IMG/VR virus record: IMGVR_UViG_2660238423_000033
Source of the DNA: a virus
Taxonomy: Duplodnaviria > Heunggongvirae > Uroviricota > Caudoviricetes
Strand: one strand, 5' to 3'
Length of the DNA stretch: 14,990 nt
Shown here: piece by piece, positions 1 through 14,990 of the stretch
Layout of the letters: every line of letters starts with the position of its first letter
How positions within the stretch are numbered: the stretch's first letter is position 1
Notes under the pieces: generated by a model
The model's database searches: none
Seen by the model: the letters and a program-made list of their open reading frames with translations, nothing else
What the model was told of the DNA's origin: nothing
Made by a program: the position numbers and the translations under genes

Positions 1-156
1 ATGGCAAAGCCGATCATCACGCTCAATGGCCTAAAAATCGTCATTATGTTGGGAATGCTGGTCATTATTCTCTGCGGTATCCGTTTTGCCGCCGAGATCA
101 TCGTGCCGTTTATTCTCGCATTATTTATTGCTGTTATATATAACTTATTTCGCATA
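1..156 (+). pseudogene. tqsA: 5' fragment of an AI-2E family transporter gene (TqsA/YdgG-like), interrupted after about 45 codons
   Basis: Translation [45 protein letters not shown] is a hydrophobic membrane-protein N-terminus that I recognise from memory as TqsA-like. From about nt 136 the frame diverges into AT-rich sequence (YNLFRITH) and stops at 154-156. Not in the ORF track because it is under 60 aa. Confidence 0.45.
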
Positions 157-862
157 ACACATTGATTTAATTAAATAATTAACACCGCAAAAGTGCCAAA
201 AATCGCAAAATGACTACACCAGTGACTACACCGTTCGGTGCACTGTATGAAACAACGTGGAACAAATAGACACAAGAAATATACAGGCGGATCATCTTTC
301 CAGGGGGAAGCACACCAATTCATGAGGGGCGTTAATGTCGATATGGGGATCCCCACCTACCGGAATTTTTTTCCGGTTAAACGTTAATCAGGCTGGTGGG
401 CTTTACCTGTTCGGTAGGTGTTATGATTATCGTAATACCTTTCCCCCAATGGGGTAAAAGCATCAACCGTAACGAAAGTCGTTATGGTTGCCACTGATAC
501 CCCAAATTTGGGTATCACGAGTAAGCCCCAAAATCTGGGTGTTACTCTTACTACCCAAACTACGGGTAGTTTCCGTAGTTTCATGGTCGAGTTGCAGATC
601 TGCAACTCCCCCATTAACCACAGGCGAATTTCCGCCTTCGGTCATTCCTTAATCATCTGCGTAATCATAATGATTATTCAGCAAGCGCAATTTTGCGCTT
701 TGCTTAAAGTTCAGCGAGTTACCGCGCCGACTTCCTCAAATTGAGGTTTCCGAAAATATCAGCGGGTTAGCGATTAAGCTGACCATTAATTAAACTGCGA
801 AAATGTCGTAGTTGTGAGGGGTGTAGCCAACCCATTTTTGGGCCGTCGGGAATATCAACCAG

Positions 863-1144
863 TTACCGCCGCAACCGCTCCGGCTTCTTCCAGTGGTACG
901 TGATTTTCTCCTTCTCCCGATACAGTTCAACGCGGCGATTGTAGGCCAGCATTTCAAGAACGCGGATCCGTATGTCGCGCATATCCGCATCATTAAGCTG
1001 GATACCATCACGGCGCATCACCTCAGCAACAACACGCGCATAATTTTCGGCTGTCACGCTGTCCGGCTGCGTGGTCTGTTCGTCAGCCTGCTGGCTGATT
1101 CCAGAGACGCGGCGGATTAATCGCAGTATTTCGGCTTCTGTCAT
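863..1144 (-). CDS. hypothetical protein (93 aa), last gene of the packaging operon
   Basis: ATG at 1144 with GAGG about 9 nt upstream, directly after the terL stop (1158). No family recognised (MTEAEILRLIRRVSG...). Confidence 0.5.
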   Translation of the reverse strand: MTEAEILRLIRRVSGISQQADEQTTQPDSVTAENYARVVAEVMRRDGIQLNDADMRDIRIRVLEMLAYNRRVELYREKEKITYHWKKPERLRR

Positions 1145-1157
1145 GCTGCTGACCTCA

Positions 1158-2819
1158 TTACACCCCGCTAAATTCTTCCAGTTTCTGGCGGTGGCTGTCG
1201 CTTATATCAAAAGCAAAATCCTCATGCTCTGCCTGGAATGTACCAAACGCCATCAGCGCCGCTACGCTCGGGTCTATCTTGTTCGGTGATTTTTTCTTGT
1301 TCGGCTTGATATTGGCGTTCGCGTCACTCTGCATCACGACGTTACTCATCGACCAGGACAACACCGGATCGCCACGATGCACAATCACCCTGCGGTTAAC
1401 AAAAACTTCGAACGATTTCGCCGCCGGACTGAATCTGAGGTAGGTTTGCGGGAACGGCTCCACCTCAAAACCAGCCCCCTGTAATTGCGTCCTGAGATGC
1501 GTGGCGTTCCACGTATCAAAGCCCACCAGCCTGATATTAAATTTCTCCGCATCCTGCATGATGTCATCTCTGATCCGGTCGTAATCAATGCAGTCACCTG
1601 GCGTTGTGCGTATCCAGCCCGCTTTAGCCCACTGGCGATAGACAGCGCGGTTTTTATTGGCGGGGTTCTGTAGCTGGAACTCCGGCAGATAATGACGGGA
1701 AACCAGCATGATATTTTTACCGACCGGAAAGGCATAGCACACGCTGGAAATATCGCTGGTTGATGATAAGTCCAGCCCCGCGTAACACTCCTGCCCGTGT
1801 AAATCTTCCTCCGTGAACGTTCCGGCACACTCAGCCCATGCGCCGTTACCCATCCACGGGGTAGCCCCCTGGCACCAGATATTAAATCGCTTTGTCATCA
1901 TCTCCACCCACTGCGACGGAATACCCCGCGCTTTCTGGATGGTTGAGGCCAGTTTTTCACGATCGACGGAAACATCAATATTAGGGTTCGCCTTTATCCA
2001 CATCGCCGGATCATCAACCTCGTTTTCGTCGTCCAGCTCGTAAATCAGTACAAAAATTGAATCGTTAACCTCTTCGCCGTCCAGGATCTGGCAGCAATAA
2101 TCATAGTGCTGTTTACAGGCTGAAACGACGTTGCTGCCTGATGTGGTAATGGCAAATAACAGCCCTTCGGGACGTGCGCCCATCCCCAGCTCAAGCGCGG
2201 AATAAACGCCGTTATCGGGGTGCAAGTGGTATTCGTCCACGATGGAAAGGCTTGGGTTTGTTCCCTCGATGGTTGCCGCTTTTGCTGCCAGCGGCTTTAA
2301 CAGGCTGTTGCTTTTCGGGTGTATCACCTTATGCGCCTGAATATTCACCCGCCTGCGTAACGGTCGGGATAAAAGGCACATCTGACGCGCATCATCAAAG
2401 ACGATCCGCGCCTGGTCACGGCTCACCGCTGCGGTGTAGATATCCTGCTGACCGTTCTCCATAATCAGAAACCAGTTAGCCAGAATCGCGGCGGTCGTGG
2501 ATTTCGCATTTTTGCGCGGCACTTCGATAAAGGCGCTCGTGTATTTGCGCCGTCCGGTGGCCTTAACCTTAAAGCCGAGGATGCACGCAAAGGCGAACTG
2601 CTGCCACGGCTCCAGCTCAATGGGTCTGCCACGCATCGGTCCTTTTACGTGCGGGCACACCCTGGAAAAGGCAATAAACCGCTCCACAACCTCACGATCG
2701 AACGTGTAAAGGGGGCTTTTAAGGTCCGAAAAGTACCGTTTAACGGCCTGTTTCAGCCGTTTACAGGCCGGAATTTTGCCCGTTTTTACGTCTTCTGCGT
2801 ACTTATTCCAGGCGGTCAA
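1158..2819 (-). CDS. terL: terminase large subunit (ATPase/nuclease)
   Basis: 553 aa with a characteristic TerL N-terminus (WNKYAEDVKTGKIPACKRLKQAVKRYFSDL) and typical length. The start codon is TTG at 2819 with AGAGGA 6 nt upstream; it overlaps the terS 3' end by 17 nt. Confidence 0.9.
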   Translation of the reverse strand: MTAWNKYAEDVKTGKIPACKRLKQAVKRYFSDLKSPLYTFDREVVERFIAFSRVCPHVKGPMRGRPIELEPWQQFAFACILGFKVKATGRRKYTSAFIEVPRKNAKSTTAAILANWFLIMENGQQDIYTAAVSRDQARIVFDDARQMCLLSRPLRRRVNIQAHKVIHPKSNSLLKPLAAKAATIEGTNPSLSIVDEYHLHPDNGVYSALELGMGARPEGLLFAITTSGSNVVSACKQHYDYCCQILDGEEVNDSIFVLIYELDDENEVDDPAMWIKANPNIDVSVDREKLASTIQKARGIPSQWVEMMTKRFNIWCQGATPWMGNGAWAECAGTFTEEDLHGQECYAGLDLSSTSDISSVCYAFPVGKNIMLVSRHYLPEFQLQNPANKNRAVYRQWAKAGWIRTTPGDCIDYDRIRDDIMQDAEKFNIRLVGFDTWNATHLRTQLQGAGFEVEPFPQTYLRFSPAAKSFEVFVNRRVIVHRGDPVLSWSMSNVVMQSDANANIKPNKKKSPNKIDPSVAALMAFGTFQAEHEDFAFDISDSHRQKLEEFSGV

Positions 2820-3159
2820 GCTCGTCCTCTTCTTCTGTTTCCGGTGGGTTTTTACGGCGGCTTATCGGGTCAAAACCGAGCAAGGAGGCCATTTTTATCA
2901 TCACCCTTTCAGCGTCTGATTTCGCGCTTAATGCGGGGTTTCTGCTCTCGCCGCCCTGACTGTTAACAATGCTGAACCCGCGCGCCGCAAGGTCTGCGAC
3001 GGCTTTCCGGTAAATGGAGTAGTTGACACAATACAGTTCCAGATTGCTCCAGTCGGCGGGGGTCAGGTCTCCCCGTTCCGCAAGCTGCCGCGATTTTTCC
3101 CGCCACTGCTTCACGGCGATGTCATCCAGGTAGGCGGGGGCTTTCGGTGGTCTTGCCAT
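2803..3159 (-). CDS. terS: terminase small subunit, P27 family
   Basis: 118 aa; MARPPKAPAYLDDIAVKQWREKSRQLAERGDLTPADWSNLELYCVNYSIYRKAV resembles P27-family TerS. Sits immediately upstream of terL. Confidence 0.8.
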   Translation of the reverse strand: MARPPKAPAYLDDIAVKQWREKSRQLAERGDLTPADWSNLELYCVNYSIYRKAVADLAARGFSIVNSQGGESRNPALSAKSDAERVMIKMASLLGFDPISRRKNPPETEEEDELDRLE

Positions 3160-3447
3160 GCTTATTTTTCGTCAGATTATTTTTCAAAAAATTCCCGTGC
3201 ATAAAAATTTGAGGAGGCGTTCGGTGCCCGGCGGGGTCGGGTTTGTCCTGAAAACGCCCCCCACCCCGTCATACAGCCTCATCAGCGATTGCGGAAACAT
3301 TCCATAACCTCGCGGTCACGGTCGGTTAATCGCTTCGCTGTGATGCGTTCTGCGCGTCCTGACGCTTTATCTTTATGCCCTGTTTCCTGTGTCTTCCATG
3401 CGTCACGCTGCCTTATAAGTCCACGGATAAGGCGGTTTTGTTCCCGC
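3160..3447. other. non-coding HNH-terS intergenic region, candidate cos (cohesive end) site
   Basis: 288 bp without a credible ORF between the HNH endonuclease and terS, containing a GC-rich tract (ggtgcccggcggggtcggg ... cgccccccaccccg). In HK97-like cos phages the cos site lies between the HNH gene and terS. Inferred, not demonstrated. Confidence 0.3.
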
Positions 3448-3888
3448 TCATTCATCAGCGTCATACATCCAGTTATTGCGGTTAGCGGCCCGTTCTTCCT
3501 CTTCATGAAATCCACCTGCGGCACGCTTGCTTTTTGTTGCCGGATCAAGCCATTTCGTTTTCTGGTTATGACACGCCTGGCACAATGGTTGATGGTTCCA
3601 TTCGGGCCAGAAGAGAACATCATCACCGCCATTAATCGGGATAATGTGATCCACCACCACGGCGGGCGTATATATCCCCTTCTCAAGGCATCGCACGCAT
3701 AACGGGTTTTTACTCAGATACATGGCGCGGTATTTGTCCCACTGTCTGGAGTACCCACGCGCGCGGCGGTGTCCTCGTCTGGCATCCTCTGCACGCCATG
3801 CCGCCCGCCTGTGCTCCTCACACTTGCCGGACTTCACGCGCCTGTTACAGCCTGGTTCTGTGCATCGTCTTAATGGTTGCCACGGCAT
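3448..3888 (-). CDS. HNH endonuclease (packaging-associated)
   Basis: 146 aa; Cys-rich N-terminus (CTEPGCNRRVKSGKCEEH) and an HNH core (VVDHIIPINGGDDVLFWPEWNHQPLCQACHNQKT). ATG at 3888 overlaps the connector stop by 1 nt. Confidence 0.85.
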   Translation of the reverse strand: MPWQPLRRCTEPGCNRRVKSGKCEEHRRAAWRAEDARRGHRRARGYSRQWDKYRAMYLSKNPLCVRCLEKGIYTPAVVVDHIIPINGGDDVLFWPEWNHQPLCQACHNQKTKWLDPATKSKRAAGGFHEEEERAANRNNWMYDADE

Positions 3889-4184
3889 CAGTACACCCCC
3901 ACATCACGGTAAGCCGTCCAGAGCGCGCCTATCGTCATGGGTACGCGCGTTTTTGCGTTATCCGCTACCAGCTGGCGATTCTCGTACAGGTGAGCGATAA
4001 ACATCATGCAGCCAATCTTTATGGCTGGCGTGAACTCCAGCCCGTCATCAAAGCGCCTGCCTATATGTATCTGGCACGCCTCAAGCGATGCGGCAATGTA
4101 TCCGCTGATTAACTGGTCTTCCTCGTCGCCATCGATGCGGCAATGGAGTTTCACTTCTTCCAGGGTGATAAGTTCTTCTGTCAT
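3888..4184 (-). CDS. gp6-like head-tail connector protein
   Basis: 98 aa; MTEELITLEEVKLHCRIDGDEEDQLISGYIAASLEACQIHIGRRF matches the gp6-like connector pattern. Start overlaps the upstream stop (ATGA). Confidence 0.7.
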   Translation of the reverse strand: MTEELITLEEVKLHCRIDGDEEDQLISGYIAASLEACQIHIGRRFDDGLEFTPAIKIGCMMFIAHLYENRQLVADNAKTRVPMTIGALWTAYRDVGVY

Positions 4185-4519
4185 TTTTCCGCGCCCTCAC
4201 GACAAAGAATTTCAAGGCGTGTCCTGGCGGCATCCGGCAGCGGCTGCCCGATGATATTCAGTACACGCCCCGCCAGCGGCCCCGTACTGACCTTTATCCG
4301 GCTGGTGGCGTTGATGTCCTTCCGGTACCGTATCCAGATCCTTACGGTACCAATCGCCAGCTCTGCACCCGATGAAATGGCCTCCTTGCTGCTGATCATG
4401 TTCACGCTTGCCCAGAGTGTGTGACCGTCCTCCCACGTTTCGAGTATTTCGCCGGTTATATCCCTGGTCTGTTTCAGGGTCTGAATCGTTACCCTGTCAC
4501 GCAGTCGCCCTATGTTCAT
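4181..4519 (-). CDS. head closure / head-tail joining protein (likely start at 4519; ORF track extends to 4561)
   Basis: MNIGRLRDRVTIQTLKQTRDITGEILETWEDGHTLWASV...VRIWIRYRKDIN fits the phage head-tail joining family. The ATG at 4519 overlaps the portal stop (ATGA) and has GAGGGAG upstream. Confidence 0.65.
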   Translation of the reverse strand: MNIGRLRDRVTIQTLKQTRDITGEILETWEDGHTLWASVNMISSKEAISSGAELAIGTVRIWIRYRKDINATSRIKVSTGPLAGRVLNIIGQPLPDAARTRLEILCREGAEK

Positions 4520-5727
4520 TCCGGTTTTTCTCCCTCGCTGATTTTTACTTCCTGTTTCCATGCCTGGCTGAACTCATCACCACCATCACGCGGGGACAGC
4601 CCTTCACGTTCGCGGGCTTCGTTCGGGCACATAACGCCGGATTTGATGCCGCGTTCATAGGTGGCAAAGCGTTCGCCAGGTGTGGCCCGTAACAGGTCCG
4701 CGCTGTCAAACTCCACCTGATACCGGATACCAGGTACAGGCGAGGCCACCAGCAGGGCGTTTTTTATCTGCTGCTCAAAGTTCGCCAGCCACGGGCGCAT
4801 CGTCATAGTGAGAAATGCGCGGCTTGCCTCGCTGAAATTGCTGTAGGTGCTGTTGCTGTATTCCTGCAAAAAAATCGGCGAGACGTTGAACATTCGGGCG
4901 ATGTCTTCAATGGTGAAGCGACGGGAGGCCAGCCATTCAGCATCCTGATTACTCATGCCCAGCTGCTGATAGCTCATACCCCCTTCAAGGATGGGCGTTT
5001 TTCCGGCGTTTCTGGCCCCTTTGTAGCGTTCCAGTGCGGCTAATGCCTGTTTGCCTTTCACGCCGTCCAGCCATTCGCCTGACGTGATAACCCCTGCCGC
5101 CATCATGCCATCACGCATCACGCTCGCGCCGTGGCGTTGTTGGGCCAGCCCAAGCCCCAGCGATTCGCGGCAGATGGTTACAGGTGAGCGCCCCATAAAA
5201 CCGTCATCCGTGGAGTAACGAAGGTGGAGAACCTCCCACGGTAAATAGTTGCGGGTGTTTCCGGTGTAGGCGTCAGTGATGCAGTAGCGCCAGTTGTGTT
5301 CGCCTGTCTGCTCCACGTTCACCGACTGCGGCGGGTAAGGATGTAAAGCCACCGGAAAACCATCACGCCCCCACTGAATCACCGCATAAGCATTACCGTT
5401 TAACAGGCAGTGGCGGATCATCATTCGCTTAAACTGGTAGGGAGTCTGCCACGCGTTCGGGCGCTCGTTGAGGATGTGATCGACCGGATGAGAATCAAGC
5501 CACTCTCGGGCCTCCTTCCCCTTCTCATTGCGTACCAGGTACAGGTAACACGGCATGGTAGCCACCGCCTCAGAGATGACCGTGACGGCGTTCATGACGG
5601 CGGGCAGTGATTCCGCTGTCCCCGATGATACGTACTCACCCGACCCCGTGTTCGATGTGCCGGCCAGCGCCATAAATTCATCCAGCGTCATGCTGCGCTG
5701 CTCTTTTTTTCTTCTGAAAGGCCACAT
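4516..5727 (-). CDS. portal protein, HK97 family
   Basis: 403 aa; N-terminal region (SLPAVMNAVTVISEAVATMPCYLY) and length are typical of HK97-family portals. ATG at 5727 is preceded by GGGGGTG. Confidence 0.9.
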   Translation of the reverse strand: MWPFRRKKEQRSMTLDEFMALAGTSNTGSGEYVSSGTAESLPAVMNAVTVISEAVATMPCYLYLVRNEKGKEAREWLDSHPVDHILNERPNAWQTPYQFKRMMIRHCLLNGNAYAVIQWGRDGFPVALHPYPPQSVNVEQTGEHNWRYCITDAYTGNTRNYLPWEVLHLRYSTDDGFMGRSPVTICRESLGLGLAQQRHGASVMRDGMMAAGVITSGEWLDGVKGKQALAALERYKGARNAGKTPILEGGMSYQQLGMSNQDAEWLASRRFTIEDIARMFNVSPIFLQEYSNSTYSNFSEASRAFLTMTMRPWLANFEQQIKNALLVASPVPGIRYQVEFDSADLLRATPGERFATYERGIKSGVMCPNEAREREGLSPRDGGDEFSQAWKQEVKISEGEKPE

Positions 5728-5728
5728 A

Positions 5729-6301
5729 TCACACCCCCGCTAAATCCGCCCACCAGCGGCGATTATCCGCACGCGGCATTTTTTCGGGGTGCTGCTCATA
5801 CAGGGAACGGCGGGCCAGCTCCACGCCGGAATCAGGGTAAGCCGGTACGGATGTAACGGTAATTTCGTACAGTTCCGCCACCAGCACGGTGCGCACGCAT
5901 GGATCTGTTGTGGTATCCCATACATCCTTACGGGAACGAAAGCCAAAGCTCATGCCGGATATATCACCACGTTTAACCAGTTCGATAACGTCACGCCCTG
6001 TGCTGGTATCCGGTGGGGTAAGTTCAAAGCGTAACCCTGTGTCGTCCTCTTCCAGTTTCAGCGTGCCGGAACGGGTGCGCCCCAGTAACATGCTGTGGTC
6101 ATGCTCATACAGGCCGCGAACGTCATTACCCGCCGCAAGCCACTCAGTAAACGCCCCCCGCTGGAATTTTTCGTAAAACTCCCCCCATAGCAGTTCTGAA
6201 AGCTTATCCCAGCGAACAACGTAGCCCGTCAGCGTACCGGCTCCGCTGGTGGTGATTTCCGATGACCGGATTTCCATACTCTTCATAATTTTTTCACCCA
6301 T
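5729..6301 (-). CDS. prohead maturation protease, HK97 family (true start probably the ATG at 6286)
   Basis: Motifs GYVVRWDKLS, GAFTEWL, LYEHD, LLGRT, DDTGLRFEL and GDISGMSFGFR resemble the HK97 prohead protease family. The first ATG (6301) has no Shine-Dalgarno; the ATG at 6286 has GGTGA 7 nt upstream. Confidence 0.85.
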   Translation of the reverse strand: MGEKIMKSMEIRSSEITTSGAGTLTGYVVRWDKLSELLWGEFYEKFQRGAFTEWLAAGNDVRGLYEHDHSMLLGRTRSGTLKLEEDDTGLRFELTPPDTSTGRDVIELVKRGDISGMSFGFRSRKDVWDTTTDPCVRTVLVAELYEITVTSVPAYPDSGVELARRSLYEQHPEKMPRADNRRWWADLAGV

Positions 6302-6310
6302 AAAACACTA

Positions 6311-6330
6311 AAGGGGCTTTTAAGCCCCTT
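6311..6330 (-). terminator. perfect palindrome between the capsid and protease genes (possible attenuator)
   Basis: aaggggctt-tt-aagcccctt, 9 bp arms, followed on the minus strand by a T-rich stretch (tagtgtttt). Placement after the major capsid gene would favour high capsid stoichiometry. Confidence 0.3.
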
Positions 6331-6340
6331 CTGTATGCTG

Positions 6341-7498
6341 TTAATCGTCGTCCTGTGGCAGTTCCAGAATCTTGATCGCGTTCGAATCCACCACGCCACC
6401 GCCTAAATATTTCTGCGTGAAAATTTTGATGAAGCCCGGCTCTGTGAGGTTGTCCGGTCTGGTGCGAACACCTGTTTCGTGATCAACAATGTAGTAACCG
6501 CGTTTGAAGTCACCCAGGGCAATAACGTTATCAGGCATAAACTCCAGATATTCGACCGGAAGGCCCAGCAACGTATCAGGATCACCCGCCTGTAAACGGT
6601 CGCGCCAGATGTAATCACCGTTCGCGTTCTTCACCTTCTGAAGTTTTGCCGCCGTCGTGGAGTTAACCACCCAGACCGCGTTTTTGCGGTATTTTTTACG
6701 TAATGCAAATTTCAGGTCGATCAGCGGGTCCGCAGATGTCCACGCCAGAGATTCGGAAGGTTTAATTACCTGCAACGTACCAAAATCACGCTCTTTGTCG
6801 TTCTTCTCTGCACGGGGTACGGATAAAAAACCTTTTGCTTTTTTGTCACCGTCGCCCACAACCAGATCGCTTTCTTCGGTTTCCGTGAAGGTGTCGCCAA
6901 TCTCACCCGTCAGCCATGAAAGGATGTCCACATCGGAAAAATCCACGATTTCCTGTGTGGTGCGCGGGTACGCATAGACCGGATACAGCTTAATGCTCAC
7001 CTCGTTAATCTGCGGGGTGCTGGTCTGTTCGCGTGCCTTACCCTCTTCACCGTGGTTAACGGTCGCACCGCCAGCGGAAACAAGCTGCTTAAACTCGTTG
7101 CTGCTGATTTTCTTCACGGTACAGATGCGGCGCATGGTGGATTCATCCGCCAGCATTCGCATGATTTCGGTGTTCAGCTCGGGGATAACGGTATAACCAC
7201 CATCAGCGGGAACGCCTGTACTTAATGCGCGGGTTTCACCTGTCAGGATGTAGTTGCGTAGTTCTGCGGGGTCAGTGGTCTGACTGCTTTTACCTGGCTT
7301 GCTGCGCTCTTCGTCTGCAATGGCTTCAAGGCGGGAAATGTCTTTATCGAGGGATTCAGCTTTAGTGCGTAATTCGTCAAATTTTGCGCCCTCAGCATCG
7401 TTAAGACTGCGGTTTTCTTTTTCCGCGTTCTCCAGCATGTCGCGCATCTGATTTTTAATGGCGGTTTTCTGCTGGCGTAATTCGATTATTCTCGGCAT
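6341..7498 (-). CDS. major capsid protein, HK97 fold, with N-terminal coiled-coil (delta/scaffold-like) region
   Basis: 385 aa; N-terminal about 90 residues are charged and heptad-like (IIELRQQKTAIKNQMRDMLENAEKENRSL...ISRLEAIADEE), as in HK97 delta domains. Position next to the protease and portal supports the call. ATG at 7498. Confidence 0.8.
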   Translation of the reverse strand: MPRIIELRQQKTAIKNQMRDMLENAEKENRSLNDAEGAKFDELRTKAESLDKDISRLEAIADEERSKPGKSSQTTDPAELRNYILTGETRALSTGVPADGGYTVIPELNTEIMRMLADESTMRRICTVKKISSNEFKQLVSAGGATVNHGEEGKAREQTSTPQINEVSIKLYPVYAYPRTTQEIVDFSDVDILSWLTGEIGDTFTETEESDLVVGDGDKKAKGFLSVPRAEKNDKERDFGTLQVIKPSESLAWTSADPLIDLKFALRKKYRKNAVWVVNSTTAAKLQKVKNANGDYIWRDRLQAGDPDTLLGLPVEYLEFMPDNVIALGDFKRGYYIVDHETGVRTRPDNLTEPGFIKIFTQKYLGGGVVDSNAIKILELPQDDD

Positions 7499-7534
7499 AA
7501 AAAAAGTCCTGGGGTTAAGTAAGGAACTCCAGGA
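7499..7534 (-). promoter_or_regulatory. stem-loop plus U6 abutting the capsid start codon; it contains the only Shine-Dalgarno candidate
   Basis: Minus-strand RNA gtcctggaguu-ccuuacuu-aaccccaggac-UUUUUU-AUG: an 11 bp stem with one mismatch and an 8 nt loop, then six U and the capsid ATG. The AGGA in the 3' arm is 7 nt from the ATG. Confidence 0.4.
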
Positions 7535-7708
7535 CGCGGCAAAAACTCAACCGTTTTTCATAAGGAAATCAGCAATCGCACCGATCGTTTTCCCGCCTGG
7601 TAATGAATATTGGCGAGAACATTAACAGGCGGAAAAGTGGCCCCAGCGTCCTGGCACCACGGGCGAGAATAATCATGATTCAGTTCGGGTAAAATATGCC
7701 GATCCGCT

Positions 7709-7738
7709 CAGTGAACAACGTGGAACAACCACGAACAA
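7709..7738 (+). repeat. three GAACAA hexamers phased at exactly 10 bp (candidate regulator binding array)
   Basis: cagtGAACAAcgtgGAACAAccacGAACAAataa, with hexamers at 7713, 7723 and 7733. The same architecture occurs at 246-275 and, on the other strand, at 13681-13730. Confidence 0.45.
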
Positions 7739-7754
7739 ATAATTTACAAAAAAT

Positions 7755-7780
7755 GACAAAAAGCCGGATTTCTCCGGCTG
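7755..7780 (-). terminator. rho-independent terminator after the 74 aa gene
   Basis: Minus-strand RNA gccgga-GAAA-uccggc followed by uuuuugucauuuuuu; lies 12 nt after the stop at 7790. Confidence 0.6.
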
Positions 7781-7789
7781 TATGGGTGC

Positions 7790-8013
7790 TCAGTCCCTGA
7801 TCCCTTTCAGAAATTCTATCAATGCATCTATCTGTTCAGGATTTACCGCCAGCATTTCACCGGATAGAGCACATCTCACAAAACCATGCTGATCCTTTTC
7901 AATCAGTGCGCCCGTCTCCAGGAATGCGCGGTAATCATTGATGCTCATCGTCTCCATGTTGTCAGCATGGTATTTATCACGCTGTTTTAATATCTCATCA
8001 AATTTCATCGGCA
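7790..8013 (-). CDS. hypothetical protein (74 aa from the ATG at 8013; ORF track extends to 8092)
   Basis: MPMKFDEILKQRDKYHADNMETMSINDYRAFLETGALIEK...; GAGGA lies 7 nt upstream of the ATG at 8013. Flanked by terminators on both sides, so it is a stand-alone transcription unit. No family recognised. Confidence 0.5.
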
Positions 8014-8107
8014 TTGTTTTTTCCTCTGTTGTGTCTGTTTGTTTCAGATAGTAACTATGCCTGACCGTGACGAAAACCCGGTAATGCACCATACCGTTTC
8101 AACTGGT

Positions 8108-8134
8108 GCAAAAAAAGCCGGATTTCTCCGGCTG
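8108..8134 (-). terminator. rho-independent terminator after the perC-like gene
   Basis: Same 24 nt sequence as the terminator at 7755-7780 (aaaaagccggatttctccggctgt on the plus strand); the minus-strand hairpin is followed by U7. Confidence 0.65.
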
Positions 8135-8138
8135 TTGA

Positions 8139-8411
8139 TTAGCTGTCTGGGTAATTACGCCATATTTCATCGCTTACACCATCTATACCCATTTCAGCAT
8201 AAGTGCGATCTACTGCCTTTCTCAGGTCTCTGAAGTTATCCGGCGGCTCCGGTGGCTTCTGTGCCTTCCTGGAACATTCCAGCCGTCGCATCGTAACCTG
8301 ATGCCGTTCCTTGTCTGTCTCCACCAGCAGCATGACTTCACCCCATCGCGCCGCCGCCCTCCGGTAAAAGCCTTTCGCCTCGAGTTCTTCCGCTATGCGG
8401 TCATGTACCAT
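8139..8411 (-). CDS. PerC-like transcriptional regulator (91 aa from the ATG at 8411)
   Basis: MVHDRIAEELEAKGFYRRAAARWGEVMLLVETD resembles the PerC family N-terminus as I remember it. GAGGGGG lies 5 nt upstream of the ATG at 8411; the longer track ORF would overlap ssb. Confidence 0.5.
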   Translation of the reverse strand: MVHDRIAEELEAKGFYRRAAARWGEVMLLVETDKERHQVTMRRLECSRKAQKPPEPPDNFRDLRKAVDRTYAEMGIDGVSDEIWRNYPDS

Positions 8412-8421
8412 CGCCACCCCC

Positions 8422-8832
8422 TCAGAACGGAATACCGTCACCGTAAGGGTCATCGCCTCCCGCTGGTGGCTGATTACCCTGTGTGCCTGTGGTTTTGCGT
8501 CTGTTCCCGCCAGGAAGTGCCGCACGGGCACTGATTACGCTGTCTGCAATAACCTGATAACCCTGCCGCGTTTCCCCATTCTGTCCGGTCCACTGGCTGA
8601 CCTGCATCGTGCCGGATACGCTGGCAACGTCGCCTTTTTGATGTTTAGCCAGGAAGTCGGCCTGCTTACCAAATGCGATGACCGATAGCCATAACGTCGC
8701 CTGCCCATCCTGCGCCTGACTACATGGCAGCGATACCGCCATACGCGCCAGCGTCATCGGTGTACCCTTGCTGGTCTGTTTTACCTGCGGGTCGTCCACC
8801 AGCCGCCCGTAAGCTGCTATCTGTGCTGTCAT
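8422..8832 (-). CDS. ssb: single-stranded DNA-binding protein (short, 136 aa)
   Basis: OB-fold core WLSVIAFGKQADFLAKHQKGDVASVSGTMQVSQWTGQNGETRQGYQVIADSV, a Gly/Pro/Gln-rich linker and the canonical acidic C-terminal tail ending DGIPF. GGAGAGGTGG precedes the ATG. Confidence 0.8.
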   Translation of the reverse strand: MTAQIAAYGRLVDDPQVKQTSKGTPMTLARMAVSLPCSQAQDGQATLWLSVIAFGKQADFLAKHQKGDVASVSGTMQVSQWTGQNGETRQGYQVIADSVISARAALPGGNRRKTTGTQGNQPPAGGDDPYGDGIPF

Positions 8833-9107
8833 GATTCCACCTCTCCGGTTTTAACGTTGATGGTTGTTACCTGTTCCGCTTCGGCAATCTCCCGCTCTGT
8901 CAGCGTGGCAAAATTTGCCGCCGTCGTGGTCATGAATGCGCTTATCAGTTCGGGATGTGCTTTCGCGTATCCTTCCCCCGCGTGGCGGTCTATCGTTCTG
9001 ATTGCCACCTTTAAAGCGTGCTCTGTCATGTCTAACGCGCGATATTTCGGTTCTGTTCTGTCTCTGCGTTTTTTGAGTGATTTATTAAATTTCCCTGAAG
9101 TGTGCAT
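8829..9107 (-). CDS. hypothetical protein (92 aa), first gene downstream of the origin
   Basis: ATG at 9107 with GAGGGGG upstream; its stop overlaps the ssb start (ATGA). No family recognised. Confidence 0.45.
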   Translation of the reverse strand: MHTSGKFNKSLKKRRDRTEPKYRALDMTEHALKVAIRTIDRHAGEGYAKAHPELISAFMTTTAANFATLTEREIAEAEQVTTINVKTGEVES

Positions 9108-9149
9108 ATTTATTTTTACCCCCTCGTTTAAAAAGTTTTGAGTTGTGCC

Positions 9150-9385
9150 TCCCCTTGTCTACCTTATCTACCTTAGTGGCCCTCATACCAGTAATGGCGC
9201 GGCTTTCAGCTGGGTAGAGTGCTTTTATCCACTATCTACCCCGTGTCTACCTCCCTGTCTGATTCAGGTAAAATCAGGTAGAGAGGGTAGATAGTGGGTA
9301 GACAGTAAAAAAAGGCTATCTACCTAACTTAATGCACTGAATTAAATGTATTTTTCTTTACTCAGGTAGACAGGGTAGACAGCAA
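9150..9385. repeat. replication origin: iteron array (GGTAGACA and variants, both orientations) around an AT-rich core
   Basis: At least 11 copies of GGTAGA(C/T/G)A or its complement TGTCTACC/TATCTACC (for example 9156, 9166, 9233, 9244, 9278, 9287, 9298, 9317, 9366, 9375), with an AT-rich stretch at 9330-9360. Begins 14 bp after the pri-rep stop. Confidence 0.65.
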
Positions 9386-9395
9386 TTACAAAAAA

Positions 9396-11150
9396 TTATA
9401 AAAACGCGTCGCACTCGTCTGTTGTTATTGCGTTAGTCTGCGTTACTCCCTTAACTTTCCGCGTAATATATTCATGTCCGTAAACTTTCGCGGCTGGCTT
9501 CATAGCCTTGCCAAAGTCATTTACGTTTAGCGGTTTGCTCCTGCCTGCGTACGCCATAAACGCCAGATAGACGCGGTAAAGGCTGTTTCTGGTCGTGTAC
9601 TTCACTGAATCGCCACCGCCGCCCATCATCAGGCCGCGTGCTTCCTCCAGAAAATTCAGGAACTGGCAAAACTCAATAACCGGATCCGTCTGTTGCTTTA
9701 TTGCCAGAGCTTCATCACCGTCACGCTGTTCCAGTAGTAAAGCCCGTGCCTTCTCAGGGTCGGTAAAGTTCGCCAGCAATCGGCGGATAATGACAGGGAT
9801 TTCAGCCGCGATCTTTTCCGGTAGCTCCCTGTCTTTTTCGGCCTCACTGACGATATTGTCGAAACGGAAAATCACGCGACGACGTGCCACACCTCCGGCC
9901 CGTTCGGTGAATATCATCGGGTTATTGTTGGTCGCCAGCACCACCGCCCTGATTACAGCCGTGAAACGCTTTTCGTATTTCGGGTTAATTTCCACGGGGT
10001 CACCGCCCGTGATTTTCTTGATGCCCGTTCCTTCGCCTGTATATTTCGGCTGGTCAGCCAGGACGATAAGACGACTCCCGACAACCTGCGCACGTCCACC
10101 AGCATCATCAAGCGATGTCATTTCAGCGCTTACCGTGTTCTGTTTCCCTGCCAGAAGGCTGGCTATGTGCGTGAATGTACTTTTACCGCTCCCGCCGTCT
10201 CCGGTGGCCTCAATAAACATCTGCCAGTCGTACCGGTTCGCCATAATCATGTACAGCGCGGCACATATACGCATCATCTTGCGCGGGTCTTTTCCGGCTG
10301 CGTGCTCAAGCCATTTATGAAAGTTTGGCGCGTTATCGCGGATGTTCTCCCCTGGTGCTGGTGGCGTGTACTCAATGCCGTTGTGCGTGGTGATCCAGTT
10401 CTCCGGCGTGTGCGGGGAAAATTCCCCCGTTTTCAGGTCAAGCGCACCATTGGCGAACGGCAGCAAATCGCCGGACGGCTCGCCCATTGGTTCGGCAATA
10501 ACTTTTAACGCTTCCACGGCGTTATTGATTACGCGCTTGCTGAAAGTGGCCCTGTGCTCTGAATAGATCGCCACCATTTCGCGGCTAAGTTCCATTGTGC
10601 TGACCGGACACCATACCCCGCCGCGCCATACGTGAACGATTTCACTTTCAGGATGTACGCAAACGCCATCAAAGCGATCGGCAAGCAGCTGCGCGCGCTC
10701 ACTGTCCGCCATCTGCGAAAGTTGCGCCTTTTGCTTTACCGGAAGCTCAATGACCAGACCATCAGAAAGATTCTGGCGCTCACGAGCCAGATATTCGCGC
10801 CAGTTCTCCACCTTCTGACCGTGCATACCATCAGGGTAAAAATTTGCATCCTGTACGCCTGCCGCCGCCAGCTTCTGACCAATCGCCTTTATCATTACTG
10901 GCGCAAGATATCCGGCCCTGAATATGCGCACGGATTTTCTGCCTTCCGGCACAATTTGCAGCTTATCCAGTTCGGATAACTGCTGCTCCCCAAGCCACAC
11001 AGGAGGCTCATTATCTCCGGCCATACGCGCGTCATGTTCCTGCCATTGTTTTGCGTGTGACCAGGCATCACTACCCGCAAAAATAATGACTTCAGTTTCT
11101 TTGTGTTTTATGCCGCGTGACTGCTGTTTTACGTTCGGTGCCAGTTTCAT
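9396..11150 (-). CDS. primase/replication initiator (Pri-Rep), P4-alpha/D5-like with a Walker A NTPase
   Basis: 584 aa; Walker A motif ATGDGGSGKST mid-protein, with the N-terminal half consistent with a primase region. ATG at 11150 has AGGGG upstream and overlaps the upstream stop. Confidence 0.85.
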   Translation of the reverse strand: MKLAPNVKQQSRGIKHKETEVIIFAGSDAWSHAKQWQEHDARMAGDNEPPVWLGEQQLSELDKLQIVPEGRKSVRIFRAGYLAPVMIKAIGQKLAAAGVQDANFYPDGMHGQKVENWREYLARERQNLSDGLVIELPVKQKAQLSQMADSERAQLLADRFDGVCVHPESEIVHVWRGGVWCPVSTMELSREMVAIYSEHRATFSKRVINNAVEALKVIAEPMGEPSGDLLPFANGALDLKTGEFSPHTPENWITTHNGIEYTPPAPGENIRDNAPNFHKWLEHAAGKDPRKMMRICAALYMIMANRYDWQMFIEATGDGGSGKSTFTHIASLLAGKQNTVSAEMTSLDDAGGRAQVVGSRLIVLADQPKYTGEGTGIKKITGGDPVEINPKYEKRFTAVIRAVVLATNNNPMIFTERAGGVARRRVIFRFDNIVSEAEKDRELPEKIAAEIPVIIRRLLANFTDPEKARALLLEQRDGDEALAIKQQTDPVIEFCQFLNFLEEARGLMMGGGGDSVKYTTRNSLYRVYLAFMAYAGRSKPLNVNDFGKAMKPAAKVYGHEYITRKVKGVTQTNAITTDECDAFL

Positions 11151-11446
11151 TTTTTACCCCTGAATACGTTAAGCATCTTTTTTATTTCCTGAATATTGGC
11201 GCGTGCTTTCTTCCTGCTGGTTGGTTTACTGCGGGGCGCTGCCTGTACCAGAGAAAAATCACGCCGAAACTGATAAACAGGCATCACGCAATCATATTCG
11301 TAGCCTTCACGGCGGTAGGTTACGCGCCGTTCTTCCACGCCCTTAATCATTACCGTGCCGCCGTACTGGTCGCGGTAAATATCACCGCGCGTAAATTTAG
11401 GGTGAGTGTTGCCACTGGCAGTTAAGCCAGAATATTTAAGTTTCAT
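11147..11446 (-). CDS. hypothetical protein (99 aa), coupled to pri-rep
   Basis: ATG at 11446 with GGAG upstream; stop overlaps the pri-rep start (ATGA). Basic C-terminus. No family recognised. Confidence 0.5.
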   Translation of the reverse strand: MKLKYSGLTASGNTHPKFTRGDIYRDQYGGTVMIKGVEERRVTYRREGYEYDCVMPVYQFRRDFSLVQAAPRSKPTSRKKARANIQEIKKMLNVFRGKK

Positions 11447-11451
11447 TATTT

Positions 11452-11685
11452 TTATTCTCCGGTGTGCTGTTCTTTATATCTGTCGTGCAATAGATCTATT
11501 TCTTGCAGTTCCATTATTACAGGCTCAAGAAGCGTTATTAATGCCGTGGCAATTCTTGATTTTTGTTTGTCGCGTTCATTGTCGCCAAGTGTTTCAAGCC
11601 ATATGCGCAATATTTCCAGCATGTTTTCACTGTGAGAAAGTGCAAGAAATGCGCGGTATATTGTTTCGTGGTAAATATCACGCAT
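11452..11685 (-). CDS. hypothetical protein (77 aa)
   Basis: ATG at 11685 with GAGGA 8 nt upstream; overlaps the upstream gene by 8 nt. Confidence 0.5.
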   Translation of the reverse strand: MRDIYHETIYRAFLALSHSENMLEILRIWLETLGDNERDKQKSRIATALITLLEPVIMELQEIDLLHDRYKEQHTGE

Positions 11686-11911
11686 GGCTTACATCCTCAG
11701 GAAATTTTCTTCTGTAATGCGCCTCTGCCACATATTCCGCATAATCGGCGGCGATATTCAGTACATCAAGCCCCGTTGATTTATATTCTCTCGTGGAAAG
11801 TAAGAAAAAAGCCGCTCTAATAAGCTCTGGCATTGACGAAAGCGCATCAGCCGCATCATCAGGAACGCCGGAAAATTCCTGTTTCAGGGAATTAAAACGA
11901 TCATCACGCAT
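11678..11911 (-). CDS. hypothetical protein (about 78 aa from the ATG at 11911; ORF track extends to 11938)
   Basis: MRDDRFNSLKQEFSGVPDDAADALSSMPELIRAAFFLL...; GGGGTGG upstream of the 11911 ATG. Start choice is uncertain. Confidence 0.4.
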   Translation of the reverse strand: MRDDRFNSLKQEFSGVPDDAADALSSMPELIRAAFFLLSTREYKSTGLDVLNIAADYAEYVAEAHYRRKFPEDVSHA

Positions 11912-12143
11912 AACCACCCCCATTTTCACAATCAGCAATCAGGATGGCTTTAGCCTCATTCAGCGCCATATCAGCACTAAGTTGCATAACCGCCAGCGAA
12001 TGAGGAACGAAAGCCCCGGCATATTCTGTTTCACTGGTGTCGTGCTTATGCGCCCTGTCAGCAATAACAGAAATATCAATCAGCGCATGCATTAGCGTTA
12101 TGATGGCTTCGGCGGCTGCGTCCGGACGGGTGTTATTGCACAT
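11904..12143 (-). CDS. hypothetical protein (79 aa)
   Basis: Strong AGGAGGT 6 nt upstream of the ATG at 12143. No family recognised. Confidence 0.55.
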   Translation of the reverse strand: MCNNTRPDAAAEAIITLMHALIDISVIADRAHKHDTSETEYAGAFVPHSLAVMQLSADMALNEAKAILIADCENGGGYA

Positions 12144-12339
12144 GGCACACCTCCTGACGAATACGGGCAGCGAATACCATCACGCAGCCAGCCGGAGATT
12201 GCTGGCGTGCTTCCTGTTCGCTGGTGGCCTCAATGGTAATCACGCGCGGTTGTGCCGTGCTCAGGGCGATAAAACGCCAGATGTATTTATTCAGGTTGTG
12301 CGAGTCCCGCCCTTGCGGGTGTATGGTATGATTTCTCAT
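12133..12339 (-). CDS. hypothetical protein (68 aa), first gene of the leftward operon
   Basis: Internal ATG at 12339 of the 339-codon track ORF, with GAGG 5 nt upstream. Only this C-terminal part has a ribosome-binding site; the remainder of the long ORF is rejected. Confidence 0.4.
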   Translation of the reverse strand: MRNHTIHPQGRDSHNLNKYIWRFIALSTAQPRVITIEATSEQEARQQSPAGCVMVFAARIRQEVCHVQ

Positions 12340-12529
12340 AGCTACCTCGATACTTTCGCTATCGTTGGTGGTTAGACGCCCTGCATGTGTGCCACCACTG
12401 CGGGGCGTTGTTGTTTGGTGCATCGCACCATTCGTTTTTAACCTATCAGTAAGTGAATCGCACTTCAAGTCTTTCTCTGAAATTTTTTTTGTGTATACTG
12501 AATCGCACCAACTTAGAGAGGATTCAGTA
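12340..12529. promoter_or_regulatory. divergent promoter/operator region between the leftward operon and the plus-strand RHH gene
   Basis: Plus-strand candidate -10 TATACT at 12494-12499 with a TG just upstream. Direct repeats TGAATCGCAC at 12454-12463 and 12499-12508, plus a related CATCGCACC at 12421-12429. Confidence 0.4.
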
Positions 12530-12709
12530 ATGGCAACAGGTTCAACAAATAATAAGTCGCAACAGTTAAATGCCAGATTCCCGCATGATGTTGTTGCAGA
12601 CTTAGAAAAAAATTTAGATGAAGGTGAAAGCAAGGCGCAATTTATAGTTACTGCCGTTAAAGGTGAGATCAAACGCCGCCAGCGTCGCAAGGCCAAAGAG
12701 CAGGAGTAA
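12530..12709 (+). CDS. ribbon-helix-helix (Arc/Mnt-like) DNA-binding protein, 59 aa
   Basis: QQLNARFPHDVVADLEKNLDEGESKAQFIVTAVKGEIKRR aligns by eye with the Arc repressor strand-helix-helix (QFNLRWPREVLDLVRKVAEENGRSVNSEIYQRVMESF). GAGAGGA precedes the ATG at 12530. Confidence 0.5.
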   Translation: MATGSTNNKSQQLNARFPHDVVADLEKNLDEGESKAQFIVTAVKGEIKRRQRRKAKEQE

Positions 12710-12766
12710 CCATCACCAGCGCCGTGGTGTGAGTAACTACGGCGCATTGCTATGCAGGACAACACA

Positions 12767-12940
12767 ATGACCGATAAAGAATTGACCAAAACATTATCAC
12801 CGGCACGGAAAAGACGGCGCAGAAAGATAGAACATGAATCAGAAAGATTCGCGCCATGTGCTTTTGCCCTTGAGCAATTCCTTAAAGAGTACAGGGAAAA
12901 GCGCTCATTGCAGGTATGGCAACGAACTGAACCAGACTGA
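12767..12940 (+). CDS. hypothetical small basic protein (57 aa from the ATG at 12767)
   Basis: MTDKELTKTLSPARKRRRRKIEHESERFAPCAFALEQFLKEY; AGGA 7 nt upstream. Co-oriented with the RHH gene and upstream of the plus-strand terminator. Weak call. Confidence 0.3.
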   Translation: MTDKELTKTLSPARKRRRRKIEHESERFAPCAFALEQFLKEYREKRSLQVWQRTEPD

Positions 12941-13035
12941 TTGCATTGCCCACCAGCCTGATAGCGGCTATCATCCCCGTGCTTATGTTTGGGATCACAC
13001 ACACAAACGGCGCAGCGGGTTATCTGTTCAGAAAG

Positions 13036-13063
13036 GCGGCTCCATTTCGGGGCCGCTTTTTTT
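13036..13063 (+). terminator. rho-independent terminator ending the plus-strand cassette
   Basis: gcggctcc-atttc-ggggccgc, an 8 bp stem with one G-U pair, followed by T7 (13057-13063). Confidence 0.6.
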
Positions 13064-13209
13064 ATGCCTGAAAAACCCCAATTTTGTGGTTTTCCAGTCT
13101 CACCAGGGCGAACGAATCCCCGCCCACGTTCTGGCGTATATTCAATCTTCATGGTTATAGCTCTGTGTTCAGATGATTGATGTGTGGCGGCTGTGTGCCG
13201 CCAGCGTGA

Positions 13210-13398
13210 TTAATGAACTGCCTTGCAGCTATCCTTCCAGGCCAGAACCTCGGATAAAGACCAGCCAACGGAACGACCGCCAAGTTTACGACGTGATGGG
13301 AATTGTCCGGCCTTTTCCAGGCGGTAGCGGCATGAGCGGCTAAGGCCTGTTAGCTTTTCGCATTCTTTTTCACGTATAAACCGATCAGTGCTTAACAC
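13210..13398 (-). CDS. alpA: AlpA-family transcriptional regulator / excisionase-like protein
   Basis: 62 aa; EKECEKLTGLSRSCRYRLEKAGQFPSRRKLGGRSVGWSLSEVLAW matches the AlpA family. The start is GTG at 13398 with AGGGGG 6 nt upstream. A hairpin without a U-tract (tggcggc-tgtgt-gccgcca, 13185-13203) lies 7 nt downstream. Confidence 0.85.
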   Translation of the reverse strand: MLSTDRFIREKECEKLTGLSRSCRYRLEKAGQFPSRRKLGGRSVGWSLSEVLAWKDSCKAVH

Positions 13399-13680
13399 TA
13401 TTGCCCCCTTTCGTTTCTTAAAGAGTTATTTCGTGTTCTATTGCGTTGGGATGTGTCTGATTGTGTCAGGATGATTCAGAGTTGGCAAATGTTGAGGTCG
13501 TATGGTTTACAGAAACAGGAATAATCAGGATAAAATCATTTAAATTCATGTTAATACAAAGGCATAAAATATTGTTTCATGCCTTTTTTCTCGCCATTTA
13601 AAGAGTGATTCGCTAGTGTATAAAAAACCAGTAACACATTAAAAATCAGCCACTTATAAATCCGTACACTTTTTCGCCTC

Positions 13681-13730
13681 TTGTTCGTAGTTGTTCCGCA
13701 TTGTTGCTCATTGTTGCATGTTGTATCTGT
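13681..13730 (-). repeat. five 10-bp-phased (G/C)AACAA-type repeats upstream of alpA
   Basis: Plus strand reads ttgttcgtag ttgttccgca ttgttgctca ttgttgcatg ttgtatctgt, five consecutive 10-mers each starting TTGT(T/A); on the minus strand these are ...GAACAA, GAACAA, CAACAA, CAACAA, ATACAA. Same motif family as 7709-7738 and 246-275. Confidence 0.5.
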
Positions 13731-13740
13731 TCGCATATCC

Positions 13741-13756
13741 AGTATGCGCATACTGA
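13741..13756. promoter_or_regulatory. perfect 16 bp palindrome CAGTATGCGCATACTG between the int stop and the phased repeats
   Basis: cagtatgc/gcatactg is exactly self-complementary. No U-tract follows on either strand, so it looks like a dimeric protein-binding site rather than a terminator. Confidence 0.4.
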
Positions 13757-13772
13757 AAAAACACGAAAAAAA

Positions 13773-14990
13773 TTATTTTCTTCTGGCTACTGGTAGCGTG
13801 GTTACGTTTTCATGTGTTCCCGCCAGTATCCCTAACCGCTCCGTCCACATATCCAGCGCATTGCGTTTAGCATCCAGATAACGGGAATGATTATAAACTC
13901 GCTGCATTCCTGGCATCTGATGACCTGTAAGCTGCTCCACGACATGCGGATCAACGCCTAAATCGTTCAGCATGGTTGTAAAGGTGCGCCGGATGTCATG
14001 CAGTGACCAGTGAGGATGATTAAGCCTCCTGTGCGCTAATCTTCCATACTGCGATACGCTGGCCTCCTGTTTCGCTTCCCCCAGCAATAAGCCCGTGTGC
14101 CTGTTCTGCTCCACCAGCTGCGTGACGAACGGCAGGATCGCTTCCGGTATGGGCCGGAATATTGCGACCTTCGTTTTGCTGTGCTCCTTCGGAACGGTCC
14201 ATAGCATTTCCGTAAAATCCCACTCCCCGATCTCCGATAGCCTCAGTTCTACCGTCCTGGCTCCGAAGACAATCAGGAGGCGGATTAACGCGACGTAGTA
14301 AGGGGAAAATATTTTTTTGTCCAGTGCCTGCAATAATTCGCCAAGTTCTTTGTTACTTAAGACACGTTCGCTTATATCCGGTTTTTTCCCAACGTCCGCC
14401 ACGTTCAGATCGTCCAGAACGTTGCTGATTGCATAGCGCCGCCTACGGCAGAACTTAAGCGCCTGTTTGCACGCCTGTAGCACGAATCCGGCAGTAACAG
14501 GCGTTCGCTTTGCCACCTGGTCAAAACAGGCCAGCCAGTGCCGTAGCTCGCATTTATCCAGCGGCATAGCACCAATCTGCTGTATTACGTGATTATTAAG
14601 TCGCCTTTTCAGGGCGATATAATCCACGCGGTTTTCCTTTACGTAATACTCAAGCCAGTAGGTGAGCGCATCGCCAACCGTTACGGGCTTTAACGCTTCC
14701 TGTACGGTGTAATTCATCTCATGACGTGGATTTTTCCCCTCAGCCAGCCATGTGCGACACTGTGCGGCTTTTTCCCTGGCTGCTTTCAGGCTCAGATCAG
14801 GATAACTTCCCAGCTTAATGCGTTCGGGTCGTGTCTCCCTTCCCGTTCCGGCCCTGTATGTGAAATACCAGGTCAATTTCCCTGATGTTAAATATTTCAC
14901 GCTCAGGTTTCCGCCATCACTATAAAACGTGTTTTTCTCCGCTGGCTTACCATGAAGTTTCCTTAGCAAGGTATCGCTCAGTTTGTTCAT
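13773..14990 (-). CDS. int: tyrosine site-specific integrase, P4 family
   Basis: 405 aa; N-terminal arm-binding domain (FYSDGGNLSVKYLTSGKLTWYFTYRAGTGRETRPERIKLGSYPDLSLKAAREKA) and a C-terminal catalytic region (HDIRRTFTT, LTGHQMPGMQRVYNHSRY carrying the catalytic Tyr). The ATG is the last three bases of the window. Confidence 0.95.
   Translation of the reverse strand: MNKLSDTLLRKLHGKPAEKNTFYSDGGNLSVKYLTSGKLTWYFTYRAGTGRETRPERIKLGSYPDLSLKAAREKAAQCRTWLAEGKNPRHEMNYTVQEALKPVTVGDALTYWLEYYVKENRVDYIALKRRLNNHVIQQIGAMPLDKCELRHWLACFDQVAKRTPVTAGFVLQACKQALKFCRRRRYAISNVLDDLNVADVGKKPDISERVLSNKELGELLQALDKKIFSPYYVALIRLLIVFGARTVELRLSEIGEWDFTEMLWTVPKEHSKTKVAIFRPIPEAILPFVTQLVEQNRHTGLLLGEAKQEASVSQYGRLAHRRLNHPHWSLHDIRRTFTTMLNDLGVDPHVVEQLTGHQMPGMQRVYNHSRYLDAKRNALDMWTERLGILAGTHENVTTLPVARRK

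Follow-up and report, generated by a model that had tools for sequence, protein, structure and literature searches.

A close relative of EcCIEDL933 in E. coli tqsA: an intact capsid-forming phage satellite

The window analysed here (the whole 14,990-nucleotide stretch of DNA) combines an integrase gene and a replication module with phage head and packaging genes, and it contains no recognisable tail or lysis gene. This raises the question of what the element is: a phage that has lost half of its genes, a satellite that remodels another phage's capsids, or a satellite that builds capsids of its own. We are highly confident that the window is almost all of a 15.06-kb capsid-forming PICI (cf-PICI) that belongs to the EcCIEDL933 lineage and sits in the tqsA gene of E. 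coli.

By gene content, the element is an intact E. coli cf-PICI. A first-pass annotation, made from the sequence alone, had called a P4-type integrase, AlpA, a Walker-A primase, ssb, perC and a full head and packaging set; Pfam or NCBIfam confirmed all of these, and profile searches gave matches for all 13 functional calls (Table 1). SatelliteFinder defines a cfPICI by 11 core components, with tail and holin as forbidden ones (PMC10085698), and the window has 11 of 11, with tail and holin both absent. The genes run in the order published for proteobacterial elements (capsid, protease, portal, connectors, hnh, terS, terL), and the genes are as tightly coupled as had been claimed, with start/stop overlaps at portal/head-closure, head-closure/connector, connector/HNH and terS/terL.

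The claim that tail and lysis genes are missing also held: searches of the window with Pfam, NCBIfam and PHROGs found none. The element is 86% coding, with its largest gaps being 725, 374, 291 and 288 bp. ORFs without a function call are 60–99 aa long, except for a remnant of about 150 aa downstream of alpA, and the small ones match PHROGs of no known function or of transcription regulation, never of tail or lysis. Only one hydrophobic stretch, a weak one in orf79, occurs among them. Around a 99.3%-identical copy (NZ_AP027170.1), the 12 kb on each side contain core genes only, and mdtJI, tqsA and pntBA, all core genes, border the 99%-identical copy of a complete genome. At the DNA level, any one phage record matches at most 13% of the element.

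Table 1. Features of the window, with coordinates, strand and the evidence for each (a dot marks features without a strand).
Feature	Position	Strand	Evidence
tqsA 5' fragment (host AI-2 exporter gene, split by insertion)	1–137	+	RefSeq in L001: partial AI-2 transporter
Non-coding int-distal arm	138–862	.	Repeats, hairpins
TTGTT-N5-TTGTT site	251–265	.	Within int-distal arm
orf93, conserved terminal hypothetical gene	863–1144	-	phrog_1561; 93.5% vs EcCIEDL933 homologue
TerL, large terminase, TTG start, intact	1158–2819	-	TerL_ATPase + TerL_nuclease; 98.7% vs EcCIEDL933
TerS, small terminase (P27 / Terminase_4 family)	2803–3159	-	Profile match; 100% protein identity vs EcCIEDL933
Candidate cos region, in the gap separating orf60/hnh from terS	3160–3281	.	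Position; HK97-type HNH-dependent packaging analogy
orf60	3282–3464	-	phrog_3173; 100% identical to EDL933 protein
HNH endonuclease, packaging accessory	3448–3888	-	PF01844; 98.6% vs prototype
gp6-like head-tail connector (adaptor)	3888–4184	-	PF05135, TIGR01560; 99% vs prototype
Head closure / head completion protein (SPP1 gp16 family)	4181–4519	-	PF05521, TIGR01563; 96.4% vs prototype
Portal protein	4516–5727	-	PF04860, E = 9e-91; 99.3% vs prototype
HK97-family prohead serine protease (S78)	5729–6301	-	PF04586; 97.4% vs prototype
Major capsid protein, HK97 fold	6341–7498	-	PF05065, E = 1.6e-61; 99.2% vs prototype
TTGTT-N5-TTGTT-N5-TTGTT upstream of capsid operon	7714–7738	-	Same position in EcCIEDL933, L005, Shigella locus L006
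orf74	7790–8014	-	phrog_1957; 100% vs prototype
PerC-family regulator	8139–8411	-	PF06069, E = 3e-44; 98.9% vs EcCIEDL933 PerC homologue
ssb, single-strand DNA-binding protein	8422–8832	-	PF00436; 99.3% vs prototype
orf92	8829–9107	-	phrog_1231; 88.9% vs prototype over 81 aa
Iteron replication origin	9158–9379	.	11 TCTACC/GGTAGA copies, both orientations, directly downstream of primase stop codon
Primase-replicase	9396–11150	-	D5_N, DUF5906, Pox_D5, TIGR01613 P4-family; Walker A GDGGSGKST
DUF4222 protein	11147–11446	-	PF13973; 91.9% vs prototype
orf77, orf86, orf79, three small ORFs	11452–12143	-	phrog_2196, phrog_2512, phrog_5146, all function-less PHROGs
Icd-like (host cell-division inhibitor-like) ORF	12133–12339	-	NF033153; phrog_6196; 53% vs EcCIEDL933 Icd-like protein
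YlcI/YnfO-family small protein	12530–12709	+	NF041551; phrog_949
N-terminal remnant of variable post-alpA gene, ~150 aa	12715–13152	-	81% vs N-terminal part of EDL933 WP_001304194.1
alpA, AlpA regulator/excisionase-like	13210–13398	-	PF05930; 98.4% vs EcCIEDL933 AlpA
Four phased 10-bp TTGTT repeats, int-alpA intergenic	13681–13725	+	Same position in EcCIEDL933
int, P4-type tyrosine integrase	13773–14990	-	Arm-DNA-bind_3 PF13356 + Phage_integrase PF00589

The element had been placed at 136–14990, of which the left end stands and the right end does not. On the left, the boundary is a 9-bp att core, TGCTGTTAT, at 129–137, which an alignment shows to be shared with the unoccupied tqsA of K-12 and the opposite junction of locus L001. 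On the right, the element extends about 200 bp past 14990: the window stops at an internal ATG of int, and the annotated GTG start is 12 nt further out. This final stretch lies outside the window and, judging from a 99%-identical genome, would carry the attL arm, the other copy of the core and, if the GTG is the start, the first four int codons. In L001 the element spans 15,059 bp from core to core.

EcCIEDL933, the prototype cf-PICI, resides in E. coli O157:H7 EDL933 (NZ_CP008957.1, about 1,680,300–1,695,500). It has the same size (~15 kb) and an identical gene order from int through the terminal orf93. Window positions 851–9083 (orf92, ssb and perC to terL and orf93) share 97.3% DNA identity with it over 8,235 bp, and the head and packaging proteins are 96–100% identical, so the cf-PICI reading is supported more decisively than by gene content. 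The first-pass view of a capsid-forming PICI with its own small heads and with helper tails and lysis is thus borne out by both the component set and this near-identity. The prototype makes small capsids, packages itself exclusively and depends on AlpA and on helper tails, as established by mutagenesis and electron microscopy, and its alpA is needed for induction and transfer (10.1101/2022.09.08.507074). Its capsids are 42–47 nm and each packaging gene is required (10.1101/2022.09.08.507074, 10.1101/2025.02.11.637232); the solved capsid is T=4 (10.1101/2025.02.11.637232).

Details of the head genes match this closely. The capsid protein is identical to PDB 9GYI at 382 of 385 residues, with the cleavage motif STGVPAD (SxGxxAD) at residue 93 intact and the "connector loop" (227–248) unchanged, and just after the gene, at 6331–6310, is a hairpin that resembles a terminator. 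All 13 differences between the two terS genes are synonymous. Upstream of terS is a 122-bp gap in which, judging from its position and by analogy with HK97-type packaging, the cos site probably lies; the gap carries a G-rich segment (GGGGTGGGGGGCG...CCCGACCCCGCCGGGC) and equals the EcCIEDL933 gap except for two changes beside the terS ribosome-binding site. Next to it, orf60 is probably homologous to "gene 1792" of EcCIEDL933 (a number that follows from gene order with the capsid as 1786), mutation of which severely reduces transfer (10.1101/2022.09.08.507074, 10.1101/2025.02.11.637232).

The element differs from the prototype mainly in its integration and replication modules and downstream of alpA. 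It occupies tqsA, whereas EcCIEDL933 lies in the roxA-phoQ intergenic region of EDL933, and the two integrases are 91.1% identical. The N-terminal 163 aa of the primase are 82% identical to EcCIEDL933 Rep and the remainder is replaced, such that the C-terminal two-thirds are D5_N/DUF5906 in the window versus DUF927 in the prototype. The iterons differ too, being TCTACC here and ATAACCCGCA in EcCIEDL933. As had been proposed, the iteron origin adjoins the primase gene. The window has 12 copies of TCTACC, of which 11 lie within 222 bp, and 3.5 per window would be expected by chance (none of 200 shuffles reached 12). Primase and iterons were exchanged together as a matched unit.

Window positions 11462–12716 are also replaced relative to EcCIEDL933, and the region after alpA is described as variable in cf-PICIs. 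Between alpA and the DUF4222 gene, the small ORFs differ from those of EcCIEDL933: orf77, orf86 and orf79 have no conserved counterpart there by DNA or protein comparison, and PADLOC found no match for them. The Icd-like ORF is in frame with an upstream remnant, and we rejected the resulting 339-aa ORF (12133–13152) as a single gene, since it joins the remnants of two genes. The upstream part has no family match, diverges from WP_001304194.1 at about 12717 and is annotated as a pseudogene in L001. Also in this interval is the element's sole plus-strand gene, which the first-pass annotation took for an RHH cassette. An RHH fold is not supported for it; it belongs to the YlcI/YnfO family, and a Pfam search gave no match. 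The first-pass annotation also asked whether this variant, which combines ssb and perC with a small DNA-binding cassette, had been described. It has: ssb and perC, like the DUF4222 and Icd-like genes, are also in EcCIEDL933, YlcI/YnfO genes occur in sibling PICIs, and PerC genes are frequent in Gram-negative PICIs (PMC11773190).

The int-distal arm contains TGACTACACC twice at 211–232 (a probable Int arm-type site), a hairpin array at 440–640 and an 18-nt repeat three times at 707–868. Its fold z-scores are -8.4 and -9.6 for the two strands, and Rfam gave no match. Positions 156–492 are 90% identical to the EcCIEDL933 right end, and a sub-segment occurs at the same position in classical PICIs. 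The TTGTT-N5-TTGTT repeat has four conserved sites, at the same four positions in EcCIEDL933, and the copy upstream of the capsid operon is a candidate operator. Twin terminator hairpins (8133–8116 and 7779–7762) flank orf74.

Taking the near-identical prototype as a guide, we infer the following life cycle for this copy. The integrase would maintain the element in tqsA via the 9-bp core until a helper siphophage turned on alpA, with AlpA leading to excision and element expression. The primase-helicase would replicate the circle from the adjoining TCTACC origin, aided by the element's own SSB. Its HK97-fold capsid protein, S78 protease and portal would form a small head (T=4, about 47 nm) that should hold ~15 kb and exclude the helper genome. 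TerS, TerL and HNH, aided by orf60, would recognise and cut cos and fill the head, head-closure and connector proteins would finish a neck that accepts helper-made tails, and the helper would supply lysis.

Could the element instead remodel capsids encoded by its helper, as a classical PICI or a P4-like satellite does? Its primase is of the P4 family, and it has much in common with classical E. coli PICIs (EcCICFT073-type, e.g., the cspD-clpS island of strain K-15KW01): the int-alpA-Icd-like-DUF4222-primase-ssb left half, perC, the terminal orf93 and part of the non-coding end, with 91% DNA identity over primase and origin. However, classical PICIs have only capsid-remodelling or packaging-redirection genes (ClpP-capsid fusion, DUF1441), use helper-made capsids and lack portal, connectors, HNH and TerL, all of which are present here along with a protease and a full-length capsid gene. 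SatelliteFinder treats portal and two head-tail joining components as forbidden in a classical PICI (PMC10085698), Pfam and PHROG searches of the window found no Sid, Psu, Delta or Rpp-like ORF, and the capsid protein is essentially that solved as a T=4 satellite-encoded shell, so we give this explanation almost no credence. A decayed HK97-like prophage, in which tail, lysis and immunity genes were deleted and a non-functional head and packaging remnant was left beside an integrase, would account for the HK97-type families of these genes and for the post-alpA recombination remnant, and sibling copies can decay, with terL frameshifted in some (e.g., NZ_AP027170.1). Yet all 13 functional genes of the window are intact, 163 genomes have an element of the same 15-kb content with the same boundaries, in at least two att sites, the left half is a PICI module, no full-size phage capsid in the collection is more than 40% identical to the element's, and the 97%-identical prototype works experimentally. 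Over the nine head and packaging genes, dN/dS against EcCIEDL933, a copy in a different chromosomal site, is 0.055 (135.5 synonymous and 27.5 non-synonymous differences), a ratio that places the head genes under purifying selection. Decay, which the first-pass annotation had also argued against, is thus very improbable.

An intact cf-PICI might still be stranded, persisting only vertically because the swapped rep/ori module or altered post-alpA region blocks induction or replication, or because its hosts have no compatible helper. The replacements described above and the truncated or fused post-alpA ORF would fit this, as would the failure of EDL933's resident prophages to induce EcCIEDL933 (10.1101/2022.09.08.507074). 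However, the primase/iteron unit is common, being present in 562 genomes, classical PICIs included, and selection on the head genes also argues against stranding. Of 5,426 complete E. coli genomes, 163 carry 80% or more of the window, in diverse hosts (cattle, pig, human, wildebeest and dog), and Shigella flexneri has a 99%-identical capsid, which together imply recent horizontal spread. We consider stranding very unlikely.

The cf-PICI can also be set against more distant systems. It resembles HK97 in its HK97-fold capsid with cleaved delta domain, S78 protease, portal, gp6-like connector and HNH-assisted cos terminase families, and the EcCIEDL933 capsid protein superimposes on that of HK97 at ~1 Å RMSD; HK97 is T=7, whereas the prototype is T=4 with an extra 227–248 loop (10.1101/2025.02.11.637232). 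Unlike HK97, the element has no genes for tail, lysis or immunity, and its gene order is different. Among solved structures, the second-best match by sequence is the RcGTA capsid (Rhodobacter capsulatus gene transfer agent, PDB 6tb9; E = 7.6e-47), which also forms a small HK97-fold head and is likewise the product of a chromosomal element. However, GTAs package random host DNA, make their own tails and lack an integrase, a replicon and cos-specific self-packaging, none of which applies here.

The element is therefore already known, in the sense that it is a close relative of a satellite characterised in detail and that its class and lineage are published. The TTGTT-N5-TTGTT repeat and the hairpin-rich non-coding end are minor leads. 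Its departures from EcCIEDL933 are ordinary PICI mosaicism, but because they affect rep/ori and the post-alpA region, its induction or replication behaviour could differ from that of the prototype.

The element is a capsid-forming PICI (cf-PICI), a family described with EcCIEDL933 of E. coli O157:H7 EDL933 as its prototype (10.1101/2022.09.08.507074). The first-pass annotation recognised this class from raw sequence, and it was right to do so. Class and lineage are already known, since both the prototype and a SatelliteFinder catalogue of 969 cfPICIs, which 13% of Enterobacteriaceae genomes carry (PMC10085698), have been published. We used the cf-PICI definition of Alqurainy et al. 2022 together with the SatelliteFinder cfPICI model, and every defining feature that can be looked for in sequence was found.

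The window holds 24 credible ORFs, all but one on the minus strand, and each function that had been assigned by eye was matched in Pfam/NCBIfam profile searches (see table). The left module of a cf-PICI (integrase, AlpA-type regulator and primase-replicase) is present and is 82–98% identical to that of EcCIEDL933 over the shared parts. The capsid, protease, portal, head-completion and connector genes are all intact, and the element carries its own HNH, TerS and TerL for packaging. Gene order (capsid-protease-portal-connectors, then hnh-terS-terL) matches both Proteobacterial cf-PICIs and the EDL933 map. The remaining small ORFs match only PHROG families (unknown function or transcription regulation), Icd-like, DUF4222 and YlcI/YnfO families. 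From core to core, the element measures 15,059 bp in L001 (a 99.3%-identical copy in NZ_AP027170.1), i.e., the ~15 kb of a small T=4 capsid; the prototype is 15.4–15.5 kb (10.1101/2022.09.08.507074; 10.1101/2025.02.11.637232).

The window begins with the first ~45 codons of tqsA. Aligning its junction with the other L001 junction and the empty tqsA of K-12 gives a 9-bp att core, which bears out the earlier placing of the element's start at 136. The int end, judged from L001, lies ~200 bp beyond the window. The insertion duplicates only 9 bp and breaks the AI-2 exporter gene tqsA at ~codon 45, which leaves the gene disrupted in carriers. This position was seen in three checked copies: L001 and a further locus, L005 (by annotation), and the window (by junction alignment). 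At least 80% of the window is present in 163 of 5,426 complete E. coli genomes. Both att arms contain a direct repeat, TGACTACACC-AG-TGACTACACC, and EcCIEDL933, with an integrase 91% identical, has a diverged version of it, GGTGTAGTTAATGGTGTAGTTA; the TGACTACACC repeats are probably integrase arm-type sites. The terL gene is intact in the window and annotated as frameshifted in L001, the closest complete-genome copy, so individual copies of this lineage do decay.

We located EcCIEDL933 between roxA and phoQ in the EDL933 chromosome and compared it directly with the window. Across the nine head and packaging genes there are 135.5 synonymous and 27.5 non-synonymous changes (dN/dS = 0.055), so purifying selection has been strong between these copies, which occupy different chromosomal sites. 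Of the 385 capsid residues, 382 are identical in PDB 9gyi, and the three mismatches are the same three substitutions that set the window apart from EDL933, so 9gyi should be the EcCIEDL933 capsid (10.1101/2025.02.11.637232). Unchanged in the window capsid are the N-terminal cleavage motif STGVPAD (residue 93) and the 227–248 loop, which has been proposed as the T=4 determinant (10.1101/2025.02.11.637232). The 122 bp separating orf60 from terS are almost the same as in EcCIEDL933, and we place a candidate cos site in them by position only.

Features of the element, with coordinates in the window unless another locus is named (L001, 99.3%-identical copy; L019, E32511; L020, K-12; L003, a further locus)
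Feature	Location	Strand	Profile or motif	EcCIEDL933 identity
att core	129-137		TGCTGTTAT	
Non-coding end (725 bp)	138-862			
Direct repeat, both att arms	211-232; L001 27037-27058		TGACTACACC-AG-TGACTACACC	
Phased repeat	251-265	-	TTGTT-N5-TTGTT	
Phased repeat	7714-7738	-	TTGTT-N5-TTGTT	
Phased repeat	13681-13725	+	TTGTT-N5-TTGTT	
Phased repeat	L001 27088-27102		TTGTT-N5-TTGTT	
Phased repeat	L003 8241-8255, 9627-9651, 15884-15908, 23479-23493		TTGTT-N5-TTGTT	
Segment common to classical PICIs (~120 bp)	about 491-613			
18-nt repeat, x3	707-868		AATATCAGCGGGTTAGCG-like	
Terminator-like hairpins	8133-8116; 7779-7762	-	AGCCGGAGAAATCCGGCT, then T run	
orf92, ssb, perC, orf74, capsid through terL, orf93	851-9083			97.3% DNA, 8,235 bp
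Primase C-terminal two-thirds and origin	9084-10728			unrelated
DUF4222 and primase N-terminus				92.9% DNA
Variable segment	11462-12716			unrelated
int-alpA region				92.5% DNA
339-aa frame	12133-13152	-		
YlcI/YnfO-family gene	12530-12709	+		
Integrase			P4-type tyrosine; Arm-DNA-bind_3 + Phage_integrase	
AlpA			profile match	
Primase			D5_N/DUF5906/P4-family; Walker A GDGGSGKST	
SSB			profile match	
PerC-family protein			profile match	
Major capsid protein			HK97-family, PF05065, E = 1.6e-61	99.2% protein
Prohead protease			S78, PF04586	97.4% protein
Portal protein			PF04860, E = 9e-91	99.3% protein
Head-completion (head-closure) protein			SPP1 gp16 family, PF05521/TIGR01563	96.4% protein
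Connector			gp6-like, PF05135/TIGR01560	99.0% protein
HNH endonuclease			PF01844	98.6% protein
orf60				100% protein
TerS			P27-family, PF05119	100% protein
TerL			two-domain, PF03354 + PF20441	98.7% protein
Frameshifted terL	L001 13159-14819			
tqsA, K-12	L020 3914-4948			
Classical PICI at roxA-phoQ, E32511	L019 9342-18184			

For the prototype, induction and transfer need alpA, and each packaging-module gene is needed for transfer and not for replication (10.1101/2022.09.08.507074). Mutation of its hypothetical gene 1792, the probable counterpart of orf60, severely affects transfer but does not abolish it (10.1101/2022.09.08.507074; 10.1101/2025.02.11.637232). Island transfer from the prototype is kept with helper capsid mutants and lost with helper tail mutants (10.1101/2022.09.08.507074), and its particles have small heads of 42–47 nm with T=4 symmetry (10.1101/2022.09.08.507074; 10.1101/2025.02.11.637232). 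More generally, cf-PICIs can release tail-less DNA-filled capsids which later join the tails of other phages. Because its proteins are 96–100% identical to those of the prototype and the orf60-terS gap is conserved, we infer the same life cycle for the window element: it would be induced by a helper through AlpA, build its own small capsids, package exclusively itself and depend on helper tails. Packaging specificity and tail compatibility are likewise predicted to be those of the prototype.

The first-pass annotation had found no tail or lysis genes and had named their presence just outside the window as a threat to its reading. None was found in the window or beside the L001 copy: tail and lysis families have no match among the 24 ORFs (Pfam, NCBIfam, PHROG), and the 12 kb on each side of the L001 copy holds core genes only (mdtJI to one side; pntBA, ydgH and the remainder of tqsA to the other). 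With 86% of the element coding and a largest gap of 725 bp, a hidden tail module would not fit. When ten small or variable ORFs were scanned with PADLOC, no known defence system came up. A hydropathy scan for a hidden holin picked out orf79 alone, which we rejected: it is barely above the threshold (1.76), has a charged residue in the stretch and is accompanied by no endolysin.

A head and packaging set with no tail could also be what is left of a temperate HK97-like prophage, but this reading is contradicted on several counts. The genes are intact and under purifying selection, the left half is of PICI type, and the 15-kb content is conserved at two or more att sites. The element has conserved ends at 15 kb in 163 genomes, against ~40 kb for a temperate HK97-like prophage, and tail, lysis and repressor modules are absent from both the window and the L001 flanks. 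Nor is there a close phage relative: the best-matching phage record aligns to 13% of the element, with 78% identity, the low relatedness to complete phage genomes that is expected of a cf-PICI. Capsid identity to full-size phages is at most 40%; the 58–65% matches include one 106.5-kb Klebsiella phage record, and the others are a 3.8-kb fragment and 15–16.5-kb records resembling cf-PICIs. Among the best "phage" capsid matches are LR881103.1 (16,548 bp, 65% identical) and OR544139.1 (15,321 bp, 58%), with PQ793804.1 (16,506 bp) a weaker one at 34%. All three are described as induced prophages or phages, and are probably cf-PICIs deposited as phages.

A classical PICI or a P4-like satellite is excluded. 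The latter has only the integrase, AlpA and primase families in common with the element; portal, connectors and TerL are present here, Rpp-type genes are absent, and the capsid-size and transactivation families Sid, Psu and Delta, which go with the use of P2-type helper capsid proteins, occur in none of the window's ORFs. It is also unlikely that the window holds a stranded copy that can no longer be mobilised, because the element is spread across diverse E. coli and a 99%-identical capsid occurs in Shigella.

The replication module differs from that of EcCIEDL933 as a matched unit, i.e., a primase C-terminal domain with its own iterons. The window has 12 TCTACC hexamers (3.5 expected by chance per window; 0 of 200 shuffles reached 12), and 11 of them lie, in both orientations, in the 288-bp gap after the primase gene, so the iteron origin that had been proposed beside the primase is real. 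This rep/ori unit is found in 562 complete E. coli genomes, compared with 163 that have at least 80% of the window, and its carriers include a classical PICI inserted at cspD-clpS. That fits the published account, in which PICIs and cf-PICIs swap modules in their left halves (PMC10085698). The roxA-phoQ site of O157:H7 strain E32511 (NZ_CP038380.1) is occupied by a classical PICI, not a cf-PICI, with lambda-like capsid, decoration and terS genes, a RepA-type helicase, and the same alpA, ssb, perC and orf93. Since EDL933 has a cf-PICI there, modules have been swapped at a single att site.

The first-pass annotation had raised the question whether a variant with an RHH cassette, ssb and perC had been described. 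The ssb and perC genes are found, with DUF4222 and an Icd-like gene, in EcCIEDL933, and the "RHH cassette" is a YlcI/YnfO-family gene, which also occurs in sibling elements. PerC genes are reportedly common in Gram-negative PICIs, and the EcCIEDL933 homologue is reported to have left LEE1 promoter fusions unaffected (PMC11773190). The gene that follows alpA is known as a variable region of cf-PICIs. The 339-aa frame found there is not a single gene: an N-terminal remnant of the prototype's post-alpA gene (81% identical) is joined, at a breakpoint near 12717, to an Icd-like C-terminus. The YlcI/YnfO gene lies inside this frame on the opposite strand, its N-terminal part is annotated by RefSeq as a pseudogene in the sibling copy L001, and a Pfam scan of the variable-region ORFs gave no family. 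The frame looks like a recombination scar in a known variable region.

The window has 6 phased 10-bp repeats of the form TTGTT-N5-TTGTT, where 0.06 would be expected. Four full elements (this lineage, EcCIEDL933 and the Shigella copy, at locus L006) carry them at both att arms, in the gap that separates int from alpA and just ahead of the capsid gene, and nowhere else; the chromosomal flanks have none. These repeats are candidate operators for AlpA (Xis-like), or alternatively Int arm-type sites. The orf74 gene is flanked by two identical terminator-like hairpins, with the TTGTT repeats and the capsid operon directly downstream, so the late operon may need its own activator or anti-termination. 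The tqsA lineage might also have a different helper range, through the exchange of its rep module and of the region after alpA. Taken as one proposal, in which AlpA acts at these repeats on excision, its own expression and the late head operon while swapped modules shift helper range relative to EcCIEDL933, we regard the idea as rather doubtful. A limited literature search found no description of either the operator or the shifted range.

The non-coding end is unusually long for so compact an element. Five or six strong hairpins are arrayed in it, especially at 440–640 (RNA fold z-scores -8.4 and -9.6 for the two strands), and it has a sub-segment in common with classical PICIs, which carry theirs at the same int-distal position. 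An Rfam scan of the whole window returned nothing at E <= 0.1, so the array belongs to no known RNA family. The part in common with classical PICIs is no copy of lambda cos, as cosN (GGGCGGCGACCT, <=2 mismatches) is absent there; the search for it gave one chance-level match only, inside the primase gene. ORFs 384–614 and 484–744 have no Pfam family, and we treated ORFs in 138–862 as spurious.

As a class, cf-PICIs make their own heads, borrow only tails and cost the prototype's helper little, and the tail-less capsids that they can release join tails of other species and so carry genes between genera. These principles were set on an element with 96–100% identical head and packaging proteins, and the window adds no new one. 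It records a mosaic of the EcCIEDL933 lineage that is common and, sitting in tqsA, disrupts an AI-2 exporter gene, with possible consequences for quorum sensing or biofilm, and it illustrates the exchange of rep/ori and integrase between classical PICIs and cf-PICIs. Its regulatory repeats are a small testable lead: if they are AlpA operators, excision, AlpA's own expression and activation of the late head operon would be tied together by a single protein that the helper induces, the late step being either activation or anti-termination past the twin terminators (8133–7762).

Follow-up and report, generated by a model that had tools for sequence, protein, structure and literature searches.

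The window, by which we mean the whole 14,990-nt stretch of DNA that was analyzed (IMG/VR record IMGVR_UViG_2660238423_000033), begins with the 5′ end of an Escherichia coli gene and runs through most of a mobile element into its integrase gene. The element's protein families were recognized by Pfam, and the genes described here all lie on the minus strand. A capsid and packaging module at 863–7498 comprises a 93-aa ORF, TerL, TerS, HNH, a head-tail connector, a head completion protein, the portal, an S78 prohead protease, and the major capsid protein. The Pfam-identified ORFs of this module are all intact; TerS is a member of Terminase_4, and two head-tail connector proteins are recognized by Pfam. 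The TerL gene (1158–2819) is an intact 553-aa ORF in the window, and its counterpart in strain 20.1, a close relative described below, is annotated as frameshifted (L003, 4159–5819). A second group of genes at 8139–11446 encodes a PerC-family regulator, an SSB, a 92-aa ORF, a primase-replicase with the Pfam domains D5_N, DUF5906, and Pox_D5, and a DUF4222 protein. They are followed by an AlpA-family regulator at 13210–13398 (Phage_AlpA, E = 5e-18) and by a P4-type tyrosine integrase at 13773–14990, which combines the Arm-DNA-bind_3 and Phage_integrase domains and is transcribed into the element. The start codon assigned to the integrase by PGAP lies 12 nt beyond the end of the window. By inspection, the motifs ARTVELR (from residue 244), HDIRRT (331), GHQM (356), and RVYNH (364) appear to supply the R...HxxR...H...Y catalytic residues of tyrosine recombinases.

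Two of the accessory genes merit brief comment. The PerC-family transcriptional activator (8139–8531) is a strong match (Pfam E = 3e-44), and in EPEC and EHEC the LEE virulence island is under the control of PerC homologues. An E. coli PICI has also been linked to LEE repression (PMC11773190). At 12133–13152 lies a 339-aa ORF, the last ~90 residues of which match a PHROG annotated as transcriptional repressor (Icd-like according to PGAP), while its first ~250 residues match neither a Pfam nor a PHROGs family. The same region of the closest relative contains short Icd-like genes, a YlcI/YnfO gene on the opposite strand, and a pseudogene, and it constitutes the island's variable part.

The element thus combines an integrase gene at one end, alpA, and a primase-replicase with a capsid and packaging set of its own, over ~15 kb that carry no tail or lysis genes: no such families were found among the Pfam and PHROGs matches or in the PGAP annotation of relatives, where small ORFs of no assigned function remain. 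Its gene order agrees with that of its relatives. Judged by this gene content, the element is a capsid-forming PICI (cf-PICI). Over the packaging module (851–9083) it is 97.4% identical in DNA, and 97–100% identical in protein sequence, to an element of O157:H7 strain OK1, which fits the published description of EcCIEDL933 and which we used as the comparison sequence for that island; the AlpA proteins of the two are 98.4% identical.

The tqsA fragment at the left end

Nucleotides 1–137 of the window are 100% identical to the 5′ end of tqsA from E. coli K-12, as well as from thousands of further genomes (E = 5e-64); the gene is annotated in K-12 as "tqsA: AI-2 transporter TqsA". A scripted direct comparison showed that the prefix shared by the two sequences is exactly 137 nt long, that is, 45 codons plus 2 nt of the plus-strand gene. 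When nucleotides 1–600 were used as a megablast query, 5423 of the 5426 complete E. coli genomes gave a match, and in element-free genomes such as K-12 it stops at nt 137. The reading frame continues into the element as a chimeric, ATG-started ORF of 54 codons (1–165, plus strand, stop at 163–165), which consists of 46 native TqsA residues followed by eight element-encoded ones (YNLFRITH). Codon 46 changes from ATT to ATA, so residue 46 is still Ile. In relatives, PGAP annotates this remnant as a partial pseudogene "missing C-terminus". The G+C content is 39% in the first 300 nt, compared to 50–58% across most of the element.

A first-pass annotation, made from the letters of the window, had described this end as a TqsA-like N-terminus truncated after about 45 codons, running into AT-rich sequence and a stop, and had proposed an insertion into a protein-coding gene rather than at a tRNA. 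The comparison with genomes agrees on each count and sharpens the first, as the 137-nt identity shows the gene to be tqsA itself. The two halves of tqsA flank the element in three carrier genomes (L001, L003, and L006), and Rfam searches gave no match, neither for the whole window at gathering thresholds nor for nt 1–900 at E ≤ 1; there is therefore no tRNA-like or known RNA target at the junction. The annotation had also named the finding that would reduce the break to allelic divergence, namely an intact transporter gene continuing with the window's own sequence. This was looked for past nt 137 and found in none of the 5426 complete genomes. A scan of nt 1–1000 for promoter and terminator consensus sequences performed no better than on shuffled sequence.

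Attachment core and right junction

The closest complete genome is that of strain 20.1 (L003), which is 99.3% identical over 98% of the length of the window and encodes an integrase with zero amino-acid differences from the window's; strain FORC_069 (L001) is 97.8% identical. The order of the locus in L001, L003, and L006 is mdtJ, 5′ tqsA fragment, element, integrase, 3′ tqsA fragment, and pntB, with the 3′ fragment annotated as "missing N-terminus". In these close relatives, a 9-bp sequence, TGCTGTTAT, recurs ~190 bp beyond the start of the integrase gene and is followed by the remainder of tqsA. The junctions read ...cattatttatTGCTGTTATtcttaacccgctg for attB (K-12), ...cattatttatTGCTGTTATatataacttattt for attL (the window, L001, L003, and L006), and ...aaatgataaaaTGCTGTTATtcttaacccgctg for attR (the three relatives). 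The only block common to attB, attL, attR, and the attP described below (L007) is TGCTGTTAT, and as the block of shared identity it must contain the crossover. Its attL copy occupies positions 129–137 of the window.

The first-pass annotation had placed the att core near 130–160 and the far end of the element outside the window, and it had suggested locating a direct repeat by alignment to an island-free allele, with the lack of a repeat at the other end counting against it. Carried out by way of the relatives, the alignment narrows the core to 129–137 and finds the repeat at the far end, where the attR core of L003 begins 188 nt past the equivalent of position 14990. Judging from relatives that are 99.3% identical to it, the window should therefore have its right junction beyond its end, ~188 nt past 14990, with the predicted sequence ...AATGATAAAA TGCTGTTAT TCTTAACCCGCTGGTG... 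followed by codons 46–344 of tqsA.

Joining the left side of attL to the right side of attR across one core yields an open tqsA gene of 1035 nt (344 codons) in all three genomes, and the rebuilt protein differs from that of K-12 by no residue in L003 and L006 and by a single one in L001. Since an intact tqsA is rebuilt, the insertion was conservative and exact. The same junction is used by three different elements of 15.06, 15.72, and 11.75 kb; that of L003 measures 15,059 bp between the cores.

attP and the arm repeats

The attP of such an element is predicted to consist of the P arm, one core, and the P′ arm, and a part of this arrangement, GATAAAATGCTGTTATATATAAC, was used as a scan pattern. 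It was found once in the metagenome collection, on the 11,271-bp contig CYGL01000683.1 (L007). In order, this contig carries the 5′ end of int, two copies of GTGACTACACC, the core (8764–8772), ATGACTACACC and GTGACTACACC, and the opposite end of the element; it has a single core and no tqsA on either side. It matches L003 up to and including the final base of the core, and the window from the core's first base (nt 129) onward. The left end of the element (138–418), which directly follows the core in L007 (8764–9061, equivalent to 129–418 of the window), is thus the P′ arm of attP. The contig corresponds to the 11.7-kb element of strain W24 in circularly permuted order. It derives from a related 11-kb PICI with ~97% DNA identity in the int region, and not from the cf-PICI studied here. 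We take L007 to be the excised or replicating form of that related island. A tandem double insertion would create the same internal junction and is a less likely source; whichever its origin, the contig demonstrates that the core is part of the element and is the place of recombination. The exact attP pattern had no match in IMG/VR viral contigs, nor did a reconstructed attP of 467 nt match GenBank phage records.

The repeats next to the core in L007 are present in the window as a tandem pair, ATGACTACACC at 210–220 and GTGACTACACC at 222–232 (plus strand), and exact copies are confined to the ends of the element. L003 contains exactly four copies of the 11-mer RTGACTACACC, always on the same strand, with two in tandem ~73 nt inside attL and two between int and attR (L003, 18037–18059). 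When one mismatch is allowed, there are five matches compared to 0.36 expected.

The O157:H7 element offers a natural comparison. It measures 15.46 kb (L004, 17473–32941) and adjoins phoQ, with a core, AAATATGTCC, located just after the phoQ stop codon. The left-end region is 90% conserved between the two (window 156–492). Their integrases are 91% identical, and the 36 substitutions are unevenly distributed, with 21 in the arm-binding domain (residues 1–95), nine in the central region, and six in the catalytic half. All four repeat copies are likewise changed, to TTAACTACACC or TTGACTACACC. The two reconstructed attPs align almost base for base, apart from a ~30-bp block that begins with the core and from the initial 2–3 bases of each arm repeat. 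Because the repeats and the arm-binding domain change jointly between the lineages, we call the repeats arm-type integrase sites; they are candidate binding sites for the N-terminal domain of the integrase, and this covariation suggests that the arm domain binds them. The tqsA-type and phoQ-type pairs of integrase and attP would then represent a natural specificity swap, involving 36 amino-acid changes, a ~30-bp core block, and 2–3 nt in each arm repeat.

Non-coding features inside the left end

Just inside the P′ arm lies a hairpin-dense, non-coding block (290–620) with folding z-scores of −7.35 for the plus and −7.27 for the minus strand and near-perfect palindromes at 495–517, 498–568, and 580–617. 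It has no Rfam match at E ≤ 1. A sub-segment (~491–613) occurs with 87–95% identity in 666 of the 5426 E. coli genomes, usually once in each, and the block may be a cis element that PICIs have in common, for example, a terminator cluster or a cos/packaging site. The 15-mer TCAGCGAGTTACCGC is present in three direct copies (711–725, 759–773, and 855–869) that are 80–100% identical and spaced 48 and 96 nt apart; they are located between these hairpins and the packaging operon's last gene.

The hairpin segment at 492–600 is also shared with a 10.8-kb circular record that was deposited as plasmid pZ1323HEC0475-3 (L008; NZ_CP148328.1, 1–10790). This record encodes an integrase, an AlpA-like HTH protein, an Icd-like protein, DUF4222, a primase, and a protease/capsid fusion, and it looks like an excised PICI-type satellite that has been assembled as a plasmid.

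Consequences for tqsA

At attR, a TGA and a TAA in the tqsA frame lie just upstream of the 3′ fragment with one AAT codon between, and the element supplies this fragment with neither a start codon nor a Shine-Dalgarno sequence. Given these in-frame stops, no replacement N-terminus comes from the element, and we rejected the idea that attP restores the N-terminus of tqsA. In the cryo-EM structure of TqsA (PDB 7NB6; PMC9475539), helix H1 (Thr7–Phe29) makes the main pentamer contact and H2 spans Ala31–Trp57. Cut after residue 46, the 3′ fragment is devoid of H1, half of H2, the promoter, and the start codon, while a GTG (codon 51) and an ATG (codon 54, Met54) are in frame shortly after the core. 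It is therefore very likely that the insertion inactivates tqsA, and carriers would be expected to behave like tqsA null mutants. Strains deleted for tqsA reportedly form more biofilm, are more motile, and contain more intracellular AI-2 (Herzberg 2006, cited in PMC9475539).

In L003, a 60-aa ORF annotated as "hypothetical protein" (18000–18182, plus strand) lies between the start of int and attR. It shares its frame with the 3′ fragment of tqsA, from which it is separated by TGA, TAA, and AAT, probably by coincidence.

Distribution

Among the 5426 complete E. coli genomes, nt 1–300 of tqsA are uninterrupted in 5169, the int-attR-tqsA junction is present in 247, the attL of the window's type in 208, and at least 80% of the window in 163. 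The occupied site is thus found in ~4–5% of these genomes (about 4.6%), the carriers of which include O26:H11 and livestock strains. The identical junction in strain W24 holds a different element, a PICI of the classical type and 11.75 kb in length, whose packaging genes are limited to TerS, a head decoration protein, and a capsid protein and whose integrase differs from the window's at 15 residues. The tqsA site has therefore been used repeatedly by a PICI family sharing this integrase. Across the three element variants the junctions are identical and the integrases lie within 0–15 residues of the window's, which amounts to recurrent insertion by a tight integrase clade. An integrase-based scan of one genome per species, a method that finds close relatives only, returned nothing but a Shigella flexneri copy of the phoQ-type element, and so gives no evidence of tqsA targeting outside E. 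coli.

A few anomalies in tqsA and its neighborhood were also encountered. Two genomes (NZ_CM151390.1 and NZ_CP014583.1) have other irregularities in tqsA that are unrelated to this att site: in one, nt 1–300 of the gene match in two pieces over 508 bp and tqsA is annotated twice, and the other matches only up to nt 119. In FORC_069, ~10 kb upstream of tqsA (L001, 1–9700), a Rac-like prophage with its integrase gene (intD) abuts a truncated ynfG annotated as "missing N-terminus", a second gene-splitting integration in the neighborhood of tqsA.

Discussion

We consider it highly probable that positions 1–160 of the window contain the attL junction of a cf-PICI, which its own P4-type tyrosine integrase inserted into codons 43–46 of tqsA. 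In the model that we propose, the 9-bp TGCTGTTAT of tqsA (attB) would recombine with its identical counterpart in the attP of the element, where two arm-type repeats (GTGACTACACC) in tandem would lie on either side of the core. The gene would be split by the insertion into a promoter-proximal fragment encoding the 54-aa remnant and, ~15 kb away past the integrase, a 3′ fragment with neither promoter nor start codon, so that tqsA would be inactivated and not restored; excision at the core would rebuild the gene exactly. The model draws on a two-domain integrase, a shared core across which the target is rebuilt (the window's own attR being placed from relatives), and an arm-flanked attP (in L007, from a related PICI). 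The sequences of the junctions, the core, the element's gene content, its frequency in the population, and, in the excised-form contig, attP were all read directly from the data. Excision presumably depends on a helper phage and AlpA, as it does in the PICIs that have been studied.

Many transposons leave 9-bp direct repeats around their inserts, and the repeat described here could in principle be a target-site duplication made by a transposase, just as the divergence past position 137 could reflect an allelic or degenerate form of tqsA. However, no transposase was found among the ORFs scanned against Pfam and PHROGs, and it is a tyrosine integrase that adjoins attR. The junction is identical in 200–250 genomes and three element types, the attP contig has a single core without any tqsA, and the sister element, with its near-identical arms, has a different core that matches its own target beside phoQ. 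As for an allelic form, an intact tqsA that carries on with the sequence of the window was found in none of the genomes. We regard both ideas as practically certain to be wrong and rejected them in light of the integrase, the identical junctions, and the single-core attP contig. It is only slightly less improbable that the occupied gene still works, with the 3′ fragment being expressed from a promoter of the element and translated from GTG51 or ATG54 into a truncated transporter. The two codons do lie in frame soon after the core, and in the islands of Mageeney et al. the Pfam score ratio attB/attLR is only ~1.27, meaning that most of the domain remains (PMC7192596). Against this stand the in-frame TGA and TAA upstream, the lack of a start or Shine-Dalgarno sequence supplied by the element, the loss of the main pentamer-contact helix together with half of H2, and the annotation of the 3′ fragment as a pseudogene by PGAP.

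The insertion by the integrase could also be more than an accident of target choice, and act in addition as a reversible switch of the kind termed regulated gene integrity (RGI). Carriage would silence AI-2 export, excision, either triggered by a helper and AlpA or spontaneous, would restore tqsA, and selection would maintain the coupling. Several features of the locus resemble such a system: a conserved coding region is disrupted, attP does not restore it, and insertions by the tight integrase clade recur at the same position, which different elements use. The halves of tqsA are undecayed in the three carriers, with 0–1 amino-acid changes, although recent insertion predicts this equally well. 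Mageeney et al. name tqsA, with its disrupted UPF0118 domain, as a candidate RGI gene (PMC7192596), and the reported phenotypes of a tqsA deletion also speak for a switch. On the other hand, only ~4.6% of genomes are occupied, and Bobay et al. read poorly populated sites as secondary ones (PMC3603311). Moreover, PICI excision normally precedes lysis by the helper phage, which leaves a restored gene little time to matter. We therefore think it unlikely that the split of tqsA has a regulatory meaning. Were it to have one, satellite activity would be linked to AI-2 signaling, with the integrated state resembling a tqsA deletion.

The element class and the target have both been described before. 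The cf-PICI family was described by Alqurainy et al. (bioRxiv 10.1101/2022.09.08.507074), with mention of six E. coli attB sites; induction by a helper phage via AlpA and the formation of the island's own small capsids, used with helper tails, are known experimentally for EcCIEDL933 only (same reference). Like EcCIEDL933, the element in the window is ~15 kb long and has int, alpA, a primase, and a full capsid/packaging module but no tail genes. It differs from the O157:H7 (EcCIEDL933-type) element in its attachment core (TGCTGTTAT inside tqsA rather than AAATATGTCC after the phoQ stop), its arm repeats (GTGACTACACC rather than TTAACTACACC), its primase (D5_N/DUF5906 rather than DUF927), and its integrase, which is only 91% identical and has 21 of its 36 substitutions in the arm-binding domain. 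With the classical E. coli PICIs (the EcCICFT073 family; Fillol-Salom et al. 2018, PMC6092414), in which excision requires int and the helper phage induces AlpA as an activator, it shares the int-alpA-primase backbone. The classical islands have no portal, protease, or TerL and rely on helper capsids, whereas the element in the window encodes its own.

The integrase also has parallels outside the PICIs, since the combination of Arm-DNA-bind_3 with a tyrosine recombinase catalytic domain, and of the integrase with a small AlpA/Vis-type regulator, is found in P4 and CP4-57-type elements. Integrases of the P4 type usually insert at the 3′ end of a tRNA gene, which the insertion restores; the one described here instead goes into the 5′ portion of a protein-coding gene, which is left unrestored. 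In Bobay et al. 2013, tqsA appears in a list of conserved E. coli genes that prophages disrupt when they integrate (PMC3603311), and in Mageeney et al. 2020 the islands Eco282.16.tqsA, Eco557.15.tqsA, and Eco33.11.tqsA disrupt the UPF0118 domain (PMC7192596). We liken our element to these TIGER islands by site and size, as they too are integrative elements of E. coli, 11–16 kb long, that disrupt tqsA without restoring it, and their sizes agree with the 15–16-kb cf-PICIs and the 11.7-kb classical PICI at tqsA. The parts of these two papers that concern tqsA (PMC7192596 and PMC3603311) list the site and describe neither the core and attP nor the PICI or cf-PICI nature of the islands. Because the site, its inactivation by integrating elements, and the element family have all been published, our analysis adds little as a discovery. 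What it does provide is the left boundary of the island, fixed to the base, together with its type (cf-PICI) and its target. In the carriers, which make up ~4–5% of the complete E. coli genomes, the AI-2 exporter gene is split; this could affect biofilm and quorum-sensing phenotypes and is relevant when strains are compared.

Follow-up and report, generated by a model that had tools for sequence, protein, structure and literature searches.

Phased repeat arrays at both attachment arms, near alpA and ahead of the capsid operon of a capsid-forming PICI as proposed AlpA operators

Results

A capsid-forming satellite inserted in tqsA

We analyzed the window, meaning the whole 14,990-nucleotide stretch of IMG/VR record IMGVR_UViG_2660238423_000033, together with the near-identical record NZ_AP027170 (L001), whose coordinates equal those of the window plus 2500. 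The window represents a capsid-forming PICI (cf-PICI) satellite, an island of about 15.06 kb from core to core that is inserted in the 5' part of tqsA. The open reading frames and the PGAP annotation of the near-identical record revealed int, alpA and a primase gene together with an HK97-type capsid and packaging set, and no tail or lysis genes in the island; this gene content matches that of a capsid-forming PICI as described (10.1101/2022.09.08.507074). All genes of the element lie on the minus strand. The main ones, placed by the open reading frames and annotation, are:

1158-2819, minus strand: TerL
6341-7498, minus strand: MCP, first gene of the capsid/packaging operon
9396-11150, minus strand: primase, with small genes near it
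13210-13398, minus strand: alpA, encoding a 62-aa winged-helix protein (Pfam PF05930)
13773-14990, minus strand: int, encoding a tyrosine integrase of the P4 type; its annotated start is 22 nt past the window end

Within the capsid operon, MCP is followed by protease, portal, closure, connector, HNH, TerS and TerL genes. The gene order between the primase region and this operon includes ssb, perC and a small ORF. The integrase has the Pfam domains Arm-DNA-bind_3 and Phage_integrase, and Rfam and tRNA scans of the window gave no matches.

Ten-base-pair-phased arrays

Several groups of short repeats are found in this island. The coordinates below follow the reading direction of each array, and the functions given are those proposed in this work.

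129-137, no strand assigned: att core TGCTGTTAT, a 9-mer, at the left, int-distal junction within the 5' part of tqsA
210-232, plus strand: doublet ATGACTACACC-a-GTGACTACACC with a 12-bp period, probable Int arm-type sites of the int-distal arm
250-275, plus strand: array A, AAACAA-cgtg-GAACAA-atag-ACACAA, 10-bp phase, proposed AlpA (RDF) sites of the int-distal arm
7713-7738, plus strand: array B, GAACAA-cgtg-GAACAA-ccac-GAACAA, proposed AlpA operator of the capsid/packaging operon
7739-7751, minus strand: TTTTGTAAATTAT block, directly upstream of array B in the direction of transcription
13726 to 13681, minus strand: array C, ATACAA/CAACAA/CAACAA/GAACAA/GAACAA, 10-bp phase, proposed AlpA autoregulatory operator
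13467 to 13431, minus strand: array D (degenerate), GACACAA/GACACAT/AACGCAA/AACACGA, overlapping the predicted alpA promoter
13431-13488, minus strand: predicted alpA promoter with array D, -35 TTGCCA at 13483-13488 and -10 CACAAT at 13460-13465

A preliminary description of this DNA had reported arrays A and B as three hexamers each, at 10-bp spacing on the plus strand, and had placed an array of opposite orientation upstream of alpA. Both observations hold, the latter array being array C on the minus strand. The ends given for the two sites were right, and the starts needed a shift of 4 nt, to 250 from 246 and to 7713 from 7709. As had also been reported, the two arrays share an exact 15-mer, AACAACGTGGAACAA, which we located at 251-265 and 7714-7728, on the plus strand only. 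Since some repeated 15-mer arises in 14% of dinucleotide-preserving shuffles, close to the chance of roughly 0.1 estimated earlier, the shared 15-mer alone is weak evidence.

The phasing of the repeats was evaluated separately from the shared word. Counting the runs in which three or more ACAA cores follow one another at exactly 10 bp gave three for the window and four for the whole island; the same criterion applied to 1000 shuffles gave a mean of 0.001 runs and never more than one. The flanking E. coli DNA outside the island, 129,474 bp that include a lambdoid prophage, contained no such run. The earlier judgement that coincidence is unlikely agrees with the 0.001 arrays expected per shuffle, with the empty flanking DNA and with the conservation of the arrays in relatives described below. 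Overall, four sites carry three to six direct-repeat units at exactly 10 bp, as in RDF arrays.

Arrays A, B and C all lie in non-coding DNA. Array B, which reads TTGTTC in the direction of transcription, is extended by two weaker phased units (TTACAA and TGACAA) to position 7760; it lies between a terminator (7762-7779) and the capsid operon, 214 nt ahead of the MCP start codon. Array C is found directly past the int stop codon, about 280 nt before alpA, and relative to transcription it points the other way from array B. The fourth array, of four units, is located 77-112 nt past the right window end, upstream of int. Inspecting 83 units from 21 distinct arrays yielded the unit consensus w-S-G-A-A-C-A-A-n-n, in which the S-G-A ahead of ACAA carries information and the 3-nt spacer is close to random. 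Arrays B and C share this consensus with the arm arrays, such that the same repeats are present at att and away from it. Two other features were considered and dropped: a hairpin within array B (GTGG-TTGTT-CCAC), which is not kept in L015, and an open reading frame at 13551-13751 that would make the array protein-coding, which is disrupted by an 11-nt indel in L015 and L016.

Array A is part of an attachment arm

The preliminary description had counted the left end among three regulatory positions. We found that the left-end array A belongs to an att recombination arm and is not at a promoter-type regulatory position. A second copy of TGCTGTTAT lies at L001 17688-17696, adjoining the rest of tqsA, and a 76-nt module containing array A and its doublet has a further copy, in direct orientation, past the window end and upstream of int. 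Each att arm therefore has a doublet of GTGACTACACC with a 12-bp period beside a phased RAACAA array, of which the int-proximal copy has four units. The int-distal arm reads core, 72 nt, doublet, 17 nt, array A; the int-proximal arm reads core, 85 nt, array, 7 nt, doublet, int. Tandem arm repeats thus flank the core in a single orientation, with int adjacent, which is the layout of a P4-type attP.

The doublet GTGACTACACC is confined to the arms and is not present at the two internal array sites. It is also conserved, at arms only, in L014-L017, L140 and the IMG/VR relatives. Because the annotated arm repeats of P4 attP have this doublet layout, the GTGACTACACC doublets rather than the arrays would be the Int arm-type sites, and the arrays would be the sites of a second protein.

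The opposite assignment, in which the arrays are arm-type sites of the Int N-terminal domain, similar to lambda P'1-P'2-P'3, and Int also acts at the internal sites, appears improbable to us. It has attractions: arm-type sites are tandem direct repeats in both arms, Int has an Arm-DNA-bind_3 domain, and the presence of the arrays in both arms is unusual for RDF sites. However, an unrelated 12-bp doublet holds the position and layout of the P4 arm repeats in the window family, in L004 and L005, in L006 and in P4 itself, and there is no known reason for Int to be upstream of the capsid operon or of alpA. Moreover, PalpA is activated by AlpA and not by Int (PMC6092414), and the array motif alone is present there.

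Conservation of the arrays among relatives

A search of related islands, which the preliminary description had suggested as a check, revealed arrays at like positions in relatives at four other chromosomal integration sites. Arm modules together with array C were found at phoQ-roxA (L014, L016 and EcCICFT073, the last being L140), at yifB (L015) and in a Shigella genome (L002), and arm modules only at clpS-cspD (L017). The att cores vary between these islands, and the arms remain alike. For example, array A is identical in L014, L015, L016 and L140, and L017 has three to four CGAACAA units. To collect further relatives we scanned IMG/VR for GAACAA-N4-GAACAA-N4-RAACAA; an AlpA-like gene accompanied 15 of 120 matches, a figure that serves as a source of relatives only and not as an enrichment test.

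Array B is kept in L002, L015, L016, L038, L081, L101, L111, L113 and L115. It accompanies the HK97-type capsid module in each case (L002, L015, L016 and several IMG/VR contigs). The classical PICIs L014, L140 and L017 have other capsid-like genes with no array ahead of them, a point against the model proposed below. Array C recurs in L015, L016, EcCICFT073 and IMG/VR relatives with five to six units, its ACAA cores kept and its spacers variable; similarly, an alignment of the whole C region revealed retained cores and drifting spacers. In EcCICFT073, six units lie between int and alpA, where the doublet motif is absent, and both arm modules are present. The phased arrays are thus non-random and their positions are conserved. 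The Gilliamella island L006 has 12-bp doublets in both arms and is too AT-rich and diverged for its arrays to be read reliably.

These comparisons also bear on the reading of the arrays as replication iterons, of the P4 ori/crr kind, or as non-functional duplications, which we consider barely credible. P4 indeed has 10-11-bp phased iterons near vis and attP, and the arrays have TGTTC in common with the P4-type iteron TGTTCACC. Against this, the island's own iteron field, TCTACC in both orientations, occupies the canonical place after the primase gene (9150-9390), and the AACAA arrays are unchanged even though L015 has TGTTCACC iterons and L014 a RepA helicase. We rejected the Rep-iteron and ori-crr reading because of the separate TCTACC field, the constancy of the arrays where Rep differs and the lack of enrichment of TGTTCACC in the window. 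Neutral duplication is argued against by the conservation of cores but not of spacers across lineages.

A lineage in which the array motif is replaced in register

More distant cf-PICIs (L003-L005), integrated at a tRNA gene, have an MCP that is 66-74% identical to that of the window. They encode an HTH_17 winged-helix (wHTH) protein in place of AlpA and a different Arm-DNA-bind_3 integrase. Both of their arms contain a doublet of GGTATCCTA with two or three phased ATACYY (TACYY-type) units beside it, and AAGTACTT repeats lie upstream of the wHTH gene. At the exact position of array B, three GTACCC/TTACCC units follow the conserved TTTTGTAAATTAT. In L004 and L005, the swapped motif is likewise present both at att and at internal sites. 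Among 31 distinct arm contexts from IMG/VR, TAC is found at -22 in 90% and at -12 in 97%, with the sequence otherwise variable. The shuffle figures for TACYY arrays, three to four observed versus 0.01-0.03 expected, overstate significance because the motif was chosen after viewing the sequences; the positional agreement of the units is strong.

The TTTTGTAAATTAT block itself is a single copy in the window; all cf-PICI lineages examined have it, regardless of which array motif they carry. A further lineage, L038, separates the two kinds of repeats: its Int arm domain is 47% identical to that of the window and its doublet reads TGTGTATTGCA x2, and three TTGTTC units persist together with an AlpA-like protein whose recognition helix, GLSRSrR, is conserved. 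The doublet motif thus follows Int, and the array motif is exchanged along with the wHTH/Int module. For the assignment of the arrays to Int, this cuts both ways: Int and the array motif do change jointly in L004 and L005, but in L038 the arms-only doublet changes with the diverged Int while TTGTTC x3 stays. Covariation alone cannot separate AlpA from Int, because the two kinds of protein are swapped together where the motif swaps.

AlpA as the candidate binder

The window's AlpA matches Phage_AlpA with an E-value of 5e-18 (Pfam). Its predicted structure (pLDDT 87) has the GIsul2 excisionase 8C3T as its best PDB match (TM 0.79/0.86) and also matches RdfS and TorI. Its sequence identity is 47% with P4 Vis and 95% with the AlpA of EcCICFT073. 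The latter is required for induction, excision and replication, is enough in combination with Int to bring about the last two, and turns on its own promoter, PalpA (PMC6092414); induction of cf-PICIs likewise requires alpA (10.1101/2022.09.08.507074). RDFs bind head-to-tail on tandem direct repeats with one-turn spacing, of which three are the minimum, and Apl, Cox and Vis use one kind of site at att and at promoters (PMC7498355). Taken together with the doublets, we infer that AlpA, rather than the Int arm-binding domain, is the favoured binder of the arrays. The preliminary description had proposed a regulon of sites for a single island protein and had named both as candidates; the single-protein regulon gained comparative support, with AlpA favoured, and the Int arm domain lost ground since the doublet fits Int.

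Binding by some other protein seems highly improbable, be it a host factor that recognizes direct repeats (OmpR/PhoB/ArcA-type), a helper-phage protein, or the DUF4222 or Icd-like protein of the island. Response regulators do bind 10-11-bp phased direct repeats too, the induction route of the helper phage is unknown (PMC6092414), and the DUF4222 and Icd-like proteins are present in all islands with AACAA arrays. However, Pfam predicts no DNA-binding domain in either of these two proteins, and the arrays adjoin the Int sites in the att arms, which is where RDFs act. A conserved host factor is further argued against by L003-L005, whose hosts are related enterobacteria and whose motif has shifted together with their own wHTH/Int module. 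Three other island proteins, PerC, YlcI (YlcI/YnfO) and hyp7790, were discarded as binders, each being missing from some array-carrying island.

Promoter context of the internal arrays

We examined the promoters near the internal arrays. The predicted alpA promoter keeps its -35/-10 spacing across a 10-nt indel in L014 and L015, where the -10 reads AACAAT. Array C lies about 190 nt upstream of this promoter, with a terminator-like hairpin between them. Array D is degenerate and covers the -10, which would suggest repression; the support for the promoter and for the reading of the overlapping array D is weak. At array B, a sigma-70 scan found no promoter for the capsid operon, and hand-picked -10 elements, TATTTT 16 nt after the array and TATTCT/TATATC about 40 nt after it, are not consistently conserved. 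As the promoter of the capsid operon was not located, the term "activator" at array B rests on analogy. The orientation of the arrays is inconsistent, with TTGTTC reading toward the operon at B and AACAA toward alpA at C and D, and this, like the distance of C from the promoter, counts against the model.

These observations leave some room for a variant in which AlpA binds the arrays but acts at the internal sites in a non-classical manner, as a repressor, a roadblock or a means of relieving termination at B and as a regulator of int at C. Several features point in this direction. The TTTTGTAAATTAT block contains a -10-like hexamer, TAAATT, just upstream of array B, and the capsid leader is strongly folded (z -3.7) with terminator-like hairpins. 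Array C and the proximal-arm array face int from either side, such that C could control int rather than alpA, by forming a loop with the proximal-arm array or via an antisense promoter. In addition, the dual-function RDFs Apl, Cox, TorI and Vis mostly repress (PMC7498355, PMC2951348). Nevertheless, no -35 is conserved ahead of TAAATT, and AlpA genetically activates PICI genes and its own promoter (PMC6092414) and is needed for cf-PICI induction (10.1101/2022.09.08.507074). We therefore regard the variant as unlikely. Regarding int, AlpA was without effect on Pint in EcCICFT073, though an array lies directly upstream of int there (PMC6092414), a further point against the model.

Discussion

Based on the findings above, we propose that the arrays are probably AlpA operators, serving as RDF sites at the arms and as transcription-regulator sites at alpA and the capsid operon. 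On three to six adjacent units, AlpA monomers would line up head-to-tail, with one monomer for each helical turn. At the arms, the resulting AlpA filament may bend the DNA and aid Int in assembling the excisive complex, which would be its RDF role. Since arrays are also present at the internal sites B and C, AlpA would also feed back on its own gene and switch on the capsid genes. Following the induction of AlpA by a helper phage, array C, and perhaps D, would provide the feedback on alpA expression, and from array B AlpA might activate the capsid/terminase operon, which the terminator at 7762-7779 otherwise isolates. A single protein would thereby link excision to capsid production.

A broader proposition is that, in cf-PICIs, the excisionase doubles as the late-gene switch, with one AlpA filament operator serving both arms and the capsid/terminase operon and constituting an exchangeable cassette. 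We put this forward tentatively and rate its chances as slightly less than even. If true, a shared capsid module would be rewired to whichever excision module joins it by recombination: the cassette occupies a fixed place after TTTTGTAAATTAT, and lineages with unrelated wHTH proteins (AlpA, HTH_17) have three phased units of their own motif there (TTGTTC, TTACCC). The in-register motif swap between lineages can be viewed as a natural specificity-swap experiment.

Gram-negative PICIs and cf-PICIs have AlpA as their master switch, and the openly accessible accounts of it differ, describing an activator or an excisionase. In Vibrio PICMIs, AlpA influenced excision and not transcription (PMC10803314), which counts against the present model. 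A 10-bp-phased S-G-A-A-C-A-A operator at the arms, at alpA and at the capsid operon would, if confirmed, reconcile the two views. It would also account for the link of excision and capsid formation to induction by the helper, through a cis-element that can be tested, and would provide an array signature for annotating the att arms and regulons of satellites. Our search of the openly accessible literature found no defined AlpA binding sites in PICIs; the PICI AlpA operator, its presence in both arms, its use at a capsid operon and the in-register motif swap are not described there.

Comparison with known systems

One of the closest known systems is P4, whose Vis, the homologue with 47% identity to AlpA, is both an excisionase and a transcription regulator. 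Its attP resembles the arms described here in that 12-bp tandem doublets, all in the same orientation, flank the core, and three phased TCCG units stand beside the int-proximal doublet. P4 differs in its units, TTCCG/GTCCG rather than TTGTTC, and in lacking a capsid operon, its late genes being under Delta.

Similar arrays are known for 186 Apl and P2 Cox, with direct repeats of 10-11 bp, five at att and seven at pR-pL. There, at least three adjacent operators are needed, and one protein serves excision and transcription (PMC7498355). However, Apl and Cox belong to an unrelated family and are early-promoter repressors that are not tied to structural-gene operons, whereas AlpA is genetically an activator. 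TorI of KplE1/HK620, which acts with IntS, shares the winged-helix excisionase fold with AlpA, and the cores of its sites resemble the TTGTTCG units: sites I3-I5 (GTTCG/GATCG/GTCCG) lie in an att arm with a 10-bp period, over the int promoter PintS (PMC2951348). TorI differs in that its sites are known in attL and attR only, with no internal promoter sites, and in that it represses intS.

The AlpA of P. aeruginosa has only its name and the hairpins downstream of a DNA element in common with the present system. It is larger, with a 21Q-like fold and contact residues R128-H142, and it recognizes a single GGGACG between -35 and -10, after which a sigma-dependent pause follows (PMC9371919). We considered and rejected Q-like antitermination of this kind, as that protein is unrelated to the 62-aa PF05930 wHTH and its element is a single GGGACG.

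The AlpA proteins of EcCICFT073 and EcCIEDL933 are essentially the same protein as that of the window, and EcCICFT073 has array C and both arm modules. The cis-elements for this type of AlpA are the new part, as the openly accessible papers define no sites. By analogy, the system appears to be of the Vis/Apl/Cox/TorI kind, in which the phased operators of an RDF also sit at promoters.

Conserved sequence and structure upstream of the capsid genes

Directly upstream of the capsid-operon array lies a short block, TTTTGTAAATTAT (window 7739-7751, minus strand), that is kept in all cf-PICI lineages examined, independently of the array motif that each carries. The block contains TAAATT, a -10-like hexamer, and no conserved -35 element precedes this hexamer in the same lineages. 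The 5' leader of the capsid operon (window 7499-7712, minus strand) has an unusually strong predicted fold, at -73 kcal/mol with a z-score of -3.7. The hairpins of the leader and of the adjoining region are as follows.

7637-7660, minus strand: leader hairpin, GTGGTGCCAG-GACG-CTGGGGCCAC
7506-7535, minus strand: terminator-like hairpin, followed by a T7 run at 7499-7505
7762-7779 and 8116-8133, minus strand: identical pair of intrinsic-terminator hairpins, AGCCGGAGAAATCCGGCT

The first of these shows compensatory changes relative to the distant cf-PICIs L003-L005 and the yifB-inserted relative L015, which read GTGGCACTCA-GACG-TGAGCCGCCAC. The second buries the ribosome-binding site of the major capsid protein gene, and the identical pair flanks a small ORF (7790-8014) on both sides.

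Non-coding regions elsewhere in the island

Directly after the primase gene comes an iteron field (window 9150-9390), with TCTACC(C/T) units in either orientation; this field is the probable replication origin. The iterons differ in relatives, reading TGTTCACC in L015 and TATTCAC in the Gilliamella element L006. Two further elements were found in the interval between int and alpA.

13740-13755: perfect 16-bp palindrome, CAGTATGCGCATACTG, adjoining the phased array of this interval (13681-13726) and directly 3' of the int stop codon
13560-13600, minus strand: terminator-like hairpin, GGCATGAAA-caata-TTTTATGCC, with the array on one side and alpA on the other

The palindrome is present in the Shigella relative L002 and in L014, and is missing from L015 and L016; the hairpin is kept in L015 via compensatory changes (GCGTAAAA...TTTTACGC).

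Between the last gene and the att arm lie 570 bp of non-coding sequence rich in inverted repeats (window 290-860).

498-530/536-568 and 450-475/479-504: examples of these inverted repeats

This stretch, in which no Rfam match was found, may be the cos or packaging site. Four to five phased TGTCAC units with an 11-bp period occur in L015 (2672-2717) and in the clpS-cspD relative L017 (7063-7098), where they adjoin the homologue of ORF 863-1144 and are located at the packaging end of both elements. These units may be terminase-binding repeats; the window contains no phased TGTCAC units.

Insertion site, gene content and related satellites

The island splits tqsA, which encodes an AI-2 transporter, into window 1-165 and positions 17689-18594 of the near-identical record NZ_AP027170. 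The 5' fragment runs out into the island, and the other part of the gene, which lacks the N-terminus, carries a pseudogene annotation; tqsA thus appears to be inactivated by the insertion.

Within the island, the 339-aa ORF 12133-13152 (minus strand) looks spurious or decayed, and RefSeq annotates a partial pseudogene there. Opposite it lies the island's only plus-strand gene, a 59-aa member of the YlcI/YnfO family (12540-12719).

In the relative IMGVR_UViG_2778261094_000010 (L038), the insertion directly adjoins a terminase-like gene, and a tandem pair of AlpA-like genes is present. This element may belong to the type of helper-embedded satellite that PMC10111431 describes.

Follow-up and report, generated by a model that had tools for sequence, protein, structure and literature searches.

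A tail-less capsid and packaging operon with its terminase genes last, very probably from a capsid-forming phage-inducible chromosomal island in Escherichia coli tqsA

Results

The window analysed here, a 14,990-nucleotide stretch of viral DNA, carries a head and packaging operon on its minus strand (as are all features below unless stated otherwise). Running from position 7498 to 863, it encodes the major capsid protein, prohead protease, portal, head-closure protein, head-tail adaptor, an HNH endonuclease, a 60-aa ORF (orf60), the small (TerS) and large (TerL) terminase subunits and a 93-aa ORF (orf93). Pfam and PHROGs matches confirmed the families of the named genes, each at the coordinates given below, and with them the gene content and the non-canonical order, terminase genes last, described in the initial annotation. 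All ten module ORFs are intact and of full length, with conserved starts and overlaps.

The first gene of the operon encodes a major capsid protein of the HK97 fold (6341..7498; PF05065, E 1.6e-61), identical at 382 of 385 positions (99.2%) to PDB 9GYI, the T=4 capsid model of EcCIEDL933 (He et al. 2025, 10.1101/2025.02.11.637232). A terminator scan located a GC-rich hairpin with a T-rich tail in the capsid-protease spacer (6310..6331), which may play a terminator-like or attenuator-like role; in HK106, likewise, an annotated terminator directly follows the major head gene. The prohead serine protease of the HK97 family (5729..6301; PF04586 (Peptidase_S78), E 7.5e-48) is 97.4% identical to the O157:H7 island protein, and the portal protein (4516..5727; PF04860, E 9.2e-91) shares 99.3% identity with its O157 island equivalent and 26% with the HK106 portal.

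Two connector genes follow. The ORF of head-closure protein Hc1 (HK97 gp7-like; 4181..4519; PF05521; phrog_25, head closure Hc1) extends without a stop as far back as an ATG at 4561, and PGAP places the start at 4519 in near-identical genomes, giving a 4-nt overlap with the portal gene. Its 49% identity to HK106 gp7 is the highest value of any module protein against the helper. The head-tail adaptor Ad1 (HK97 gp6-like; 3888..4184; PF05135; phrog_40, head-tail adaptor Ad1) comes next. Published cf-PICI (capsid-forming phage-inducible chromosomal island) work has shown that tail compatibility is set by adaptor and connector; since Hc1 and Ad1 share 96-99% identity with their O157 island counterparts, HK106-type tails are predicted for this island as well.

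The HNH endonuclease (3448..3888; PF01844; phrog_144, E 1.1e-44), a packaging cofactor of HK97-type terminases, is 38% identical to the HNH protein at the right end of HK106. The 288 bp reported between HNH and TerS are correct as a distance, but this stretch is not an empty gap: it contains orf60 (3282..3464; phrog_3173, E 7.5e-37), a conserved basic ORF overlapping the end of the HNH gene by 17 nt, and only 122 bp are truly intergenic. The small ORF is annotated in every relative examined (PGAP accession WP_000174068.1), with 100% identity in the O157:H7 island and 40% in vB_KppS-Ant. Judging by gene numbering (the capsid is gene 1786, and the order is consecutive), orf60 is the probable counterpart of EcCIEDL933 "hypothetical gene 1792", whose mutation is published to reduce transfer severely. 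The 122-bp region between orf60 and TerS (3160..3281) is a candidate cos site: its blocks GGTGGGGGG..TTTT and TCAAATTTTTA.GCA.GG.AATTTTTT are kept in Pasteurella Pmp8 though the proteins are 24-69% identical, and the linear vB_KppS-Ant record begins and ends within the equivalent orf60-TerS region. From these sequence features, it is likely the cos region of the island.

TerS belongs to the P27 family (2803..3159; PF05119, E 1.3e-23); over 106 aligned residues no substitution separates it from the O157 island TerS, and strains 20.1, GTVSS-023 and MBT-5 share one PGAP accession for it (WP_000113645.1). TerL, comprising ATPase and nuclease (1158..2819; PF03354 + PF20441), overlaps terS by 17 nt; its identity is 98.6% to the O157 island counterpart and 27% to HK106 TerL. 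Its proposed TTG start is preceded by a GAGGA ribosome binding site at a 5-nt spacing, and the same start (TTG-ACC-GC-TGG-AAT) is annotated in vB_KppS-Ant, whose TerL is 81% identical; because the N-terminus is conserved, the TTG start is credible. The last ORF, orf93 (863..1144; phrog_1561, E 1.5e-55), has a homologue (~95% DNA identity) in E. coli Nissle 1917, where it is again the last gene, this time of a classical PICI that forms no capsid. It is a PICI backbone gene and lies outside the phage-derived module.

Junction measurements (in nt, overlaps negative) gave +39 for capsid/protease, +1 for protease/portal, -4 for portal/Hc1, -4 for Hc1/Ad1, -1 for Ad1/HNH, -17 for TerS/TerL and +13 for TerL/orf93, so that the earlier description of coupling mostly by 1-17 nt overlaps essentially holds. 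In any cos prophage, integration permutes the genome with respect to virion DNA, which places cos internally. For this reason the internal HNH-cos-terS junction, put forward earlier as a peculiarity of this element, is not diagnostic. The unusual features are the position of the head block upstream of HNH, its inner order, which is reversed compared with HK97/HK106, and the lack of tail genes after it.

HK106 (NC_019768) runs terS, terL, portal, protease, capsid, Ad1, Hc1 and tail genes, with HNH at the right end; its inner order, like that of HK97, is portal-protease-capsid and Ad1-Hc1, in contrast to capsid-protease-portal and Hc1-Ad1 in the window. Only portal, Hc1, TerL and HNH are detectably similar to HK106 proteins. 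An HK97-like tailed prophage, intact or remnant, was also considered as a match for the window and rejected: the window order differs and tail genes are absent from it, and the canonical order was seen in HK106 and YeP1.

The window corresponds approximately to a whole island, since annotation of near-identical genomes places ~15.0 kb between two tqsA fragments. The 5' fragment of this chromosomal gene, split by the island, occupies 1..144 on the plus strand (PGAP in near-identical genomes). In these genomes the left side carries a gene that PGAP calls a partial AI-2 transporter, the 3' part of tqsA is annotated past the integrase, and the core genes mdtJI/tqsA/pntAB flank the island. The tyrosine integrase marks the island end (13773..14990; PF13356 + PF00589; phrog_1; annotated in L001), with its PGAP start 12 nt outside the window. 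An AlpA-family regulator/excisionase, the PICI activator (13210..13398; PF05930, E 5e-18; phrog_2790), and a D5/P4-type primase-replicase (9396..11150; PF08706, PF19263, PF03288; phrog_864, E 1.2e-175) are, like the integrase, located upstream of the operon. Genes for an SSB (8422-8832; PF00436) and a PerC-family activator (8139-8411; PF06069, E 3e-44) lie directly upstream of the operon. Neither tail nor lysis genes were found among the window ORFs (Pfam, PHROGs) or in the chromosomal flanks of the island in near-identical genomes.

Judged by Pfam and PHROGs matches, 11 of 11 core components of the SatelliteFinder cfPICI model (PMC10085698) are present. Integrase, a regulator (here AlpA, one of the AlpA/MerR/Stl types in the model) and primase-replicase are present in the left half; PF05065, PF04586, PF04860, PF05135 and PF05521 all score above curated cut-offs; and HNH, TerS and TerL are the island's own (PF01844, PF05119, PF03354 + PF20441). 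The gene order, read from the sequence and checked against the published statement, is that of the proteobacterial clade, and the tblastn identity steps together with the 99.2% capsid match to 9GYI suggest that capsid and TerL belong with the satellite-only clade, far from phage homologues. The components forbidden by the model (tail, holin) had no match in the window (Pfam, PHROGs), and the size of ~15 kb agrees with it.

Discussion

Our analysis provides strong evidence that these genes form the capsid-and-packaging operon of an EcCIEDL933-lineage cf-PICI, ~15 kb in size and located in E. coli tqsA (probability about 0.93). A dedicated satellite layout, as opposed to a deletion derivative of a prophage, had been proposed from the gene order, and this matches published experiments on the near-identical EcCIEDL933 module.

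The opposite scenario, in which an HK97-like prophage lost its tail, lysis and lysogeny genes and was left with scrambled head genes, is very unlikely. It could draw on the membership of all module proteins in HK97-type phage families, on the chromosomal location with an integrase and on a TerL frameshift in one relative, strain 20.1. All ten module ORFs of the window are undamaged, however, and the backbone is of PICI type. Furthermore, the compact tail-less order is kept from E. coli to Pasteurella (24-69% protein identity), at four E. coli sites and in five contexts, a pattern that independent decay would not yield. Tailed phages are also too distant: they reach at most 37-40% identity in the capsid and at most 36% in TerL, none being closer than 36-40%, and keep the canonical order (terS-terL-portal-protease-capsid). 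In tblastn searches the nearest database "phages" (58-82%) were records of satellite size, apart from one of 106 kb that matched in its terminal ~16 kb; below this group identity drops abruptly to <=40% (capsid) and <=36% (TerL), and the published phylogeny shows deep satellite-only clades. The relatives examined were all tail-less elements of ~15-16 kb, and no close relative in a tailed prophage, with the same order plus tail genes, was among them.

An island that is a cf-PICI by descent and has become an immobile fossil in this strain (e.g. because its regulator, cos site or replication module has been inactivated) is unlikely, if less so than a decayed prophage. Pseudogenes in relatives (the TerL frameshift of strain 20.1 and, in JNE070796, a portal gene interrupted by a stop) and the mosaic replication module between strains would fit it. 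Against it stand the full-length module ORFs with their conserved starts and overlaps and the intact int, alpA and primase genes. In the unrelated strain MBT-5, moreover, a 100% identical module lies beside a different replicase, which suggests recent horizontal movement and recombination.

The least probable explanation is a GTA-like element or autonomous mini-phage with helper-independent packaging. Among solved capsid and portal structures, those of the Rhodobacter capsulatus GTA rank with the nearest after 9GYI (E 7.6e-47), and relatives of 15-16.5 kb have been deposited as "phages" (vB_KppS-Ant, Pmp8). Lacking tail, tail-fibre and lysis genes, however, the element could achieve neither infection nor release autonomously; its own TerS, HNH and conserved intergenic cis-region argue for specific rather than random packaging, and published tail-mutant data demonstrate helper dependence.

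For a cf-PICI the following course of events is suggested, in which the steps up to infectious particles have been shown for EcCIEDL933 and are carried over to the window's island from near-identity. An HK97-like helper prophage, e.g. HK106, would activate the island via AlpA, whereupon it would excise and replicate with its own primase. The operon would be transcribed in the order capsid, protease, portal, Hc1, Ad1, HNH, orf60, TerS, TerL. Capsid protein, protease and portal of the island would form T=4 procapsids of ~47 nm with a capacity of ~15 kb, insufficient for the helper genome of 41 kb, while the island's TerS/TerL/HNH would recognise and cut the island cos, probably within the 122 bp between orf60 and terS, and thus package only island concatemers. 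Ad1 and Hc1 would close the head and form the docking surface for helper-made tails, resulting in infectious particles; filled tail-less capsids could also acquire the tails of other phages.

The HNH-terS segment is the sole part that has no explanation in the published work on cf-PICIs reviewed here. More speculatively, orf60 might be a fourth, satellite-specific packaging factor that acts with the 122-bp cis-region and gives TerS/TerL/HNH exclusive specificity for the island cos; the reversed, capsid-first order would then reflect selection on expression stoichiometry rather than an accident of history. We consider this combined scenario rather doubtful.

With the classical PICI of Nissle 1917 (EcCICFT073-type) the island shares the backbone of int, alpA-type HTH, Icd-like gene, DUF4222, P4-type primase, SSB and orf93. 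Classical PICIs, in contrast, have no portal, protease, adaptor, head closure, HNH or TerL and use helper capsids and helper TerL. With the HK97-like helpers (HK106, HK97) the island has in common the protein families and the chemistry of HNH-dependent cos packaging; the HK106 genome measures 41.5 kb, and the HK97 capsid is T=7 in contrast to T=4 in EcCIEDL933 (He et al. 2025).

Relatives with 77-100% DNA identity show the same tail-less order at four insertion sites and in five contexts within E. coli, as do Klebsiella- and Pasteurella-type records of ~15-16 kb without tails (58-82% protein identity). "Escherichia phage vB_KppS-Ant" (LR881103) and "Pasteurella phage Pmp8" (OR544139) are of cf-PICI type although deposited as phages, and further elements of this type are the E. 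coli islands at fis/yhdJ and hpt/gcd. All four have the window's capsid-to-TerL order, 15-16.5 kb, int and primase and no tails, at 24-83% protein identity and with different accessory genes after TerL. In the hpt/gcd element (JNE070796) head closure is not annotated as a separate gene. In vB_KppS-Ant and Pmp8 head closure diverges more than any other protein (38% and 24% identity, respectively), which fits the published finding that adaptor and connector govern tail specificity.

The closest known system is EcCIEDL933, the O157:H7 island and prototype cf-PICI; its operon has an identical gene order, in which orf60 and orf93 occupy the same places. Across all ten module proteins identity is 93.5-100%, and in the module DNA it is 97.3-97.4%. 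For this reason we infer small capsids, self-packaging and a need for helper tails for the window's island. Mutagenesis of EcCIEDL933 has shown that each module gene is needed for island transfer and not for helper transfer; helper tail mutants abolish island transfer, only tails are needed from the helper, and the island capsids are small (Alqurainy et al. 2022, 10.1101/2022.09.08.507074), namely T=4 and 47.5 nm (He et al. 2025). The backbone of EcCIEDL933 is of the same type as in the window (int, alpA, Icd-like, DUF4222, replicase, SSB, PerC), but the replication/regulatory half differs: ~9083-10729 of the window has no match to the O157 island, the remainder being ~92-93% identical, and the replicase is a 584-aa D5/P4-type primase in the window as opposed to a 710-aa DUF927 protein in EcCIEDL933. 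The integration sites differ too (tqsA in the window; the interval from phoQ to roxA in the O157:H7 genome used for comparison). Capsid-protease-portal-connectors, then hnh-terS-terL, is the conserved layout of proteobacterial cf-PICIs (Alqurainy et al. 2022). The packaging layout in the window is thus of a published, already known kind, and its non-canonical order is the conserved layout of this family.

Results

All substantial ORFs of the window lie on the minus strand. In transcription order, an early tyrosine integrase gene (13773-14990) is followed by genes for an AlpA-family regulator (13210-13398; PF05930), several small PICI-type proteins and a DUF4222 protein, a D5/P4-type primase of 584 aa (9396-11150), an SSB (8422-8832) and a PerC-family activator (8139-8411), and by a 74-aa ORF (7790-8014), the last before the capsid gene. 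The head-and-packaging module then runs through capsid (6341-7498), S78 prohead protease (5729-6301), portal (4516-5727), head-closure protein Hc1 (4181-4519, the ORF being open to 4561), gp6-like head-tail adaptor Ad1 (3888-4184), HNH (3448-3888), P27-type TerS (2803-3159) and TerL (1158-2819). Behind it come a 93-aa ORF (orf93, 863-1144, minus strand; phrog_1561) and a 5' stump of the chromosomal tqsA (1-144). The module coordinates and gene order of the initial annotation are borne out by Pfam and PHROGs for every gene from capsid to TerL; the family matches far exceed the curated Pfam cut-offs and PHROGs are concordant. The tight coupling it described is equally evident (junctions of +39, +1, -4, -4 and -1 nt, then the gap, then -17 and +13 nt), and the TTG start proposed for TerL has a GAGGA Shine-Dalgarno sequence in front; a relative with an 81% identical TerL uses the homologous TTG.

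The feature is not new: it belongs to a capsid-forming PICI (cf-PICI) of the lineage of EcCIEDL933, the E. coli O157:H7 prototype, with a near-identical packaging module. The SatelliteFinder definition of cfPICIs comprises 11 core components and forbids tails and holins (De Sousa et al. 2023; PMC10085698); the window holds 11/11 core components and 0 forbidden ones. Its capsid is identical at 382/385 positions (99.2%) to PDB 9GYI, the model of the EcCIEDL933 capsid (He et al. 2025, bioRxiv 10.1101/2025.02.11.637232), and the ten module proteins share 93.5-100% identity with those of an O157:H7 island of the same architecture, the O157:H7 genome GTVSS-023 and PDB 9GYI serving as proxies for the EDL933 chromosome. 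Islands of ~15 kb match the whole window in 163 complete E. coli genomes (coverage >=80%), and the packaging module is found at this coverage in 413 of 5,426, with identities of 100% to strain MBT-5 and 97.4% to O157:H7 strains. In strain MBT-5 and strain 20.1, tqsA, which lies between mdtJI and pntAB, is split by the island, with no phage genes beyond it. Two E. coli relatives of lower DNA identity (78-81%), at fis/yhdJ and hpt/gcd, are likewise ~15-kb islands of the same order and tail-less. A tRNA scan of the window found none; the island is thus not associated with a tRNA.

A dedicated satellite layout would be refuted by close relatives in ordinary tailed prophages with the same gene order and tail genes; none were found. 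In a tblastn search of 50,697 phage records the only capsid matches above 40% were vB_KppS-Ant (65%), P12620-1 (64%), a 3.8-kb fragment (64%) and Pmp8 from Pasteurella (58%); the next matches were true phages, at 40% or less. TerL matched the same records at 81-82% and 68-69%, followed by an abrupt drop to 36% or less. vB_KppS-Ant, a 16.5-kb "induced prophage" record, and Pmp8 (15.3 kb) both carry the module in the order of the window together with integrase and primase, and have no tail module. The P12620-1 record is 106 kb long and sparsely annotated, and its capsid match falls in the final ~16 kb.

These records deserve some comment. The last ~16 kb of "Klebsiella phage P12620-1" (PQ569648.1, 90271-106503) form a cf-PICI-like genome reaching from terS to a homologue of orf60 (a 60-aa ORF described below), and the record seems to be a chimera assembled from phage and satellite. 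The records vB_KppS-Ant, Pmp7 and Pmp8 were submitted as phages and have the size of satellites. By record label only, a 765-aa gene after TerL in vB_KppS-Ant is a "tail length tape measure protein" and the first gene of Pmp8, just upstream of the capsid gene, a "tail terminator"; neither has a counterpart in the window.

The initial annotation noted a 288-bp gap between HNH and TerS. The distance is correct, its emptiness is not: the segment contains orf60, a basic ORF (3282-3464, minus strand) overlapping the HNH stop by 17 nt, and the real intergenic stretch is 3160-3281 (122 bp). orf60 matches phrog_3173 (E 7.5e-37), carries a PGAP annotation in all relatives examined, and has 100% identity to its counterpart in the O157:H7 island and a still discernible 40% to that in vB_KppS-Ant. 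Against the phage collection, tblastn with orf60 gave one weak match only, to a 1.6-kb fragment, and orf60 is thus no recognisable tailed-phage component in the collection searched. Scanned against Rfam at the gathering threshold, the whole window returned no RNA family, so the HNH-TerS gap holds no known structured RNA. The 122-bp stretch shares the blocks GGTGGGGGG..TTTT and TCAAATTTTTA.GCA.GG.AATTTTTT with Pmp8, despite proteins only 24-69% identical between the two. The start of the linear vB_KppS-Ant record, 22 nt ahead of terS, and its end, 37 nt past the orf60 homologue, both lie within the conserved region; in the cf-PICI-like part of P12620-1, terS is the first gene and the record end falls inside the orf60 homologue. 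Because of the conserved blocks and these record ends, 3160-3281 is the best candidate for cos, which likely lies there.

orf93 is a PICI chassis (backbone) gene outside the phage-derived module. Its homologue is the last gene (12004-12285 of the locus) of a classical, non-capsid-forming PICI of E. coli Nissle 1917, which has its backbone in common with the window's island. In many hundreds of genomes orf93 is the only part that matches (1,286 with some match to the module query versus the 413 with >=80% coverage). The ~580 bp that separate orf93 from the left island end (284-862) are lower in GC and have no convincing gene; 156-492 and 706-875 are 81-90% conserved in the O157 island and have no Rfam match.

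The replication modules are mosaic (window ~9083-10787 compared with loci L005 and L006), in agreement with published findings that PICIs and cf-PICIs swap their left-half modules. A D5/P4-type primase is present here, the MBT-5 island has an identical packaging module but a RepA-family helicase replicon, and the O157:H7 island has a DUF927 replicase. At 12133-13152 (minus strand) the window has one open 339-aa ORF whose C-terminus matches phrog_6196 ("transcriptional repressor"). In strains 20.1 and MBT-5, PGAP divides the counterpart among an Icd-like gene, a YlcI/YnfO gene on the opposite strand and a pseudogene that is truncated; the present island variant may be the only one with the gene intact.

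A sigma-70 promoter scan of 600-8500 gave fewer matches than shuffled sequences and zero on the coding strand, so that no operon promoter is called. Two near-identical terminator hairpins (AGCCGGAGAAATCCGGCT plus T-run, minus strand) follow the 74-aa ORF (7762-7779) and the PerC gene (8116-8133); given this pair shortly upstream of the capsid gene, the packaging operon apparently requires antitermination or a promoter of its own. A further 9-bp GC-rich hairpin with a T-rich tail (6310-6331, minus strand) sits in the 39-nt capsid/protease spacer, parallel to the terminator annotated after the major head gene of HK106, the helper phage of EcCIEDL933, and may tune capsid:protease stoichiometry.

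Imperfect 76-nt direct repeats with tandem TGACTACACC lie near both island ends (window 208-283; 6208-6283 and 21034-21112 of L001, the locus of the near-identical strain 20.1); the second copy is beyond the window end and was seen in L001. The motif AACAACGTGGAACAA occurs at both island ends and just upstream of the capsid gene (window 7714-7758; L001 13714-13758). The repeats were rejected as attL/attR cores, since the left copy lies in sequence shared with the O157 island, which is integrated at a different site. They look like binding sites of the integrase (arm-type) or of a regulator, not like a crossover core.

Discussion

cf-PICIs are biologically important, as they form capsids of their own, steal nothing but tails and can cross species barriers by docking to different tails. 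This biology has been in print since 2022, including the cryo-EM of a capsid 99.2% identical to that of the window, and 969 cfPICIs have been found, in 13% of Enterobacteriaceae genomes (De Sousa et al. 2023; PMC10085698). The window brings no new biology; it contributes another mosaic variant, with the tqsA site and a D5-type primase, and draws attention to the unstudied orf60/cos segment. The case serves as validation, a satellite-specific architecture having been spotted correctly from raw sequence alone.

Alqurainy et al. 2022 give the order seen here, capsid-protease-portal-connectors before hnh-terS-terL, as the conserved layout of proteobacterial cf-PICIs. In EcCIEDL933, a 15.4-kb element, gene-by-gene mutants of the module lose island transfer and keep helper transfer, with the exception of "hypothetical gene 1792", whose mutant shows severely reduced island transfer (Alqurainy et al. 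2022, bioRxiv 10.1101/2022.09.08.507074). With the capsid being gene 1786 and gene numbering consecutive, orf60 is probably gene 1792, possibly an accessory packaging gene; the weak transfer of the 1792 mutant may come either from the missing protein or from a cis effect on cos. Mutations in the capsid and terminase genes of the helper leave the island unaffected, and helper tail mutants abolish its transfer (Alqurainy et al. 2022). The EcCIEDL933 capsid is T=4 and 47.5 nm in size, its structure is solved, tail-less capsids are released, and tail compatibility is set by adaptor and connector (He et al. 2025).

From the steps shown for EcCIEDL933 we infer those of the window's island: a helper would activate the island via AlpA, the island would excise and replicate, the packaging operon would be expressed, and T=4 procapsids would be built from the island's own proteins. 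Island TerS, TerL and HNH would cut island concatemers at the island's own cos and package them, Ad1 and Hc1 would complete the heads, and helper tails would join. Identity to the O157 island proteins is 96% for Hc1 and 99% for Ad1, and of the window proteins Hc1 comes closest to HK106; by these likenesses, HK106-type tails are predicted as partners.

The tailed comparators YeP1 and HK106 run terS-terL-portal-protease-capsid-Ad1-Hc1-tail, with HNH at the right end. In the window the head block lies upstream of HNH, whereas in HK97/HK106 it lies downstream of terL; the module is followed by nothing tail-related, unlike in these phages; and the inner order is capsid-protease-portal and Hc1-Ad1 instead of portal-protease-capsid and Ad1-Hc1. 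On these three points the order is indeed non-canonical. The internal HNH-cos-terS junction, which had been counted as a further peculiarity, is not diagnostic, because the virion map is permuted by integration, which makes such a junction ordinary in every integrated cos prophage. The inner order is fully reversed with orientation unchanged and could not result from a single inversion, since the strand would flip too. The published view of cf-PICI origin is one of ancient acquisition and subsequent streamlining. Similarity to HK106 is detectable for just four window proteins (portal 26%, Hc1 49%, TerL 27%, HNH 38%). The dedicated satellite layout is supported, and the match is with the EcCIEDL933 lineage of cf-PICIs.

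Follow-up and report, generated by a model that had tools for sequence, protein, structure and literature searches.

Where are the ends of the packaged genome of this satellite, and is its DNA cut at a fixed cos site? In the window, that is, the whole stretch of 14,990 bp analysed here, the first-pass annotation had proposed a cos site in the gap between an HNH endonuclease gene and terS, together with unit-length packaging from it. Our results support the site between HNH and terS, and they support unit-length cos packaging in relatives only, where linear unit-length assemblies have both of their ends at this place. We consider it probable (roughly 85%) that the 122-bp intergenic region at 3160-3281 is the cos site of a capsid-forming PICI (cf-PICI), with its core at 3177-3267, and that its architecture follows that of the HK97 cos. 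This placement between HNH and terS has three independent grounds: the ends of the assemblies of relatives, the conservation of the region at a fixed length, and the match of a family profile to the HK97 cos junction. From these we infer the position of the cos within a base or two. Cos-type packaging by cf-PICIs has already been published, and the mapping given here is an addition to that work, not a contradiction of it. The position of cos and the sequence of the ends were not given in the cf-PICI texts that we searched (Alqurainy et al., 2022/2023; He et al., 2025).

Identity and Gene Content of the Element

Judged from its genes, the window is an EcCIEDL933-like cf-PICI, since both the gene set and the gene order match those of the capsid-forming PICIs, of which EcCIEDL933 is the prototype. 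All long ORFs of the window are carried by the minus strand, and the cf-PICI gene set occupies ~15 kb, running from int to beyond terL (Table 1). No tail or lysis genes were found among the window ORFs scanned with Pfam and PHROGs. The HNH protein shared 39% identity over 85 aa with gp74 of HK97 (E = 3e-19), and TerL shared 27% identity over ~500 aa with HK97 gp2 (E = 2e-47). Gene content and order were also like those of EcCIEDL933 and KpCIDSM30104, for which helper-phage induction and helper-tail-dependent transfer are known from experiments (Alqurainy et al., 2022/2023; He et al., 2025). Packaging of unit-size DNA with cohesive cos ends was reported for cf-PICIs in the same studies (Alqurainy et al., 2022/2023; He et al., 2025), and cohesive cos ends are on record for KpCIDSM30104, which resides in DSM 30104 (He et al., 2025).

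Of 5426 complete E. coli genomes, 533 carried the HNH-terS block, at 578 places. At a coverage of at least 80% the number was 515 of 5426, and the block was chromosomal in every case. The copies of the block in O157:H7 were 97.8% identical to that of the window. The cos core described below was counted at 579 places in 534 complete E. coli genomes. It was never separated from the HNH-terS block, for which the counts were 533 genomes and 578 places, and orphan cores lacking the block were not found in this set. Between the replication and capsid modules of the satellite there are also genes for a PerC-family transcriptional activator (PF06069, 3e-44) and an SSB (PF00436), located at 8139-8531 and 8422-8832 on the minus strand.

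Table 1. Genes and predicted cos features of the window. Strand is left empty where a feature has none; nick coordinates count from the predicted cut, the first base of the left end being +1.
Feature	Coordinates	Strand	Basis or remark
Integrase	13773-14990	-	Pfam/PHROGs
D5-type primase	9396-11150	-	Pfam/PHROGs
Major capsid protein	6341-7498	-	Pfam/PHROGs
Prohead protease	5729-6301	-	Pfam/PHROGs
Portal	4516-5727	-	Pfam/PHROGs
Head completion protein	4181-4561	-	Pfam/PHROGs
Head-tail connector	3888-4184	-	Pfam/PHROGs
HNH endonuclease, gp74-like	3448-3888	-	Pfam HNH 1.7e-08; phrog_144 1e-44
60-aa gene, phrog_3173, function unknown	3282-3464	-	RefSeq/PGAP CDS WP_000174068.1
Box 1, G-run box GGGGTGGGGGGCGTTTTCAGGAC	3245-3267; nick coordinates ~-54 to -32	-	Left palindrome arm inside
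Hypervariable spacer	3230-3244; family nick coordinates -36 to -16		Holds right palindrome arm
GGGCAC, predicted last double-stranded bases of right (HNH-side) end	3224-3229	-	Contig end ...AAGGCAC
Predicted 10-nt cohesive end, CGAACGCCTC (minus), GAGGCGTTCG (plus)	3214-3223		Contig-end gap
Predicted nicks	3213/3214 (minus strand), 3223/3224 (plus strand)		From 10-nt gap in relatives
+1 to +13, CTCAAATTTTTAT, predicted left genome end	3201-3213	-	Most conserved segment of the region
+14 to +29, GCACGGGAATTTTTTG, candidate TerS site (cosB-like), T-tract +23 to +28/29	3185-3200	-	HK97 position
+30 to +37, AAAAATAA, A-rich end of conserved core	3177-3184	-	Conserved in most lineages
terS, P27-family small terminase, 118 aa	2803-3159	-	PF05119 1.3e-23; phrog_83
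terL, HK97-type large terminase	1158-2819	-	Pfam TerL_ATPase + TerL_nuclease

A Small Gene Within the Supposed Gap

The 288 bp at 3160-3447 had been taken as non-coding throughout, which proved to be wrong. The half of this stretch next to HNH is taken up by a 60-aa CDS, which overlaps the stop codon of HNH; the gene calls for HNH and terS on either side were confirmed. It is annotated by RefSeq/PGAP in an identical genome (WP_000174068.1), its product matched phrog_3173 (E = 7.5e-37), and the frame was retained, together with the motif ...RDRE.MECFRNR and the stop that follows it, across 62 distinct protein variants, relatives differing by synonymous (Arg) codon and stop-codon changes. The actual intergenic region is 3160-3281, 122 bp in length. 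The accompanying claim that the packaging module has no other non-coding gap fails for the 288 bp and survives in a reduced form: the 122 bp are the largest gap in the block from capsid to terL.

The phrog_3173 protein, encoded between HNH and cos, is basic and has the C-terminus ...RDREVMECFRNR. Elements of the Enterobacteriaceae, Proteus, Erwinia and Serratia types carry the gene; those of the Xenorhabdus, Gilliamella and Pasteurella types lack it. In the EcCIEDL933 literature, mutation of a "hypothetical gene 1792" was reported to reduce the transfer of EcCIEDL933. The 60-aa ORF may or may not be this gene; another candidate is a 93-aa ORF immediately 3' of terL (863-1144, minus strand), which matches phrog_1561 (unknown function, 1.5e-55).

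Conservation of the Intergenic Region in Relatives

Relatives were gathered in three ways, by the DNA motif, by TerS protein in viral contigs, and by TerS alignment with one genome per species, the last being the sole sample that is unbiased as to the motif. The TerS-found sample comprised 80 loci, with TerS identity down to 63-66% and two Pasteurella elements added. The loci came in part from Shigella, Klebsiella, Citrobacter, Enterobacter, Serratia, Erwinia, Pantoea and Proteus, and further from Providencia, Xenorhabdus, Photorhabdus, Gilliamella, Frischella, Avibacterium and Aeromonas. Positions were numbered with the C of CTCAAATTT as +1.

Our results revealed that the region is an element of fixed length in ~80 species of Enterobacterales, Orbales, Pasteurellales and Aeromonas, with the layout G-run box, hypervariable spacer, C-rich 10-mer, CTCAAATTTTTAYGCACGG and T-tract. 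The order is almost free of indels. On the coding strand, GGGGT(G/A)GGGG and an A/T-rich tail ending in GAC AAA are followed by the spacer and G(G/A)(C/A)AC; then come the C-rich 10-mer, CTCAAATTTTTA(C/T)GCACGG, three variable bases and a run of 6-8 T. After the T run there is usually GAAAATAA, then 20-35 variable bases and the ATG of terS. None of the 73 distinct sequences in the TerS-found sample lacked the box with its A/T-rich tail, and the G(G/A)(C/A)AC motif, GGGCAC in the window, was conserved in the family. Mean pairwise identity reached 0.92 at +1 to +13 and 0.80 at +14 to +29, where GCACGG and the T run are conserved; it was 0.70 in the 10-mer and 0.45 in the spacer, and it fell to 0.32-0.41 further out on either side. 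The +1 to +13 pattern occurred once in the window and had zero matches in shuffles. Further downstream, GAAAATAA was kept in most lineages and replaced by CAATAGCAG in one Xenorhabdus clade.

For the spacer, 108 distinct versions were counted among 240 distinct family sequences, and close relatives were seen with near-identical flanks yet unrelated spacers; no covariation of the spacer with the G-run box was seen. The predicted 10-nt cohesive end existed in 36 lineage variants, all C-rich, with the consensus C[GA][CA]CC[GC]CC[CT]C. Because these 10-mers are lineage-specific, the ends of different cf-PICIs would not anneal together. In Xenorhabdus hominickii (L323), the G-run box upstream of terS is made of five tandem GGGGTA units.

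The sequence types upstream of the nick and those downstream of the T-tract reassorted freely, giving 42 four-gamete quartets; examples are found in the homologous loci L003, L004, L280 and L302, which correspond to 3177-3267 of the window. At the level of sequence, this pattern suggests that the cos core may be a recombination joint between a head/HNH half and a terS/terL half. When the intergenic DNA was searched against a phage database, only three records matched, none of them with an annotated cos feature.

Genome Ends in Relatives

The record vB_KppS-Ant (LR881103) is linear, 16,548 bp long, and derives from particles whose DNA was sequenced with Nextera XT. It represents the induced element of K. 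pneumoniae DSM 30104, being >99% identical to part of the genome of that strain, and by its gene content it is the cf-PICI KpCIDSM30104. The record ends with ...TTTTCAGGAC (...GGGGTGGGGGAGGTTTTCAGGAC) and begins 22 nt ahead of terS. In ATCC 13883, which is the same strain as DSM 30104, the integrated copy was 100% identical to the Ant flanks over 1400 and 1800 nt and was longer by 69 bases, which lie between the flanks and are centred on CCTCA/AATTT. When linear DNA is tagmented by Tn5, loss of some tens of bases is expected at both physical ends. The cos model predicts a cliff in Ant coverage on each side of CACCCGCCCC in the ATCC 13883 element. The public label of LR881103.1 is Escherichia phage, and its source paper describes it as filamentous. 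The same record (L002) carries at 2036-4333, after terL, a 2.3-kb ORF annotated as "tail length tape measure protein", which is missing from the window.

The viral metagenome contig IMGVR_UViG_3300022664_000095 (15,518 bp) was colinear with Ant over its whole length. Its integrase was in the middle of the contig, which indicates that the element is excised, as the prophage order would be different. Its start reads CTCAAATTT / CTCAAATTTTTACG / CTCAAATTTTTACGCACGG, with the ATG of terS at nt 61, and it ends in GGCAC (...GCAAGGCAC / ...CCGCAAGGCAC). Neither a terminal repeat nor permutation was detected in the Ant record or in this contig. Between the two contig ends, exactly 10 nt (C[GA][CA]C[CT]GCCCC) were present in 44 of the 45 integrated relatives that shared both flanks, and the 10-nt spacing between the end motifs held family-wide (340 of 349 members). 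The 10 nt were missing, not duplicated, as would be expected of a 3' overhang trimmed by end-repair; a 5' overhang would be filled in and retained. The overhang length of 10 nt is supported in relatives, and a 3' polarity would hold if the library chemistry was of this kind. Location of the ends and the 10-nt gap are established for these relatives; the element of the window probably shares both.

The ends of other contigs were of less value. One end of the L063 contig maps to position 3223 of the window and the other falls exactly at the start codon of int, which suggests trimming; the support from this contig is weak, and either trimming or a repeat-induced break is possible. Contig breaks at conserved/variable junctions, in samples with several related elements, could explain L063, but they are a much less likely source of a contig that has unit length and lacks 10 nt. 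For L184, the seeming end 33 nt beyond CAGGAC proved to be a storage boundary inside the contig (2410-6568 of 22,479), and the ends of L022, L109 and L122 were discarded as storage boundaries like that of L184. The Xenorhabdus contigs starting near terS (L342, L349 and L351) belong to multi-copy draft genomes and were treated as repeat breaks.

Weak Match to the HK97 cos Junction

The conserved element is flanked by HNH and terS, which is the position of an HK97-type cos, and it adjoins the genes of an HK97-like TerL and a gp74-like HNH. In the linear assemblies of relatives, terS stood at one end and HNH with the small ORF at the other. The HK97 genome was circularised and searched on both strands with an nhmmer profile made from 73 distinct cf-PICI regions. 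The top match (39680-39747) lay across the cos junction and was oriented to terS; it was weak, with E = 0.012 and 10.3 bits, and the next-best match in the HK97 genome had E = 0.9. In the profile alignment the HK97 cut was 1 nt from the cut deduced from the contigs. The HK97 junction reads ...GGGGGGGGGATCAAATC...ATGACCGCCGCCAAA/GTTTGAATTTAACGCTAACCCGATTTTTTTAG..., with the ATG of terS at +50.

Alternative Readings of the Region

The first-pass annotation had also described a GC-rich block flanked by AT-rich sequence. The block is real (70.7% G+C at 3229-3269, in the top 1% of the 41-nt windows of the whole stretch), and so is the AT-rich flank on the terS side (26% G+C at 3160-3212). The block contains an imperfect inverted repeat, 3232-3241 / 3259-3268, complementary at 9 of 10 positions and separated by a 17-nt spacer, which could be read as cosN with nicks placed symmetrically in the spacer; the right end of the Ant record does fall in that spacer, after CAGGAC, at window position 3245. 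However, repeats of equal quality arose in 256 of 2000 dinucleotide shuffles (12.8%), so that the inverted repeat alone is not significant, and the palindrome was not kept in relatives: its right arm falls in the hypervariable spacer and is missing from most of them, which makes the palindrome a feature of the lineage of the window only. On these two grounds it was rejected as the functional core. As for the Ant record, it comes from an end-losing tagmentation library and lacks 69 bp, whereas the unit-length contig extends 21 nt beyond the Ant end and stops at GGCAC; the HK97 alignment likewise puts the cut further downstream. A cut within the palindrome is therefore very unlikely, and the predicted nicks lie 6-16 nt closer to terS, flanking 3214-3223.

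Conservation directly upstream of terS would also be expected of a transcriptional or translational control element for terS-terL (promoter, terminator, antiterminator or leader RNA), with cos located elsewhere, and the T-tract and A-rich sequence near the ribosome-binding region, as well as the complementarity of G-run and C-run, would be in keeping with it. But Rfam gave no match at E <= 1, and neither a terminator-like site nor, on the coding strand, a promoter-like one was found; the RNA fold was no better than that of shuffles (z = -0.52), and no covariation accompanied changes of the G-run box. A structured RNA or a terminator was rejected on the Rfam, terminator and folding results. Control of terS-terL would moreover leave unexplained both the excised linear genome assemblies that end here and the match to the HK97 cos junction, and we rate it slightly below even a cut in the palindrome; the conserved block might still have a secondary regulatory role. 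The least probable of the alternatives is headful (pac) packaging that starts near terS and leaves no fixed cohesive ends. Many PICIs and SaPIs do package by pac with their own TerS (cf-PICI literature), but here HNH adjoins an HK97-type TerL, an arrangement known beside cos sites, and gp74 stimulates cos cleavage in HK97; the packaged DNA forms a discrete unit-size band and cohesive-end concatemers are on record (Alqurainy et al., 2022/2023; He et al., 2025). Furthermore, the assemblies are linear and unpermuted, and their ends fall within one small region.

Proposed Packaging Mechanism

With a cos site at 3160-3281, packaging might proceed as follows. Excision and replication of the element would yield concatemers, in which its own TerS would bind GCACGG and the T-tract at +14 to +29 (3185-3200). 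TerL, aided by the gp74-like HNH, would then introduce the two nicks that flank the C-rich 10-mer 3214-3223, one in each strand, and leave 10-nt 3' cohesive ends. The CTCAAATTT end (3213) would enter the small capsid first, with packaging toward terS and terL, and the next cos would end it, the side with HNH, the small ORF and the G-run box (3245-3267) being the last to enter the satellite-made small capsid. In this scheme the G-run box would have a position comparable to that of lambda cosQ, and it may be a cosQ-like or an accessory-factor site. The predicted 3' polarity draws on the missing 10 nt and on analogy with HK97. Binding of TerS to the T-tract element is likewise proposed by analogy, of position and composition only, because the cf-PICI TerS has no detectable similarity to that of HK97; the element is thus a candidate site.

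The contrast between conserved and variable parts allows a further reading, which we think unlikely: the cos may have two layers, a conserved core that would serve any terminase of the cf-PICI clade and a fast-evolving part that would confer specificity or incompatibility, with the core acting as a recombination joint. The core would then consist of +1 to +37 and the G-run box, conserved across bacterial orders, and the fast part of the spacer (-36 to -16) and the lineage-specific 10-nt cohesive end. If this were true, the fast part would perhaps be read by HNH or by the phrog_3173 protein, co-resident cf-PICIs would neither cross-package nor co-anneal, and the cos core would be the preferred joint at which head/HNH and terS/terL halves are shuffled.

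A cos mapped at the level of bases has several uses. It would define the minimal packaging signal for DNA delivery particles based on cf-PICIs and provide a substrate for the biochemistry of P27-family TerS. Furthermore, CTCAAATTTTTAYGCACGG...T-tract could serve as a marker for cf-PICIs and for true genome ends in viromes. The cf-PICIs are widespread, with the cos core in ~10% of complete E. coli genomes, and they cross species with borrowed tails only; the present results show their cos to be conserved across several orders of Gammaproteobacteria.

Comparison With Known Systems

In HK97, the cohesive ends are 3' overhangs of 10 nt, cleavage at cos is stimulated by the HNH protein gp74, and TerS binds +15 to +29, where a G:C step and the A/T-tract are essential (HK97 literature). 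The cf-PICI site resembles that of HK97 in several respects. In the concatemer, each has the HNH gene on one side and terS on the other, and both have the same order, from a G-run ~45-55 nt upstream, through a C-rich 10-mer at the cut, to a G/C element and T-tract at about +14 to +30. The T-tract starts at +24 (to +30) in HK97 and at +23 (to +28/29) in cf-PICIs; HK97 carries GGGGGGGGGATCAAA upstream of the cut at about the distance of the cf-PICI G-run box; terS is ~50-55 nt from the cut in both; and the cohesive end has 10 nt in HK97 and, as predicted here, in cf-PICIs. A cos of the HK97 kind at this place is what a specialist would predict, and it leaves the understanding of cf-PICIs unchanged.

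However, the two systems are not the same. The similarity of the cos sequences is marginal (10.3 bits), and the TerS proteins belong to different sequence families, the 118-aa cf-PICI protein being of the P27 type (PF05119) and HK97 gp1 of another. No similarity between the two was detected (hhalign probability 0.2%), gp1 had no Pfam family above threshold, and the TerS of the window showed no detected homology to solved structures. The window thus combines an HK97-like TerL, HNH and cos layout with a TerS lacking detectable HK97 similarity. The module also shows a circular shift in gene order relative to HK97, the head genes of cf-PICIs preceding HNH, and in the window an extra small gene (phrog_3173) separates HNH from cos. 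Unlike HK97, a cf-PICI puts a genome of ~15 kb into a small capsid that the satellite itself encodes.

The cos of lambda (cosQ-cosN-cosB) and that of cf-PICIs share a tripartite logic, with an upstream element that is packaged last, a nicking site, and a TerS element before the terminase genes. Lambda differs in its 12-nt 5' overhangs, the lack of an HNH protein and its IHF/R-site architecture, and its sequences are unrelated to the cf-PICI cos. Other satellites, the cos SaPIs (e.g., SaPIbov5) and P4, carry the cos of their helper and are packaged at unit length (cf-PICI literature). SaPIs of the SaPIbov5 type and P4 borrow both terminase and cos from the helper, whereas the element in the window has a cos, TerS, TerL and HNH of its own.

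Follow-up and report, generated by a model that had tools for sequence, protein, structure and literature searches.

The terminator-like hairpin that lies directly before the major capsid gene, called H3 here, is the last (3′) helix of a larger conserved and structured leader, H1-H2-H3, which belongs in cis to the capsid (packaging) operon. This leader probably tunes capsid gene expression. The best explanation as a whole, to which we give a probability of about 0.45, is a conserved cis-acting leader in which H3 would control the start site, would serve in the E. coli lineage as a terminator too, and could form an attenuator-like switch together with H1. The window, i. e. the whole stretch of 14,990 nucleotides that was analysed, is an E. 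coli capsid-forming PICI (cf-PICI) similar to EcCIEDL933, whose genes lie on the minus strand. The features used below are these:

7762-7779, minus strand: intrinsic terminator belonging to the gene upstream (phrog_1957 protein); marks the 5′ limit of the conserved block
7712-7749, minus strand: conserved motif TTGTAAATTATTTGT (7749-7735), then TTGTTC repeats phased at about 10 bp; candidate activator site or alternative promoter
7666-7693, minus strand: sigma-70-like promoter candidate, −35 TTTACC (7693-7688), 16-nt spacer, −10 TATTCT (7671-7666)
7664-7674, minus strand: GAUUAUUCUCG, perfectly complementary over 11 nt to capsid codons 2-5 (7494-7484), with which it is predicted to form a long-range closing helix
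7637-7660, minus strand: H1 hairpin, GUGGU-G-CCAG-GACG-CUGG-G-GCCAC, homologous to the highly conserved H1 of other lineages (GUGGCACUCAGACGUGAGCCGCCAC)
7646-7654, minus strand: CCAGGACGC, H1 apex, complement of the H3 5′ arm; candidate anti-terminator or anti-sequestrator strand
7589-7636, minus strand: H2, long hairpin of 11+5 bp, variable in sequence, with pairing conserved in relatives
7567-7586, minus strand: H2b, small hairpin specific to type A, a prediction only
7529-7537, minus strand: GCGUCCUGG, H3 5′ arm plus 2 nt, which pairs with the H3 3′ arm or with the H1 apex
7506-7535, minus strand: H3, terminator-like hairpin of 7+3 bp with one A·C mismatch and an 8-nt loop, and with the Shine-Dalgarno (SD) in its 3′ arm
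7507-7510, minus strand: AGGA, weak SD in the H3 3′ arm, paired with 7534-7531
7499-7505, minus strand: U7 tract between H3 and the ATG, following the closing pair without a gap; every type-A variant has T7 or T8
6341-7498, minus strand: gene of the major capsid protein (HK97 fold family), which opens the packaging operon
6310-6331, minus strand: GC-rich terminator-like hairpin directly 3′ of the capsid stop codon, with compensatory changes, kept in all lineages

The hairpin at the capsid start codon

The capsid ATG is placed at 7498-7496, and the RefSeq/PGAP start is the identical ATG. The N-termini of all capsid homologues begin at the Met at 7498, and the sequence upstream of it is fully divergent; on this comparison the assignment of the start codon is secure. 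On the mRNA strand, H3 reads GUCCUGG-A-GUU / CCUUACUU / AAC-C-CCAGGAC. Positions 7535-7529 pair with 7512-7506 and positions 7527-7525 with 7516-7514, around the mismatch A7528·C7513, and six of the pairs are G-C, five of them within the basal 7-bp helix. A first, sequence-only reading of this DNA had reported a terminator-like hairpin abutting the capsid ATG, and the hairpin proved real. When the segment 7545-7490 was folded with RNAfold, H3 was both the MFE and the centroid structure (−14.1 kcal/mol, z = −2.66), an energy equalled by 3 of 200 dinucleotide shuffles, and a mismatch-tolerant terminator scan called it a terminator (−12.7 kcal/mol, tail TTTTTTTA). The internal mismatch is the sole reason why a simple terminator scan missed it. 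This mismatch and the 8-nt loop had been described correctly; the stem starts at 7535 instead of 7534, and the tract is U7 instead of U6. Judged by its sequence, H3 has every feature of an intrinsic terminator. In the MFE structure of the full leader, the U-tract, the AUG and codons 2-5 were paired as well. The reading of the hairpin on the plus strand was rejected, as the U-tail is missing there and no convergent gene lies on that strand.

AGGA is the sole SD-like element found within 20 nt of the AUG, at a spacing of 8 nt, which bears out the earlier claim that the only SD candidate sits in the 3′ arm. It is weak, with an anti-SD pairing of −4.0 kcal/mol, compared to −9.9 for portal and −12.5 for perC, and the capsid SD is similarly weak across all leader types (−3.5 to −4.0 kcal/mol). 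Two consequences had been proposed for upstream transcripts, termination before the gene or an occluded ribosome-binding site. The terminator features and the position of the SD in the stem fit this proposal, but the U-tract is confined to one lineage (see below), and the predicted opening energy of the capsid start (−15 to +10) was 13.4 kcal/mol, at the top of the range of 14 other genes of the window (4.4 to 13.5 kcal/mol) yet inside it, with a median of 7.0 for type-B leaders. In silico, the capsid start is no more occluded than that of alpA or portal, which counts against a masking model; this modelled control weakens the word “occluded” for the capsid SD.

Conservation of the leader among cf-PICIs

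In the window, the leader measures about 160 nt between H1 (7660) and the ATG; counting from the conserved motif TTGTAAATT extends it to about 250 nt. It was compared across 195 related loci. A hairpin of −9 kcal/mol or lower, ending 0 to 11 nt before the capsid AUG, was present in 69 of 87 distinct upstream segments; the 18 segments without a stable start-proximal hairpin came mostly from AT-rich Pasteurellales/Orbales-type elements. At least five unrelated stems occupy the H3 position (GUCCUGG/CCAGGAC, UGGUUUC/GAAACCA, CGUGUUGGUU/AACCAAUACG, CUGCAUG/CAUGCAG and GUGUCUU/AAGACAC). The U-tract was found only in the E. coli/Shigella lineage, and 59 of the 69 segments with a start-proximal hairpin are devoid of it. 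Because of this confinement, termination is unlikely to be the conserved function: it looks like a lineage-specific addition, and the conserved role of H3 is most likely a control at translation start or of mRNA fate.

Among distinct E. coli-type (type-A) leaders, H3 is kept, with its terminator features, in 30 out of 31. Variants are mostly structure-preserving; a CC to UU change, for instance, removes the mismatch and creates a G·U pair, while in leader L060 H3 is rebuilt as a 9-bp stem. Such comparisons indicate that H3 is under selection.

H1 is almost invariant in sequence, with compensatory changes in type B, and in type-B H2 such changes affect 8 of the 9 stem pairs. Over 75 type-B leaders, H1, H2 and H3 together were 96.5% paired, with double changes at 10 pairs; the covariation score was 0.235, compared to 0.107 for shuffles (0 of 500 reached the observed value) and 0.03 to 0.09 for slid partners. 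The G·U pairs fit this strand only, which argues that the leader acts as RNA and not as DNA. It is unlikely to be a cos site, because the HNH-terS-terL order puts cos elsewhere and the G·U-compatible covariation points to RNA.

The type-B covariance model matched the leader of the window at 7670-7481 with H1 and H2 in register (21 bits; E = 3e-5 for a 401-nt search and 0.015 for 196 kb). It skipped H3 of the window, which is unaligned across types, so that the cross-lineage support for H3 is tabulated, not statistical, and comes from a handful of leader types. Within single lineages, neither H3 nor the alternative helix described below shows more than thin direct covariation, namely one compensatory pair in one clade. 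The z-score for folding of the whole leader was −4.5 in the window and −5.3 in a relative from Rosenbergiella whose leader differs in sequence. Taken over all comparisons, enterobacterial cf-PICIs share H1, H2 and a start-proximal hairpin as conserved structures. With the second conserved hairpin (6331-6310) after its stop codon, the capsid cistron is bracketed by structures.

Several other elements of the leader did not hold up. The long-range helix between 7674-7664 and codons 2-5 has uncompensated mismatches in leaders L060 and L085 and stays a prediction; its upstream strand lies before the inferred transcription start and would be absent from transcripts starting near 7660. A helix of AUGAAAAA (7562-7554) with the U-tract and AUG was rejected, as it is not conserved in L060. 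Leader peptides and translational coupling were rejected too: a 35-codon type-A ORF is lost in L060, a 10-codon type-B ORF is missing from many leaders, and ORFs with an AUGA overlap are not conserved. So was control of the CsrA type through GGA motifs, GGA not being conserved in type-B H1 or H3.

The leader had no match in 50,697 phage genomes. With Rfam 15, the window gave no match at gathering thresholds, and a permissive search of 7400-7850 returned chance-level hits only (E ≥ 1.8). No paper turned up when the literature was searched for the leader, the hairpin and H1 by their exact sequences.

Promoter-like element, alternative pairing and proposed role

A promoter within 7535-7755 had been suggested as a way to express the head genes. 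A conserved promoter-like element does exist in this interval, at a fixed position relative to H1 and in all leader types; it matches 8 of 12 consensus positions, which explains its absence from a standard promoter scan. Being upstream of the hairpin, however, it does not bypass H3, and every transcript reaching the capsid ATG crosses H3. From the sequence, we infer that transcription would begin around 7660, on the first base of H1. Further upstream, the conserved motif was found in 134 of 155 distinct upstream regions, and in 116 of 117 leaders it precedes H1 by 87 to 89 nt; above it the sequence is not conserved, and no Q-binding element was found there. A motif similar to that of the leader, TTTCTGTAAACCAT, is also present upstream of alpA, which encodes a 62-aa excisionase-type protein. 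Given this similarity, AlpA could possibly activate transcription from the leader promoter.

The H1 apex and the H3 5′ arm are complementary over 9 bp (duplex −23 kcal/mol), and 1 of 50 shuffles was as good. Types A, B and O differ in sequence, yet in each of them the H3 5′ arm finds its best upstream complement within H1, and in type B one double change from U-A to G-C in the alternative helix tracks in 4 sequences. Since the complementarity recurs in three sequence-distinct leader types, it suggests that the leader could be an attenuator-like switch. Models of the two states qualify this suggestion: the ON fold is predicted to be 7.6 to 11.6 kcal/mol less stable than the OFF fold, with an ensemble probability of about 0. 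In type B, the complementarity overlaps the H3 stem just partly and might reflect a tertiary contact between loops instead of a switch.

The explanation that we favour would then run as follows. The ancestral job of H3 would be control at the capsid translation start, through ribosome access or mRNA fate, and in the E. coli lineage H3 would have turned, in addition, into an intrinsic terminator. Transcripts coming from the early genes or from the promoter-like element above H1 would mostly stop at 7499-7505, one base before the AUG, and on those that read through, the SD would be weak and masked. Pairing of GCGUCCUGG (7537-7529) with CCAGGACGC (7654-7646) would destroy the terminator and uncover the SD in one step, following the classical attenuator scheme of 1:2, 2:3 and 3:4 pairings. 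The default predicted state is OFF, and an island or host factor would be a likelier trigger of the ON fold than a product of the helper phage. Against a tight OFF default, the major capsid protein is needed in bulk, and tail-less capsids are made spontaneously at a high level (10.1101/2025.02.11.637232).

As to possible factors, no recognisable RNA-binding regulator was found in the window, and the phrog_1957 protein, a conserved neighbour, has no recognisable fold. In some related islands, a ProQ/FinO-family RNA-binding protein is encoded two genes upstream of the leader.

With attenuators and riboswitch expression platforms, the leader shares a GC-rich hairpin followed by a U-run, an SD inside the hairpin and a competing upstream strand. 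It differs from them in having no conserved leader peptide and no recognised ligand-binding domain or Rfam family, in the U-run, which touches the start codon and is lineage-specific, and in the alternative fold, which is strongly disfavoured in silico. In phage T4, early readthrough transcripts of e, soc, 49 and I-TevI fold the ribosome-binding site into a hairpin, whereas late transcripts begin within that hairpin and leave the site free. The likeness lies in a late or structural gene whose ribosome-binding site is buried, upstream readthrough being poorly translated; in contrast, the T4 hairpins are not terminators, and because the only promoter-like element here is upstream of the hairpin, all transcripts contain both H3 arms. 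The mom gene of phage Mu, whose translation-inhibiting structure is opened by the Com protein, is again a late gene with SD and start in a stem, and activation of the capsid gene would likewise need remodelling of the leader RNA; unlike in Mu, no Com-like zinc-finger protein was found here.

Alternative explanations and significance

H3 with its U7 tract might be a plain, unregulated leaky terminator or insulator, which would damp readthrough from the early genes and fix the ratio of capsid-operon to early transcripts, the complementarity with H1 being structural or incidental. Ribosomes would open H3 on the fraction that reads through, perhaps aided by S1 on the U-tract. The canonical terminator features of H3, the two further terminators found just upstream of the leader (8133-8116 and 7779-7762), the thermodynamically negligible ON fold, the unexceptional opening energy of the capsid start and the production of capsids without special induction are all in keeping with this simpler scheme. 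It leaves unexplained the start-proximal hairpins without U-tract of 59 other distinct segments, the near-invariant H1 with its H3-arm complement in three unrelated versions, and the placing of a third terminator after, not before, a conserved promoter-like element. We consider it unlikely, on balance.

Doubtful to a similar degree is a more ambitious reading, in which the H1-H2-H3 leader of about 160 nt would be an undescribed class of cis-regulatory RNA specific to cf-PICIs, a factor-responsive switch with H1 as sensor. The factor might be an island protein such as the phrog_1957 protein, PerC or a ProQ/FinO-like protein, or else a signal tied to replication of the island. Once the H1 apex is released, H3 would open, allowing readthrough in the E. 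coli lineage and SD-poor translation in all lineages.

The leader of ompA carries a 5′-terminal stabilising hairpin, and that of rpsA is SD-less with three hairpins. By analogy, the present leader could be a positive 5′ UTR, stabilising the mRNA, promoting its translation, or both: H1 at the 5′ terminus would shield the message from RNase E, H3 and the pyrimidine-rich strands would present the start to 30S/S1, and the hairpin after the capsid gene would help to make a long-lived and abundant capsid message. The inferred transcription start at the first base of H1 agrees with this proposal, as do the conserved hairpins on both sides of the capsid cistron, the CU-rich single-stranded linkers upstream of H3 and the high spontaneous capsid production that has been reported. 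So does an SD that is weak or absent in all lineages, though the capsid protein is the most abundant product. The likeness to ompA and rpsA thus extends to a multi-hairpin 5′ UTR with single-stranded linkers that are pyrimidine- or A/U-rich, before a highly expressed gene with a poor SD. However, no sequence or Rfam similarity to these leaders was found, they have no terminator, and the function is a prediction here. A canonical terminator with U7 right before the AUG would moreover be counter-productive for a pure enhancer, and the transcription start used here is a predicted one. We hold this proposal to be somewhat less probable than the two above.

In the E. coli lineage, termination at U7 might also free a stable leader RNA of about 160 to 240 nt acting in trans, its hairpin and U7 forming an Hfq- or ProQ-binding 3′ end. 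Hfq-dependent sRNAs typically end in a terminator hairpin with at least 7 U behind it, a ProQ/FinO-family gene lies nearby in some related islands, and there is a precedent in StxS, an sRNA produced by early termination of the late transcript of a Shiga-toxin phage (PMC7547250). Still, no target or seed region was identified in the leader, and release of an sRNA is not the shared function, because the leader is conserved in lineages without a terminator at this place. This makes a poor candidate.

A gate set by the helper phage, whose Q- or N-like antiterminator would be needed to read through H3, was part of the sequence-only reading, and has become very improbable. The order of promoter, leader, terminator and structural genes is that of a lambdoid late operon, and the TAAATT inside the conserved motif, a hexamer identical to the −10 of lambda PR′, would speak for it. 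The island further resembles the lambdoid PR′-tR′ region under Q in its short terminator-ended leader before virion structural genes, and in that the terminated leader could be an sRNA. It differs by the overlap of its terminator with the ribosome-binding site of its first late gene, by the sequence above the motif, not conserved where a Q-binding element would sit, and by its proteins: no Q- or N-like gene was recognised with Pfam and PHROGs among the island ORFs scanned between int and the capsid gene, a set without int and SSB. The AlpA of Pseudomonas is an antiterminator with DNA-reading residues 126-142 and a Q-like fold (PMC9371919); homology of the island AlpA to it was rejected, as size and fold differ. 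The terminator is also missing in most lineages. What makes a helper-encoded antiterminator unlikely is published work: tail-less cf-PICI capsids are reported to be formed in non-lysogenic hosts and without helper induction, so that capsid expression of the island, unlike lambdoid late control, needs no helper (10.1101/2025.02.11.637232).

Just as improbable is a leader serving as substrate of RNase III or RNase E, for instance at H2 or at the predicted long-range helix, where cleavage would lift inhibition or make a stable 5′ end as at the RNase III sites of T7 or in the lambda N leader: near-perfect helices are there (16 bp in H2, conserved in structure only, and 11 bp with codons 2-5), but they are below the typical length of RNase III substrates, and the long-range one is not kept in natural variants.

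cf-PICIs build their own capsids and spread between species on borrowed phage tails. Two papers on cf-PICIs name no promoter or terminator, and no account of how the packaging operon is expressed is known to have been published. A leader right before the capsid gene is the obvious place to set the amount and timing of capsid synthesis, and in E. coli, where the terminator abuts the start codon, it lends itself easily to direct tests. Of 5426 complete E. coli genomes, 360 (about 7%) carry the leader, and so do many other Enterobacterales. Should the leader prove to be a genuine switch, mobile genetic elements would have gained a new kind of RNA regulatory element, which might also give a hold on the transfer of satellites; should it amount to no more than a leaky terminator with a stabilising UTR, it would be ordinary operon engineering.

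The hairpin at the capsid start codon

All genes of the window are encoded by the minus strand. Around the hairpin, the DNA matches E. coli MBT-5 at 100% identity and O157:H7 strains at 98.9%; in those genomes it lies within a 15-kb island inserted in tqsA. The gene order (integrase, AlpA-type regulator, replication genes, SSB, PerC and a small hypothetical protein, then major capsid protein, prohead protease, portal, connectors, HNH, TerS and TerL) matches the layout of capsid-forming PICIs (cf-PICIs), whose prototype is EcCIEDL933 (10.1101/2022.09.08.507074). The major capsid protein gene (6341-7498, minus strand) is the first of the packaging operon, and is preceded by 291 nt of non-coding DNA. 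The mRNA strand of its last part reads GUCCUGGAGUU-CCUUACUU-AACCCCAGGAC, then UUUUUUU, then AUG:

7535-7506, minus strand: stem of hairpin H3 (7 bp, an A·C mismatch, 3 bp, 8-nt loop)
7510-7507, minus strand: AGGA, the sole Shine-Dalgarno (SD)-like element, weak (-4.0 kcal/mol against the anti-SD)
7505-7499, minus strand: run of seven U residues, directly 5' of the ATG
7498-7496, minus strand: capsid ATG, in agreement with the RefSeq start annotation

Alignability of homologues ends exactly at this start codon. In local folding, H3 was both the minimum free energy and the centroid structure (-14.1 kcal/mol, z = -2.66, 3 of 200 shuffles being equally stable). The terminator-like hairpin noticed in the sequence-only reading was thus confirmed, by folding and by conservation, as a conserved and functional-looking element. 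Its order of hairpin, U-run and ATG stood; the stem starts at 7535 rather than 7534, and the run has seven U rather than six. That reading further noted that H3 sequesters the only SD, and suggested that head-gene expression is gated. Anti-SD pairing elsewhere in the window reached -9.9 (portal), -9.7 (HNH) and -12.5 kcal/mol (perC). The predicted cost of opening positions -15 to +10 was 13.4 kcal/mol at the capsid start, 13.5 at alpA and 13.1 at portal; on these predictions the capsid start would be no harder to open than those of alpA or portal, which tempers the gating proposal.

H3 within a conserved leader

We compared 195 loci from genomes, IMG/VR and metagenomes, with capsid proteins 62-100% identical to that of the window, which gave 155 distinct 350-nt upstream regions. 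Three leader types were defined from the sequence upstream of the capsid gene: A (E. coli and Shigella, window included), B (most other Enterobacterales) and O (a few others). Among 87 distinct 55-nt segments directly upstream of the capsid ATG, 69 had a hairpin of -9 kcal/mol or lower with a 3' arm ending at most 11 nt before AUG. Stem sequences were unrelated between groups:

Type A: GUCCUGG/CCAGGAC
Divergent type-A element (locus L060): GUCCUGGUG/CAUCAGGAC
Most of type B: UGGUUUC/GAAACCA
One type-B subgroup: CGUGUUGGUU/AACCAAUACG
Other leaders: CUGCAUG/CAUGCAG; GUGUCUU/AAGACAC

The commonest type-A stem variants keep pairing: a CC to UU change converts A·C to A-U and G-C to G·U, and a C to U variant likewise yields a G·U pair. 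Such pairing-preserving variants are good evidence for selection of an RNA hairpin at this position. All 10 type-A segments have a U-run after this hairpin, and none of the 59 others does. Termination right before the start codon is therefore a feature of the E. coli lineage, and the common function of H3 must differ. About half of the type-B leaders have a canonical terminator near the leader 5' end, ∼175 nt before the ATG; none was found in the other half. The capsid SD is weak in every lineage and the 3' arm of H3 sits at the SD position, so that the common function of H3 would most plausibly concern translation initiation or mRNA fate. The predicted opening cost of the capsid start had a median of 7.0 kcal/mol in type-B leaders.

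As side observations, the capsid gene is essentially SD-less in most non-E. coli islands (best -3.5 kcal/mol; type-B leaders, e.g. locus L003, 2960-3003), and in type B both CCACUCC before AUG and the linker UCCCCUCC before H3 resemble the anti-SD itself.

The 291 nt from the upstream gene to the capsid ATG folded with z = -4.5 relative to shuffles, and the equivalent region of a Rosenbergiella relative, different in sequence, with z = -5.3. Upstream of H3, the following helices are predicted:

7660-7637, minus strand: H1
7636-7589, minus strand: H2
7586-7567, minus strand: H2b
7553-7537, minus strand: a small helix

Across the 75 type-B leaders, H1, H2 and H3 together were 96.5% paired, with double compensatory changes in 10 pairs. 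The covariation score was 0.235, against 0.107 for column shuffles (0 of 500 reached 0.235) and 0.03-0.09 for slid partners. H2 was the main source (8 of its 9 stem pairs); the H1 sequence (GUGGCACUCAGACGUGAGCCGCCAC) is near-invariant in type B, with two compensatory pairs from one clade. A type-B covariance model matched the window leader at 7670-7481 (21 bits) with H1 and H2 in register, and types A and B are therefore homologous. H3 belongs, as one of several helices, to a conserved leader of cf-PICI capsid genes. The earlier interpretation was partly right: the hairpin has terminator anatomy, its stem holds the SD, and a promoter-like element lies upstream. What had been missed is that H3 is part of this larger structure and that termination is lineage-specific.

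The leader had no match in Rfam or among 50,697 phage genomes, and a literature search for the hairpin, H1 and the motif by exact sequence found none of them. Of 5426 complete E. coli genomes, 360 carry the leader at ≥80% coverage. It is new to Rfam and to the literature searched, as a new form of an already known type of control.

A possible switch and its alternatives

The 5' arm of H3 with two more bases (GCGUCCUGG, 7537-7529) is the perfect complement of the H1 apex (CCAGGACGC, 7654-7646), in a duplex of -23 kcal/mol equalled by 1 of 50 shuffles. Equivalents are AGACGUGA in H1 and UCACGUCU on the 5' side of H3 in type B, where a U-A to G-C double change co-varies in four sequences, and CAUGUAGGU and ACCUGCAUG in type O. 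This alternative pairing may be an attenuator architecture: with H1 and H3 formed, the leader would be in a terminating or sequestering state; if the H1 apex instead paired with the H3 5' arm, the SD would be released and, in E. coli, the terminator lost as well. Four serious reservations apply. The alternative fold is predicted to be 7.6-11.6 kcal/mol less stable, with an ensemble probability of ∼0. As the type-B pairings overlap only in part, a loop-loop tertiary contact is another possible reading. No leader peptide was conserved among the leaders compared, and no sensor was recognisable. The best explanation, to which we give a probability of about 0.45, is that the leader regulates in cis in the manner of an attenuator: H3 would mask the start region everywhere and also terminate in E. 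coli.

Two rivals keep substantial weight: a 5' UTR that stabilises the message or promotes its translation, and a plain leaky terminator without any switch. The other end of the cistron bears on both:

6331-6310, minus strand: GC-rich terminator-like hairpin, directly after the capsid stop codon

This hairpin is kept in all lineages with compensatory stem changes, e.g. AGGGGCUUCGGCCCCU (capsid-protease intergenic region, loci L003-L214), which suggests a partial terminator or 3' stabiliser raising capsid mRNA over downstream genes. With conserved hairpins in the 5' leader and after the stop, the capsid cistron is bracketed by structures. The major capsid protein is needed in abundance, and both rivals are retained because such bracketing suits a message that is stabilised and abundant no less well than it suits a tight gate. 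Spontaneous capsid production has been described as high (10.1101/2025.02.11.637232). The helper-encoded antiterminator suggested in the sequence-only reading is contradicted by published capsid formation without helper induction, tail-less capsids being reported for EcCIEDL933 without induction and for a Klebsiella island in a non-lysogenic host (10.1101/2025.02.11.637232).

Of the island ORFs scanned, none was recognised as encoding a Q- or N-like protein. The study that reported the tail-less capsids also over-expressed alpA "to promote EcCIEDL933 reproduction" (10.1101/2025.02.11.637232). The Pseudomonas antiterminator AlpA is Q-like, and its DNA-reading residues are at positions 126-142 (PMC9371919), whereas the island AlpA is a 62-residue excisionase-type protein; they have the name in common. 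The capsid leader is readily testable.

Upstream elements and neighbouring genes

A standard scan of 7200-8200 gave no sigma-70 promoter. Anchoring the leaders on H1 revealed a -35-like TTTAC(A/C/T), 16 nt, a -10-like TAT(C/G/T)(T/C)T, and 6 nt to H1. In the window these upstream elements are:

7749-7735, minus strand: motif TTGTAAATTATTTGT, found in 134 of the 155 upstream regions
7693-7688 (TTTACC) and 7671-7666 (TATTCT), minus strand: promoter-like element with the shared spacing to H1

In 116 of 117 leaders, 87-89 nt separate the motif from H1, regardless of the intervening sequence, and TTGT-type repeats with a ∼10-bp period come after the motif; the H1-to-ATG distance varies (117-167 nt). 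From these sequences we infer a weak core promoter with an upstream activator site, and a transcript that would begin at H1. Whether or not it does, any route to the capsid ATG crosses H3.

Elements similar to the motif (TTTCTGTAAACCAT and TTTTGTAATTG) occur upstream of alpA (13503-13516) and where the GTCTACC iteron region begins (9383-9403), and motifs of this type may be common binding sites of one island regulator, for instance AlpA. The dense GTCTACC / GGTAGA(C/T)A repeat array downstream of the primase gene (9150-9400, minus strand) is presumably the replication origin.

Between ssb and the phrog_1957 gene, the small gene directly upstream of the leader, PerC is encoded in 28 of 31 E. 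coli type-A islands (window 8139-8411). A ProQ/FinO-family RNA-binding protein replaces it in a type-B subgroup (L215, 1688-2230; L090-L094, L159, L160); that such an RNA chaperone is encoded two genes 5' of a structured leader may be more than chance. The phrog_1957 gene lies between two terminator hairpins of identical sequence, AGCCGGAGAAAUCCGGCU, each with a U-run after it (8116-8133 and 7762-7779, minus strand). As homology to the window begins exactly at the second copy in islands with another upstream gene, the pair looks like the edges of an exchangeable cassette. A second PICI of O157:H7 strains (locus L072, E. coli O157:H7 FRIK2069, 6001-9500) has the same perC-phrog_1957-terminator block, followed by a different leader and packaging module (different capsid protein, head decoration protein and TerS), so the regulatory block is shared by different satellite types. 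The 116-nt "trigger factor, frameshifted" pseudogene of RefSeq NZ_CP058682.2 between perC and the phrog_1957 gene (∼8055-8170 in the window) is almost certainly a false annotation; it overlaps the first copy of the terminator.

Finally, the protease gene is probably annotated five codons too long at its start (6284-6301, minus strand). No SD precedes the annotated ATG (6301), which directly abuts the post-capsid hairpin; five codons downstream, an in-frame ATG (6286) is preceded by a GGGUGA SD and lines up with the protease start of other lineages.

Follow-up and report, generated by a model that had tools for sequence, protein, structure and literature searches.

A probable Pri-Rep-initiated replication origin of the EcCICFT073 type in a capsid-forming PICI of Escherichia coli O26:H11

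Introduction

The closest described system is the origin of EcCICFT073, a cos-type PICI of CFT073 (NC_004431.1). According to Fillol-Salom et al. 2018 (ISME J, PMC6092414), the pri-rep and ori interval of this island was cloned, and maintenance of the plasmid was dependent on both elements. At the restrictive temperature, rep is reported to have been necessary for maintenance, which dropped significantly when ori was missing; deletion of ori in EcCICFT073 is reported there to have lowered the colony numbers, not to zero. The literature was searched for subsequent work dissecting an E. coli PICI ori, and none was found. Capsid-forming PICIs (cf-PICIs) were described as a family in bioRxiv 10.1101/2022.09.08.507074.

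Two other systems have comparable origins. The Rep proteins of SaPIs bind and melt their ori without ATP, and the iterons are located immediately downstream of rep (PMC9371898). In phage P4, replication functions are divided between ori and crr, two sites separated by 4.5 kb. Here, an iteron field from a cf-PICI of E. coli is compared with these systems. The term window is used for the whole stretch of DNA analysed, which is 14,990 nt long.

The island and its genes

The window is identical to a RefSeq record of E. coli O26:H11 FWSEC0001 (NZ_CP031922), and from its gene content it is a cf-PICI, a phage satellite, in the chromosome of this strain. All long ORFs are on the - strand, in the order integrase, AlpA, Icd-like protein, DUF4222, Pri-Rep, repeat field, orf92, SSB, and PerC, followed by HK97-type capsid, prohead protease, portal, head closure/connector proteins, HNH, TerS, and TerL. 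The island thus has its own capsid-packaging set together with int, alpA, and pri-rep, lacks tail genes, and is about 15 kb long, as is typical of cf-PICIs of the EcCIEDL933 type. Coordinates of the main features are listed in Table 1.

The island interrupts the AI-2 transporter gene tqsA, the halves of which are annotated as pseudogenes on NZ_CP031922 (locus L001, 899-1042 and 16084-16989), and tqsA is therefore inactivated unless the island excises. Only the last ~90 residues of a 339-aa ORF at 12133-13152 (-) match a PHROG annotated as transcriptional repressor. This ORF has no Pfam match and RefSeq annotates a truncated pseudogene in it, and it may be a decayed regulatory gene. In all of the annotated relatives that were examined (CFT073, L002, L003, L004, L005), orf92 is located between ori and ssb, and its product may be an accessory protein of replication that has so far escaped characterisation. 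An Rfam scan of the whole window gave no match, and the region is therefore not explained by any known RNA.

Table 1. Features of the replication region and selected genes of the island (positions in the window)
Feature	Position	Strand	Remarks
Integrase gene	13773-14990	-	Pfam/PHROGs/RefSeq
AlpA gene	13210-13398	-	Pfam/PHROGs/RefSeq
pri-rep, initiator/helicase gene	9396-11150	-	584 aa; Pfam and PDB matches
Proximal tandem iteron pair	9365-9381	+	GGTAGACA-G-GGTAGACA; 9 bp start to start; invariant in 6 relatives
AT-rich spacer, proposed unwinding element	9325-9364		40 nt; 22.5% GC
Single iteron GGTAGATA	9317-9324	-	Opposed to the proximal pair, on the other side of the AT-rich spacer
Iteron triplet GGTAGAGA / GGTAGATA / GGTAGACA	9277-9304	+	9 and 11 bp start to start
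Central spacer	9252-9276		25 nt; dyad centre 9268.5; decayed twelfth iteron at ~9256-9263 (TGTCTGAT)
Distal inner iterons	9225-9251	-	GGTAGACA 9244-9251; GGTAGATA 9233-9240; decayed copy TTATCCAC 9225-9232
Single iteron GGTAGAGT	9213-9220	+	Mirror image of 9317-9324
GC-richer spacer	9173-9212		40 nt; mirror of the AT-rich spacer; contains CCAGTAATGGCGCGGCTTTCA (9187-9208)
Distal tandem iteron pair GGTAGATA-A-GGTAGACA	9156-9172	-	Exact mirror of 9365-9381; inverted repeat I2
Leader and Shine-Dalgarno (GAGGGGG) of the next gene	9108-9140	-	Invariant alignment block; ATG 9107-9105
orf92	8829-9107	-	phrog_1231, conserved protein; no Pfam or NCBIfam match
ssb, replication-module gene	8422-8832	-	Pfam SSB, E 4e-17

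Pri-Rep initiator

Pri-Rep carries the Pfam domains D5_N, DUF5906, which forms the SF3 helicase core, and Pox_D5. Two of its regions match PDB structures, residues 194-432 that of SaPI5 PriRep (7OLA, E 4e-15) and residues 488-579 that of the winged-helix domain by which P4 alpha binds its origin (1KA8, E 7e-7). No recognisable primase domain was found in Pri-Rep, and residues 1-152 have no Pfam match; the predicted structure, which is of moderate confidence (pLDDT 69), gave only weak Toprim-like structural matches. The motif LNVNDFGKA is located in the binding domain at residues ~541-548, coded at ~9507-9530 (-) of the window.

Anatomy of the iteron field

The intergenic interval between the 584-aa ORF of pri-rep and the 92-aa ORF downstream (9108-9395) holds a dense field of iterons with the extended consensus R-GGTAGA-N-A-G; the leader of the next gene is outside the field. 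GGTAGA occurs 12 times in the window, with 3.5 copies expected, and 11 of these are placed within 222 bp (9158-9379), the sole remaining one being an isolated copy at 14248. GGTAGAYA has nine exact matches in the window, all at 9156-9381, the expectation being 0.40, and none of 200 shuffles reached nine. A chance origin of the repeats is excluded. No second cluster was found when the window was searched with GGTAGA and GGTAGAYA.

Together with GGTAGAGA (9277) and GGTAGAGT (9213), the GGTAGAYA set makes 11 strong copies, which start at 9156, 9165, 9233, 9244, and 9317 on the - strand and at 9213, 9277, 9286, 9297, 9365, and 9374 on the + strand. Two further copies are decayed. The one at 9225-9232 is an intact iteron in relatives L002 and L003, and the one at ~9256-9263, the twelfth iteron position, has an intact copy in L003 and L082.

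A preliminary description of this DNA had reported at least 11 octamer copies in both orientations, an inverted cluster at 9233-9305, and an AT-rich stretch at 9330-9360. All of these were found again: the 11 strong copies extend over 9156-9381, the iterons at 9233-9251 (-) are inverted against those at 9277-9304 (+), and the G+C content of 9330-9360 is 19%, versus 51% for the whole window. The tandem pair next to the gene, which had been placed at 9366-9382, is real and is separated by 14 nt from the stop codon of pri-rep (9396-9398), but its true coordinates are 9365-9381, one base off. The repeats had also been said to lie around the AT-rich stretch. Iterons do flank it, with the pair at 9365-9381 (+) opposed to the copy at 9317-9324 (-) and nine strong copies, the latter included, on the far side from the proximal pair; however, the stretch belongs to one of two 40-nt spacers and is not the centre of the dyad. 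When the 30-mers of the window are ranked by stability, the AT-rich spacer falls within the eight least stable, yet it is not the least stable one.

The field has an exact dyad symmetry centred on 9268.5, with five pairs of iterons that mirror each other exactly (9156/9381, 9165/9372, 9213/9324, 9233/9304, and 9244/9293). It can be described as a six-iteron module M, composed of two iterons, a spacer, one iteron, and three iterons, followed by an inverted copy of M; the triplet at 9277-9304 completes the proximal module. Read in the direction of pri-rep, with > for TGTCTACC, the map is as follows: stop -14- >> [40, AT-rich] < [12] > [3] > [1] > [25] < [3] < [12] > [40, GC-richer] < [1] <. Only the pri-rep-proximal one of the two 40-nt spacers is AT-rich. 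The block CCAGTAATGGCGCGGCTTTCA in the other spacer is not an iteron, and every relative from E. coli has kept it, even where the iterons are variant.

The sequence TTATCCACT at 9224-9232 matches the DnaA-box consensus in eight of nine positions. It was rejected as a DnaA box, as the box is not conserved and more distant relatives carry an ordinary iteron, CTGTCTAC, at this position; because of this, TTATCCACT is most likely a decayed iteron.

Layout, conservation, and covariation in relatives

The scan for relatives gave three loci among genome contigs and far more among viral contigs with alignment. Both pair-spacer units were present in 70 of 79 IMG/VR loci, and in all 70 one spacer was AT-rich (mean G+C 0.24) and the other was not (mean 0.51). 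The module consists of a tandem pair, a spacer of 35-43 nt, one opposed iteron, 12-17 nt, and three iterons. In loci L070-L073 of IMG/VR, with Pri-Rep 78-80% identical over the aligned region, the modules are permuted within the 340 nt past the pri-rep stop, the inverted copy being followed by M, so that the triplets are outside, the pairs inside, and the AT-rich spacer distal to pri-rep; in L072, the gap between the permuted modules is 87 nt. The modules are thus arranged face to face in the window and back to back in L070-L073, and M behaves as a rearrangeable unit. In L083, L084, and L088 (IMG/VR), Pri-Rep has a P4-like C-terminus (WLP...) and no iteron field was found up to 340 nt past the gene; the origin of these loci may be located elsewhere, as in P4.

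Among six relatives, 64-99% identical across the region, iteron-core columns were 97% identical and other columns 77%, a figure that is descriptive and not a strict test because the sequences are related. Covariation was analysed in the 79 IMG/VR loci, 64 of which carry one of two variants of the binding-domain motif. The variant LNV-N[D/E]-F-G-KA is paired with T[G/A]TCTACC iterons in ~87%, and LNV-A[E/D]-F-S-KA is paired with C[C/A/T]TCTACC iterons in ~80%; as with the conservation figures, these are related sequences representing few independent events. N543/G546 versus A/S follows the first base of the iteron, T versus C, across the 64 loci. The iterons are thus specific to the initiator allele, variants of the domain co-varying with those of the iteron, and N543 and G546 are candidates for the residues by which the winged-helix domain sets its specificity.

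Homologues of Pri-Rep in Serratia and Morganella are 52-53% identical to that of the window and have binding domains similar to the one in P4 alpha. Their iterons are TGTTCAC and TGTTCAT instead. Both have kept a proximal pair of iterons directly 3' of the gene, together with an AT-rich spacer, additional iterons, and an inverted pair at the distal end; the full two-module layout is present in Serratia, while the inner repeats differ in Morganella. Finally, the same field travels with the replication module across islands with different capsid and packaging modules, and for this reason a packaging or late-operon role is disfavoured.

Comparison with known origins

Pri-Rep of EcCICFT073 is 99.5% identical to that of the window. 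The intergenic ori has the same length of 288 nt and is identical at 272 positions (~94%); none of the 16 substitutions is inside a GGTAGA core and every iteron is at the same position. The flanking genes are also the same (DUF4222, pri-rep, ori, orf, ssb, and perC). The islands themselves differ, as EcCICFT073 is integrated at another site, whereas the cf-PICI of the window, with its HK97-type capsid and terminase, is in tqsA. When the primers of the EcCICFT073 experiments were mapped here, the reverse primer for the ori deletion was found to end 4 nt past the pri-rep stop (L006 3980-4000, corresponding to window 9393-9412) and the pri-ori reverse primer to lie within the initial ~23 nt of the gene that follows. 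From these positions, the ori tested in EcCICFT073 is exactly the interval homologous to 9108-9395. Judging by sequence identity, the field is an already known feature, an EcCICFT073-type PICI origin; autonomous replication driven by rep and ori was shown for the EcCICFT073 allele. The cloning experiment suggested in the preliminary description has in effect already been done, because the EcCICFT073 allele is near-identical.

The origins of SaPIbov1, SaPI1, and SaPI5, which are summarised in PMC9371898, are, like that of the window, located immediately 3' of rep. They have 6-12 short iterons in two sets of opposed orientation around an AT-rich region, which resembles the field described here. 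Their initiators are self-loading SF3 hexameric helicases, in which a C-terminal winged-helix domain reads the iterons; Pri-Rep resembles them, and its core is homologous to PriRep5 (7OLA). The window accordingly has the marks of a PICI-type origin: position 3' of pri-rep, opposed iterons around an AT-rich region, and an SF3 initiator with a C-terminal winged helix. SaPIs differ in their iterons, which are 5-6 nt long and unrelated in sequence, in their Gram-positive hosts, and in divergent transcription. Moreover, the AT-rich region is described as central in SaPIs, whereas in the window it is one of two symmetric spacers.

Pri-Rep and P4 alpha have homologous origin-binding domains (1KA8). 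P4 alpha, like the Morganella homologue, also carries Zn-ribbon and Toprim primase domains, whereas Pri-Rep of the window is without both. The P4 type-1 iteron TGTTCACC agrees with TGTCTACC/TATCTACC of the window in six of eight bases, and the window repeats do not count as P4 iterons. Read in the direction of alpha, P4 ori (annotation of NC_001609) has the arrangement of a single M: >> [35, GC 0.17] < [14] > [3] > [2] >. Local alignment of the field with P4 ori gave a score of 29 (shuffle mean 18, maximum 29), which is marginal and supporting only; alignment with P4 crr was no better than shuffles. An iteron cluster is located directly 3' of the initiator gene in both P4 and the window. In P4, this cluster is crr, composed of direct 120-bp repeats, whereas the window has an inverted pair of modules. 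The bipartite organisation of P4, in which ori and the distant crr are both needed in cis, is not found in the window, which has one palindromic cluster.

Iteron origins of plasmids (pSC101, R6K, RK2, P1, and F type) and the window share initiator-site repeats that adjoin an AT-rich unwinding element near the initiator gene. Plasmid origins of the RepA type have direct repeats of 17-22 bp, a dimer/monomer initiator of the RepA family, DnaA boxes, and loading of host DnaB. The window does not belong to this type, as its repeats are 8-10 bp long and form an inverted dyad, the initiator is itself a helicase, and there is no conserved DnaA box.

Discussion

The field at 9156-9381 is very probably the replication origin of the cf-PICI in tqsA of E. 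coli O26:H11, with initiation by Pri-Rep. An initiator-bound origin with an unwinding element had been proposed in the preliminary description, and it is supported by gene context, layout, conservation, covariation, and near identity with EcCICFT073. That description had missed two things, namely, that the origin is a known PICI origin and that its dyad is exact.

The mechanism that we infer, iteron binding by Pri-Rep, melting site, and hexamer stoichiometry included, is as follows. Upon induction of the island by a helper phage, Pri-Rep would be made, which is predicted to act both as SF3 hexameric helicase and as initiator. Its C-terminal winged-helix domains would bind the RGGTAGAYAG iterons that follow its gene on the 3' side, the AT-rich spacer at 9325-9364 would melt, and the helicase would load itself there. 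Theta-type replication of the circular, excised island would then be completed by the island SSB and the host replisome. As far as the sequence goes, initiation could also take place elsewhere within the field. More speculatively, each six-iteron module may seat one hexamer, and the two inverted modules would hold an oppositely oriented (head-to-head) pair.

A tentative reading, to which we give somewhat less than even confidence, is that a PICI ori consists of two inverted P4-ori-type six-iteron modules, that its 12 iterons (2 x 6) match two Pri-Rep hexamers forming a head-to-head double hexamer, and that it represents a fused, palindromic version of the split ori and crr of P4. As a hexamer has six winged-helix domains, the full origin of 12 iterons would fit two hexamers; as only one module has an AT-rich spacer, the double hexamer would sit on an origin with one meltable side. 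No description of the two-module 2 x 6 anatomy was found in the searchable literature, which did not extend to the iteron map in Fig. 2a of PMC6092414, and this modular P4-like reading is possibly the one new element here.

A bound field need not be a start site, and it could instead act in cis as an enhancer or copy-control element, resembling P4 crr or operating by handcuffing, with Pri-Rep as the binding protein. The cluster directly 3' of the alpha gene in P4 is indeed crr and not ori, and deletion of ori in EcCICFT073 merely reduced colony numbers. However, the window has a single iteron cluster, and the layout of the proximal module with its AT-rich spacer matches P4 ori and not crr, with the weak alignment to P4 ori in addition. 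Moreover, according to PMC6092414, pri-rep with the intergenic fragment was sufficient for maintenance in CFT073. We therefore regard an enhancer that is not the start site as unlikely. Still less likely are operators for AlpA, PerC, or a repressor, controlling the downstream operon of ssb, perC, and capsid genes. Such operators would be in keeping with the position of the field upstream of orf92, ssb, and perC and with the inverted arrangement of the repeats, which is typical of operator arrays. Against them, a promoter and terminator scan of 8800-9700 gave one promoter-like site, on the + strand, no sigma-70-like promoter on the - strand, and no terminator, with counts at chance level; the repeats vary in sequence in step with the binding domain of Pri-Rep, and the field goes with the replication module despite different capsid and packaging modules. 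A dual role, e.g., autoregulation by Pri-Rep, is possible.

Since cf-PICIs package their own DNA by means of TerS, TerL, and HNH, all of which are encoded in the window, a cos or pac site of the satellite was considered as well. This is most improbable: EcCICFT073 has the field without its own terminase, and its cos was mapped separately, as indicated by the Delta-cos strains in the PMC6092414 supplement; islands whose packaging modules are unrelated carry the field as well, and in the window it is ~6 kb away from terS. Replication initiated by Pri-Rep is the reading that we retain for the field.

As a rediscovery of a published origin, the finding adds little. It documents that the replication module of EcCICFT073, a classical PICI, is reused almost unchanged in a cf-PICI of an O26:H11 EHEC strain. 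Two inverted modules, one AT-rich spacer, and the N543/G546 pair make up a concrete model that can be tested, and the model bears on the positioning of self-loading SF3 helicase-initiators and on the mutual compatibility of satellites.

The replication module is common in E. coli, with a match in 418 of 5,426 complete genomes, every time chromosomal. Phage collections gave no match and plasmid collections three records only, and the replicon is therefore essentially absent from the phage and plasmid collections searched. One record, CP088587.1, is 32.5 kb long and is filed as a non-mobilizable plasmid of E. coli. Its ori (17489-17789) and pri-rep are 99.3% identical to those of the window, and the record could represent a PICI that is excised or replicating, or else an artefact of assembly.

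Follow-up and report, generated by a model that had tools for sequence, protein, structure and literature searches.

The spacer between the int and alpA genes of an E. coli capsid-forming PICI (cf-PICI) contains a genuine, selected and helically phased array of short DNA boxes in the alpA control region, and the recurrence of the same boxes at both attachment-site arms and ahead of the capsid genes suggests that they are most likely a docking array for the island's own AlpA protein. The island is integrated in tqsA, and the DNA analysed here is a stretch of 14,990 nt (hereafter the window). The array (array C, 13681–13725, minus strand) consists of five 10-bp units with the cores TACAA at 13725–13721 and AACAA at 13715–13711, 13705–13701, 13695–13691 and 13685–13681. 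The spacing is exactly 10 bp and the repeats read on the gene-sense strand, as a preliminary description of this DNA had claimed, and the array lies in the alpA control region, where that description had placed it, 283–327 bp upstream of the alpA start codon. The same description had called the repeat a hexamer; the repeat itself holds but its length does not, the invariant core being the pentamer (A/C/T)ACAA, mostly preceded by G or C. Both the repeats and a 16-bp palindrome beside them fall between the int stop codon at 13773 and the alpA GTG at 13398.

Matches to the pattern AACAA-N5-AACAA-N5-AACAA with at most one mismatch number 5 in the window compared with 0.01 expected from 200 dinucleotide shuffles, and the five-unit ACAA pattern has 1 match compared with 0.00 expected. 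Among related islands, array C occupies the same position in 73 of 74 loci, with ACAA cores that are nearly invariant across the 74 islands and spacers that drift. When the 36 unique class-1 sequences are compared column by column, 3 of 25 core columns are variable as opposed to 11 of 20 spacer columns (p = 0.003 by Fisher's test), and minor alleles occupy 1.2% of core cells compared with 15% of spacer cells. The 10-bp phase is never lost among the relatives of the array; one island contains an exact duplication of one 10-bp unit, and the class-2 (EcCICFT073-type) islands have 6–7 units upstream of alpA. A degenerate sixth unit (AAAAA) may follow array C in phase. A small open reading frame spanning the repeats (13551–13751, 66 aa) was rejected as a coding sequence, since it has only a sub-threshold Pfam match and 10-bp indels occur inside it in relatives. 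A search at the Rfam gathering thresholds returned 0 known RNA families, the best hit being opuB, far below threshold.

The phased repeat had also been said to recur at two other places in the element, and this is the case at 251–275 and 7714–7759, but on the plus strand. The first of these (array A, 251–275) belongs to the left att arm and reads AACAA, AACAA, CACAA, identically in L001–L004, L077 and L095. The att core TGCTGTTAT (129–137, plus strand), recognised from a comparison of the left window end with the right junction of L001 and from the tqsA annotation, lies within the interrupted tqsA. The second (array B, 7714–7759) is located ahead of the capsid operon, with a terminator hairpin on its other side, and contains AACAA at 7714, 7724 and 7734, TACAA at 7745 and GACAA at 7755 (TTGTT in the gene-sense direction); after it comes a weak promoter-like site (TTTACC-16-TATTCT). 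Array B is found in 24 of the 25 relatives bearing an HK97-type capsid gene and is retained in cf-PICIs with unrelated integrases (L080, L081 and L096). The right att arm lies just outside the window. Its order, read in L001, is a doublet of another motif at 18648–18670, five boxes at 18679–18725 and the core at approximately 18798, and the right-arm array is present in 23 of the 24 relatives reaching that arm. A degenerate array closer to alpA (13431–13466, minus strand) has the units ACACAA, ACACAT, ACGCAA and ACACGA at 10-bp spacing, with the class consensus GACACAAtcgGACACAAcacAACACAAtaaGACACC; it is less conserved than the distal array. Of the 5-mers common to both att arms and the stretches ahead of alpA and of the capsid operon, AACAA is the most enriched, with 12 occurrences observed compared to 2.4 expected. 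Because boxes are also found on either side of the att core and ahead of the capsid operon, they would represent the regulon of an excisionase or regulator and not a feature specific to alpA. As judged from the distribution of the arrays among islands, the boxes track neither the integrase nor the replication protein nor the RHH gene.

The alpA gene (13210–13398, minus strand) encodes a 62-aa winged-helix protein of the Phage_AlpA family (Pfam PF05930, E=5e-18). Its AlphaFold model has a pLDDT of 87 and the topology beta-H-H-beta-beta-H, and its best fold matches are the GIsul2 excisionase 8c3t (TM 0.79), MerR-type wHTH domains, the RdfS excisionase and TorI (1z4h, TM 0.64). The protein is 47% identical to P4 Vis, and on its predicted fold it is a Vis/TorI-like winged helix of the MerR/excisionase type, encoded near int. 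A scan of genome contigs with AlpA detected 3 loci only, and the AlpA homologues in a collection of phages all have less than 60% identity. We found no description of the DNA targets of PICI AlpA proteins in the searchable literature, and nothing on PDB 8C3T. The AlpA protein of EcCICFT073 is 95% identical to the one encoded here; it activates its own promoter, and its over-expression alone leads to excision and replication (PMC6092414). Over-expression of alpA also leads to production of EcCIEDL933 particles. The alpA control region had been proposed beforehand as a place where a helper-phage signal or an auto-regulator would act. For the auto-regulator AlpA is the best candidate, as the self-activating AlpA of EcCICFT073 has 6–7 boxes upstream of its gene (PMC6092414).

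These observations lead us to favour, with a confidence only slightly above even, a reading in which the boxes constitute a cooperative head-to-tail array for AlpA as the putative binder, serving excision, auto-activation and control of the capsid operon. AlpA would then have a dual role as excisionase (RDF) and transcription activator. AlpA monomers, arranged head-to-tail at one per turn of the helix, would build up a short cooperative filament along a single DNA face. On the right att arm, where the array is located between the Int doublet and the core in the position of Xis or TorI sites, AlpA would bend the arm for excision. Upstream of alpA the array would be an activating one and lead to positive autoregulation, a bistable on-switch after an initial rise of alpA expression caused by the helper phage; the copy ahead of the capsid operon would couple morphogenesis to the alpA switch. 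The arrays themselves, how they are conserved and distributed, and what kind of protein AlpA is are observed, while we infer the binder, the promoter positions and the sign of regulation alike. Several observations weigh against AlpA in this role. Array C is 283–327 bp away from the alpA start, and the stretch separating them contains a terminator-like hairpin; the boxes are sense relative to transcription at alpA and antisense, hence oppositely oriented, at the capsid operon; and AlpA of EcCICFT073 left the activity of the int promoter unchanged (PMC6092414) despite the five boxes carried by the int-side arm of that island.

A putative activator-dependent promoter, which array C would presumably serve, lies at 13617–13645 on the minus strand, with the −35 element TTTTTA (13645–13640), a 17-bp spacer and the −10 element TATACA (13622–13617). 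It was picked by eye in a strongly conserved block and is missed by a consensus scan; if it is assigned correctly, the box centres are at approximately −73, −83, −93, −103 and −113. Between the array and alpA is a conserved hairpin, AAAGGCAUGAAA-CAAUA-UUUUAUGCCUUU (13558–13586), preceded by an A-run and followed by a T-run, with a folding energy of −18.4 kcal/mol for a 96-nt context (z=−2.85) and a stem that relatives preserve by A-U or G-U substitutions; its appearance is that of a bidirectional terminator. The consensus scan finds a promoter-like site, TTGCCA-17-CACAAT with an extended TG (13460–13488, minus strand), about 60 nt upstream of the alpA GTG; the degenerate proximal array overlaps this site, and its TTTGCCA is invariant in an alignment of 54 sequences.

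A comparison of approximately 250 loci shows that other AlpA subfamilies have phased arrays in the same position with other boxes, namely TGTTCATC in the fis-type islands (as 5–10 perfect tandem copies of a 10-mer), (A/T)TCG(A/T)C or GTTCG in the ICRTTRY type, and AATATC in L091. Covariation between the AlpA recognition helix and the box is suggested by these alignments but is not clean, owing to two sets of exceptions. L078 and L079, with the AlpA helix ICRTTRY, have TTGTT-type boxes in the arms and none upstream of alpA; their Int is 76% identical to that of the window and their AlpA only 62%. L080 has an LSRS-type regulator and array B, and no clear array in the arms or upstream of its alpA-like gene.

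Among the alternatives, the one that survives best, unlikely as we consider it, is that the factor docking on the boxes comes from outside the island. It could be a helper-phage protein, in the role of the inducer of Gram-negative PICIs and working like P2 Cox at the phased Cox boxes ahead of P4 PLL/vis, or a host protein binding direct repeats, such as a response regulator. Phage P4 has three phased 10-bp units of TGxCTTTAA about 150 bp upstream of vis, the reverse complement of which, TTAAAGxCA, is the Cox-box consensus, so that a helper RDF acting on an array in a satellite has a precedent. The 10-bp period and the AACAA core are nevertheless unlike the boxes of PhoP, ArcA and lambda CII (TTGC-N6-TTGC). 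The alpA promoter of EcCIMP1 is still induced by the helper in a delta-alpA mutant, which implies that a further factor also acts on the alpA control region, and transcription of alpA is known to be induced by helpers while the inducer of Gram-negative PICIs is not known (PMC6092414). Against such a factor, the boxes are present in both att arms and before the capsid operon, for which an RDF/activator of the island is the simpler binder, and lambda and phi80, which have unlike early proteins, both induce EcCICFT073 (PMC6092414). In a related and rather doubtful scenario, the boxes upstream of alpA are the cis-target of the helper, a DNA-binding protein of the helper loads on the array (like P2 Cox on the P4 Cox boxes) or hands over to AlpA at this place, and the boxes of each subfamily set the helper range; the variation of box sequences between PICI subfamilies could encode helper specificity.

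The integrase had been named as a candidate binder beforehand. The int gene (13773–14990, minus strand) encodes a P4-type tyrosine integrase with an arm-binding N-domain (Pfam Arm-DNA-bind_3 and Phage_integrase) that matches PDB 3jtz, a CP4-like integrase. It is possible in principle that the boxes are additional arm-type sites of this N-domain and that Int is titrated by, or regulates through, the arrays in the int-alpA spacer and before the capsid operon, as arrays occur on both att arms as co-oriented direct repeats resembling lambda P'1-P'3, and as L078 and L079, with their relatively similar Int and divergent AlpA, retain TTGTT-type arm arrays. We regard this as distinctly improbable. A separate doubled 12-bp motif, TGACTACACC-AG-TGACTACACC (211–232, plus strand, left arm), which adjoins the boxes in each att arm, behaves as the Int arm site, which makes Int an unlikely binder of the boxes. 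Outside the window, a second co-oriented TGACTACACC doublet is located in the interval from the int ATG to the att core (18648–18670 in L001), and the two doublets are about 88 and 143 bp from the core. They have the P4/HE-PICI architecture proposed for four Int N-domains and are confined to the arms, whereas further AACAA boxes lie at internal positions, 1.3 kb (13681–13725) and 7 kb (7714–7759) into the element. The doublet changes with the Int clade, with variants in the PICIs at the tqsA, phoQ/roxA, cspD, gcd/hpt and fis sites, while the boxes are constant. Between the window and L002, for example, the Int N-domains are 78% identical and the doublet changes from GTGACTACACC to TTAACTACACC; the arm arrays are identical and AlpA is 98% identical. 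Moreover, array B persists with integrases only 42–51% identical to that of the window, in islands where the recognition helix of the AlpA-like regulator still begins with LSRS. From this pattern of variation the doubled motif is likely to be the Int arm site.

The boxes could also be a structural element with no specific binder, either bent DNA or DNA for a nucleoid protein, or a tandem repeat prone to slippage. A-rich pentamers phased at 10 bp could bend DNA, and the number of units varies between islands, up to the perfect 10-mer copies of the fis type. However, selection acts on the letters ACAA and not on A-richness, with freely drifting spacers; AACAA is not a classical A-tract; and one core is found at five functionally meaningful places, which together make this scenario very improbable.

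Least credible of all, with hardly any probability left to it, is that the boxes are iterons of a replication initiator or operators of the RHH (YlcI/YnfO-like) protein, the latter also a candidate of the preliminary description: P4 iteron clusters adjoin attP (crr) and lie upstream of vis (ori), the P4 type I iteron TGTTCACC resembles TTGTTCAC, and the RHH gene, the sole plus-strand gene and divergently encoded, has a repressor-like arrangement, but the window has its own and different ori-like iterons, (C/T)TCTACC/GGTAGA, downstream of the primase gene (9140–9390), and AACAA arrays that do not differ accompany replication proteins of three unrelated kinds (a D5-type primase, a RepA helicase and a DUF927 protein). 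Islands sharing an identical array can carry different RHH alleles, and no RHH gene is present in the cf-PICI of O157:H7. We accordingly set aside replication iterons, the arrays being independent of the type of replication protein, and reject an RHH operator on distribution.

The perfect 16-bp palindrome CAGTATGCGCATACTG (13740–13755) is located 17 nt after the int stop codon, int-proximal to the repeats as previously described. It is unique in the window even when 3 mismatches are allowed; perfect 16-bp palindromes as such number 2 in the window (the other at 591) compared with 0.21 expected per shuffled window, which alone is unremarkable. The palindrome occurs in class 1 only, being near-invariant in the 36 unique class-1 sequences and absent from the 17 unique class-2 sequences. 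Since the EcCICFT073-type lineage that lacks it is still helper-inducible, it cannot be a general site for the helper signal, as had been thought possible. It is a separate class-1-specific element that probably arose by local inverted duplication of CAG(G/T)ATGCG. Among ORF clusters from 46 class-1 and 25 class-2 loci, none represents an island gene co-occurring with the palindrome. An intrinsic terminator was rejected because no T-run follows the stem on either strand (on the sense strand the T-run comes before the stem, and on the other strand the stem is followed by an A-run), and the terminator scan finds none here.

A LexA-box-like sequence, ATCTGTTCGCATATCCAGTA (CTGT-N8-CCAG; 13725–13744, plus strand), shares bases with the right half of the palindrome and with the first repeat unit. 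With a LexA matrix built from known SOS boxes it scores 15.5 bits and is second in the window to 13614–13633 (18.5 bits), which overlaps the putative promoter at 13617–13645; on the same scale, the known boxes score 13.1–27.5 bits and the best of 30 shuffles 15.2. In class 1 its CTG and CAG ends never vary, whereas the centre does. We treat this sequence as a lead only, and published data speak against SOS control of alpA (PMC6092414).

By analogy, the boxes may be comparable to those of P2 Cox, 186 Apl, P4 Vis and KplE1 TorI. Cox and Apl are small excisionases that double as transcription regulators and bind direct repeats about one helical turn apart, in arrays at attP and at switch or late promoters. 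They chiefly repress the lysogenic promoter, and Cox activates P4 PLL; their protein families and box sequences differ from those of AlpA. P4 Vis (ORF88) belongs to the same family as AlpA (PF05930, Vis E=1.7e-20), has the same GLSRS start of the recognition helix and is annotated as excisionase and regulator; it reportedly combines excision with regulation at the late promoter of this satellite phage. In the P4 attP the core is flanked on either side by tandem 12-bp arm repeats, like the doublet here, and beside the int-side pair lie four TCC(G/T) units at exact 10-bp spacing, a layout resembling that of the doublet and boxes, although the letters are TCCG-like in P4 and AACAA here. Unlike this island, P4 has neither a capsid operon of its own nor an array of five units before vis, where the phased units are Cox boxes for the helper RDF. 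A literature search for P4 Vis binding sites found nothing. GAACAA boxes in P4 were considered as Vis sites and found unconvincing, with two copies only upstream of vis, 34 bp apart.

The TorI protein of KplE1 (CPS-53) has five pentamer-core sites (GTTCG, GATCG, GTCCG) in attL, three of which are spaced by 10 bp and, like the boxes here, separate the core from the Int arm sites on the int side (PMC2951348). TorI is likewise both RDF and promoter regulator, but it represses PintS (PMC2951348), whereas PICI AlpA activates. Its sites are described on one arm only, with no array known at structural-gene promoters, and the TorI sequence falls below the Phage_AlpA Pfam threshold. HE-PICIs have a doubled 12-bp motif, tgTGTATTGCa x2, whose two copies share one orientation and lie about 81 and 132 bp from the attP centre (PMC10111431), an architecture like that of the TGACTACACC doublets. 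The doublet was reported as unique to HE-PICIs, and phased AACAA-type boxes were not described there (PMC10111431); here variant doublets are found in other PICIs. The AlpA of P. aeruginosa is a Q-like antiterminator, and a promoter followed closely by an intrinsic terminator lies upstream of the genes that it regulates (PMC7969949, PMC9371919). It shares the name, and the terminator near the promoter recalls the hairpin between array C and alpA. However, its DNA-contact residues are 128–142 in a protein with eight helices as opposed to 62 aa here, and its site is a single GGGACG element between −35 and −10 as opposed to a phased array far upstream. Antitermination on this model was set aside on protein size and site architecture.

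Gram-negative PICIs and the cf-PICIs, which spread across species, have AlpA as their master switch. The five arrays of one box type and the P4-like Int arm doublet provide a candidate operator map for this switch, and they narrow the helper-responsive element to the int-alpA spacer of about 375 bp, outside the boxes or overlapping them. If the boxes upstream of alpA were instead the cis-target of the helper, they would lead to the long-unknown induction mechanism of Gram-negative PICIs and cf-PICIs. The phased array about 300–350 bp upstream of alpA recurs with changed boxes in other PICI subfamilies, and this change may offer a handle on induction specificity and on the engineering of PICI-based delivery vehicles. 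If AlpA is indeed the protein that binds the arrays, a single 62-aa protein could trigger excision, its own amplification and particle production.

On its gene-sense strand, the int–alpA spacer reads ...TTTTTT-CAGTATGCGCATACTG-GATATGCGAACAGA-TACAA-catgc-AACAA-tgagc-AACAA-tgcgg-AACAA-ctacg-AACAA-gagg..., with four perfect AACAA boxes and one TACAA at a spacing of exactly 10 bp (the sense array, 13681–13725, minus strand), which bears out the five helically phased AACAA-type repeats upstream of alpA reported in the preliminary description. The three-unit AACAA pattern with at most one mismatch has five matches in the window compared to 0.01 expected, and the five-unit ACAA pattern has one match compared to 0.00 expected. 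The repeats were also said to recur elsewhere in the element, and we find them at two places, both on the plus strand: array A (AACAA-cgtgg-AACAA-ataga-CACAA, 251–275), some 120 bp inwards from the left att junction, and array B (three AACAA, one TACAA and one GACAA, 7714–7759), between a terminator hairpin and the capsid operon. A fourfold degenerate ACACAA-type array lies just upstream of alpA and overlaps a promoter-like site. In genomes whose right junction is readable, the right att arm contains five units (CACAA, TACAA, AACAA, AACAA, CACAA) between the int start codon and the att core. AACAA is the top enriched pentamer shared by the regions upstream of alpA, in both att arms and upstream of the capsid operon, with 12 occurrences observed and 2.4 expected.

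All long genes of the window are located on the minus strand. Gene calls and domain searches identify a P4-type integrase (int, 13773–14990), a 62-aa AlpA (13210–13398), a D5-type primase (9396–11150) and an HK97-type capsid (6341–7498), and the HK97-type head module is complete with capsid, protease, portal and large terminase; the sole plus-strand gene encodes a YlcI/YnfO-like RHH protein (12530–12709). Bases 1–165 are the 5' part of tqsA. Because of this gene set, including the head module, and the interruption of tqsA, the window is a capsid-forming phage-inducible chromosomal island (cf-PICI) of the EcCIEDL933 kind. The tqsA gene of E. coli S19-651 is split by an island with an identical int–alpA region and a different late region, and the int–alpA spacer is present in 732 of 5426 complete E. 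coli genomes. The modules of these islands are shuffled. The RHH protein of the window is identical to that of L080, a cf-PICI with an unrelated integrase, and the RHH allele of the related island L001 differs from that of the window although their int–alpA regions are identical.

Other parts of the island also contain repeats. Dense ori-like (C/T)TCTACC/GGTAGA repeats in both orientations at 9140–9390, downstream of the primase gene, are probably the island replication origin. The terminator hairpin AGCCGGAGAAATCCGGCT occurs in two identical copies (7762–7779 and 8116–8133), between which lies a 100-aa ORF (7790–8092) with no Pfam match; relatives have a PerC-family gene somewhat further upstream within this part of the island. 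The left island end (340–780) is crowded with perfect palindromes, such as AGTTGCAGATCTGCAACT at 591–606 and GATACCCCAAATTTGGGGTATC near 500, and with copies of a CCGAAAATATCAGCGGGTTAG-like repeat that other PICIs also carry at this end; a role in packaging or recombination is possible.

Conservation was assessed in 74 related loci with 54 unique spacer sequences; 69 of the loci are IMG/VR contigs, the others come from E. coli and Shigella genomes, and AlpA is 89–100% identical. The repeats proved to be conserved across these islands: the sense array is kept in 73 of the 74 loci, the int-side arm array in 23 of 24 loci extending that far, and the capsid-upstream array in 24 of 25 loci carrying the HK97-type capsid gene. 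In class 1, the palindrome-bearing lineage (36 unique sequences), 3 of 25 core columns vary compared with 11 of 20 spacer columns (p = 0.003 by Fisher's exact test), and minor-allele cells amount to 1.2% in cores and 15% in spacers. One island has an exact duplication of one 10-bp unit. In class 2 (17 unique sequences, among them EcCICFT073, which has been studied experimentally), the palindrome is missing and the array has six to seven units (GGACAA-cgtg-AAACAA-cgag-ACACAA-cgac-GAACAA-caag-GAACAA-aatg-GAACAA). Since nearly all loci keep the array while class 2 is without the palindrome, the alignment presents the array as the conserved feature and the palindrome as a lineage-specific addition.

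The 16-bp palindrome beside the repeats (13740–13755) is perfect, as originally described, and occurs once in the window. Its significance rests on conservation and not on statistics, because 0.21 perfect 16-mer palindromes are expected per shuffled window and two are present. Within class 1 it is almost invariant, with two single-base variants and no compensatory changes. It has no T-run after it, and no island gene was found to co-occur with it. Comparison of class 1 with class 2 suggests an origin by local inverted duplication of CAG(G/T)ATGCG. Upstream of its AlpA-like gene (4330–4375), L080 has an inverted repeat that is related to the palindrome and contains the same heptamer, CATACTGATA-N13-TATCAGTATG. 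Other PICI subfamilies thus have palindromes of GCATA-type half-sites in front of their AlpA-like genes, both at this L080 position and at L097 6500–6570 (AGCATATT-ATCA-ATATGCT and GTGATATCACATAT-AAA-ATATGTGATATCAC). Because helper-inducible EcCICFT073 has no palindrome, the palindrome cannot be the general helper-signal site, and it is not a general feature of these islands. With a LexA matrix built from SOS boxes, the top two matches of the entire window both fall within the int–alpA spacer, the best at 13614–13633, overlapping the putative −10, and the second-best at 13725–13744, where CTGT-N8-CCAG includes the right half of the palindrome. Published data argue against SOS control, as alpA is reported not to be SOS-inducible without a helper (PMC6092414).

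The suggestion that an auto-regulator acts on the repeats survives as the favoured reading, with AlpA in that role; a helper-phage signal acting there is a possible, less favoured reading, and the integrase and the RHH protein, also considered as binders, are unlikely. By domain search AlpA belongs to the Phage_AlpA family, and it is 47% identical to P4 Vis, a member of this family annotated as excisionase and regulator. Its AlphaFold model (pLDDT 87) has a beta-helix-helix-wing-helix domain and best matches the GIsul2 excisionase (TM 0.79), MerR-type DNA-binding domains, the RdfS excisionase and TorI. Winged excisionase-type proteins sit as monomers on direct repeats one turn apart. In KplE1, the excisionase (RDF) TorI uses five pentamer sites of the GTTCG type, located between the att core and the Int arm sites; three of these sites are spaced 10 bp apart, and TorI additionally regulates a promoter (PMC2951348). 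The right arm here has the same order of Int doublet, phased boxes and core. The place equivalent to the right-arm boxes in phage P4 (L094 3974–4006), flanked by the int-side pair of arm repeats and the attP core, contains four TCC(G/T) units spaced exactly 10 bp apart, which are candidate Vis sites mirroring the layout of this island. A literature search found no description of AlpA operator sites in PICIs. Since the boxes lie just where AlpA would have to act (attL/attR, its own promoter and, whether directly or indirectly, the capsid operon), we lean slightly towards AlpA as the protein that binds them.

Other AlpA subfamilies have phased arrays of different boxes at the same position, about 300–350 bp upstream of the alpA start codon. 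Islands at fis, with 94-aa regulators, have five TGTTCATC plus 5–10 tandem CATTCAACAG; in fis-site cf-PICIs (L096 4900–5120; L178–L257) the perfect tandem CATTCAACAG copies, 5–10 depending on the island, are followed by the five phased TGTTCATC boxes, 380–600 bp upstream of the AlpA-like gene. The boxes are (A/T)TCG(A/T)C or GTTCG in ICRTTRY/VSRTTRY-type islands and AATATC in L091. Covariation of box sequence with AlpA subfamily is suggestive and not clean, because L078 and L079, with an ICRTTRY-type recognition helix, retain TTGTT-type boxes in the arms, and L080 has array B while its arms and the region upstream of its regulator gene show no clear array.

The integrase appears to have a different site. 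Both att arms contain a co-oriented tandem doublet, TGACTACACC-AG-TGACTACACC, with 12-bp spacing, about 88 and 143 bp from the core (window 211–232 and L001 18648–18670, one copy per arm), and none occurs outside the att arms in the window. P4 shows the same architecture in its annotated 'attP arm sequence repeats', which are pairs of TTGGGGGCAT in both arms. The layout also matches the 'doubled motif' of helper-embedded PICIs (HE-PICIs), located about 81 and 132 bp away from the centre of attP; this motif was proposed to accommodate the four Int arm domains of a tetramer and stated to be absent from PICIs other than HE-PICIs (PMC10111431). Across PICIs at tqsA, phoQ/roxA, cspD, gcd/hpt, fis and thiM, the doublet varies with integrase clade: GGTGTAGTCAC in the window, GGTGTAGTTAA in phoQ/roxA islands, GGTGTATCAC at gcd/hpt, TGTATAAACA and GTGCAGTCAG at fis, and GTGTGGTCAG at thiM. 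The Int N-domains of the window and the related island L002 share 78% identity and their doublets differ, while the AACAA arrays of these arms are identical and AlpA is 98% identical; the capsid-upstream array persists in cf-PICIs with integrases only 42–51% identical. Since the doublet tracks the integrase clade while the boxes stay constant, the doublet is likely the Int arm-type site, and the integrase is an unlikely binder of the boxes. The divergently encoded RHH protein is rejected as binder, as its alleles differ among islands with identical arrays and the O157:H7 cf-PICI has all arrays and no RHH protein. The replication protein is rejected because the ori-like iterons downstream of the primase gene are TCTACC/GGTAGA and not AACAA, and identical arrays lie alongside a D5-type primase, a RepA-type helicase and a DUF927 protein.

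A putative distal promoter, TTTTTA-17-TATACA (−10 at 13622–13617, minus strand), was picked by hand in a strongly conserved block and received no call in the consensus promoter scan; the scan returned a promoter-like TTGCCA-17-CACAAT (13488–13460, minus strand), overlapped by the degenerate proximal array. These candidates are separated by a conserved hairpin (13558–13586; 12-bp stem, A-run before, T-run after), which resembles a bidirectional terminator and is located in the stretch from the box array to alpA. Plus-strand transcripts coming from the RHH gene would be stopped there, as might sense transcripts that come from int or a distal promoter. The sense strand also has two highly conserved copies of AAT(C/A)ACTCTTTAA, after the putative distal promoter (13598–13610) and just before the alpA ribosome-binding site (13418–13430). 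The motif resembles the start of the P2 Cox box (TTAAAG) in reverse complement, although only single copies are present.

Relative to the hand-picked promoter, the last box would be centred about 73 bp upstream, with the others at 10-bp steps on the same face; with AlpA as the binder, the sense array could thus serve as an upstream activator array of the class-I type. The boxes in front of the capsid operon are oppositely oriented, and the last of them lies about 25 bp upstream of a weak TTTACC-16-TATTCT site. The array is best placed in the known class of phased RDF/regulator boxes that includes those of P4 Vis, KplE1 TorI, P2 Cox and 186 Apl, and the five arrays of this cf-PICI would together make up a small regulon.
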